Source: Eledone cirrhosa
Taxonomy: Eukaryota
DNA: 64,000 bases
NCBI GenBank assembly: GCA_964016885.1
Contig: OZ024743.1
Location: forward strand, 211,358,001 to 211,422,000
Reading direction: 5' to 3'
The stretch's first letter is position 1, and each line of letters begins with the position of its first letter. The position numbers and the translations under genes are program-made. Shown here in pieces: positions 1-64,000 of this stretch. The notes beneath the pieces are model-generated. The model did not search any database. It was not told the origin of the DNA and saw nothing but the letters and a program-made list of their open reading frames with translations.

Positions 1-99
1 ATATTACAGACATGTTGTTAGAATGTCTGAGGAAAGAATCACTAGAGAGCTGTTCCAGGGAGAGCCACTAATTCACCGAATTGAGAGATCATAGCTCTG

Positions 100-3000
100 A
101 TATTACAGACATGAGGTTAGAATGTCTGAGGAAAGAATCACTAGAGAGCTGTTCCAGGTAGAGCCGCTAATTCACTGAATTGAGAGATCAAAGCTCTGAT
201 ATTACAGACATGTGGTTAGGATGTCTCAGAAAATAATCACTAGAGAGTTGTTAAAGGTAGAGCCACTAATTCACTGAAGTACGAGATCACAGCTCTGATA
301 TTACAGACATGTGGTTAGAATGTCTGAGGAAAGAATCACTAGAGAGCTGTTCCAGGTAGAGCCACTAATTCACTGAATTGAGAGATCACAGCTCTGATAC
401 TACAGACATGTGGTTAGAATGACTGAGGAAAGAATCACTAGAGAGCTGTTCCAGGTAGAGCCACTAATTCACTGAATTGAGAGATTATAGCTCTGATACT
501 ACAGACATGTGGTTAGAATGTCTGAGGAAAGAATCACTAGAGAGCTGTTCCAGGTAGAGCCACTAATTCACTGAATTGAGAGATCACAGCTCTGATACTA
601 CAGACATGTGGTTAGAATGTCTGATGAAAGAATCGCTGGGGAGTTGTTCCAGGTAGAGCCACTAATTCACTGAATTGAGAGATCACAGCTCTGATATTAC
701 AGACATGTGGTTAGAATGTCTGAGGAAAGAGTCACTGGAGAGCTGTTCCAGGTAGAGCCACTAATTCACTGAATTGAGAGATCACAGCTCTGATATTACA
801 GACATGAGGTTAGAATGTCTGATGAAAGAATCACTAGAGAGCTGTTCCAGGTAGAGCCACTAATTCACTGAATAAAGAGATAATAGCTCTGATATTACAG
901 ACATGTGGTTAGAATGTCTGAGGAAAGAATCACTGGAGAGCTGTTCCAGGTAGAGCCACTAATTCACTGAATTGAGAGATCACAGCTCTGATATTACAGA
1001 CATGTGGTTAGAATGTCTCAGAAAAGAATCACTAGAGAGCTGTTCAAGGTAGAGCCACTAATTCACTGAATTGAGAGATCACAGCCCTGATATTACAGAC
1101 ATGTGGTTAGAATGTCCCAGGAAAGAATCACTGGAGAGCTGTTCCGGGTAGAGCCACTAATTCACTGAATTGAGAGATCACAGCTCTGATATTACAGACA
1201 TGTGGTTAGAATGTCTGAGGAAAGAATCACTAGAGAGCTGTTCCAGGTAGAGCCGCTAATTCACTGAATTTAGAGATCACAGCTTTGATATTACAGACAT
1301 GTGGTTAGAATGTCTCAGAAAAGAATCACTAGAGAGCTGTTCAAGGTAGAGCCACTAATTCACTGAATTGAGAGATCACAGCTCTGATATTACAGACATG
1401 AGGTTAGAATGTCTGATGAAAGAATCACTAGAGAGCTGTTCCAGGTAGAGCCACTAATTCACTGAATAAAGAGATAATAGCTCTGATATTACAGACATGT
1501 GGTTAGAATGTCTGAGGAAAGAATCACTGGAGAGCTGTTCCAGGTAGAGCCACTAATTCACTGAATTGAGAGATCACAGCTCTGATATTACAGACATGTG
1601 GTTAGAATGTCTCAGAAAAGAATCACTAGAGAGCTGTTCAAGGTAGAGCCACTAATTCACTGAATTGAGAGATCACAGCCCTGATATTACAGACATGTGG
1701 TTAGAATGTCCCAGGAAAGAATCACTGGAGAGCTGTTCCGGGTAGAGCCACTAATTCACTGAATTGAGAGATCACAGCTCTGATATTACAGACATGTGGT
1801 TAGAATGTCTGAGGAAAGAATCACTAGAGAGCTGTTCCAGGTAGAGCCGCTAATTCACTGAATTTAGAGATCACAGCTTTGATATTACAGACATGTGGTT
1901 AGAATGTCTCAGAAAAGAATCACTAGAGAGCTGTTCAAGGTAGAGCCACTAATTCACTGAATTGAGAGATCACAGCTCTGATATTACAGACATGTGGTTA
2001 GAATGTCTGAGGAAAGAATCACTGGAGAGCTGTTCCGGGTAGAGCCACTAATTCACTGAATTGAGAGATCACAGCTCTGATATTACAGACATGTGGTTAG
2101 AATGTCTGAGGAAAGAATCACTAGAGAGCTGTTCCAGGTAGAGCCGCTAATTCACTGAATTGAGAGATCATAGCTCTGATAATACAGACATGCGGTTAGA
2201 ATGTCTGAGGAAAGAATCACTAGAGAGCTGTTCCAGGTAGAGCCACTAATTCACTGAATTGAGAGATCATAGCTCTGATATTACAGACATGTGGTTAGAA
2301 TGTCTGAGGAAAGAATCACTAGAGAGCTGTTCCAGGTAGAGCCGCTAATTCACTGAATTGAGAGATCACAGCTCTGATATTACAGACATGTGGTTAGAAT
2401 GTCTCAGAAAAGAATCACTAGAGAGCTGTTCAAGGTAGAGTCACTAATTCACTGAATTGAGAGATCACAGCTCTGATATTACAGACATGTGGTCAGAATG
2501 TCTGAGGAAAGAATCACTGGAGAGCTGTTCCGGGTAGAGCCACGAATTTACCAAATTGAGAGATCATAGCGCTGATACTACAGACATGTGGTTAGAATGT
2601 CTGAGGAAAGAATAACTAGAGAGCTGTTCCAGGTAGAGCCACTAATTCACTGAATTGAGAGATCATAGCTCTCATACTATAGACATGTGGTTAGAATGTC
2701 TCAGGAAAGAATCACTGGAGAGCTGTTCCAGGTAGAGCCACTAATTCACTGAATTGAGAGATCATAGCTCTGATACTACAGACATGTGGTTAGAATGTCT
2801 GAGGAAAGAATCACTGGAGAGCTGTTCCAGGTAGAGCCACTAATTCACCGAATTGAGAGATCATAGCTCTGATATTACAGACATGAGGTTAGAATGTCTG
2901 AGGAAAGAATCACTAGAGAGCTGTTCCAGGTAGAGCCGCTAATTCACTGAATTGAGAGATCAAAGCTCTGATATTACAGACATGTGGTTAGGATGTCTCA

Positions 3001-6000
3001 GAAAATAATCACTAGAGAGTTGTTAAAGGTAGAGCCACTAATTCACTGAATTACGAGATCACAGCTCTGATATTACAGACATGTGGTTAGAATGTCTGAG
3101 GAAAGAATCACTAGAGAGCTGTTCCAGGTAGAGCCACTAATTCACTGAATTGAGAGATCACAGCTCTGATACTACAGACATGTGGTTAGAATGTCTGAGG
3201 AAAGAATCACTAGAGAGCTGTTCCAGGTAGAGCCACTAATTCACTGAATTGAGAGATTATAGCTCTGATACTACAGACATGTGGTTAGAATGTCTGAGGA
3301 AAGAATCACTAGAGAGCTGTTCCAGGTAGAGCCACTAATTCACTGAATTGAGAGATCACAGCTCTGATACTACAGACATGTGGTTAGAATGTCTGATGAA
3401 AGAATCGCTGGGGAGTTGTTCCAGGTAGAGCCACTAATTCACTGAATTGACAGATCACAGCTCTGATATTACAGACATGTGGTTAGAATGTCTGAGGAAA
3501 GAGTCACTGGAGAGCTGTTCCAGGTAGAGCCACTAATTCACTGAATTGAGAGATCACAGCTCTGATATTACAGACATGAGGTTAGAATGTCTGATGAAAG
3601 AATCACTAGAGAGCTGTTCCAGGTAGAGCCACTAATTCACTGAATTGAGAGATAATAGCTCTGATATTACAGACATGTGGTTAGAATGTCTGAGGAAAGA
3701 ATCACTAGAGAGCTGTTCCAGGTAGACCCACTAATTCACTGAATTGAGAGATCACAGCTCTGATATTACAGACCTGTGCTTAGAATGTCTGAGGAAAGAA
3801 TCACTAGAGAGCTGTTCCAGGTAGAGCCACTAATTCACTGAATTGAGAGATCACAGCTCTGATATTACAGACATGTGGTTAGAATGTCTGAGTAAAGAAT
3901 CACTGGAGCGCTGTTCCAGGTAGAGCCACTAATTCACTGAATTGAGAGATAATAGCTCTGATATTACAGACATGTGGTTAGAATGTCTGAGGAAAGAATC
4001 ACTAGAGAGCTGTTCCAGGTAGAGCCACTAATTCACTGAATTTAGAGATCACAGCTCTGATATTACAGACATGTGGTTAGAATGTCTGAGGAAAGAATCA
4101 CTGGAGAGCTGTTCCAGGTAGAGCCACTAATTCACTGAATTGAGAGATCATAGCTCTGATATTACAGACATGTGGTTACAATGTCTCAGGAAAGAATCAC
4201 TAGGGAGCTGTTCCAGGTAGATCCACTAATTCACTGAATTGAGAGATCACAGCTCTGATACTACAGACATGTGGTTAGAATGTCTGAGGAAAGAATCACT
4301 AGAGAGCTGTTCCAGGTAGAGCCACTAATTCACTGAATTGAGAGATTATAGCTCTGATACTACAGACATGTGGTTAGAATGTCTGAGGAAAGAATCACTA
4401 GAGAGCTGTTCCAGGTAGAGCCACTAATTCACTGAATTGAGAGATCACAGCTCTGATACTACAGACATGTGGTTAGAATGTTTGATGAAAGAATCGCTGG
4501 GGAGTTGTTCCAGGTAGAGCCACTAATTCACTGAATTGAGAGATCACAGCTCTGATATTACAGACATGTGGTTAGAATGTCTGAGGAAAGAGTCACTGGA
4601 GAGCTGTTACAGGTAGAGCCACTAATTCACTGAATTGAGAGATCACAGCTCTAATATTACAGACATGAGGTTAGAATGTCTGATGAAAGAATCACTAGAG
4701 AGCTGTTCCAGGTAGAGCCACTAATTCACTGAATTGAGAGATAATAGCTCTGATATTACAGACATGTGGTTAGAATGTCTGAGGAAAGAATCACTAGAGA
4801 GCTGTTCCAGGTAGACCCACTAATTCACTGAATTGAGAGATCACAGCTCTGATATTACAGACCTGTGCTTAGAATGTCTGAGGAAAGAATCACTAGAGAG
4901 CTGTTCCAGGTAGAGCCACTAATTCACTGAATTGAGAGATCACAGCTCTGATATTACAGACATGTGGTTAGAATGTCTGAGTAAAGAATCACTGGAGCGC
5001 TGTTCCAGGTAGAGCCACTAATTCACTGAATTGAGAGATAATAGCTCTGATATTACAGACATGTGGTTAGAATGTCTGAGGAAAGAATCACTAGAGAGCT
5101 GTTCCAGGTAGAGCCACTAATTCACTGAATTTAGAGATCACAGCTCTGATATTACAGACATGTGGTTAGAATGTCTGAGGAAAGAATCACTGGAGAGCTG
5201 TTCCAGGTAGAGCCACTAATTCACTGAATTGAGAGATCATAGCTCTCATACTATAGACATGTGGTTAGAATGTCTCAGGAAAGAATCACTGGAGAGCTGT
5301 TCCAGGTAGAGCCACTAATTCACTGAATTGAGAGATCATAGCTCTGATACTACAGACATGTGGTTAGAATGTCTGAGGAAAGAATCACTGGAGAGCTGTT
5401 CCAGGTAGAGCCACTAATTCACCGAATTGAGAGATCATAGCTCTGATATTACAGACATGAGGTTAGAATGTCTGAGGAAAGAATCACTAGAGAGCTGTTC
5501 CAGGTAGAGCCGCTAATTCACTGAATTGAGAGATCAAAGCTCTGATATTACAGACATGTGGTTAGGATGTCTCAGAAAATAATCACTAGAGAGTTGTTAA
5601 AGGTAGAGCCACTAATTCACTGAATTACGAGATCACAGCTCTGATATTACAGACATGTGGTTAGAATGTCTGAGGAAAGAATCACTAGAGAGCTGTTCCA
5701 GGTAGAGCCACTAATTCACTGAATTGAGAGATCACAGCTCTGATACTACAGACATGTGGTTAGAATGTCTGAGGAAAGAATCACTAGAGAGCTGTTCCAG
5801 GTAGAGCCACTAATTCACTGAATTGAGAGATTATAGCTCTGATACTACAGACATGTGGTTAGAATGTCTGAGGAAAGAATCACTAGAGAGCTGTTCCAGG
5901 TAGAGCCACTAATTCACTGAATTGAGAGATCACAGCTCTGATACTACAGACATGTGGTTAGAATGTCTGATGAAAGAATCGCTGGGGAGTTGTTCCAGGT

Positions 6001-9000
6001 AGAGCCACTAATTCACTGAATTGACAGATCACAGCTCTGATATTACAGACATGTGGTTAGAATGTCTGAGGAAAGAGTCACTGGAGAGCTGTTCCAGGTA
6101 GAGCCACTAATTCACTGAATTGAGAGATCACAGCTCTGATATTACAGACATGAGGTTAGAATGTCTGATGAAAGAATCACTAGAGAGCTGTTCCAGGTAG
6201 AGCCACTAATTCACTGAATTGAGAGATAATAGCTCTGATATTACAGACATGTGGTTAGAATGTCTGAGGAAAGAATCACTAGAGAGCTGTTCCAGGTAGA
6301 CCCACTAATTCACTGAATTGAGAGATCACAGCTCTGATATTACAGACCTGTGCTTAGAATGTCTGAGGAAAGAATCACTAGAGAGCTGTTCCAGGTAGAG
6401 CCACTAATTCACTGAATTGAGAGATCACAGCTCTGATATTACAGACATGTGGTTAGAATGTCTGAGTAAAGAATCACTGGAGCGCTGTTCCAGGTAGAGC
6501 CACTAATTCACTGAATTGAGAGATAATAGCTCTGATATTACAGACATGTGGTTAGAATGTCTGAGGAAAGAATCACTAGAGAGCTGTTCCAGGTAGAGCC
6601 ACTAATTCACTGAATTTAGAGATCACAGCTCTGATATTACAGACATGTGGTTAGAATGTCTGAGGAAAGAATCACTGGAGAGCTGTTCCAGGTAGAGCCA
6701 CTAATTCACTGAATTGAGAGATCATAGCTCTGATATTACAGACATGTGGTTACAATGTCTCAGGAAAGAATCACTAGGGAGCTGTTCCAGGTAGATCCAC
6801 TAATTCACTGAATTGAGAGATCACAGCTCTGATACTACAGACATGTGGTTAGAATGTCTGAGGAAAGAATCACTAGAGAGCTGTTCCAGGTAGAGCCACT
6901 AATTCACTGAATTGAGAGATTATAGCTCTGATACTACAGACATGTGGTTAGAATGTCTGAGGAAAGAATCACTAGAGAGCTGTTCCAGGTAGAGCCACTA
7001 ATTCACTGAATTGAGAGATCACAGCTCTGATACTACAGACATGTGGTTAGAATGTTTGATGAAAGAATCGCTGGGGAGTTGTTCCAGGTAGAGCCACTAA
7101 TTCACTGAATTGAGAGATCACAGCTCTGATATTACAGACATGTGGTTAGAATGTCTGAGGAAAGAGTCACTGGAGAGCTGTTACAGGTAGAGCCACTAAT
7201 TCACTGAATTGAGAGATCACAGCTCTAATATTACAGACATGAGGTTAGAATGTCTGATGAAAGAATCACTAGAGAGCTGTTCCAGGTAGAGCCACTAATT
7301 CACTGAATTGAGAGATAATAGCTCTGATATTACAGACATGTGGTTAGAATGTCTGAGGAAAGAATCACTAGAGAGCTGTTCCAGGTAGACCCACTAATTC
7401 ACTGAATTGAGAGATCACAGCTCTGATATTACAGACCTGTGCTTAGAATGTCTGAGGAAAGAATCACTAGAGAGCTGTTCCAGGTAGAGCCACTAATTCA
7501 CTGAATTGAGAGATCACAGCTCTGATATTACAGACATGTGGTTAGAATGTCTGAGTAAAGAATCACTGGAGCGCTGTTCCAGGTAGAGCCACTAATTCAC
7601 TGAATTGAGAGATAATAGCTCTGATATTACAGACATGTGGTTAGAATGTCTGAGGAAAGAATCACTAGAGAGCTGTTCCAGGTAGAGCCACTAATTCACT
7701 GAATTTAGAGATCACAGCTCTGATATTACAGACATGTGGTTAGAATGTCTGAGGAAAGAATCACTGGAGAGCTGTTCCAGGTAGAGCCACTAATTCACTG
7801 AATTGAGAGATCATAGCTCTGATATTACAGACATGTGGTTACAATGTCTCAGGAAAGAATCACTAGGGAGCTGTTCCAGGTAGATCCACTAATTCACTGA
7901 ATTGAGAGATCACAGCTCTGATATTACAGACATGTGGTTAGAATGTCTGAGGAAAGAATCACTGGAGAGCTGTTCCAGGTAGAGCCACTAATTCACTGAA
8001 TAGAGAGATCACAGCTCTGATATTACAGACATGTGGTTACAATGTCTGAGGAAAGAATCACTGGAGAGCTGTTCCAGGTAGAGCCACTAATTCACTGAAT
8101 TGAGAGATCATATCTCTGATATTACAGACATGGGGTTAGAATGTCTCAGGAAAGAATCACTAGAGAGCTGTTCCAGGTAGAGCCACTAATTCACTGAATT
8201 GAGAGATCACAGCTCTGATATTACAGACATGTGGTTAGAATGTCTGAGGAAAGAATCACTGGAGAGCTGTTCCAGGTAGAGCCACTAATTCACTGAATTG
8301 AGAGATCATAGCTCTGATACTACAGACATGTGGTTAGAATGTCTGAGGAAAGAATCACTAGAGAGCTGTTCCAGGTAGAGCCGCTAATTCACTGAATTGA
8401 GAGATCATAGCTCTGATATTACAGACATGTGGTTAGAATGTCTGAGGAAAGAATCACTAGAGAGCTGTTCCAGGTAGAGCCACTAATTCACCGAATTGAG
8501 AGATCATAGCTCTGATATTACAGACATGAGGTTAGAATGTCTGAGGAAAGAATCACTAGAGAGCTGTTCCAGGTAGAGCCGCTAATTCACTGAATTGAGA
8601 GATCAAAGCTCTGATATTACAGACATGTGGTTAGGATGTCTCAGAAAATAATCACTAGAGAGTTGTTAAAGGTAGAGCCACTAATTCACTGAAGTACGAG
8701 ATCACAGCTCTGATATTACAGACATGTGGTTAGAATGTCTGAGGAAAGAATCACTAGAGAGCTGTTCCAGGTAGAGCCACTAATTCACTGAATTGAGAGA
8801 TCACAGCTCTGATACTACAGACATGTGGTTAGAATGTCTGAGGAAAGAATCACTAGAGAGCTGTTCCAGGTAGAGCCACTAATTCACTGAATTGAGAGAT
8901 TATAGCTCTGATACTACAGACATGTGGTTAGAATGTCTGAGGAAAGAATCACTAGAGAGCTGTTCCAGGTAGAGCCACTAATTCACTGAATTGAGAGATC

Positions 9001-12000
9001 ACAGCTCTGATACTACAGACATGTGGTTAGAATGTCTGATGAAAGAATCGCTGGGGAGTTGTTCCAGGTAGAGCCACTAATTCACTGAATTGAGAGATCA
9101 CAGCTCTGATATTACAGACATGTGGTTAGAATGTCTGAGGAAAGAGTCACTGGAGAGCTGTTCCAGGTAGAGCCACTAATTCACTGAATTGAGAGATCAC
9201 AGCTCTGATATTACAGACATGAGGTTAGAATGTCTGATGAAAGAATCACTAGAGAGCTGTTCCAGGTAGAGCCACTAATTCACTGAATTGAGAGATAATA
9301 GCTCTGATATTACAGACATGTGGTTAGAATGTCTGAGGAAAGAATCACTAGAGAGCTGTTCCAGGTAGACCCACTAATTCACTGAATTGAGAGATCACAG
9401 CTCTGATATTACAGACCTGTGCTTAGAATGTCTGAGGAAAGAATCACTAGAGAGCTGTTCCAGGTAGAGCCACTAATTCACTGAATTGAGAGATCACAGC
9501 TCTGATATTACAGACATGTGGTTAGAATGTCTGAGTAAAGAATCACTGGAGCGCTGTTCCAGGTAGAACCACTAATTCACTGAATTGAGAGATAATAGCT
9601 CTGATATTACAGACATGTGGTTAGAATGTCTGAGGAAAGAATCACTAGAGAGCTGTTCCAGGTAGAGCCACTAATTCACTGAATTTAGAGATCACAGCTC
9701 TGATATTACAGACATGTGGTTAGAATGTCTGAGGAAAGAATCACTGGAGAGCTGTTCCAGGTAGAGCCACGAATTCACTGAATTGAGAGATCATAGCTCT
9801 GATATTACAGACATGTGGTTACAATGTCTCAGGAAAGAATCACTAAGGAGCTGTTCCAGGTAGATCCACTAATTCACTGAATTGAGAGATCACAGCTCTG
9901 ATATTACAGACATGTGGTTAGAATGTCTGAGGAAAGAATCACTGGAGAGCTGTTCCAGGTAGAGCCACTAATTCACTGAATAGAGAGATCACAGCTCTGA
10001 TATTACAGACATGTGGTTACAATGTCTGAGGAAAGAATCACTGGAGAGCTGTTCCAGGTAGAGCCACTAATTCACTGAATTGAGAGATCATATCTCTGAT
10101 ATTACAGACATGGGGTTAGAATGTCTCAGGAAAGAATCACTAGAGAGCTGTTCCAGGTAGAGCCACTAATTCACTGAATTGAGAGATCACAGCTCTGATA
10201 TTACAGACATGTGGTTAGAATGTCTGAGGAAAGAATCACTGGAGAGCTGTTCCAGGTAGAGCCACTAATTCACTGAATTGAGAGATCACAGCTCTGATAT
10301 TACAGACATGGGGTTAGAATGTCTGAGGAAAGAAACACTAGAGAGTTGTTCCAGGTAGAGCCGCTAATTCACTGAATTGAGAGATCATAGCTCTGATACT
10401 ACAGACATGCGGTTAGAATGTCTGAGGAAAGAATCACTAGAGAGCTGTTCCAGGTAGAGCCGCTAATTCACTGAATTGAGAGATCATAGCACTGATATTA
10501 CAGACATGTGGTTAGAATGTCTCAGGAAAGAATCACTGGAGAGCTGTTCCAGGTAGAGCCACTAATTCACCGAATTGAGAGATCATGGCTCAGATACTAC
10601 AGACGTGTGGTTAGAATGTCTGAGGAAAGAATCACTAGAGAGCTGTTCCAGGTAGAGCCACTAATTCACTGAATTGAGAGATCATAGCTCTGATATTACA
10701 GACATGTGGTTAGAATGTCTGAGGAAAGAATCACTGGAGAGCTGTTCCAGGTAGAGCCACTAATTCACTGAATAGAGAGATCACAGCTCTGATATTACAG
10801 ACATGTGGTTACAATGTCTGAGGAAAGAATCACTGGAGAGCTGTTCCAGGTAGAGCCACTAATTCACTGAATTGAGAGATCATATCTCTGATATTACAGA
10901 CATGGGGTTAGAATGTCTCAGGAAAGAATCACTAGAGAGCTGTTCCAGGTAGAGCCACTAATTCACTGAATTGAGAGATCACAGCTCTGATATTACAGAC
11001 ATGTGGTTAGAATGTCTGAGGAAAGAATCACTGGAGAGCTGTTCCAGGTAGAGCCACTAATTCACTGAATTGAGAGATCATAGCTCTGATACTACAGACA
11101 TGTGGTTAGAATGTCTGAGGAAAGAATCACTAGAGAGCTGTTCCAGGTAGAGCCGCTAATTCACTGAATTGAGAGATCATAGCTCTGATATTACAGACAT
11201 GAGGTTAGAATGTCTGAGGAAAGAATCACTAGAGAGCTGTTCCAGGTAGAGCCGCTAATTCACTGAATTGAGAGATCAAAGCTCTGATATTACAGACATG
11301 TGGTTAGGATGTCTCAGAAAATAATCACTAGAGAGTTGTTAAAGGTAGAGCCACTAATTCACTGAAGTACGAGATCACAGCTCTGATATTACAGACATGT
11401 GGTTAGAATGTCTGAGGAAAGAATCACTAGAGAGCTGTTCCAGGTAGAGCCACTAATTCACTGAATTGAGAGATCACAGCTCTGATACTACAGACATGTG
11501 GTTAGAATGACTGAGGAAAGAATCACTAGAGAGCTGTTCCAGGTAGAGCCACTAATTCACTGAATTGAGAGATTATAGCTCTGATACTACAGACATGTGG
11601 TTAGAATGTCTGAGGAAAGAATCACTAGAGAGCTGTTCCAGGTAGAGCCACTAATTCACTGAATTGAGAGATCACAGCTCTGATACTACAGACATGTGGT
11701 TAGAATGTCTGATGAAAGAATCGCTGGGGAGTTGTTCCAGGTAGAGCCACTAATTCACTGAATTGAGAGATCACAGCTCTGATATTACAGACATGTGGTT
11801 AGAATGTCTGAGGAAAGAGTCACTGGAGAGCTGTTCCAGGTAGAGCCACTAATTCACTGAATTGAGAGATCACAGCTCTGATATTACAGACATGAGGTTA
11901 GAATGTCTGATGAAAGAATCACTAGAGAGCTGTTCCAGGTAGAGCCACTAATTTACTGAATTGAGAGATAATAGCTCTGATATTACAGACATGTGGTTAG

Positions 12001-13400
12001 AATGTCTGAGGAAAGAATCACTAGAGAGCTGTTCCAGGTAGACCCACTAATTCACTGAATTGAGAGATCACAGCTCTGATATTACAGACCTGTGCTTAGA
12101 ATGTCTGAGTAAAGAATCACTAGAGAGCTGTTCCAGGTAGAGCCACTAATTCACTGAATTGAGAGATCACAGCTCTGATATTACAGACATGTGGTTAGAA
12201 TGTCTGAGTAAAGAATCACTGGAGCGCTGTTCCAGGTAGAGCCACTAATTCACTGAATTGAGAGATAATAGCTCTGATATTACAGACATGTGGTTAGAAT
12301 GTCTGAGGAAAGAATCACTAGAGAGCTGTTCCAGGTAGAGCCACTAATTCACTGAATTTAGAGATCACAGCTCTGATATTACAGACATGTGGTTAGAATG
12401 TCTGAGGAAAGAATCACTGGAGAGCTGTTCCAGGTAGAGCCACTAATTCACTGAATTGAGAGATCACAGCTCTGATATTACAGACATGGGGTTAGAATGT
12501 CTGAGGAAAGAAACACTAGAGAGTTGTTCCAGGTAGAGCCGCTAATTCACTGAATTGAGAGATCATAGCTCTGATACTACAGACATGCGGTTAGAATGTC
12601 TGAGGAAAGAATCACTAGAGAGCTGTTCCAGGTAGAGCCGCTAATTCACTGAATTGAGAGATCATAGCTCTGATATTACAGACATGTGGTTAGAATGTCT
12701 CAGGAAAGAATCACTGGAGAGCTGTTCCAGGTAGAGCCACTAATTCACCGAATTGAGAGATCATGGCTCAGATACTACAGACGTGTGGTTAGAATGTCTT
12801 AGGAAAGAATTACTAGAGAGCTGTTCCAGGTAGAGCCACTAATTCACTGAATTGAGAGATCATAGCTCTGATATTACAGACATGTCGTTAGAATGTCTGA
12901 GGAAAGAATCACTAGAGAGCTGTTCCAGGTAGAGCCACTAATTCACTGAATTGAGAGATCACAGCTCTGATATTACAGACATGCGGTTAGAATGTCTGAG
13001 GAAAGAATTACTAGAGAACTGTTCCAGTTGGAGCCACTAATTCACTGAATTGAGAGATCATAGCTTTGATACTACAGACATGTGGTTAGAATGTCTGAGG
13101 AAAGAATAACTAGAGAGCTGTTCCAGGTAGAGCCACAAATTCACTGAATTGAGAGATCACAGCTCTGATATTACAGACATGTGGTTAGAATGTCTGAGGA
13201 AAGAGTCACTAGAGAGGTGTTCCAGGCAGAGCCACGAATTTACCGAATTGAGAGATCATAGCGCTGATACTACAGACATGTGGTTAGAATGTCTGAGGAA
13301 AGAATAACTAGAGAGCTGTTCCAGGTAGAGCCACTAATTCACTGAATTGAGAGATCATAGCTCTCATACTATAGACATGTGGTTAGAATGTCTCAGGAAA
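100..13400. repeat. Higher-order repeat domain 1: variable units of 26-31 monomers containing internal 11-mer duplications
   Basis: The marker monomer TTAGGATGTCTCAGAAAATAATC...GTTGTTAAAGG occurs at 219, 2991, 5565, 8634 and 11307, giving spacings of 28, 26, 31 and 27 x 99. ATCGCTGGGG occurs at about 3406 and 4495 (11 x 99). Boundaries are approximate. Confidence 0.85.
793..1980. repeat. Local tandem duplication of 6 monomers (594-bp period)
   Basis: The rare variant AATAAAGAGATAATAGC occurs at 871 and 1465 (594 apart). The variants ATGTCCCAGG, TTCCGGGT, CAGCCCTG and CAGCTTTG repeat at the same offset. Boundaries are approximate. Confidence 0.85.
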
Positions 13401-14999
13401 GAATCACTGGAGAGCTGTTCCAGGTAGAGCCACTAATTCACTGAATTGAGAGATCATAGCTCTGATACTACAGACATGTGGTTAGAATGTCTGAGGAAAG
13501 AATCACTAGAGAGCTGTTCCAGGTAGAGCCACTAATTCACTGAATTGAGAGATCATAGCTCTGATATTACAGACATGTGGTTAGAATGTCTGAGGAAAGA
13601 ATCACTAGAGAGCTGTTCCAGGTAGAGCCGCTAATTCACTGAATTGAGAGATCACAGCTCTGATATTACAGACATGTGGTTAGAATGTCTAAGGAAAGAA
13701 TCACTAGAGAGCTGTTCCAGTTAGAGCCACTAATTCACTGAATTGAGAGATCATAGCTCTGATACTACAGACATGTGGTTAGAATGTCTGAGGGAAGAAT
13801 CACTAGAGAGCTGTTCCAGGTAGAGCCACTAATGCACTGAATTGAGAGATCATAGCTCTGATACTACAGACATGTGGTTAGAATGTCTGAGCAACGAATC
13901 ACTAGAGAGCTATTCCAGGTAGAGCCACTAATTCCCCGAATTGAGAGATCATAACTCTGATACTACAGACATGTGGTTAGAATGTCTCAGGAAAGAATCA
14001 CTGGAGAGCTGTTCCAGGTAGAGCCACTAATTCACTGAATTGAGAGATCACAGCTCTGATATTACAGACATGTGGTTAGAATGTCTGAGGAAAGAATCAC
14101 TAGAGAGCTGTTCCAGATAGAGCCACTAATTCACTGAATTGAGAGATCACAGCTCTGATATTACAGACATGTGGTTAGAATGTCTGAGGAAAGAATCACT
14201 AGAGAACTGTTCCAGTTGGAGCCACTAATTCACTGAATTGAGAGATCATAGCTCTGACACTACAGACATGTGGTTAGAATGTCTGAGGAAAGAATAACTA
14301 GAGAGCTGTTCCAGGTAGAGCCACTAATTCACTGAATTGAGAGATCACAGCTCTGATATTACAGACATGTGGTTAGAATGTCTGAGGAAAGAATCACTAG
14401 AGAGCTGTTCCAGGTAGAGCCGCTAATTCACTGAATTGAGAGATCATAGCTCTGATACTACAGACATGCGGTTAGAATGTCTGAGGAAAGAATCACTAGA
14501 GAGCTGTTCCAGGTAGAGCCGCTAATTCACTGAATTGAGAGATCTTAGCTCTGATACTACAGACACGTGGTTAGAATGTCTAAGGAAAGAATCACTAGAG
14601 AGCTGTTCCAGGTAGAGCCACTAATTCATTGAATTGAGAGATCACAGCTCTGATATTACAGACATGTGGTTAGAATGTCTCAGGAAAGAATCACTAGAGA
14701 CCTGTTCCAGGTAGAGCCACTAATTCACTGAATTGAGAGATCACGGCTCTGATATTACAGACATGTGGTTAGAATGTCTGAGGAAAGAATCACTAGAGAG
14801 CTGTTCCAGGTAGAGCCACTAATTCACTGAATTGAGACATCACATCTCTGATATTACAGACATGTGGTTAGAATGTCTGAGGAAAGAATCACTAGAGAGC
14901 TGTTCCAGGTAGAGCCGCTAATTCACTGAATTGAGAGATCATAGCTCTGATACTTCAGACATGTGGTTAGAATGTCTGAGGGAAGAATCACTAGAGAGC

Positions 15000-17900
15000 T
15001 GTTCCAGGTAGAGCCACTAATTCACTGAATTGAGAGATCATAGCTCTGATATTACAGACATGTGGTTAGAATGTCTGATGAAAGAATCACTGGAGAGCTG
15101 TTCCAGGTAGAGCCACTAATTCACTGAATTGAGAGATCACAGCTCTGATATTACAGACATGTGGTTAGAATGTCTGAGGAAAGAATCACTGGAGAGCTGT
15201 TCCAGGTAGAGCCACTAATTCACTGAATTGACAGATCACAACTCAGATATTACAGACATGTGGTTAGAATGTCTGAGGAAAGTATCACTGGAGAGCTGTT
15301 CCAGGTAGAGTCACTAATTCACTGAATTGAGAGATCACAGCTCTGATATTACAGACATGTGGTTAGAATGTCTGAGGAAAGAATCACTAGAGAGCTGTTC
15401 CAGGTAGAGCCACAAATTCACTGAATTGAGAGATCACAGCTCTGATATTACAGACATGTGGTTAGAATGTCTGAGGTAAGAATCACTGGAGAGCTGTTCC
15501 AGGTAGAGCCACTAATTCACTGAATTGAGAGATCACAGCTCTGATATTACAGACATGTGGTTAGAATGTCTCAGGAAAGAATCACTAGAGAGCTGTTCCA
15601 GGTAGAGCCACTAATTCACTGAATTGAGAGATCACGGCTCTGATATTACAGACATGTGGTTAGAATGTCTGAGGAAAGAATCACTAGAGAGCTGTTCCAG
15701 GTAGAGCCACTAATTCACTGAATTGAGACATCACAGCTCTGATATTACAGACATGTGGTTAGAATGTCTGAGGAAAGTATCACTGGAGAGCTGTTCCAGG
15801 TAGAGCCACTAATTCACTCAATTGATAGATCACAGCTCTGATATTACAGACATGTGGTTAGAATGTCTGAGGAAAGAATCACTAGAGAGCTGTTCCAGGT
15901 AGAGCCACAAATTCACTGAATTGAGAGATCACAGCTCTGATATTACAGACATGTGGTTAGAATGTCTGAGGAAAGAATCACTGGAGAGCTGTTCCAGGTA
16001 GAGCCACTAATTCACTGAATTGAGAGATCATAGCTCTGATATTACAGACATGGGGTTAGAACGTCTCAGGAAAGAATCACTAGAGAGCTGTTCCAGGTAG
16101 AGCCACTAATTCACTGAATTGAGAGATCACAGCTCTGATACTATAGACATGTGGTTAGAATGTCTGAGGAAAGAATCACTAGAGAGCTGTTCCAGGTAGA
16201 GCCACTAATTCACTGAATTGAGAGATCACAATTCTGATATTACAGACATGTGGTTAGAATGTCTGAGGAAAGAATCACTGGAGAGATGTTCCAGGTAGAG
16301 CCACTAATTCACTGAATTGAGAGATCACAGCTCTGATATTACAGACATGTGCTTAGAATGTCTAAGGAAAGAATCACTGGAGAGCTGTTCCAGGTAGAGC
16401 CACTAATTCACTCAGTTGAGAGATCACAGCTCTGATATTACAGACATGTGGTTAGAATGTCTGAGGAAAGAATCACTAGAGAGCTGTTCCAGGTAGAGCC
16501 ACTAATTCACTGAATTGAGAGATCATAGCTCTAATACTATAGACATGAGGTTAGAATGTCTGAGGAAAGAATCACTAGAGAGCTGTTCCAGGTAGAGCCA
16601 CTAATTCAATGAATTCAGAGATCACAACTCTGATATTACAGACATGTGGTTAGAATGTCTGAGGAAAGAATCACTGGAGAGCTGTTCCAGGTAGAGCCAC
16701 TAATTCACTGAATTGAGAGATCACAGCTCTGATATTACAGACATGTGGTTAGAATGTCTGAGGAAAGAATCACTGGAGAGCTGTTCCAGGTAGAGCCACT
16801 AATTCACTGAATTGACAGATCACAACTCAGATATTACAGACATGTGGTTAGAATGTCTGAGGTAAGAATCACTGGAGAGCTGTTCCAGGTAGAGCCACTA
16901 ATTCACTGAATTGAGAGATCACAGCTCTGATATTACAGACATGTGGTTAGAATGTCTGAGGAAAGAATCACTAGAGATCTGTTCCAGGTAGAGCCACAAA
17001 TTCACTGAATTGAGAGATCACAGCTCTGATATTACAGACATGTGGTTAGAATGTCTGAGGTAAGAATCACTGGAGAGCTGTTCCAGGTAGAGCCACTAAT
17101 TCACTGAATTGAGAGATCACAGCTCTGTTATTACAGACATGTGGTTAGAATGTCTCAGGAAAGAATCACTAGAGAGCTGTTCCAGGTAGAGCCACTAATT
17201 CACTGAATTGAGAGATCACGGCTCTGATATTACAGACATGTGGTTAGAATGTCTGAGGAAAGAATCACTAGAGAGCTGTTCCAGGTAGAGCCACTAATTC
17301 ACTGAATTGAGACATCACAGCTCTGATATTACAGACATGTGGTTAGAATGTCTAAGGAAAGAATTACTAGAGAGCTGTTCCAGGTAGAGCCACTAATTCA
17401 CTGAATTGAGAGATCACAGCTCTGATATTACAGACATGTGGTTAGAATGTCTGAGGAAAGAATCACGAGAGACCTGTTCCAGGTAGAGCCACTAATTCAC
17501 TGAATTGAGAGATCACGGCTCTGATATTACAGACATGTGGTTAGAATGTGTGTGGAAAGAATCACTAGTGAGCTGTTCCAGGTAGAGCCACTAATTCACT
17601 GAATTGAGACATCACAGCTCTGATATTACAGACATGTGGTTAGAATGTCTGAGGAAAGAATCACTAGAGAGCTGTTCCAGGTAGAGCCGCTAATTCACTG
17701 AATTGAGAGATCATAGCTCTGATATTACAGACATGTGGTTAGAATGTCTGAGGAAAGAATCACTGGAGAGCTGTTCCAGGTAGAGCCACTAATTCACTGA
17801 ATTGACAGATCACAACTCAGATATTACAGACATGTGGTTAGAATGTCTGAGGAAAGTATCACTGGAGAGCTGTTCCAGGTAGAGCCACTAATTCACTCAA

Positions 17901-20900
17901 TTGAGAGATCACAGCTCTGATATTACAGACATGTGGTTAGAATGTCTGAGGAAAGAATCACTAGAGAGCTGTTCCAGGTAGAGCCACTAATTCACTGAAT
18001 TGAGAGATCATAGCTCTAATACTATAGACATGAGGTTAGAATGTCTGAGGAAAGAATCACTAGAGAGCTGTTCCAGGTAGAGCCACTAATTCAATGAATT
18101 CAGAGATCACAACTCTGATATTACAGACATGTGGTTAGAATGTCTGAGGAGAGAGTCACTAGAGAGCTGTTCCAGGTAGAGCCAATAATTCACTGAATTG
18201 AGAGATCACAGCTCTGATATTACAGACATGTGGTTAGAATGTCTGAGGAAAGAATCACTGGAGAGCTGTTCCAGGTAGAGCCACTAATTCACTGAATTGA
18301 GAGATCATAGCTCTGATATTACAGACATGTGGTTAGAATGTCTGATGAAAGAATCACTGGAGAGATGTTCCAGGTAGAGCCACTAATTCACTGAATTGAG
18401 AGATCACAGCTCTGATATTACAGACATGTGGTTAGAATGTCTGAGGAAAGAATCACTGGAGAGCTGTTCCAGGTAGAGCCACTAATTCACTGAATTGACA
18501 GATCACAACTCAGATATTACAGACATGTGGTTAGAATGTCCGAGGAAAGTATCACTGGAGAGCTGTTCCAGGTAGAGCCACTAATTCACTGAATTGAGAC
18601 ATCACAGCTCTGATATTACAGACATGTGGTTAGAATGTCTGAGGAAAGTATCACTGGAGAGCTGTTCCAGATAGAGCCACTAATTCACTCAATTGATAGA
18701 TCACAGCTCTGATATTACAGACATGTGGTTAGAATGTCTGAGGAAAGAATCACGAGAGAGCTGTTCCAGGTAGAGCCACAAATTCACTGAATTGAGAGAT
18801 CACAGCTCTGATATTACAGACATGTGGTTAGAATGTCTGAGGAAAGAATCACTGGAGAGCTGTTCCAGGTAGAGCCACTAATTCACTGAATTGAGAGATC
18901 ATAGCTCTGATATTACAGACATGGGGTTAGAACGTCTCAGGAAAGAATCACTAGAGAGCTGTTCCAGGTAGAGCCACTAATTCACTGAATTGAGAGATCA
19001 CAGCTCTGATACTATAGATATATGGTTAGAATGTCTGAGGAAAGAATCACTAGAGAGCTGTTCCAGGTAGAGCCACTAATTCACTGAATTGAGAGATCAC
19101 AATTCTGATATTACAGACATGTGGTTAGAATGTCTGAGGAAAGAATCACTGGAGAGATGTTCCAGGTAGAGCCACTAATTCACTGAATTGAGAGATCACA
19201 GCTCTGATATTACAGACATGTGCTTAGAATGTCTAAGGAAAGAATCACTGGAGAGCTGTTCCAGGTAGAGCCACTAATTCACTCAGTTGAGAGATCACAG
19301 CTCTGATATTACAGACATGTGGTTAGAATGTCTGAGGAAAGAATCACTAGAGAGCTGTTCCAGGTAGAGCCACTAATTCACTGAATTGAGAGATCATAGC
19401 TCTAATACTATAGACATGAGGTTAGAATGTCTGAGGAAAGAATCACTAGAGAGCTGTTCCAGGTAGAGCCACTAATTCAATGAATTCAGAGATCACAACT
19501 CTGATATTACAGACATGTGGTTAGAATGTCTGAGGAGAGAGTCACTAGAGAGCTGTTCCAGGTAGAGCCAATAATTCACTGAATTGAGAGACCACAGCTC
19601 TGATATTACAGACATGTGGTTAGAATGTCTGAGGAAAGAATCACTGGAGAGCTGTTCCAGGTAGAGCCACTAATTCACTGAATTGAGAGATCATAGCTCT
19701 GATATTACAGACATGTGGTTAGAATGTCTGATGAAAGAATAACTGGAGAGCTGTTCCAGGTAGAGCCACTAATTCACTGAATTGAGAGATCATAGCTCTG
19801 ATATTACAGACATGTGGTTAGAATGTCTGATGAAAGAATCACTGGAGAGCTGTTCCAGGTAGAGCCACTAATTCACTGAATTGAGAGATCACAGCTCTGA
19901 TATTACAGACATGTGGTTAGAATGTCTGAGGAAAGAATCACTGGAGAGCTGTTCCAGGTAGAGCCACTAATTCACTGAATTGACAGATCACAACTCAGAT
20001 ATTACAGACATGTGGTTAGAATGTCTGAGGTAAGAATCACTGGAGAGCTGTTCCAGGTAGAGCCACTAATTCACTGAATTGAGAGATCACAGCTCTGATA
20101 TTACAGACATGTGGTTAGAATGTCTGAGGAAAGAATCACTAGAGATCTGTTCCAGGTAGAGCCACAAATTCACTGAATTGAGAGATCACAGCTCTGATAT
20201 TACAGACATGTGGTTAGAATGTCTGAGGTAAGAATCACTGGAGAGCTGTTCCAGGTAGAGCCACTAATTCACTGAATTGAGAGATCACAGCTCTGTTATT
20301 ACAGACATGTGGTTAGAATGTCTCAGGAAAGAATCACTAGAGACCTGTTCCAGGTAGAGCCACTAATTCACTGAATTGAGAGATCACGGCTCTGATATTA
20401 CAGACATGTGGTTAGAATGTCTGAGGAAAGAATCACTAGAGAGCTGTTCCAGGTAGAGCCACTAATTCACTGAATTGAGACATCACAGCTCTGATATTAC
20501 AGACATGTGGTTAGAATGTCTAAGGAAAGAATCACTAGAGAGCTGTTCCAGGTAGAGCCACTAATTCACTGAATTGAGAGATCACAGCTCTGATATTACA
20601 GACATGTGGTTAGAATGTCTCAGGAAAGAATCACGAGAGACCTGTTCCAGGTAGAGCCACTAATTCACTGAATTGAGAGATCACGGCTCTGATATTACAG
20701 ACATGTGGTTAGAATGTCTGTGGAAAGAATCACTAGTGAGCTGTTCCAGGTAGAGCCACTAATTCACTGAATTGAGACATCACAGCTCTGATATTACAGA
20801 CATGTGGTTAGAATGTCTGAGGAAAGAATCACTAGAGAGCTGTTCCAGGTAGAGCCGCTAATTCACTGAATTGAGAGATCATAGCTCTGATATTACAGAC

Positions 20901-23900
20901 ATGTGGTTAGAATGTCTGAGGAAAGAATCACTGGAGAGCTGTTCCAGGTAGAGCCACTAATTCACTGAATTGACAGATCACAACTCAGATATTACAGACA
21001 TGTGGTTAGAATGTCTGAGGAAAGAATCACTAGAGAGCTGTTCCAGGTAGAGCCACTAATTCACTGAATTGAGAGATCATAGCTCTAATACTATAGACAT
21101 GAGGTTAGAATGTCTGAGGAAAGAATCACTAGAGAGCTGTTCCAGGTAGAGCCACTAATTCAATGAATTCAGAGATCACAACTCTGATATTACAGACATG
21201 TGGTTAGAATGTCTGAGGAGAGAGTCACTAGAGAGCTGTTCCAGGTAGAGCCAATAATTCACTGAATTGAGAGATCACAGCTCTGATATTACAGACATGT
21301 GGTTAGAATGTCTGAGGAAAGAATCACTGGAGAGCTGTTCCAGGTAGAGCCACTAATTCACTGAATTGAGAGATCATAGCTCTGATATTACAGACATGTG
21401 GTTAGAATGTCTGATGAAAGAATCACTGGAGAGATGTTCCAGGTAGAGCCAATAATTCACTGAATTGAGAGATCACAGCTCTGATATTACAGACATGTGG
21501 TTAGAATGTCTGAGGAAAGAATCACTGGAGAGCTGTTCCAGGTAGAGCCACTAATTCACTGAATTGAGAGATCATAGCTCTGATATTACAGACATGTGGT
21601 TAGAATGTCTGATGAAAGAATCACTGGAGAGATGTTCCAGGTAGAGCCACTAATTCACTGAATTGAGAGATCACAGCTCTGATATTACAGACATGTGGTT
21701 AGAATGTCTGAGGAAAGAATCACTGGAGAGCTGTTCCAGGTAGAGCCACTAATTCACTGAATTGACAGATCACAACTCAGATATTACAGACATGTGGTTA
21801 GAATGTCTGAGGAAAGTATCACTGGAGAGCTGTTCCAGGTAGAGCCACTAATTCACTGAATTGAGACATCACAGCTCTGATATTACAGACATGTGGTTAG
21901 AATGTCTGAGGAAAGTATCACTGGAGAGCTGTTCCAGATAGAGCCACTAATTCACTCAATTGATAGATCACAGCTCTGATATTACAGACATGTGGTTAGA
22001 ATGTCTGAGGAAAGAATCACGAGAGAGCTGTTCCAGGTAGAGCCACAAATTCACTGAATTGAGAGATCACAGCTCTGATATTACAGACATGTGGTTAGAA
22101 TGTCTGAGGAAAGAGTCACTGGAGAGCTGTTCCAGGTAGAGCCACTAATTCACTGAATTGAGAGATCATAGCTCTGATATTACAGACATGGGGTTAGAAC
22201 GTCTCAGGAAAGAATCACTAGAGAGCTGTTCCAGGTAGAGCCACTAATTCACTGAATTGAGAGATCACAGCTCTGATACTATAGATATATGGTTAGAATG
22301 TCTGAGGAAAGAATCACTAGAGAGCTGTTCCAGGTAGAGCCACTAATTCACTGAATTGAGAGATCACAATTCTGATATTACAGACATGTGGTTAGAATGT
22401 CTGAGGAAAGAATCACTGGAGAGATGTTCCAGGTAGAGCCACTAATTCACTGAATTGAGAGATCACAGCTCTGATATTACAGACATGTGCTTAGAATGTC
22501 TAAGGAAAGAATCACTGGAGAGCTGTTCCAGGTAGAGCCACTAATTCACTCAGTTGAGAGATCACAGCTCTGATATTACAGACATGTGGTTAGAATGTCT
22601 GAGGAAAGAATCACTAGAGAGCTGTTCCAGGTAGAGCCACTAATTCACTGAATTGAGAGATCATAGCTCTAATACTATAGACATGAGGTTAGAATGTCTG
22701 AGGAAAGAATCACTAGAGAGCTGTTCCAGGTAGAGCCACTAATTCAATGAATTCAGAGATCACAACTCTGATATTACAGACATGTGGTTAGAATGTCTGA
22801 GGAGAGAGTCACTAGAGAGCTGTTCCAGGTAGAGCCAATAATTCACTGAATTGAGAGACCACAGCTCTGATATTACAGACATGTGGTTAGAATGTCTGAG
22901 GAAAGAATCACTGGAGAGCTGTTCCAGGTAGAGCCACTAATTCACTGAATTGAGAGATCATAGCTCTGATATTACAGACATGTGGTTAGAATGTCTGATG
23001 AAAGAATAACTGGAGAGCTGTTCCAGGTAGAGCCACTAATTCACTGAATTGAGAGATCATAGCTCTGATATTACAGACATGTGGTTAGAATGTCTGATGA
23101 AAGAATCACTGGAGAGCTGTTCCAGGTAGAGCCACTAATTCACTGAATTGAGAGATCACAGCTCTGATATTACAGACATGTGGTTAGAATGTCTGAGGAA
23201 AGAATCACTGGAGAGCTGTTCCAGGTAGAGCCACTAATTCACTGAATTGACAGATCACAACTCAGATATTACAGACATGTGGTTAGAATGTCTGAGGTAA
23301 GAATCACTGGAGAGCTGTTCCAGGTAGAGCCACTAATTCACTGAATTGAGAGATCACAGCTCTGATATTACAGACATGTGGTTAGAATGTCTGAGGAAAG
23401 AATCACTAGAGATCTGTTCCAGGTAGAGCCACAAATTCACTGAATTGAGAGATCACAGCTCTGATATTACAGACATGTGGTTAGAATGTCTGAGGTAAGA
23501 ATCACTGGAGAGCTGTTCCAGGTAGAGCCACTAATTCACTGAATTGAGAGATCACAGCTCTGTTATTACAGACATGTGGTTAGAATGTCTCAGGAAAGAA
23601 TCACTAGAGACCTGTTCCAGGTAGAGCCACTAATTCACTGAATTGAGAGATCACGGCTCTGATATTACAGACATGTGGTTAGAATGTCTGAGGAAAGAAT
23701 CACTAGAGAGCTGTTCCAGGTAGAGCCACTAATTCACTGAATTGAGACATCACAGCTCTGATATTACAGACATGTGGTTAGAATGTCTAAGGAAAGAATC
23801 ACTAGAGAGCTGTTCCAGGTAGAGCCACTAATTCACTGAATTGAGAGATCACAGCTCTGATATTACAGACATGTGGTTAGAATGTCTCAGGAAAGAATCA

Positions 23901-26900
23901 CGAGAGACCTGTTCCAGGTAGAGCCACTAATTCACTGAATTGAGAGATCACGGCTCTGATATTACAGACATGTGGTTAGAATGTCTGTGGAAAGAATCAC
24001 TAGTGAGCTGTTCCAGGTAGAGCCACTAATTCACTGAATTGAGACATCACAGCTCTGATATTACAGACATGTGGTTAGAATGTCTGAGGAAAGAATCACT
24101 AGAGAGCTGTTCCAGGTAGAGCCGCTAATTCACTGAATTGAGAGATCATAGCTCTGATATTACAGACATGTGGTTAGAATGTCTGAGGAAAGAATCACTG
24201 GAGAGCTGTTCCAGGTAGAGCCACTAATTCACTGAATTGACAGATCACAACTCAGATATTACAGACATGTGGTTAGAATGTCTGAGGAAAGAATCACTAG
24301 AGAGCTGTTCCAGGTAGAGCCACTAATTCACTGAATTGAGAGATCATAGCTCTAATACTATAGACATGAGGTTAGAATGTCTGAGGAAAGAATCACTAGA
24401 GAGCTGTTCCAGGTAGAGCCACTAATTCAATGAATTCAGAGATCACAACTCTGATATTACAGACATGTGGTTAGAATGTCTGAGGAGAGAGTCACTAGAG
24501 AGCTGTTCCAGGTAGAGCCAATAATTCACTGAATTGAGAGATCACAGCTCTGATATTACAGACATGTGGTTAGAATGTCTGAGGAAAGAATCACTGGAGA
24601 GCTGTTCCAGGTAGAGCCACTAATTCACTGAATTGAGAGATCATAGCTCTGATATTACAGACATGTGGTTAGAATGTCTGATGAAAGAATCACTGGAGAG
24701 ATGTTCCAGGTAGAGCCACTAATTCACTGAATTGAGAGATCACAGCTCTGATATTACAGACATGTGGTTAGAATGTCTGAGGAAAGAATCACTGGAGAGC
24801 TGTTCCAGGTAGAGCCACTAATTCACTGAATTGACAGATCACAACTCAGATATTACAGACATGTGGTTAGAATGTCTGAGGAAAGTATCACTGGAGAGCT
24901 GTTCCAGGTAGAGCCACTAATTCACTGAATTGAGACATCACAGCTCTGATATTACAGACATGTGGTTAGAATGTCTGAGGAAAGTATCACTGGAGAGCTG
25001 TTCCAGATAGAGCCACTAATTCACTCAATTGATAGATCACAGCTCTGATATTACAGACATGTGGTTAGAATGTCTGAGGAAAGAATCACGAGAGAGCTGT
25101 TCCAGGTAGAGCCACAAATTCACTGAATTGAGAGATCACAGCTCTGATATTACAGACATGTGGTTAGAATGTCTGAGGAAAGAATCACTGGAGAGCTGTT
25201 CCAGGTAGAGCCACTAATTCACTGAATTGAGAGATCATAGCTCTGATATTACAGACATGGGGTTAGAACGTCTCAGGAAAGAATCACTAGAGAGCTGTTC
25301 CAGGTAGAGCCACTAATTCACTGAATTGAGAGATCACAGCTCTGATACTATAGATATATGGTTAGAATGTCTGAGGAAAGAATCACTAGAGAGCTGTTCC
25401 AGGTAGAGCCACTAATTCACTGAATTGAGAGATCACAATTCTGATATTACAGACATGTGGTTAGAATGTCTGAGGAAAGAATCACTGGAGAGATGTTCCA
25501 GGTAGAGCCACTAATTCACTGAATTGAGAGATCACAGCTCTGATATTACAGACATGTGCTTAGAATGTCTAAGGAAAGAATCACTGGAGAGCTGTTCCAG
25601 GTAGAGCCACTAATTCACTCAGTTGAGAGATCACAGCTCTGATATTACAGACATGTGGTTAGAATGTCTGAGGAAAGAATCACTAGAGAGCTGTTCCAGG
25701 TAGAGCCACTAATTCACTGAATTGAGAGATCATAGCTCTAATACTATAGACATGAGGTTAGAATGTCTGAGGAAAGAATCACTAGAGAGCTGTTCCAGGT
25801 AGAGCCACTAATTCAATGAATTCAGAGATCACAACTCTGATATTACAGACATGTGGTTAGAATGTCTGAGGAGAGAGTCACTAGAGAGCTGTTCCAGGTA
25901 GAGCCAATAATTCACTGAATTGAGAGACCACAGCTCTGATATTACAGACATGTGGTTAGAATGTCTGAGGAAAGAATCACTGGAGAGCTGTTCCAGGTAG
26001 AGCCACTAATTCACTGAATTGAGAGATCATAGCTCTGATATTACAGACATGTGGTTAGAATGTCTGATGAAAGAATAACTGGAGAGCTGTTCCAGGTAGA
26101 GCCACTAATTCACTGAATTGAGAGATCACAGCTCTGATATTACAGACATGTGGTTAGAATGTCTGAGGAAAGAATCACTGGAGAGCTGTTCCAGGTAGAG
26201 CCACTAATTCACTGAATTGACAGATCACAACTCAGATATTACAGACATGTGGTTAGAATGTCTGAGGTAAGAATCACTGGAGAGCTGTTCCAGGTAGAGC
26301 CACTAATTCACTGAATTGAGAGATCACAGCTCTGATATTACAGACATGTGGTTAGAATGTCTGAGGAAAGAATCACTAGAGAGCTGTTCCAGGTAGAGCC
26401 ACAAATTCACTGAATTGAGAGATCACAGCTCTGATATTACAGACATGTGGTTAGAATGTCTGAGGTAAGAATCACTGGAGAGCTGTTCCAGGTAGAGCCA
26501 CTAATTCACTGAATTGAGAGATCATAGCTCTGATATTACAGACATGTGGTTAGAATGTCTCAGGAAAGAATCACTAGAGACCTGTTCCAGGTAGAGCCAC
26601 TAATTCACTGAATTGAGAGATCACGGCTCTGATATTACAGACATGTGGTTAGAATGTCTGAGGAAAGAATCACTAGAGAGCTGTTCCAGGTAGAGCCACT
26701 AATTCACTGAATTGAGACATCACAGCTCTGATATTACAGACATGTGGTTAGAATGTCTGAGGAAAGTATCACTGGAGAGCTGTTCCAGGTAGAGCCACTA
26801 ATTCACTCAATTGATAGATCACAGCTCTGATATTACAGACATGTGGTTAGAATGTCTGAGGAAAGAATCACTAGAGAGCTGTTCCAGGTAGAGCCACAAA

Positions 26901-29750
26901 TTCACTGAATTGAGAGATCACAGCTCTGATATTACAGACATGTGGTTAGAATGTCTGAGGAAAGAATCACTGGAGAGCTGTTCCAGGTAGAGCCACTAAT
27001 TCACTGAATTGAGAGATCATAGCTCTGATATTACAGACATGGGGTTAGAACGTCTCAGGAAAGAATCACTAGAGAGCTGTTCCAGCTAGAGCCACTAATT
27101 CACTGAATTGAGAGATCACAGCTCTGATACTATAGACATGTGGTTAGAATGTCTGAGGAAAGAATCACTAGAGAGCTGTTCCAGGTAGAGCCACTAATTC
27201 ACTGAATTGAGAGATCACAATTCTGATATTACAGACATGTGGTTAGAATGTCTGAGGAAAGAATCACTGGAGAGATGTTCCAGGTAGAGCCACTAATTCA
27301 CTGAATAGAGAGATCACAGCTCTGATATTACAGACATGTGCTTAGAATGTCTAAGGAAAGAATCACTGGAGAGCTGTTCCAGGTAGAGCCACTAATTCAC
27401 TCAGTTGAGAGATCACAGCTCTGATATTACAGACATGAGGTTAGAATGTCTGAGGAAAGAATCACTAGAGAGCTGTTCCAGGTAGAGCCACTAATTCAAT
27501 GAATTCAGAGATCACAACTCTGATATTACAGACATGTGGTTAGAATGTCTGAGGAGAGAGTCACTAGAGAGCTGTTCCAGGTAGAGCCAATAATTCACTG
27601 AATTGAGAGATCACAGCTCTGATATTACAGACATGTGGGTAGAATGTCTGAGCAAAGAATCACTGGAGAGCTGTTCCAGGTAGAGCCACTAATTCACTGA
27701 ATTGAGAGATCATAGCTCTGATATTACAGACATGTGGTTAGAATGTCTGATGAAAGAATCACTGGAGAGCTGTTCCAGGTAGAGCCACTAATTCACTGAA
27801 TTGAGACATCACAGCTCTGATATTACAGACATGTGGTTAGAATGTCTGAGGAAAGTATCACTGGAGAGCTGTTCCAGGTAGAGCCACTAATTCACTCAAT
27901 TGAGAGATCACAGCTCTGATATTACAGACATGTGGTTAGAATGTCTGAGGAAAGAATCACTAGAGAGCTGTTCCAGGTAGAGCCACAAATTCACTGAATT
28001 GAGAGATCACAGCTCTGATATTACAGACATGTGGTTAGAATGTCTGAGGAAAGAATCACTGGAGAGCTGTTCCAGGTAGAGCCACTAATTCACTGAATTG
28101 AGAGATCATAGCTCTGATATTACAGACATGGTGTTAGAATGTCTCAGGAAAGAATCACTAGAGAGCTGTTCCAGGTAGAGCCACTAATTCACTGAATTGA
28201 GACATCACAGCTCTGATATTACAGACATGTGGTTAGAATGTCTAAGGAAAGAATCACTAGAGAGCTGTTCCAGGTAGAGCCACTAATTCACTGAATTGAG
28301 AGATCACAGCTCTGATATTACAGACATGTGGTTAGAATGTCTCAGGAAAGAATCACGAGAGACCTGTTCCAGGTAGAGCCACTAATTCACTGAATTGAGA
28401 GATCACGGCTCTGATATTACAGACATGTGGTTAGAATGTCTGTGGAAAGAATCACTAGTGAGCTGTTCCAGGTAGAGCCACTAATTCACTGAATTGAGAC
28501 ATCACAGCTCTGATATTACAGACATGTGGTTAGAATGTCTGAGGAAAGAATCACTAGAGAGCTGTTCCAGGTAGAGCCGCTAATTCACTGAATTGAGAGA
28601 TCATAGCTCTGATATTACAGACATGTGGTTAGAATGTCTGAGGAAAGAATCACTGGAGAGCTGTTCCAGGTAGAGCCACTAATTCACTGAATTGACAGAT
28701 CACAACTCAGATATTACAGACATGTGGTTAGAATGTCTGAGGAAAGTATCACTGGAGAGCTGTTCCAGGTAGAGCCACTAATTCACTCAATTGAGAGATC
28801 ACAGCTCTGATATTACAGACATGTGGTTAGAATGTCTGAGGAAAGAATCACTAGAGAGCTGTTCCAGGTAGAGCCACTAATTCACTGAATTGAGAGATCA
28901 TAGCTCTAATACTATAGACATGAGGTTAGAATGTCTGAGGAAAGAATCACTAGAGAGCTGTTCCAGGTAGAGCCACTAATTCAATGAATTCAGAGATCAC
29001 AACTCTGATATTACAGACATGTGGTTAGAATGTCTGAGGAGAGAGTCACTAGAGAGCTGTTCCAGGTAGAGCCAATAATTCACTGAATTGAGAGATCACA
29101 GCTCTGATATTACAGACATGTGGTTAGAATGTCTGAGGAAAGAATCACTGGAGAGCTGTTCCAGGTAGAGCCACTAATTCACTGAATTGAGAGATCATAG
29201 CTCTGATATTACAGACATGTGGTTAGAATGTCTGATGAAAGAATCACTGGAGAGCTGTTCCAGGTAGAGCCACTAATTCACTGAATTGAGAGATCACAGC
29301 TCTGATATTACAGACATGTGGTTAGAATGTCTGAGGAAAGAATCACTGGAGAGCTGTTCCAGGTAGAGCCACTAATTCACTGAATTGACAGATCACAACT
29401 CAGATATTACAGACATGTGGTTAGAATGTCTGAGGAAAGTATCACTGGAGAGCTGTTCCAGGTAGAGCCACTAATTCACTGAATTGAGACATCACAGCTC
29501 TGATATTACAGACATGTGGTTAGAATGTCTGAGGAAAGTATCACTGGAGAGCTGTTCCAGATAGAGCCACTAATTCACTCAATTGATAGATCACAGCTCT
29601 GATATTACAGACATGTGGTTAGAATGTCTGAGGAAAGAATCACGAGAGAGCTGTTCCAGGTAGAGCCACAAATTCACTGAATTGAGAGATCACAGCTCTG
29701 ATATTACAGACATGTGGTTAGAATGTCTGAGGAAAGAATCACTGGAGAGC
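15000..29750. repeat. Higher-order repeat domain 2: units of about 31-33 monomers with a distinct variant set
   Basis: The marker GAGACCACAGC occurs at 19591, 22858, 25927 and 30481 (33, 31 and 46 x 99). Recurrent variants are CTAATACTATAG, CAATGAATTCAG, GACAGATCACAACTCAG and GAAAGTATC. Boundaries are approximate. Confidence 0.8.
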
Positions 29751-32700
29751 TGTTCCAGGTAGAGCCACTAATTCACTGAATTGAGAGATCATAGCTCTGA
29801 TATTACAGACATGGGGTTAGAACGTCTCAGGAAAGAATCACTAGAGAGCTGTTCCAGGTAGAGCCACTAATTCACTGAATTGAGAGATCACAGCTCTGAT
29901 ACTATAGATATATGGTTAGAATGTCTGAGGAAAGAATCACTAGAGAGCTGTTCCAGGTAGAGCCACTAATTCACTGAATTGAGAGATCACAATTCTGATA
30001 TTACAGACATGTGGTTAGAATGTCTGAGGAAAGAATCACTGGAGAGATGTTCCAGGTAGAGCCACTAATTCACTGAATTGAGAGATCACAGCTCTGATAT
30101 TACAGACATGTGCTTAGAATGTCTAAGGAAAGAATCACTGGAGAGCTGTTCCAGGTAGAGCCACTAATTCACTCAGTTGAGAGATCACAGCTCTGATATT
30201 ACAGACATGTGGTTAGAATGTCTGAGGAAAGAATCACTAGAGAGCTGTTCCAGGTAGAGCCACTAATTCACTGAATTGAGAGATCATAGCTCTAATACTA
30301 TAGACATGAGGTTAGAATGTCTGAGGAAAGAATCACTAGAGAGCTGTTCCAGGTAGAGCCACTAATTCAATGAATTCAGAGATCACAACTCTGATATTAC
30401 AGACATGTGGTTAGAATGTCTGAGGAGAGAGTCACTAGAGAGCTGTTCCAGGTAGAGCCAATAATTCACTGAATTGAGAGACCACAGCTCTGATATTACA
30501 GACATGTGGTTAGAATGTCTGAGGAAAGAATCACTGGAGAGCTGTTCCAGGTAGAGCCACTAATTCACTGAATTGAGAGATCATAGCTCTGATATTACAG
30601 ACATGTGGTTAGAATGTCTGATGAAAGAATCACTGGAGAGCTGTTCCAGGTAGAGCCACTAATTCACTGAATTGAGAGATCACAGCTCTGATATTACAGA
30701 CATGTGGTTAGAATGTCTGAGGAAAGAATCACTGGAGAGCTGTTCCAGGTAGAGCCACTAATTCACTGAATTGACAGATCACAACTCAGATATTACAGAC
30801 ATGTGGTTAGAATGTCTGATTAGAATCACTGGAGAGCTGTTCCAGGTAGAGCCACTAATTCACTGAATTGAGAGATCACAGCTCTGATATTACAGACATG
30901 TGGTTAGAATGTCTGAGGAAAGAATCACTAGAGAGCTGTTCCAGGTAGAGCCACAAATTCACGGAATTGAGAGATCACAGCTCTGATATTACAGACATGT
31001 GGTTAGAATGTCTGAGGTAAGAATCACTGGAGAGCTGTTCCAGGTAGAGCCACTAATTCACTGAATTGAGAGATCACAGCTCTGATATTACAGACATGTG
31101 GTTAGAATGTCTCAGGAAAGAATCACTAGAGACCTGTTCCAGGTAGAGCCACTAATTCACTGAATTGAGAGATCACGGCTCTGATATTACAGACATGTGG
31201 TTAGAATGTCTGAGGAAAGAATCACTAGAGAGCTGTTCCAGGTAGAGCCACTAATTCACTGAATTGAGACATCACAGCTCTGATATTACAGACATGTGGT
31301 TAGAATGTCTGAGGAAAGTATCACTGGAGAGCTGTTCCAGGTAGAGCCACTAATTCACTCAATTGAGAGATCACAGCTCTGATATTACAGACATGTGGTT
31401 AGAATGTCTGAGGAAAGAATCACTAGAGAGCTGTTCCAGGTAGAGCCACAAATTCACTGAATTGAGAGATCACAGCTCTGATATTACAGACATGTGGTTA
31501 GAATGTCTGAGGAAAGAATCACTGGAGAGCTGTTCCAGGTAGAGCCACTAATTCACTGAATTGAGAGATCATAGCTCTGATATTACAGACATGGTGTTAG
31601 AATGTCTCAGGAAAGAATCACTAGAGAGCTGTTCCAGGTAGAGCCACTAATTCACTGAATTGAGAGATCACAGCTCTGATACTATAGACATGTGGTTAGA
31701 ATGTCTGAGGAAAGAATCACTAGAGAGCTGTTCCAGGTAGAGCCACTAATTCACTGAATTGAGAGATCACAATTCTGATATTACAGACATGTAGTTAGAA
31801 TGTCTGAGGAAAGAATCACTGGAGAGATGTTCCAGGTAGAGCCACTAATTCACTGAATTGAGAGATCACAGCTCTGATATTACAGACATGTGCTTAGAAT
31901 GTCTAAGGAAAGAATCACTGGAGAGCTGTTCCATGTAGAGCCACTAATTCACTGAATTGAGAGATCACAGCTCTGATATTACAGACATGTGGTTAGAATG
32001 TCTGAGGAAAGAATCACTGGAGAGCTGTTCCAGGTAGAGCCACTAATTCACTGAATTGACAGATCACAACTCAGATATTACAGACATGTGGTTAGAATGT
32101 CTGAGGAAAGAATCACTGGAGAGCTGTTCCAGGTAGAGCCACTAATTCACTGAATTGACAGATCACAACTCAGATATTACAGACATGTGGTTAGAATGTC
32201 TGAGGAAAGAATCACTGGAGAGCTGTTCCAGTTAGAGCCACTAATTCACTGAATTGAGAGATCACAGCTCTGATATTACAGACATGGGGTTAGAATGTCT
32301 CAGGAAAGAATCACTAGAGAGCTGTTCAAGGTAGAGCCACTAATTCACTGAATTGAGAGATCACAGCTCTGATACTACAGACATGCGGTTAGAATGTCTG
32401 AGGAAAGAATCACTAGAGAGCTGTTCCAGGTAGAGCCGCTAATTCACTGAATTGAGAGATCATAGCTCTGATACTACAGACACGTGGTTAGAATGTCTAA
32501 GGAAAGAATCACTAGAGAGCTGTTCCAGGTAGAGCCACTAATTCACTGAATTGAGAGATCACAGCTCTGATATTACAGACATGTGGTTAGAATGTCTCAG
32601 GAAAGAATCACTAGAGACCTGTTCCAGGTAGATCCACTAATTCACTGAATTGAGAGATCACGGCTCTGATATTACAGACATGTGGTTAGAATGTCTGAGG

Positions 32701-35700
32701 AAAGAATCACTAGAGAGCTGTTCCAGGTAGAGCCACTAATTCACTGAATTGAGACATCACAGCTCTGGTATTACAGACATGTTGTTAGAATGTCTGAGGA
32801 AAGAATCACTAGAGAGCTGTTCCAGGTAGAGCCGCTAATTCACTGAATTGACAGTTCACAACTCAGATATTACAGACATGTGGTTAGAATGTCTGAGGAA
32901 AGTATCACTGGAGAGCTGTTCCAGGTAGAGCCACTAATTCACTCAATTGAGAGATCACAGCTCTGATATTACAGACATGTGGTTAGAATGCCTGAGGAAA
33001 GAATCAATAGAGAGCTGTTCCAGGTAGAGCCACTAATTCACTGAATTGAGAGATCATAGCTCTAATACTATAGACATGAGGTTAGAATGTCTGAGGAAAG
33101 AATCACTAGAGAGCTGTTCCAGGTAGAGCCACTAATTCAATGAATTCAGAGATCACAACTCTGATATTACAGACATGTGGTTAGAATGTCTGAGGAGAGA
33201 ATCACTAGAGAGCTGTTCCAGGTAGAGCCAATAATTCACTGAATTGAGAGATCACAGCTCTGATATTACAGACATGTGGTTAGAATGTCTGAGGAAAGAA
33301 TCACTGGAGAGCTGTTCCAGGTAGAGCCACTAATTCACTGAATTGAGAGATCATAGCTCTGATATTACAGACATGTGGTTAGAATGTCTGATGAAAGAAT
33401 CACTGGAGAGCTGTTCCAGGTAGAGCCACTAATTCACTGAATTGAGAGATCACAGCTCTGATATTACAGACATGTGGTTAGAATGTCTGAGGAAAGACTC
33501 ACTGGAGAGCTGTTCCAGGTAGAGACACTAATTCACTGAATTGACAGATCACAACTCAGATGTTGCAGACATGGGGTTAGAATGTCTGAGGAAAGTATCA
33601 CTGGAGAGCTGTTCCAGGTAGAGCCACTAATTCACTCAATTGAGAGATCACAGCTCTGATATTACAGACATGTGGTTAGAATGTCTGAGGAAATAATCAC
33701 TGGAGAGCTGTTCCAGGTAGAGCCACTAATTCACTGAATTGACAGATCACAACTCAGATATTACAGACATGTGGTTAGAATGTCTGAGGAAAGAATCACT
33801 GGAGAGCTGTTCCAGTTAGAGCCACTAATTCACTGAATTGAGAGATCACAGCTCTGATATTACAGACATGGGGTTAGAATGTCTCAGGAAAGAATCACTA
33901 GAGAGCTGTTCAAGGTAGAGCCACTAATTCACTGAATTGAGAGATCACAGCTCTGATACTACAGACATGCGGTTAGAATGTCTGAGGAAAGAATCACTAG
34001 AGAGCTGTTCCAGGTAGAGCCGCTAATTCACTGAATTGAGAGATCATAGCTCTGATACTACAGACACGTGGTTAGAATGTCTAAGGAAAGAATCACTAGA
34101 GAGCTGTTCCAGGTAGAGCCACTAATTCACTGAATTGAGAGATCACAGCTCTGATATTACAGACATGTGGTTAGAATGTCTCAGGAAAGAATCACTAGAG
34201 ACCTGTTCCAGGTAGAGCCACTAATTCACTGAATTGAGACATCACAGCTCTGGTATTACAGACATGTGGTTAGAATGTCTGAGGAAAGAATCACTAGAGA
34301 GCTGTTCCAGGTAGAGCCGCTAATTCACTGAATTGAGAGATCATAGCTCTGATATTACAGACATGTGGTTAGAATGTCTGAGGAAAGAATCACTGGAGAG
34401 CTGTTCCAGGTAGAGCCACTAATTCACTGAATTGACACATCACAACTCAGATATTACAGACATGTGGTTAGAATGTCTGAGGAAAGTATCACTGGAGAGC
34501 TGTTCCAGGTAGAGCCACTAATTCACTCAATTGAGAGATCACAGCTCTGATATTACAGACATGTGGTTAGAATGTCTGAGGAAAGAATCACTAGAGAGCT
34601 GTTCCAGGTAGAGCCACTAATTCACTCAATTGAGAGATCACAGCTCTGATATTACAGACATGTGGTTAGAATGTCTGAGGAAAGAATCACTAGAGACCTG
34701 TTCCAGGTAGAGCCACTAATTCAATGAATTCAGAGATCACAACTCTGATATTACAGACATGTGGTTAGAATGTCTGAGGAGAGAATCACTAGAGAGCTGT
34801 TCCAGGTAGAGCCAATAATTCACTGAATTGAGAGATCACAGCTCTGATATTACAGATATGTGGTTAGAATGTCTGAGGAAAGAATCACTGGAGAGCTGTT
34901 CCAGGTAGAGCCACTAATTCACTGAATTGAGAGATCATAGTTCTGATATTACAGACATGTGGTTAGAATGTCTGATGAAAGAATCACTGGAGAGCTGTTC
35001 CAGGTAGAGCCACTAATTCACTGAATTGAGAGATCACAGCTCTGATATTACAGACATGTGGTTAGAATGTCTGAGGAAAGACTCACTGGAGAGCTGTTCC
35101 AGGTAGAGCCACTAATTCACTGAATTGACAGATCACAACTCAGATATTGCAGACATGGGGTTAGAATGTCTGAGGAAAGTATCACTGGAGAGCTGTTCCA
35201 GGTAGAGCCACTAATTCACTCAATTGAGAGATCACAGCTCTGATATTACAGACATGTGGTTAGAATGTCTGAGGTAAGAATCACTGGAGAGCTGTTCCAG
35301 GTAGAGCCACTAATTCACTGAATTGAGAGATCACAGCTCTGATATTACAGACATGTGGTTAGAATGTCTCAGGAAAGAATCACTAGAGACCTGTTCCAGG
35401 TAGAGCCACTAATTCACTGAATTGAGAGATCACGGCTCTGATATTACAGACATGTGGTTAGAATGTCTGAGGAAAGAATCACTAGAGAGCTGTTCCAGGT
35501 AGAGCCACTAATTCACTGAATTGAGACATCACAGCTCTGATATTACAGACATGTGGTTAGAATGTCTGAGGAAAGTATCACTGGAGAGCTGTTCCAGGTA
35601 GAGCCACTAATTCACTGAATTGAGAGATCACAGCTCTGATATTACAGACATGTGGTTAGAATGTCTGAGGAAAGAATCACTAGAGAGCTGTTCCAGGTAG

Positions 35701-38700
35701 AGCCACAAATTCACTGAATTGAGAGATCACAGCTCTGATATTACAGACATGTGGTTAGAATGTCTCAGGTAAGAATCACTGGAGAGCTGTTCCAGGTAGA
35801 GCCACTAATTCACTGAATTGAGAGATCACAGCTCTGATATTACAGACATGTGGTTAGAATGTCTGAGGAAAGAATCACTAGAGAGCTGTTCCAGGTAGAG
35901 CCGCTAATTCACTGAATTGAGAGATCATAGCTCTGATACTACAGACATGTGGTTAGAATGTCTCAGGAAAGAATCACTGGAGAGCTGTTCCAGGTAGAGC
36001 CACTAATTCACTGAATTGAGAGATCATAGCTCTGATACTACAGAAATGTGGTTAGAACGTCTCAGGAAAGAATCACTGGAGAGCTGTTCCAGGTAGAGCC
36101 ACTAATTCACTGAATTGAGAGATCATAGCTCTGATATTACAGACATGGGGTTAGAATGTCTCAGGAAAGAATCACTAGAGAGCTGTTCCAGGTAGAGCCA
36201 CTAATTCACTGAATTGAGAGATCAAAGCTCTGATATTACAGACATGTGGTTAGAATGTCTGAGGAAAGAATCACTGGAGAGCTGTTCCAGGTAGAGCCAC
36301 TAATTCACTGAATTGAGAGATCGCAGCTCTGATATTACAGACATGTGGTTAGAATGTCTGAGGAAAGAATCACTGGAGAGCTGTTCCAGGTAGAGCCACT
36401 AATTCACTGAATTGAGAGATCATAGCTCTGATATTACAGACATGTGGTTAGAATGTCTGAGGAAAGAATCACTAGAGAGCTGTTCCAGGTAGAGCCACTA
36501 ATTCACTGAATTGAGAGATCACAATTCTGATATTACAGACATGTGGTTAGAATGTCTGAGGAAAGAATCACTGGAGAGATATTCCAGGTAGAGCCACTAA
36601 TTCACTGAATTGAGAGATCACAGCTCTGATACTACAGACATGTGCTTAGAATGTCTAAGGAAAGAATCACTGGAGAGCTGTTCCATGTAGAGCCACTAAT
36701 TCACTGAATTGAGAGATCACAGCTCTGATATTACAGACATGTGGTTAGAATGTCTCAGGAAAGAATCACTGGAGAGCTGTTCCAGGTAGAGCCACTAATT
36801 CACTGAATTGAGAGATCACAGCTCGGATATTACAGACATGTGGTTAGAATGTCTGAGGAAAGAATCACTGGAGAGCTGTTCCAAGTAGAGCCACTAATTC
36901 ACTGAATTGAGAGATCACAACTCAGATATTACAGACATGTGGTTAGAATGTCTGAGGAAAGAATCACTAGAGAGCTGTTCCAGGTAGAGCTACTAATTCA
37001 TTGAATTGAGAGATCACAGCTCTGATACTACAGACATGGGGTTAGAATTCCTGAGGAAAGTATAACTAGAGAGCTGTTCCAGGTAGAGCCACTAATTCAC
37101 CAAATTGAGAGATCTTAGCTCTGATACTACAGACATGTGGTTAGAATGTCTGAGGAACGAATCACTAGAGAGCTGTTCCAGGTAGTGCCACTAATTCACT
37201 GAATTGAGAGATCATAGCTCTGATACTACAGACATGTGGTTAGAATGTCTCAGGAAAGAATCACTAGAGAGCTGTTCCAGGTAGAGCCACTAATTCACTG
37301 AATTGAGAGTTCACAGCTCTGATACTACAGACATGTGGTTAGAATGTCTGGGGAAAGAATCACTAGAGAGCTGTTCCAGGTAGAGCCACTAATTCACTGA
37401 ATTGAGAGATCATAGCTCTGATACTACAGACATGTGGTTAGAATGTCTGAGGAAAGAATCACTAGAGAGCTGTTCCAGGTAGAGCCACTAATTCACTGAA
37501 TTGAGAGATCACAGCTCTGATATTACAGACATGTGGCTAGAATGTCTGAGGAAAGAATCCTCGGAGAGCTGTTCCATGTAGAGCCACTAATTCACTGAAT
37601 TGAGAGATCACAGCTCTGATATTACAGATATGTTGTTAGAATGTCTCAGGAAAGAATCACTGGAGATCTGTTCCAGGTAGAGCCACTAATTCACTGAATT
37701 GAGAGATCACAGCTCTGATATTACAGACATGTGGTTAGAATGTCTCAGGAAAGAATCACTAGAGAGCTGTTTCATGTAGAGCCACTAATTCACTGAATTG
37801 AGAGATCACAGCTCTGATATTATAGACATGTGGTTAGAATGTCTGAGGAAAGAATCACTAGCGAGCTGTTCCAGATAGAGCCGCTAATTCACTGAATTGA
37901 GAGATCACAGCTCTGATACTACAGATATGTGGTTAGAATGTCTGAGGAAAGAATCACTGGAGAGCTGTTCCAGGTAGAGCCACTAATTCACTGAATTGAG
38001 AGATCACAGCTCTGATACTACAGACATGTGGTTAGAATGTCTGAGGAAAGAATCGCTGGGGAGCTTTTCCAGGTAGAGCCACTAATTCACTGAATTGAGA
38101 GATCACAGCTCTGATATTACAGACATGTGGTTAGAATGTCTGATGAAAGAAACACTAGAGAGCTGTTCCAGGTAGAGCCACTAATTCACTGAATTGAGAG
38201 ATAATAGCTCTGATATTACAGACATGTGGTTAGAATGTCTGAGGAAAGAATCACTAGAGAGCTGTTCCAGCTAGAGCCACTAATTCACTGAATTGAGAGA
38301 TCACAGCTCTGATATTACAGACCTGTGGTTAGAATGTCTGAGGAAAGAATCACTAGAGAGCTGTTCCAGGTAGAGCCACTAATTCACTGAATTGAGAGAT
38401 CACAGCTCTGATATTACAGACATGTGGTTAGAATGTCTGAGTAAAGAATCACTGGAGAGCTGTTCCAGGTAGAGCCACTAATTCACTGAATTGAGAGATA
38501 ATAGCTCTGATATTACAGACATGTGGTTAGAATGTCTGAGGAAAGAATCACTAGAGGGCTGTTCCAGGTAGAGCCACTAATTCACTGAATTTAGAGATCA
38601 CAGCTCTGATATTACAGACATGTTGTTAGAATGTCTCAGGAAAGTATCACTAGAGAGCTGTTCCAGGTAGAGCCACTAATTCACTGAATTGAGAGATCAC

Positions 38701-41700
38701 AGCTCTGATAATACAGACATGTGGTTAGTATGTCTCAGTAAAGAATCACTGGAGAGCTGTTCCAGGTAGAGCCGTTAATTCACTGAATTGAGAGATCATA
38801 GCTCTGATACTACAGACATGTGGTTAGAATGTCTAAGGAAAGAATCACTAGAGAGCTGTTCCAGGTAGAGCCGCTAATTCACTGAATTGAGAGATCATAG
38901 CTCTGATACTACAGACATGTGGTTAGAATGTCTGAGGAAAGAAACACTAGAGAGCTGTTCCAGGTATGAGCCACTAATTAAATGAATTGAGAGATCACAG
39001 CTCTGATACTACAGACATGGGGTTAGAATTCCTGAGGAAAGAATAACTAGAGAGCTGTTCCAGGTAGAGCCACTAATTCACCAAATTGAGAGATCATAGC
39101 TCTGATACTACAGACATGTGGTTAGAATGTCTGAGGAACGAATCACTAGAGAGCTGTTCCAGGTAGTGCCACTAATTCACTGAATTGAGAGATCATAGCT
39201 CTGATACTACAGACATGTGGTTAGAATGTCTGAGGAAAGAATCACTAGAGAGCTGTTCCAGGTAGAGCCACTAATTCACTGAATTGAGAGATCACAGCTC
39301 TGATACTACAGACATGTGGTTAGAATGTCTGAGGAAAGAATCACTAGAGAGCTCTTCCAGGTAGAGCCACTAATTCACTGAATTGTGAGATCATAGCTCT
39401 GATACTACAGATATGTGGTTAGAATGTCTGAGGAAAGAATCACTGGAGAGCTGTTCCAGGTAGAGCCACTAATTCACTGAATTGAGAGATCACAGCTCTG
39501 ATATTACAGACATGTGGTTAGAATGTCTGAGGAAAGAATCACTAGAGAGCTGTTCCAGGTAGAGCCACTAATTCACTGAATTGAGAGATCATAGCTCTGA
39601 TACTACAGACATGTGGTTAGAATGTCTGAGGAAAGAATCACTAGAGAGCTGTTCCAGGTAGAGCCACTAATTCACTGAATTAAGAGATCATAGCTCTGAT
39701 ATTACAGACATGTGGTTAGAATGTCTGAGGAAAGAATCACTAGAGAGCTGTTCCAGGTAGAGCCACTAATTCACTGAATTGAGAGATCACAGCTCTGATA
39801 TTACAGACATGTGGTTAGAATGTCTGAGGAAAGAATCACTAGAGAGCTGTTCCAGGTAGTGCCACTAATTCACTGAATTGAGAGATAATAGCTCTGATAT
39901 TACAGACATGTGGTTAGAATGTCTGAGGAACGAATCACTGGAGAGCTGTTCCAGGTAGAGCCACTAATTCACTGAATTGAGAGATCATAGCTCTGATATT
40001 ACAGACATGGGGTTAGAACGTCTCAGGAAAGAATCACTAGAGAGCTGTTCCAGGTAGAGCCACTAATTCACTGAATTGAGAGATCACAGCTCTGATACTA
40101 TAGATATATGGTTAGAATGTCTGAGGAAAGAATCACTAGAGAGCTGTTCCAGGTAGAGCCACTAATTCACTGAATTGAGAGATCACAATTCTGATATTAC
40201 AGACATGGGGTTAGAATGTCTGAGGAAAGAATCACTGGAGAGATGTTCCAGGTAGAGCCACTAATTCACTGAATTGAGAGATCACAGCTCTGATATTACA
40301 GACATGTGCTTAGAATGTCTAAGGAAAGAATCACTGGAGAGCTGTTCCAGGTAGAGCCACTAATTCACTCAGTTGAGAGATCACAGCTCTGATATTACAG
40401 ACATGTGGTTAGAATGTCTGAGGAAAGAATCACTAGAGAGCTGTTCCAGGTAGAGCCACTAATTCACTGAATTGAGAGATCATAGCTCTAATACTATAGA
40501 CATGAGGTTAGAATGTCTGAGGAAAGAATCACTAGAGAGCTGTTCCAGGTAGAGCCACTAATTCAATGAATTCAGAGATCACAACTCTGATATTACAGAC
40601 ATGTGGTTAGAATGTCTGAGGAGAGAGTCACTAGAGAGCTGTTCCAGGTAGAGCCAATAATTCACTGAATTGAGAGACCACAGCTCTGATATTACAGACA
40701 TGTGGTTAGAATGTCTGAGGAAAGAATCACTGGAGAGCTGTTCCAGGTAGAGCCACTAATTCACTGAATTGAGAGATCATAGCTCTGATATTACAGACAT
40801 GTGGTTAGAATGTCTGATGAAAGAATCACTGGAGAGCTGTTCCAGGTAGAGCCACTAATTCACTGAATTGAGAGATCACAGCTCTGATATTACAGACATG
40901 TGGTTAGAATGTCTGAGGAAAGAATCACTGGAGAGCTGTTCCAGGTAGAGCCACTAATTCACTGAATTGACAGATCACAACTCAGATATTACAGACATGT
41001 GGTTAGAATGTCTGATTAGAATCACTGGAGAGCTGTTCCAGGTAGAGCCACTAATTCACTGAATTGAGAGATCACAGCTCTGATATTACAGACATGTGGT
41101 TAGAATGTCTGAGGAAAGAATCACTAGAGAGCTGTTCCAGGTAGAGCCACAAATTCACGGAATTGAGAGATCACAGCTCTGATATTACAGACATGTGGTT
41201 AGAATGTCTGAGGTAAGAATCACTGGAGAGCTGTTCCAGGTAGAGCCACTAATTCACTGAATTGAGAGATCACAGCTCTGATATTACAGACATGTGGTTA
41301 GAATGTCTCAGGAAAGAATCACTAGAGACCTGTTCCAGGTAGAGCCACTAATTCACTGAATTGAGAGATCACGGCTCTGATATTACAGACATGTGGTTAG
41401 AATGTCTGAGGAAAGAATCACTAGAGAGCTGTTCCAGGTAGAGCCACTAATTCACTGAATTGAGACATCACAGCTCTGATATTACAGACATGTGGTTAGA
41501 ATGTCTGAGGAAAGTATCACTGGAGAGCTGTTCCAGGTAGAGCCACTAATTCACTCAATTGAGAGATCACAGCTCTGATATTACAGACATGTGGTTAGAA
41601 TGTCTGAGGAAAGAATCACTAGAGAGCTGTTCCAGGTAGAGCCACAAATTCACTGAATTGAGAGATCACAGCTCTGATATTACAGACATGTGGTTAGAAT

Positions 41701-44700
41701 GTCTGAGGAAAGAATCACTGGAGAGCTGTTCCAGGTAGAGCCACTAATTCACTGAATTGAGAGATCATAGCTCTGATATTACAGACATGGTGTTAGAATG
41801 TCTCAGGAAAGAATCACTAGAGAGCTGTTCCAGGTAGAGCCACTAATTCACTGAATTGAGAGATCACAGCTCTGATACTATAGACATGTGGTTAGAATGT
41901 CTGAGGAAAGAATCACTAGAGAGCTGTTCCAGGTAGAGCCACTAATTCACTGAATTGAGAGATCACAATTCTGATATTACAGACATGTAGTTAGAATGTC
42001 TGAGGAAAGAATCACTGGAGAGATGTTCCAGGTAGAGCCACTAATTCACTGAATTGAGAGATCGCAGCTCTGATATTACAGACATGTGGTTAGAATGTCT
42101 GAGGAAAGAATCACTGGAGAGCTGTTCCAGGTAGAGCCACTAATTCACTGAATTGAGAGATCATAGCTCTGATATTACAGACATGTGGTTAGAATGTCTG
42201 AGGAAAGAATCACTAGAGAGCTGTTCCAGGTAGAGCCACTAATTCACTGAATTGAGAGATCACAATTCTGATATTACAGACATGTGGTTAGAATGTCTGA
42301 GGAAAGAATCACTGGAGAGATATTCCAGGTAGAGCCACTAATTCACTGAATTGAGAGATCACAGCTCTGATACTACAGACATGTGCTTAGAATGTCTAAG
42401 GAAAGAATCACTGGAGAGCTGTTCCATGTAGAGCCACTAATTCACTGAATTGAGAGATCACAGCTCTGATATTACAGACATGTGGTTAGAATGTCTCAGG
42501 AAAGAATCACTGGAGAGCTGTTCCAGGTAGAGCCACTAATTCACTGAATTGAGAGATCACAGCTCGGATATTACAGACATGTGGTTAGAATGTCTGAGGA
42601 AAGAATCACTGGAGAGCTGTTCCAAGTAGAGCCACTAATTCACTGAATTGAGAGATCACAACTCAGATATTACAGACATGTGGTTAGAATGTCTGAGGAA
42701 AGAATCACTAGAGAGCTGTTCCAGGTAGAGCTACTAATTCATTGAATTGAGAGATCACAGCTCTGATACTACAGACATGGGGTTAGAATTCCTGAGGAAA
42801 GTATAACTAGAGAGCTGTTCCAGGTAGAGCCACTAATTCACCAAATTGAGAGATCTTAGCTCTGATACTACAGACATGTGGTTAGAATGTCTGAGGAACG
42901 AATCACTAGAGAGCTGTTCCAGGTAGTGCCACTAATTCACTGAATTGAGAGATCATAGCTCTGATACTACAGACATGTGGTTAGAATGTCTCAGGAAAGA
43001 ATCACTAGAGAGCTGTTCCAGGTAGAGCCACTAATTCACTGAATTGAGAGTTCACAGCTCTGATACTACAGACATGTGGTTAGAATGTCTGGGGAAAGAA
43101 TCACTAGAGAGCTGTTCCAGGTAGAGCCACTAATTCACTGAATTGAGAGATCATAGCTCTGATACTACAGACATGTGGTTAGAATGTCTGAGGAAAGAAT
43201 CACTAGAGAGCTGTTCCAGGTAGAGCCACTAATTCACTGAATTGAGAGATCACAGCTCTGATATTACAGACATGTGGCTAGAATGTCTGAGGAAAGAATC
43301 CTCGGAGAGCTGTTCCATGTAGAGCCACTAATTCACTGAATTGAGAGATCACAGCTCTGATATTACAGATATGTTGTTAGAATGTCTCAGGAAAGAATCA
43401 CTGGAGATCTGTTCCAGGTAGAGCCACTAATTCACTGAATTGAGAGATCACAGCTCTGATATTACAGACATGTGGTTAGAATGTCTCAGGAAAGAATCAC
43501 TAGAGAGCTGTTTCATGTAGAGCCACTAATTCACTGAATTGAGAGATCACAGCTCTGATATTATAGACATGTGGTTAGAATGTCTGAGGAAAGAATCACT
43601 AGCGAGCTGTTCCAGATAGAGCCGCTAATTCACTGAATTGAGAGATCACAGCTCTGATACTACAGATATGTGGTTAGAATGTCTGAGGAAAGAATCACTG
43701 GAGAGCTGTTCCAGGTAGAGCCACTAATTCACTGAATTGAGAGATCACAGCTCTGATACTACAGACATGTGGTTAGAATGTCTGAGGAAAGAATCGCTGG
43801 GGAGCTTTTCCAGGTAGAGCCACTAATTCACTGAATTGAGAGATCACAGCTCTGATATTACAGACATGTGGTTAGAATGTCTGATGAAAGAAACACTAGA
43901 GAGCTGTTCCAGGTAGAGCCACTAATTCACTGAATTGAGAGATAATAGCTCTGATATTACAGACATGTGGTTAGAATGTCTGAGGAAAGAATCACTAGAG
44001 AGCTGTTCCAGCTAGAGCCACTAATTCACTGAATTGAGAGATCACAGCTCTGATATTACAGACCTGTGGTTAGAATGTCTGAGGAAAGAATCACTAGAGA
44101 GCTGTTCCAGGTAGAGCCACTAATTCACTGAATTGAGAGATCACAGCTCTGATATTACAGACATGTGGTTAGAATGTCTGAGTAAAGAATCACTGGAGAG
44201 CTGTTCCAGGTAGAGCCACTAATTCACTGAATTGAGAGATAATAGCTCTGATATTACAGACATGTGGTTAGAATGTCTGAGGAAAGAATCACTAGAGGGC
44301 TGTTCCAGGTAGAGCCACTAATTCACTGAATTTAGAGATCACAGCTCTGATATTACAGACATGTTGTTAGAATGTCTCAGGAAAGTATCACTAGAGAGCT
44401 GTTCCAGGTAGAGCCACTAATTCACTGAATTGAGAGATCACAGCTCTGATAATACAGACATGTGGTTAGTATGTCTCAGTAAAGAATCACTGGAGAGCTG
44501 TTCCAGGTAGAGCCGTTAATTCACTGAATTGAGAGATCATAGCTCTGATACTACAGACATGTGGTTAGAATGTCTAAGGAAAGAATCACTAGAGAGCTGT
44601 TCCAGGTAGAGCCGCTAATTCACTGAATTGAGAGATCATAGCTCTGATACTACAGACATGTGGTTAGAATGTCTGAGGAAAGAAACACTAGAGAGCTGTT

Positions 44701-47700
44701 CCAGGTATGAGCCACTAATTAAATGAATTGAGAGATCACAGCTCTGATACTACAGACATGGGGTTAGAATTCCTGAGGAAAGAATAACTAGAGAGCTGTT
44801 CCAGGTAGAGCCACTAATTCACCAAATTGAGAGATCATAGCTCTGATACTACAGACATGTGGTTAGAATGTCTGAGGAACGAATCACTAGAGAGCTGTTC
44901 CAGGTAGTGCCACTAATTCACTGAATTGAGAGATCATAGCTCTGATACTACAGACATGTGGTTAGAATGTCTGAGGAAAGAATCACTAGAGAGCTGTTCC
45001 AGGTAGAGCCACTAATTCACTGAATTGAGAGATCACAGCTCTGATACTACAGACATGTGGTTAGAATGTCTGAGGAAAGAATCACTAGAGAGCTCTTCCA
45101 GGTAGAGCCACTAATTCACTGAATTGTGAGATCATAGCTCTGATACTACAGATATGTGGTTAGAATGTCTGAGGAAAGAATCACTGGAGAGCTGTTCCAG
45201 GTAGAGCCACTAATTCACTGAATTGAGAGATCATAGCTCTGATACTACAGACATGTGGTTAGAATGTCTGAGGAAAGAATCACTAGAGAGCTGTTCCAGG
45301 TAGAGCCACTAATTCACTGAATTGAGAGATCATAGCTCTGATACTACAGACATGTGGTTAGAATGTCTGAGGAAAGAATCACTAGAGAGCTGTTCCAGGT
45401 AGAGCCACTAATTCACTGAATTAAGAGATCATAGCTCTGATATTACAGACATGTGGTTAGAATGTCTGAGGAGAGAGTCACTAGAGAGCTGTTCCAGGTA
45501 GAGCCAATAATTCACTGAATTGAGAGACCACAGCTCTGATATTACAGACATGTGGTTAGAATGTCTGAGGAAAGAATCACTGGAGAGCTGTTCCAGGTAG
45601 AGCCACTAATTCACTGAATTGAGAGATCATAGCTCTGATATTACAGACATGTGGTTAGAATGTCTGATGAAAGAATCACTGGAGAGCTGTTCCAGGTAGA
45701 GCCACTAATTCACTGAATTGAGAGATCACAGCTCTGATATTACAGACATGTGGTTAGAATGTCTGAGGAAAGAATCACTAGAGAGCTGTTCCAGGTAGAG
45801 CCACTAATTCACTGAATTGAGAGATCATAGCTCTGATACTACAGACATGTGGTTAGAATGTCTGAGGAAAGAATCACTAGAGAGCTGTTCCAGGTAGAGC
45901 CACTAATTCACTGAATTAAGAGATCATAGCTCTGATATTACAGACATGTGGTTAGAATGTCTGAGGAAAGAATCACTAGAGAGCTGTTCCAGGTAGAGCC
46001 ACTAATTCACTGAATTGAGAGATCACAGCTCTGATATTACAGACATGTGGTTAGAATGTCTGAGGAAAGAATCACTAGAGAGCTGTTCCAGGTAGTGCCA
46101 CTAATTCACTGAATTGAGAGATAATAGCTCTGATATTACAGACATGTGGTTAGAATGTCTGAGGAACGAATCACTGGAGAGCTGTTCCAGGTAGAGCCAC
46201 TAATTCACTGAATTGAGAGATCATAGCTCTGATATTACAGACATGGGGTTAGAACGTCTCAGGAAAGAATCACTAGAGAGCTGTTCCAGGTAGAGCCACT
46301 AATTCACTGAATTGAGAGATCACAGCTCTGATACTATAGATATATGGTTAGAATGTCTGAGGAAAGAATCACTAGAGAGCTGTTCCAGGTAGAGCCACTA
46401 ATTCACTGAATTGAGAGATCACAATTCTGATATTACAGACATGTGGTTAGAATGTCTGAGGAAAGAATCACTGGAGAGATGTTCCAGGTAGAGCCACTAA
46501 TTCACTGAATTGAGAGATCACAGCTCTGATATTACAGACATGTGCTTAGAATGTCTAAGGAAAGAATCACTGGAGAGCTGTTCCAGGTAGAGCCACTAAT
46601 TCACTCAGTTGAGAGATCACAGCTCTGATATTACAGACATGTGGTTAGAATGTCTGAGGAAAGAATCACTAGAGAGCTGTTCCAGGTAGAGCCACTAATT
46701 CACTGAATTGAGAGATCATAGCTCTAATACTATAGACATGAGGTTAGAATGTCTGAGGAAAGAATCACTAGAGAGCTGTTCCAGGTAGAGCCACTAATTC
46801 AATGAATTCAGAGATCACAACTCTGATATTACAGACATGTGGTTAGAATGTCTGAGGAGAGAGTCACTAGAGAGCTGTTCCAGGTAGAGCCAATAATTCA
46901 CTGAATTGAGAGACCACAGCTCTGATATTACAGACATGTGGTTAGAATGTCTGAGGAAAGAATCACTGGAGAGCTGTTCCAGGTAGAGCCACTAATTCAC
47001 TGAATTGAGAGATCATAGCTCTGATATTACAGACATGTGGTTAGAATGTCTGATGAAAGAATCACTGGAGAGCTGTTCCAGGTAGAGCCACTAATTCACT
47101 GAATTGAGAGATCACAGCTCTGATATTACAGACATGTGGTTAGAATGTCTGAGGAAAGAATCACTGGAGAGCTGTTCCAGGTAGAGCCACTAATTCACTG
47201 AATTGACAGATCACAACTCAGATATTACAGACATGTGGTTAGAATGTCTGATTAGAATCACTGGAGAGCTGTTCCAGGTAGAGCCACTAATTCACTGAAT
47301 TGAGAGATCACAGCTCTGATATTACAGACATGTGGTTAGAATGTCTGAGGAAAGAATCACTAGAGAGCTGTTCCAGGTAGAGCCACAAATTCACGGAATT
47401 GAGAGATCACAGCTCTGATATTACAGACATGTGGTTAGAATGTCTGAGGTAAGAATCACTGGAGAGCTGTTCCAGGTAGAGCCACTAATTCACTGAATTG
47501 AGAGATCACAGCTCTGATATTACAGACATGTGGTTAGAATGTCTCAGGAAAGAATCACTAGAGACCTGTTCCAGGTAGAGCCACTAATTCACTGAATTGA
47601 GAGATCACGGCTCTGATATTACAGACATGTGGTTAGAATGTCTGAGGAAAGAATCACTAGAGAGCTGTTCCAGGTAGAGCCACTAATTCACTGAATTGAG

Positions 47701-50700
47701 ACATCACAGCTCTGATATTACAGACATGTGGTTAGAATGTCTGAGGAAAGTATCACTGGAGAGCTGTTCCAGGTAGAGCCACTAATTCACTCAATTGAGA
47801 GATCACAGCTCTGATATTACAGACATGTGGTTAGAATGTCTGAGGAAAGAATCACTAGAGAGCTGTTCCAGGTAGAGCCACAAATTCACTGAATTGAGAG
47901 ATCACAGCTCTGATATTACAGACATGTGGTTAGAATGTCTGAGGAAAGAATCACTGGAGAGCTGTTCCAGGTAGAGCCACTAATTCACTGAATTGAGAGA
48001 TCATAGCTCTGATATTACAGACATGGTGTTAGAATGTCTCAGGAAAGAATCACTAGAGAGCTGTTCCAGGTAGAGCCACTAATTCACTGAATTGAGAGAT
48101 CACAGCTCTGATACTATAGACATGTGGTTAGAATGTCTGAGGAAAGAATCACTAGAGAGCTGTTCCAGGTAGAGCCACTAATTCACTGAATTGAGAGATC
48201 ACAATTCTGATATTACAGACATGTAGTTAGAATGTCTGAGGAAAGAATCACTGGAGAGATGTTCCAGGTAGAGCCACTAATTCACTGAATTGAGAGATCA
48301 CAGCTCTGATATTACAGACATGTGCTTAGAATGTCTAAGGAAAGAATCACTGGAGAGCTGTTCCATGTAGAGCCACTAATTCACTGAATTGAGAGATCAC
48401 AGCTCTGATATTACAGACATGTGGTTAGAATGTCTGAGGAAAGAATCACTGGAGAGCTGTTCCAGGTAGAGCCACTAATTCACTGAATTGACAGATCACA
48501 ACTCAGATATTACAGACATGTGGTTAGAATGTCTGAGGAAAGAATCACTGGAGAGCTGTTCCAGGTAGAGCCACTAATTCACTGAATTGACAGATCACAA
48601 CTCAGATATTACAGACATGTGGTTAGAATGTCTGAGGAAAGAATCACTGGAGAGCTGTTCCAGTTAGAGCCACTAATTCACTGAATTGAGAGATCACAGC
48701 TCTGATATTACAGACATGGGGTTAGAATGTCTCAGGAAAGAATCACTAGAGAGCTGTTCAAGGTAGAGCCACTAATTCACTGAATTGAGAGATCACAGCT
48801 CTGATACTACAGACATGCGGTTAGAATGTCTGAGGAAAGAATCACTAGAGAGCTGTTCCAGGTAGAGCCGCTAATTCACTGAATTGAGAGATCATAGCTC
48901 TGATACTACAGACACGTGGTTAGAATGTCTAAGGAAAGAATCACTAGAGAGCTGTTCCAGGTAGAGCCACTAATTCACTGAATTGAGAGATCACAGCTCT
49001 GATATTACAGACATGTGGTTAGAATGTCTCAGGAAAGAATCACTAGAGACCTGTTCCAGGTAGATCCACTAATTCACTGAATTGAGAGATCACGGCTCTG
49101 ATATTACAGACATGTGGTTAGAATGTCTGAGGAAAGAATCACTAGAGAGCTGTTCCAGGTAGAGCCACTAATTCACTGAATTGAGACATCACAGCTCTGG
49201 TATTACAGACATGTTGTTAGAATGTCTGAGGAAAGAATCACTAGAGAGCTGTTCCAGGTAGAGCCGCTAATTCACTGAATTGACAGTTCACAACTCAGAT
49301 ATTACAGACATGTGGTTAGAATGTCTGAGGAAAGTATCACTGGAGAGCTGTTCCAGGTAGAGCCACTAATTCACTCAATTGAGAGATCACAGCTCTGATA
49401 TTACAGACATGTGGTTAGAATGCCTGAGGAAAGAATCAATAGAGAGCTGTTCCAGGTAGAGCCACTAATTCACTGAATTGAGAGATCATAGCTCTAATAC
49501 TATAGACATGAGGTTAGAATGTCTGAGGAAAGAATCACTAGAGAGCTGTTCCAGGTAGAGCCACTAATTCAATGAATTCAGAGATCACAACTCTGATATT
49601 ACAGACATGTGGTTAGAATGTCTGAGGAGAGAATCACTAGAGAGCTGTTCCAGGTAGAGCCAATAATTCACTGAATTGAGAGATCACAGCTCTGATATTA
49701 CAGACATGTGGTTAGAATGTCTGAGGAAAGAATCACTGGAGAGCTGTTCCAGGTAGAGCCACTAATTCACTGAATTGAGAGATCATAGCTCTGATATTAC
49801 AGACATGTGGTTAGAATGTCTGATGAAAGAATCACTGGAGAGCTGTTCCAGGTAGAGCCACTAATTCACTGAATTGAGAGATCACAGCTCTGATATTAAA
49901 GACATGTGGTTAGAATGTCTGAGGAAAGACTCACTGGAGAGCTGTTCCAGGTAGAGCCACTAATTCACTGAATTGACAGATCACAACTCAGATGTTGCAG
50001 ACATGGGGTTAGAATGTCTGAGGAAAGTATCACTGGAGAGCTGTTCCAGGTAGAGCCACTAATTCACTCAATTGAGAGATCACAGCTCTGATATTACAGA
50101 CATGTGGTTAGAATGTCTGAGGAAATAATCACTGGAGAGCTGTTCCAGGTAGAGCCACTAATTCACTGAATTGACAGATCACAACTCAGATATTACAGAC
50201 ATGTGGTTAGAATGTCTGAGGAAAGAATCACTGGAGAGCTGTTCCAGTTAGAGCCACTAATTCACTGAATTGAGAGATCACAGCTCTGATATTACAGACA
50301 TGGGGTTAGAATGTCTCAGGAAAGAATCACTAGAGAGCTGTTCAAGGTAGAGCCACTAATTCACTGAATTGAGAGATCACAGCTCTGATACTACAGACAT
50401 GCGGTTAGAATGTCTGAGGAAAGAATCACTAGAGAGCTGTTCCAGGTAGAGCCGCTAATTCACTGAATTGAGAGATCATAGCTCTGATACTACAGACACG
50501 TGGTTAGAATGTCTAAGGAAAGAATCACTAGAGAGCTGTTCCAGGTAGAGCCACTAATTCACTGAATTGAGAGATCACAGCTCTGATATTACAGACATGT
50601 GGTTAGAATGTCTCAGGAAAGAATCACTAGAGACCTGTTCCAGGTAGAGCCACTAATTCACTGAATTGAGAGATCACGGCTCTGATATTACAGACATGTG

Positions 50701-53700
50701 GTTAGAATGTCTGAGGAAAGAATCACTAGAGAGCTGTTCCAGGTAGAGCCACTAATTCACTGAATTGAGACATCACAGCTCTGGTATTACAGACATGTGG
50801 TTAGAATGTCTGAGGAAAGAATCACTAGAGAGCTGTTCCAGGTAGAGCCGCTAATTCACTGAATTGAGAGATCATAGCTCTGATATTACAGACATGTGGT
50901 TAGAATGTCTGAGGAAAGAATCACTGGAGAGCTGTTCCAGGTAGAGCCACTAATTCACTGAATTGACACATCACAACTCAGATATTACAGACATGTGGTT
51001 AGAATGTCTGAGGAAAGTATCACTGGAGAGCTGTTCCAGGTAGAGCCACTAATTCACTCAATTGAGAGATCACAGCTCTGATATTACAGACATGTGGTTA
51101 GAATGTCTGAGGAAAGAATCACTAGAGAGCTGTTCCAGGTAGAGCCACTAATTCACTCAATTGAGAGATCACAGCTCTGATATTACAGACATGTGGTTAG
51201 AATGTCTGAGGAAAGAATCACTAGAGACCTGTTCCAGGTAGAGCCACTAATTCAATGAATTCAGAGATCACAACTCTGATATTACAGACATGTGGTTAGA
51301 ATGTCTGAGGAGAGAATCACTAGAGAGCTGTTCCAGGTAGAGCCAATAATTCACTGAATTGAGAGATCACAGCTCTGATATTACAGATATGTGGTTAGAA
51401 TGTCTGAGGAAAGAATCACTGGAGAGCTGTTCCAGGTAGAGCCACTAATTCACTGAATTGAGAGATCATAGTTCTGATATTACAGACATGTGGTTAGAAT
51501 GTCTGATGAAAGAATCACTGGAGAGCTGTTCCAGGTAGAGCCACTAATTCACTGAATTGAGAGATCACAGCTCTGATATTACAGACATGTGGTTAGAATG
51601 TCTGAGGAAAGACTTACTGGAGAGCTGTTCCAGGTAGAGCCACTAATTCACTGAATTGACAGATCACAACTCAGATATTGCAGACATGGGGTTAGAATGT
51701 CTGAGGAAAGTATCACTGGAGAGCTGTTCCAGGTAGAGCCACTAATTCACTCAATTGAGAGATCACAGCTCTGATATTACAGACATGTGGTTAGAATGTC
51801 TGAGGTAAGAATCACTGGAGAGCTGTTCCAGGTAGAGCCACTAATTCACTGAATTGAGAGATCACAGCTCTGATATTACAGACATGTGGTTAGAATGTCT
51901 CAGGAAAGAATCACTAGAGACCTGTTCCAGGTAGAGCCACTAATTCACTGAATTGAGAGATCACGGCTCTGATATTACAGACATGTGGTTAGAATGTCTG
52001 AGGAAAGAATCACTAGAGAGCTGTTCCAGGTAGAGCCACTAATTCACTGAATTGAGACATCACAGCTCTGATATTACAGACATGTGGTTAGAATGTCTGA
52101 GGAAAGTATCACTGGAGAGCTGTTCCAGGTAGAGCCACTAATTCACTGAATTGAGAGATCACAGCTCTGATATTACAGACATGTGGTTAGAATGTCTGAG
52201 GAAAGAATCACTAGAGAGCTGTTCCAGGTAGAGCCACAAATTCACTGAATTGAGAGATCACAGCTCTGATATTACAGACATGTGGTTAGAATGTCTCAGG
52301 TAAGAATCACTGGAGAGCTGTTCCAGGTAGAGCCACTAATTCACTGAATTGAGAGATCACAGCTCTGATATTACAGACATGTGGTTAGAATGTCTGAGGA
52401 AAGAATCACTAGAGAGCTGTTCCAGGTAGAGCCGCTAATTCACTGAATTGAGAGATCATAGCTCTGATACTACAGACATGTGGTTAGAATGTCTCAGGAA
52501 AGAATCACTGGAGAGCTGTTCCAGGTAGAGCCACTAATTCACTGAATTGAGAGATCATAGCTCTGATACTACAGAAATGTGGTTAGAACGTCTCAGGAAA
52601 GAATCACTGGAGAGCTGTTCCAGGTAGAGCCACTAATTCACTGAATTGAGAGATCATAGCTCTGATATTACAGACATGGGGTTAGAATGTCTCAGGAAAG
52701 AATCACTAGAGAGCTGTTCCAGGTAGAGCCACTAATTCACTGAATTGAGAGATCAAAGCTCTGATATTACAGACATGTGGTTAGAATGTCTGAGGAAAGA
52801 ATCACTGGAGAGCTGTTCCAGGTAGAGCCACTAATTCACTGAATTGAGAGATCGCAGCTCTGATATTACAGACATGTGGTTAGAATGTCTGAGGAAAGAA
52901 TCACTGGAGAGCTGTTCCAGGTAGAGCCACTAATTCACTGAATTGAGAGATCATAGCTCTGATATTACAGACATGTGGTTAGAATGTCTGAGGAAAGAAT
53001 CACTAGAGAGCTGTTCCAGGTAGAGCCACTAATTCACTGAATTGAGAGATCACAATTCTGATATTACAGACATGTGGTTAGAATGTCTGAGGAAAGAATC
53101 ACTGGAGAGATATTCCAGGTAGAGCCACTAATTCACTGAATTGAGAGATCACAGCTCTGATACTACAGACATGTGCTTAGAATGTCTAAGGAAAGAATCA
53201 CTGGAGAGCTGTTCCATGTAGAGCCACTAATTCACTGAATTGAGAGATCACAGCTCTGATATTACAGACATGTGGTTAGAATGTCTCAGGAAAGAATCAC
53301 TGGAGAGCTGTTCCAGGTAGAGCCACTAATTCACTGAATTGAGAGATCACAGCTCGGATATTACAGACATGTGGTTAGAATGTCTGAGGAAAGAATCACT
53401 GGAGAGCTGTTCCAAGTAGAGCCACTAATTCACTGAATTGAGAGATCACAACTCAGATATTACAGACATGTGGTTAGAATGTCTGAGGAAAGAATCACTA
53501 GAGAGCTGTTCCAGGTAGAGCTACTAATTCATTGAATTGAGAGATCACAGCTCTGATACTACAGACATGGGGTTAGAATTCCTGAGGAAAGTATAACTAG
53601 AGAGCTGTTCCAGGTAGAGCCACTAATTCACCAAATTGAGAGATCTTAGCTCTGATACTACAGACATGTGGTTAGAATGTCTGAGGAACGAATCACTAGA

Positions 53701-56450
53701 GAGCTGTTCCAGGTAGTGCCACTAATTCACTGAATTGAGAGATCATAGCTCTGATACTACAGACATGTGGTTAGAATGTCTCAGGAAAGAATCACTAGAG
53801 AGCTGTTCCAGGTAGAGCCACTAATTCACTGAATTGAGAGTTCACAGCTCTGATACTACAGACATGTGGTTAGAATGTCTGGGGAAAGAATCACTAGAGA
53901 GCTGTTCCAGGTAGAGCCACTAATTCACTGAATTGAGAGATCATAGCTCTGATACTACAGACATGTGGTTAGAATGTCTGAGGAAAGAATCACTAGAGAG
54001 CTGTTCCAGGTAGAGCCACTAATTCACTGAATTGAGAGATCACAGCTCTGATATTACAGACATGTGGCTAGAATGTCTGAGGAAAGAATCCTCGGAGAGC
54101 TGTTCCATGTAGAGCCACTAATTCACTGAATTGAGAGATCACAGCTCTGATATTACAGATATGTTGTTAGAATGTCTCAGGAAAGAATCACTGGAGATCT
54201 GTTCCAGGTAGAGCCACTAATTCACTGAATTGAGAGATCACAGCTCTGATATTACAGACATGTGGTTAGAATGTCTCAGGAAAGAATCACTAGAGAGCTG
54301 TTTCATGTAGAGCCACTAATTCACTGAATTGAGAGATCACAGCTCTGATATTATAGACATGTGGTTAGAATGTCTGAGGAAAGAATCACTAGCGAGCTGT
54401 TCCAGATAGAGCCGCTAATTCACTGAATTGAGAGATCACAGCTCTGATACTACAGATATGTGGTTAGAATGTCTGAGGAAAGAATCACTGGAGAGCTGTT
54501 CCAGGTAGAGCCACTAATTCACTGAATTGAGAGATCACAGCTCTGATACTACAGACATGTGGTTAGAATGTCTGAGGAAAGAATCGCTGGGGAGCTTTTC
54601 CAGGTAGAGCCACTAATTCACTGAATTGAGAGATCACAGCTCTGATATTACAGACATGTGGTTAGAATGTCTGATGAAAGAAACACTAGAGAGCTGTTCC
54701 AGGTAGAGCCACTAATTCACTGAATTGAGAGATAATAGCTCTGATATTACAGACATGTGGTTAGAATGTCTGAGGAAAGAATCACTAGAGAGCTGTTCCA
54801 GCTAGAGCCACTAATTCACTGAATTGAGAGATCACAGCTCTGATATTACAGACCTGTGGTTAGAATGTCTGAGGAAAGAATCACTAGAGAGCTGTTCCAG
54901 GTAGAGCCACTAATTCACTGAATTGAGAGATCACAGCTCTGATATTACAGACATGTGGTTAGAATGTCTGAGTAAAGAATCACTGGAGAGCTGTTCCAGG
55001 TAGAGCCACTAATTCACTGAATTGAGAGATAATAGCTCTGATATTACAGACATGTGGTTAGAATGTCTGAGGAAAGAATCACTAGAGGGCTGTTCCAGGT
55101 AGAGCCACTAATTCACTGAATTTAGAGATCACAGCTCTGATATTACAGACATGTTGTTAGAATGTCTCAGGAAAGTATCACTAGAGAGCTGTTCCAGGTA
55201 GAGCCACTAATTCACTGAATTGAGAGATCACAGCTCTGATAATACAGACATGTGGTTAGTATGTCTCAGTAAAGAATCACTGGAGAGCTGTTCCAGGTAG
55301 AGCCGTTAATTCACTGAATTGAGAGATCATAGCTCTGATACTACAGACATGTGGTTAGAATGTCTAAGGAAAGAATCACTAGAGAGCTGTTCCAGGTAGA
55401 GCCGCTAATTCACTGAATTGAGAGATCATAGCTCTGATACTACAGACATGTGGTTAGAATGTCTGAGGAAAGAAACACTAGAGAGCTGTTCCAGGTATGA
55501 GCCACTAATTAAATGAATTGAGAGATCACAGCTCTGATACTACAGACATGGGGTTAGAATTCCTGAGGAAAGAATAACTAGAGAGCTGTTCCAGGTAGAG
55601 CCACTAATTCACCAAATTGAGAGATCATAGCTCTGATACTACAGACATGTGGTTAGAATGTCTGAGGAACGAATCACTAGAGAGCTGTTCCAGGTAGTGC
55701 CACTAATTCACTGAATTGAGAGATCATAGCTCTGATACTACAGACATGTGGTTAGAATGTCTGAGGAAAGAATCACTAGAGAGCTGTTCCAGGTAGAGCC
55801 ACTAATTCACTGAATTGAGAGATCACAGCTCTGATACTACAGACATGTGGTTAGAATGTCTGAGGAAAGAATCACTAGAGAGCTCTTCCAGGTAGAGCCA
55901 CTAATTCACTGAATTGTGAGATCATAGCTCTGATACTACAGATATGTGGTTAGAATGTCTGAGGAAAGAATCACTGGAGAGCTGTTCCAGGTAGAGCCAC
56001 TAATTCACTGAATTGAGAGATCACAGCTCTGATATTACAGACATGTGGTTAGAATGTCTGAGGAAAGAATCACTAGAGAGCTGTTCCAGGTAGAGCCACT
56101 AATTCACTGAATTGAGAGATCATAGCTCTGATACTACAGACATGTGGTTAGAATGTCTGAGGAAAGAATCACTAGAGAGCTGTTCCAGGTAGAGCCACTA
56201 ATTCACTGAATTAAGAGATCATAGCTCTGATATTACAGACATGTGGTTAGAATGTCTGAGGAAAGAATCACTAGAGAGCTGTTCCAGGTAGAGCCACTAA
56301 TTCACTGAATTGAGAGATCACAGCTCTGATATTACAGACATGTGGTTAGAATGTCTGAGGAAAGAATCACTAGAGAGCTGTTCCAGGTAGTGCCACTAAT
56401 TCACTGAATTGAGAGATAATAGCTCTGATATTACAGACATGTGGTTAGAA
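29750..56450. repeat. Large segmental higher-order structure ABC-AC-ABC (units of about 10.2 kb, 6.2 kb and 10.3 kb)
   Basis: A 2-bp deletion marker (CTGATTAGAATC) occurs at about 30819, 41015 and 47251. A 1-bp insertion marker (GGTATGAGCCACTAATTAAATG) occurs at 38967, 44708 and 55498. AATCCTCGG occurs at about 37560, 43301 and 54091. Boundaries are approximate. Confidence 0.85.
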
Positions 56451-59400
56451 TGTCTGAGGAACGAATCACTAGAGAGCTGTTCCAGGTAGAGCCACTAATT
56501 CACTGAATTGAGAGATCACAGCTCTGATATTACAGACATGTGGTTAGAATGTCTCAGGAAAGAATCACTAGAGAGCTGTTTCAGGTAGAGCCACTAATTC
56601 ACTGAATTGAGAGATCACAGCTCTGATATTACAGACATGGGGTTAGAATTCCTGAGGAAAGAATAACTAGAGAGCTGTTCCAGGTAGAGCCACTAATTCA
56701 CCAAATTGAGAGATCATAGCTCTGATACTACAGACATGTGGTTAGAATGTCTGAGGAACGAATCACTAGAGAGCTGTTCCAGGTAGTGCCACTAATTCAC
56801 TGAAGTGAGAGATCATCGCTCTGATACTACAGACATGTGGTTAGAATGTCTGAGGAAAGAATCACTAGAGAGCTGTTCCAGGTAGAGCCACTAATTCACT
56901 GAATTGAGAGATCACAGCTCTGATACTACAGACATGTGGTTAGAATGTCTGAGGAAAGAATCACTAGAGAGTTGTTCCAGGTAGAGCCACTAATTCACTG
57001 AATTGAGAGATCATAGCTCTGATACTACAGATATGTGGTTAGAATGTCTGAGGAAAGAATCACTAGAGAGCTGTTCCAGGTAGAGCCACTAATTCACTGA
57101 ATTGAGAGATCACAGCTCTGATATTACAGGCATGTGGCTAGAATGTCTGAGGAAAGAATCACTGGAGAGCTGTTCCAGGTAGAGCCACTAATTCACTGAA
57201 TTGAGAGATCACAGCTCTGATATTACAGACATGTGGTTAGAATGTCTGAGGAAAGAATCACTAGAGAGCTGTTCCAGGTAGAGCCACTAATTCACTGAAT
57301 TGAGAGATCATAGCTCTGATACTACAGACATGTGGTTAGAATGTCTGAGGAAAGAATCACTAGAGAGCTGTTCCAGGTAGAGCCACTAATTCACTGAATT
57401 AAGAGATCATAGCTCTGATATTACAGACATGTGGTTAGAATGTCTGAGGAAAGAATCACTGGAGAGCTGTTCCAGGTAGAGCCACCTAATTCACTGAATT
57501 GAGAGATCACAGCTCTGATATTACAGACATGTGGTTAGAATGTCTCAGGAAAGAATCACTAGAGAGCTGTTTCATGTAGAGCCACTAATTCACTGAATTG
57601 AGAGATCACAGCTCTGATACTACAGACATGTGGTTAGAATGTCTGAGGAAAGAATCACTAGAGAGCTGTTCCAGGTAGAGCCACTAATTCACTGAATTGA
57701 GAGATCATAGCTCTGATATTACAGACATGTGGTTAGAATGTCTGAGGAAAGAATCACTAGAGAGCTGTTCCAGCTAGAGCCACTAATTCACTGAATTGAG
57801 AGATCACAGCTCTGATATTACAGACCTGTGGTTAGAATGTCTGAGGAAAGAATCACTAGAGAGCTGTTCCAGGTAGAGCCGTTAATTCACTGAATTGAGA
57901 GATCATAGCTCTGATACTACAGACATGTGGTTAGAATGTCTGAGGAAAGAATCACTAGAGAGCTCTTCCAGGTAGAGCCACTAATTCACTGAATTGTGAG
58001 ATCATAGCTCTGATACTACAGATATGTGGTTAGAATGTCTGAGGAAAGAATCACTGGAGAGCTGTTCCAGGTAGAGCCACTAATTCACTGAATTGAGAGA
58101 TCACAGCTCTGATATTACAGACATGTGGTTAGAATGTCTGAGGAAAGAATCACTAGAGAGCTGTTCCAGGTAGAGCCACTAATTCACTGAATTGAGAGAT
58201 CATAGCTCTGATACTACAGACATGTGGTTAGAATGTCTGAGGAAAGAATCACTAGAGAGCTGTTCCAGGTAGAGCCACTAATTCACTGAATTAAGAGATC
58301 ATAGCTCTGATATTACAGACATGTGGTTAGAATGTCTGAGGAAAGAATCACTAGAGAGCTGTTCCAGGTAGAGCCACTAATTCACTGAATTGAGAGATCA
58401 CAGCTCTGATATTACAGACATGTGGTTAGAATGTCTGAGGAAAGAATCACTAGAGAGCTGTTCCAGGTAGTGCCACTAATTCACTGAATTGAGAGATAAT
58501 AGCTCTGATATTACAGACATGTGGTTAGAATGTCTGAGGAACGAATCACTAGAGAGCTGTTCCAGGTAGAGCCACTAATTCACTGAATTGAGAGATCACA
58601 GCTCTGATATTACAGACATGTGGTTAGAATGTCTCAGGAAAGAATCACTAGAGAGCTGTTTCAGGTAGAGCCACTAATTCACTGAATTGAGAGATCACAG
58701 CTCTGATATTACAGACATGGGGTTAGAATTCCTGAGGAAAGAATAACTAGAGAGCTGTTCCAGGTAGAGCCACTAATTCACCAAATTGAGAGATCATAGC
58801 TCTGATACTACAGACATGTGGTTAGAATGTCTGAGGAACGAATCACTAGAGAGCTGTTCCAGGTAGTGCCACTAATTCACTGAAGTGAGAGATCATCGCT
58901 CTGATACTACAGACATGTGGTTAGAATGTCTGAGGAAAGAATCACTAGAGAGCTGTTCCAGGTAGAGCCACTAATTCACTGAATTGAGAGATCACAGCTC
59001 TGATACTACAGACATGTGGTTAGAATGTCTGAGGAAAGAATCACTAGAGAGTTGTTCCAGGTAGAGCCACTAATTCACTGAATTGAGAGATCATAGCTCT
59101 GATACTACAGATATGTGGTTAGAATGTCTGAGGAAAGAATCACTAGAGAGCTGTTCCAGGTAGAGCCACTAATTCACTGAATTGAGAGATCACAGCTCTG
59201 ATATTACAGGCATGTGGCTAGAATGTCTGAGGAAAGAATCACTGGAGAGCTGTTCCAGGTAGAGCCACTAATTCACTGAATTGAGAGATCACAGCTCTGA
59301 TATTACAGACATGTGGTTAGAATGTCTGAGGAAAGAATCACTAGAGAGCTGTTCCAGGTAGAGCCACTAATTCACTGAATTGAGAGATCATAGCTCTGAT

Positions 59401-62400
59401 ACTACAGACATGTGGTTAGAATGTCTGAGGAAAGAATCACTAGAGAGCTGTTCCAGGTAGAGCCACTAATTCACTGAATTAAGAGATCATAGCTCTGATA
59501 TTACAGACATGTGGTTAGAATGTCTGAGGAAAGAATCACTGGAGAGCTGTTCCAGGTAGAGCCACCTAATTCACTGAATTGAGAGATCACAGCTCTGATA
59601 TTACAGACATGTGGTTAGAATGTCTCAGGAAAGAATCACTAGAGAGCTGTTTCATGTAGAGCCACTAATTCACTGAATTGAGAGATCACAGCTCTGATAC
59701 TACAGACATGTGGTTAGAATGTCTGAGGAAAGAATCACTAGAGAGCTGTTCCAGGTAGAGCCACTAATTCACTGAATTGAGAGATCATAGCTCTGATATT
59801 ACAGACATGTGGTTAGAATGTCTGAGGAAAGAATCACTAGAGAGCTGTTCCAGCTAGAGCCACTAATTCACTGAATTGAGAGATCACAGCTCTGATATTA
59901 CAGACCTGTGGTTAGAATGTCTGAGGAAAGAATCACTAGAGAGCTGTTCCAGGTAGAGCCGTTAATTCACTGAATTGAGAGATCATAGCTCTGATACTAC
60001 AGACATGTGGTTAGAATGTCTGAGGAAAGAATCACTAGAGAGCTGTTCCAGGTATGAGCCACTAATTCACTGAATTGAGAGATCACAGCTCTGATACTAC
60101 AGACATGGGGTTAGAATTCCTGAGGAAAGAATAACTAGAGAGCTGTTCCAGGTAGAGCCACTAATTCACCAAATTGAGAGATCATAGCTCTGATACTACA
60201 GACATGTGGTTAGAATGTCTGAGGAACGAATCACTAGAGAGCTGTTCCAGGTAGTGCCACTAATTCACTGAATTGAGAGATCATAGCTCTGATACTACAG
60301 ACATGTGGTTAGAATGTCTGAGGAAAGAATCACTAGAGAGCTGTTCCAGGTAGAGCCACTAATTCACTGAATTGAGATATCACAGCTCTGATACTACAGA
60401 CATGTGGTTAGAATGTCTGAGGAAAGAATCACTAGAGAGCTGTTCCAGGTAGAGCCACTAATTCACTGAATTGAGAGATCATAGCTCTGATACTACAGAT
60501 ATGTGGTTAGAATGTCTGAGGAAAGAATCACTAGAGAGCTGTTCCAGGTAGAGCCACTAATTCACTGAATTGAGAGAGCACAGCTCTGATATTACAGGCA
60601 TGTGGCTAGAATGTCTGAGGAAAGAATCACTGGAGAGCTGTTCCAGGTAGAGCCACTAATTCACTGAATTGAGAGATCACAGCTCTGATATTACAGACAT
60701 GGGGTTAGAATGTCTGAGGAAAGAATCACTAGAGAGCTGTTCCAGGTAGAGCCACTAATTCACTGAATTGAGAGATCATAGCTCTGATACTACAGACATG
60801 TGGTTAGAATGTCTGAGGAAAGAATCACTAGAGAGCTGTTCCAGGTAGAGCCACTAATTCACTGAATTAAGAGATCATAGCTCTGATATTACAGACATGT
60901 GGTTAGAATGTCTGAGGAAAGAATCACTGGAGAGCTGTTCCAGGTAGAGCCACTAATTCACCAAATTGAGAGATCATAGCTCTGATACTACAGACATGTG
61001 GTTAGAATGTCTGAGGAACGAATCACTAGAGAGCTGTTCCAGGTAGTGCCACTAATTCACTGAAGTGAGAGATCATCGCTCTGATACTACAGACATGTGG
61101 TTAGAATGTCTGAGGAAAAAATCACTAGAGAGCTGTTCCAGGTAGAGCCACTAATTCACTGAATTGAGAGATCACAGCTCTGATACTACAGACATGTGGT
61201 TAGAATGTCTGAGGAAAGAATCACTAGAGAGTTGTTCCAGGTAGAGCCACTAATTCACTGAATTGAGAGATCATAGCTCTGATACTACAGATATGTGGTT
61301 AGAATGTCTGAGGAAAGAATCACTAGAGAGCTGTTCCAGGTAGAGCCACTAATTCACTGAATTTAGAGATCACAGCTCTGATATTACAGGCATGTGGCTA
61401 GAATGTCTGAGGAAAGAATCACTGGAGAGCTGTTCCAGGTAGAGCCACTAATTCACTGAATTGAGAGATCACAGCTCTGATATTACAGACATGTGGTTAG
61501 AATGTCTGAGGAAAGAATCACTAGAGAGCTGTTCCAGGTAGAGCCACTAATTCACTGAATTGAGAGATCATAGCTCTGATACTACAGACATGTGGTTAGA
61601 ATGTCTGAGGAAAGAATCACTAGAGAGCTGTTCCAGGTAGAGCCACTAATTCACTGAATTAAGAGATCATAGCTCTGATATTACAGACATGTGGTTAGAA
61701 TGTCTGAGGAAAGAATCACTGGAGAGCTGTTCCAGGTAGAGCCACCTAATTCACTGAATTGAGAGATCACAGCTCTGATATTACAGACATGTGGTTAGAA
61801 TGTCTCAGGAAAGAATCACTAGAGAGCTGTTTCATGTAGAGCCACTAATTCACTGAATTGAGAGATCACAGCTCTGATACTACAGACATGTGGTTAGAAT
61901 GTCTGAGGAAAGAATCACTAGAGAGCTGTTCCAGGTAGAGCCACTAATTCACTGAATTGAGAGATCATAGCTCTGATATTACAGACATGTGGTTAGAATG
62001 TCTGAGGAAAGAATCACTAGAGAGCTGTTCCAGCTAGAGCCACTAATTCACTGAATTGAGAGATCACAGCGCTGATATTACAGACCTGTGGTTAGAATGT
62101 CTGAGGAAAGAATCACTAGAGAGCTGTTCCAGGTAGAGCCGTTAATTCACTGAATTGAGAGATCATAGCTCTGATACTACAGACATGTGGTTAGAATGTC
62201 TGAGGAAAGAATCACTAGAGAGCTGTTCCAGGTATGAGCCACTAATTCACTGAATTGAGAGATCACAGCTCTGATACTACAGACATGGGGTTAGAATTCC
62301 TGAGGAAAGAATAACTAGAGAGCTGTTCCAGGTAGAGCCACTAATTCACCAAATTGAGAGATCATAGCTCTGATACTACAGACATGTGGTTAGAATGTCT

Positions 62401-62700
62401 GAGGAACGAATCACTAGAGAGCTGTTCCAGGTAGTGCCACTAATTCACTGAATTGAGAGATCATAGCTCTGATACTACAGACATGTGGTTAGAATGTCTG
62501 AGGAAAGAATCACTAGAGAGCTGTTCCAGGTAGAGCCACTAATTCACTGAATTGAGAGATCACAGCTCTGATACTACAGACATGTGGTTAGAATGTCTGA
62601 GGAAAGAATCACTAGAGAGCTGTTCCAGGTAGAGCCACTAATTCACTGAATTGAGAGATCATAGCTCTGATACTACAGATATGTGGTTAGAATGTCTGAG
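55800..62700. repeat. Higher-order repeat domain of 21-22 monomers (2080/2180-bp period)
   Basis: The insertion marker GCCACCTAAT occurs at 57481, 59561 and 61741. TGAAGTGAGAGATCATCGCT occurs at 56801, 58881 and 61061. AGCTCTTCCA occurs at 55881 and 57961. Confidence 0.85.
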
Positions 62701-64000
62701 GAAAGAATCACTAGAGAGCTGTTCCAGGTAGAGCCACTAATTCACTGAATTGAGAGATCACAGCTCTGATATTACAGGCATGTGGCTAGAATGTCTGAGG
62801 AAAGAATCACTGGAGAGCTGTTCCAGGTAGAGCCACTAATTCACTGAATTGAGAGATAATAGCTCTGATATTACAGACATGTGGTTAGAATGTCTGAGGA
62901 AAGAATCACTAGAGAGCTGTTCCAGGTAGAGCCACTAATTCACTGAATTTAGAGATCACAGCTCTGATATTACAGACATGTTGTTAGAATGTCTCAGGAA
63001 AGAATCACTAGAGAGCTGTTCCAGGTAGAGCCACTAATTCACTGAATTGAGAGATCACAGCTCTGATACTACAGACATGTGGTTAGAATGTCTGAGGAAA
63101 GAATCGCTGGGGAGCTGTTCCAGGTAGAGCCACTAATTCACTGAATTGAGAGATCACAGCTCTGATATTACAGACATGTGGTTAGAATGTCTGATGAAAG
63201 AAACACTAGAGAGCTGTTCCAGGTAGAGCCACTAATTCACTGAATTGAGAGATAATAGCTCTGATATTACAGACATGTGGTTAGAATGTCTCAGGAAAGA
63301 ATCACTAGAGAGCTGTTTCATGTAGAGCCACTAATTCACTGAATTGAGAGATCACAGCTCTGATACTACAGACATGTGGTTAGAATGTCTGAGGAAAGAA
63401 TCACTAGAGAGCTGTTCCAGGTAGAGCCACTAATTCACTGAATTGAGAGATCATAGCTCTGATATTACAGACATGTGGTTAGAATGTCTGAGGAAAGAAT
63501 CACTAGAGAGCTGTTCCAGCTAGAGCCACTAATTCACTGAATTGAGAGATCACAGCTCTGATATTACAGACCTGTGGTTAGAATGTCTGAGGAAAGAATC
63601 ACTAGAGAGCTGTTCCAGGTAGAGCCGTTAATTCACTGAATTGAGAGATCATAGCTCTGATACTACAGACATGTGGTTAGAATGTCTGAGGAAAGAATCA
63701 CTAGAGAGCTGTTCCAGGTATGAGCCACTAATTCACTGAATTGAGAGATCACAGCTCTGATACTACAGACATGGGGTTAGAATTCCTGAGGAAAGAATAA
63801 CTAGAGAGCTGTTCCAGGTAGAGCCACTAATTCACTGAATTGAGATATCACAGCTCTGATACTACAGACATGTGGTTAGAATGTCTGAGGAAAGAATCAC
63901 TAGAGAGCTGTTCCAGGTAGAGCCACTAATTCACTGAATTGAGAGATCATAGCTCTGATACTACAGATATGTGGTTAGAATGTCTGAGGAAAGAATCACT

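Follow-up and report, generated by a model that had tools for sequence, protein, structure and literature searches.

A 99-bp satellite made from a LINE coding segment, with units that have moved between dead copies of the parent element

The birth of satellites and their arrival at new loci have long been open questions, and intermediate stages are rarely preserved. The closest described systems involve several kinds of transposable element. Satellites of Lathyrus sativus linked to Ogre LTR retrotransposons form short arrays in dispersed retrotransposons and occasional long arrays in satellite-rich regions (PMC7004042). LINE sequence underlies the chicken HinfI satellite (CR1), hamster PROsat and seal Pvc20 (L1 ORF2), and the cetacean common satellite (L1 3′ end), as reviewed in PMC9659126 and PMC6947457, in whose main text the term RTE has 0 occurrences. 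CficCl-61-40 of Chenopodium stems from a ~40-bp piece of a CACTA tnp2 domain, which its authors read as repeated new generation (PMC7320549), and Rsp-like repeats of Drosophila simulans spread into 1.688 clusters, for which interlocus conversion or circle re-integration was proposed (PMC7403614). On the side of the LINEs, RTE elements are described with a microsatellite-like 3′ tail and target-site duplications of 7-15 bp (PMC6007223), and Rex3 with signature GATC repeats and a stop codon 3 nt before the first GAA (PMC6274825).

The DNA analysed here is a window of 64,000 nt, C4:211,358,001-211,422,000 in a 3.0-Gb assembly. An earlier note on this DNA had described the window as an array of a 99-bp monomer. 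TRF bore this out, reporting a single array from 1 to 64000 with a period of 99, 646.4 copies and 94% matches, and 630 of 642 anchor-to-anchor intervals measured exactly 99 bp (100 bp in 6, 97 bp in 3 and 199 bp in 3). The copy number of at least 646 proved to be a floor: the whole array occupies C4:211,175,840-211,522,964, which is ~347 kb or ~3,500 units if continuous, and 9/9 probes of its interior consisted of array sequence. The features of the window are as follows.

1..64000, + strand: 99-bp satellite array, interior of the ~347-kb array (TRF and interval count).
342..440, + strand: single unit, phased as the parent LINE segment is, with the head-to-tail join at 341/342 and 2 bp of microhomology (join determined by eye in natural copies).
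374..376, + strand: TGA stop, presumably from CpG decay; 59% of 27 single LINE copies retain C here (CGA, Arg).
395..397, + strand: second TGA stop, likewise probably CpG decay; C retained in 46% of 27 single copies.
10496..10672, + strand: open stretch of 58 aa, the longest in the LINE frame, containing the sole stop-free unit of 630.
29745..40038, + strand: 104-unit block, repeated 16.5 kb downstream with <0.1% divergence.
46177..56560, + strand: partner copy of the 104-unit block, end approximate.

Read in frame +2, the unit gives the peptide with two stops that the earlier note had stated, TGA at codon 8 in 577/630 and at codon 15 in 570/630 window units; a third frequent stop, TAG at codon 13 in 189/630, had been overlooked. 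A Pfam search with the unit peptide gave no significant match. Aligned with intact LINE ORFs, a typical unit (X at stops) scored 101 without gaps, with 19/33 residues identical, and the stop-free unit (window 10550) scored 94, also gapless. In 1,000 shuffles the highest scores reached 50 and 56, which 69 and 62 of 117 proteins beat with the typical and the open unit respectively, and the remaining five frames of the unit scored 33-49. The unit maps to residues ~955-989 of ~1,050-aa endonuclease+RT ORFs and lies immediately behind the RT domain on its C-terminal side, at a distance of 60-68 residues from the ORF end in the best matches. Single-copy segments of the host are 75-85% identical to window units. 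The 99-bp unit is therefore an internal coding segment of 33 codons from the C-terminal end of a host LINE, and the note's proposal of a gapless piece of an RTE-type LINE from behind the RT domain is supported, both by this match and by the presence of the parent family in the host.

The multiple-of-three unit length and its retention in nearly all intervals could be taken to mean that the array is kept in frame as a repeat protein or read-through peptide. We consider this refuted, given at least one stop in 629/630 units and the short open stretch listed above. Variant alleles at codon positions 1/2/3 number 43/46/46, a flat distribution that shows no coding constraint. The two main TGA stops are probably decayed CGA codons, because so many single LINE copies keep the C.

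The parent family is abundant and old, with thousands of dead copies of which most have one copy of the segment. At least 3,841 candidate parent tails were found in the host; the uninterrupted LINE-end sequence had 3,270 exact matches, and single-copy segments are mutually 85.8-85.9% alike (351 pairs). Among 40 fetched copies, picked by tail or RT likeness, 33 contain the segment, 3 of them with adjacent units, and none is intact; no intact master was among the 20 RT-selected copies, the longest of which is ~2.4 kb and broken. Upstream, the host fossils translate into an RT domain (RVT_1, E 2.7e-18 and 1.7e-17), and a Pfam search with the endonuclease-side piece was without match. The closest intact proteins, of ~950-1,060 aa and 50-59% identity, combine PF14529/PF03372 with PF00078, and the named close matches are mostly from teleosts (50-53% identity). 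Reverse transcriptase and an apurinic-type endonuclease in one ORF are a feature of RTE-clade LINEs. By a permissive pattern, 44/52 complete 3′ ends have a GAA-type tail. A search of the same 52 ends for target-site duplications found a shared word of at least 10 bp in 2/52 and of at least 8 bp in 6/52, a length that controls often reach. Element structure and unlabelled homologues, as opposed to a labelled phylogeny, suggest that the parent is an RTE-type LINE. At L091:868-1662 lies a fragment of another LINE, with a PHD-finger match inside the C-terminal region.

Small arrays of the unit occur within these fossils. The dispersed-type 99-bp join has 1,088 exact matches in the genome and, at one match per locus, marks at least 65 dispersed loci. 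We inspected 29 loci with the 99-bp join, 9 chosen by likeness to the window and 20 from among the 24 that come first along the genome. At 26/29, at least 40 bp of LINE extends beyond the unit, so that the array sits inside a LINE fossil; 5′ ends are varied and flanks unrelated, and some of the flanking repeats may resemble octopus SINEs. The arrays continue into the ORF end, the stop codon, 6 nt before the first GAA, and the (GAA)n tail. The Rex3/Expander likeness seen by the earlier note thus holds for an RTE-type LINE origin and fails for Rex3 proper, which we rejected: the tail is (GAA)n only, with no GATC repeats, and the stop is 6 nt and not 3 nt upstream (compare PMC6274825).

The smallest array has 1.5 units and most reach no more than 50; a further one, on C2, exceeds 10 kb. 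The genome shows a full series, from the single LINE segment through the dimer and arrays of 5-50 units in fossils to the ~3,500-unit block. A second, overlapping tandem unit of 123 bp (41 codons) comes from the same LINE end, with 1,836 exact join matches (e.g. L049, L096-L115), and L003 and L004 hold mixed 123/99 arrays. Read by eye, microhomology at the joins is 2 bp (99-bp join) and 1 bp (123-bp join); both recurrent joins preserve the frame, for which the chance is 1 in 9. L065 and L072 are 5′-truncated copies of 1.5 units. Within a locus, the first and last units are 83-98% alike, exceeding 90% in 20/28 comparable loci. At L041 (C20:11.725 Mb) a 28-bp unit of the LINE tail region is present in ~30 copies within one fossil.

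Such varied amplification, with locus-private changes in the units of L073 and L075, would fit repeated independent duplication in separate LINE copies, by replication slippage or an RT template jump at a fixed site, and a report of recurrent monomer generation from a transposase fragment offers a precedent (PMC7320549). We nevertheless judge it improbable: microhomology at the joins is only 1-2 bp, the truncated dimers are not makeable from their own locus, and rare variants are shared across loci. Units of L003/4/5/7/8/9, on different chromosomes, are 97-100% alike, these six having been picked by likeness to the window. A single origin of the join is likely, given 1,088 exact dispersed joins with so little microhomology.

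We then compared the placement of join loci with that of ordinary LINE ends. One-match-per-locus patterns gave 65 join loci and 97 control ends, from which 8 and 4 unplaced rows were excluded. On the six largest chromosomes lay 5/57 join loci versus 37/93 control LINE ends (Fisher p 3e-5). On the smaller chromosomes, 35/52 join loci versus 23/56 controls lay no more than 1.5 Mb from a neighbour (p 0.007), and four intervals of ~19 Mb, chosen after the data had been seen, held 32/57 join loci versus 2/93 controls; this clustering is inflated, because homogenised loci match exact patterns more readily. The regions where join loci cluster are rich in tandem repeats in any case, which weakens the argument from placement. 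Tandem repeats make up 19.8% of the surroundings of LINE copies on small versus 5.4% on large chromosomes, and tandem repeats of period at least 10 fill 59.5% of 200 kb at C27:18.7-18.9 Mb (L156-L175). In this 200-kb stretch, taken from the C27 cluster without selection, a single fossil included the segment; it had an array of 12 units, and one case is too small a basis for a census.

A fresh set of loci was chosen by join and tail start only (12/13 loci on C15 and 8 clustered loci on C27), and units were compared over columns 12-83, which the search pattern leaves unconstrained. On C27, 28/28 locus pairs had units at least 95% alike (mean 98.0%), compared with 0/351 pairs of single-copy segments. 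Likeness fell to 80.4% in their LINE tails (17 pairs) and to 71% in the parts upstream (5 pairs), and the flanks had only short common stretches, 70-83% alike. C15 units were 91.0% alike, with 6/66 pairs at or above 95%, and C15 tails 80.6%. Because C27 units are 98% alike and the LINE tails beside them 80%, units must have moved between old fossils. Unit transfer between loci is thus evident, and it refutes repeated duplication as sole cause; new colonisation of fossils that held a single copy would be a further step, which we infer. As the tail is not replaced in most pairs, transfer at the DNA level seems preferable to 3′-end-primed LINE copying. L062 and L063, 0.63 Mb apart, have in common a unit with a 10-bp deletion (98.4% alike; tails 82%), and L003 and L004 are 98% alike over array and tail, with 82% in the 5′ parts and unrelated flanks.

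Transfer is not general across loci. Among the 20 join-selected loci, far pairs were 86.6% alike with 0/172 at or above 95%, like single copies, and near pairs reached 95% in 2/18. Sharing of rare variants among near loci did not reach significance when tested by permutation (p 0.12), and in a weak 99-column tree the dispersed units were scattered among single copies and formed no single clade. In favour of transfer, no tail or upstream column set a master subfamily apart (best Bonferroni p 0.55).

The divergence of far arrays, as great as that of single copies, fits a different history, in which an old master LINE with in-frame 99-bp (and 123-bp) duplications retrotransposed, its dimers expanded in tandem-prone regions and neighbours were homogenised, with single-copy fossils left uncolonised. 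Both joins being in frame and the truncated 1.5-unit copies agree with such a master, and the join may be old, since contigs of public run X5, which has another organism label, include the LINE and cross the join, with the window type scarce. Yet the join loci cluster strongly by chromosome and locally, unlike the parent, no subfamily column is found in tails or upstream parts, and the two end units of a locus are mostly more than 90% alike. Transfer between loci is, moreover, still required for 98% units beside 80% tails. We consider the master LINE a serious contender, albeit an unlikely one.

The big array differs from the small ones in its edges. On the left it begins mid-unit after AT-rich unique DNA, and on the right it stops mid-unit against a 29-bp satellite; a LINE flank was looked for at both edges and none was found. 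An RTE copy at the array edge, named by the earlier note as ideal support, is accordingly absent here, and the link to the LINE comes from the dispersed small arrays. A truncated LINE 3′ end with an inverted RT piece directly before it lies 4.7 kb to the left (C4:211,170,912-211,171,370); its order is wrong for the array's own tail, and it was rejected as such. The pair resembles a 5′-inverted insertion. The first and last part-units do not add up to one unit, the signature of circle integration that was sought at the array ends.

Internally, the big array was built by nested block duplications of 11-167 units, a range that led us to reject a fixed higher-order repeat. Some blocks are exact (26 and 21 units, 0 divergence), and on this account the assembled length may be off. 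That the long array as a whole is an assembly artefact is nevertheless very improbable: 197 units are distinct among the 646 of the window, mean divergence is 5.0%, and window-type units recur in several public runs. The same 5.0% was obtained between both ends of the big array. Contigs of X1 (possibly the source) contain the window type prominently, and those of X4, X7 and X9 contain units matching over 79-97 bases with 0-1 differences; summed contig depth in these runs gives no copy number. At the window-specific positions 348-351, the RAD reads of X17 and X18 list no letter other than that of the window; we do not take them as support, because most counted reads at 368 and 372 show the parent letter. 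None of the public-run matches listed was an RNA run containing the unit.

The window-type join had 2,410 exact genome matches, all on the + strand, compared with ~2,260 expected from the big array alone, so that this subtype is probably confined to one locus. Fourteen sampled big-array units form one clade (support 100/97), placed weakly in the 99-column tree beside small arrays L002 and L069 (91/88).

The array sits among other satellites within a multi-megabase complex. A 55-bp satellite runs on C4 from at least 209.0 to 210.9 Mb (7/7 probes over 1.9 Mb), a 45-bp satellite occupies 211.05-211.08 Mb and the 29-bp satellite 211.523-211.606 Mb, and a CpG-rich satellite of ~196 bp extends from 211.65 to at least 212.2 Mb (L027-L029, L116, L117). 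The last has 16,497 exact matches on both strands, with a first block at C1:279.7 Mb; as centromeric satellites typically bind the centromeric histone and occur on many chromosomes, this multi-chromosome repeat is a better candidate centromeric repeat than the single-locus window type, and a pericentromeric location of the big array is a guess. Rfam gave 0 matches on the probes neighbouring the array. An LTR-retrotransposon-like element lies 15 kb left of the array (L050:637-4477; C4:211.157-211.160 Mb); its gag-like frame (306 aa) and its pol-like frame (847 aa) are open, and by its motifs we take it to be gypsy-like. Chromosome sizes are strongly bimodal, with four of 379-443 Mb and many of 22-136 Mb, perhaps as a result of fusions.

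Collectively, these data lead us to favour, as probable though short of secure, a non-coding LINE-derived satellite whose join arose once and spread by homology-guided DNA copying into fossils, one seed of which grew into the 347-kb block. The unit is the internal LINE segment to which it aligns, and the same join is found in many dispersed fossils with unrelated flanks. Units of separate loci, which are far more alike than their LINE tails, would have been exchanged through ectopic gene conversion, a switch of template or circles that re-integrate into a homologous fossil, and would have expanded locally inside fossils after the spread of the join. The big array grew by the nested duplications described above and may have lost its LINE flanks or been seeded without them. 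Its edges, free of LINE sequence, and its weak tie to any particular small array speak against this explanation. More tentatively, and as something we hold slightly less probable than its opposite, the unit may behave as an intragenomic homing element, with tens of thousands of dead parent copies as landing pads, which spreads region by region, favours the variant nearest the family centre (0.6% from the family majority versus 5.0% for single copies) and seeds satellite blocks.

A literature search that took in few subscription papers returned no RTE-derived satellite, no fossil-to-fossil spread and no cephalopod satellitome, and the main text of an octopus repeat annotation gives RTE families and describes no such satellite (PMC13282606). 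Satellites derived from transposable elements, including from LINE ORFs, are already known; an RTE source and spread from fossil to fossil appear, as far as this search goes, to be new here. The value of the genome lies in a visible series from fossil to satellite, together with evidence of units moving between dead copies. Every small array comes with a built-in clock, namely the contrast between its young units and the old LINE tail, so that direct tests of ectopic conversion, circle re-integration and retrotransposition are possible at many loci. A host function for the array is neither shown nor needed.

Set against the described systems, the parent LINE resembles Rex3 (PMC6274825) in that its stop codon stands only a few bases ahead of the GAA repeats; its named close protein matches are mostly from teleosts. 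The satellite resembles CficCl-61-40 in that the monomer is a short coding piece of a transposable element and arrays are attached to parent elements; that source is a DNA transposon, whereas here the join is common to many loci and units pass between them (PMC7320549). As in Lathyrus, short arrays lie in retrotransposon copies and some expand to great length, but the source here is a non-LTR LINE, its coding sequence supplies the unit, dead copies exchange units, and most LINE copies have no array (adjacent units in 3/33 segment-bearing copies), in contrast to the Ogre system as described in PMC7004042. The regional spread into older resident repeats recalls Rsp-like, with the difference that microhomology is invoked there and the landing pads here are dead parent LINEs with ~90% homology over the unit (PMC7403614). 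Like the LINE-ORF satellites of vertebrates, finally, it is made from LINE coding or 3′ sequence; unlike those reviewed in PMC9659126 and PMC6947457, its whole unit is LINE ORF, and the intermediates persist in the same genome.
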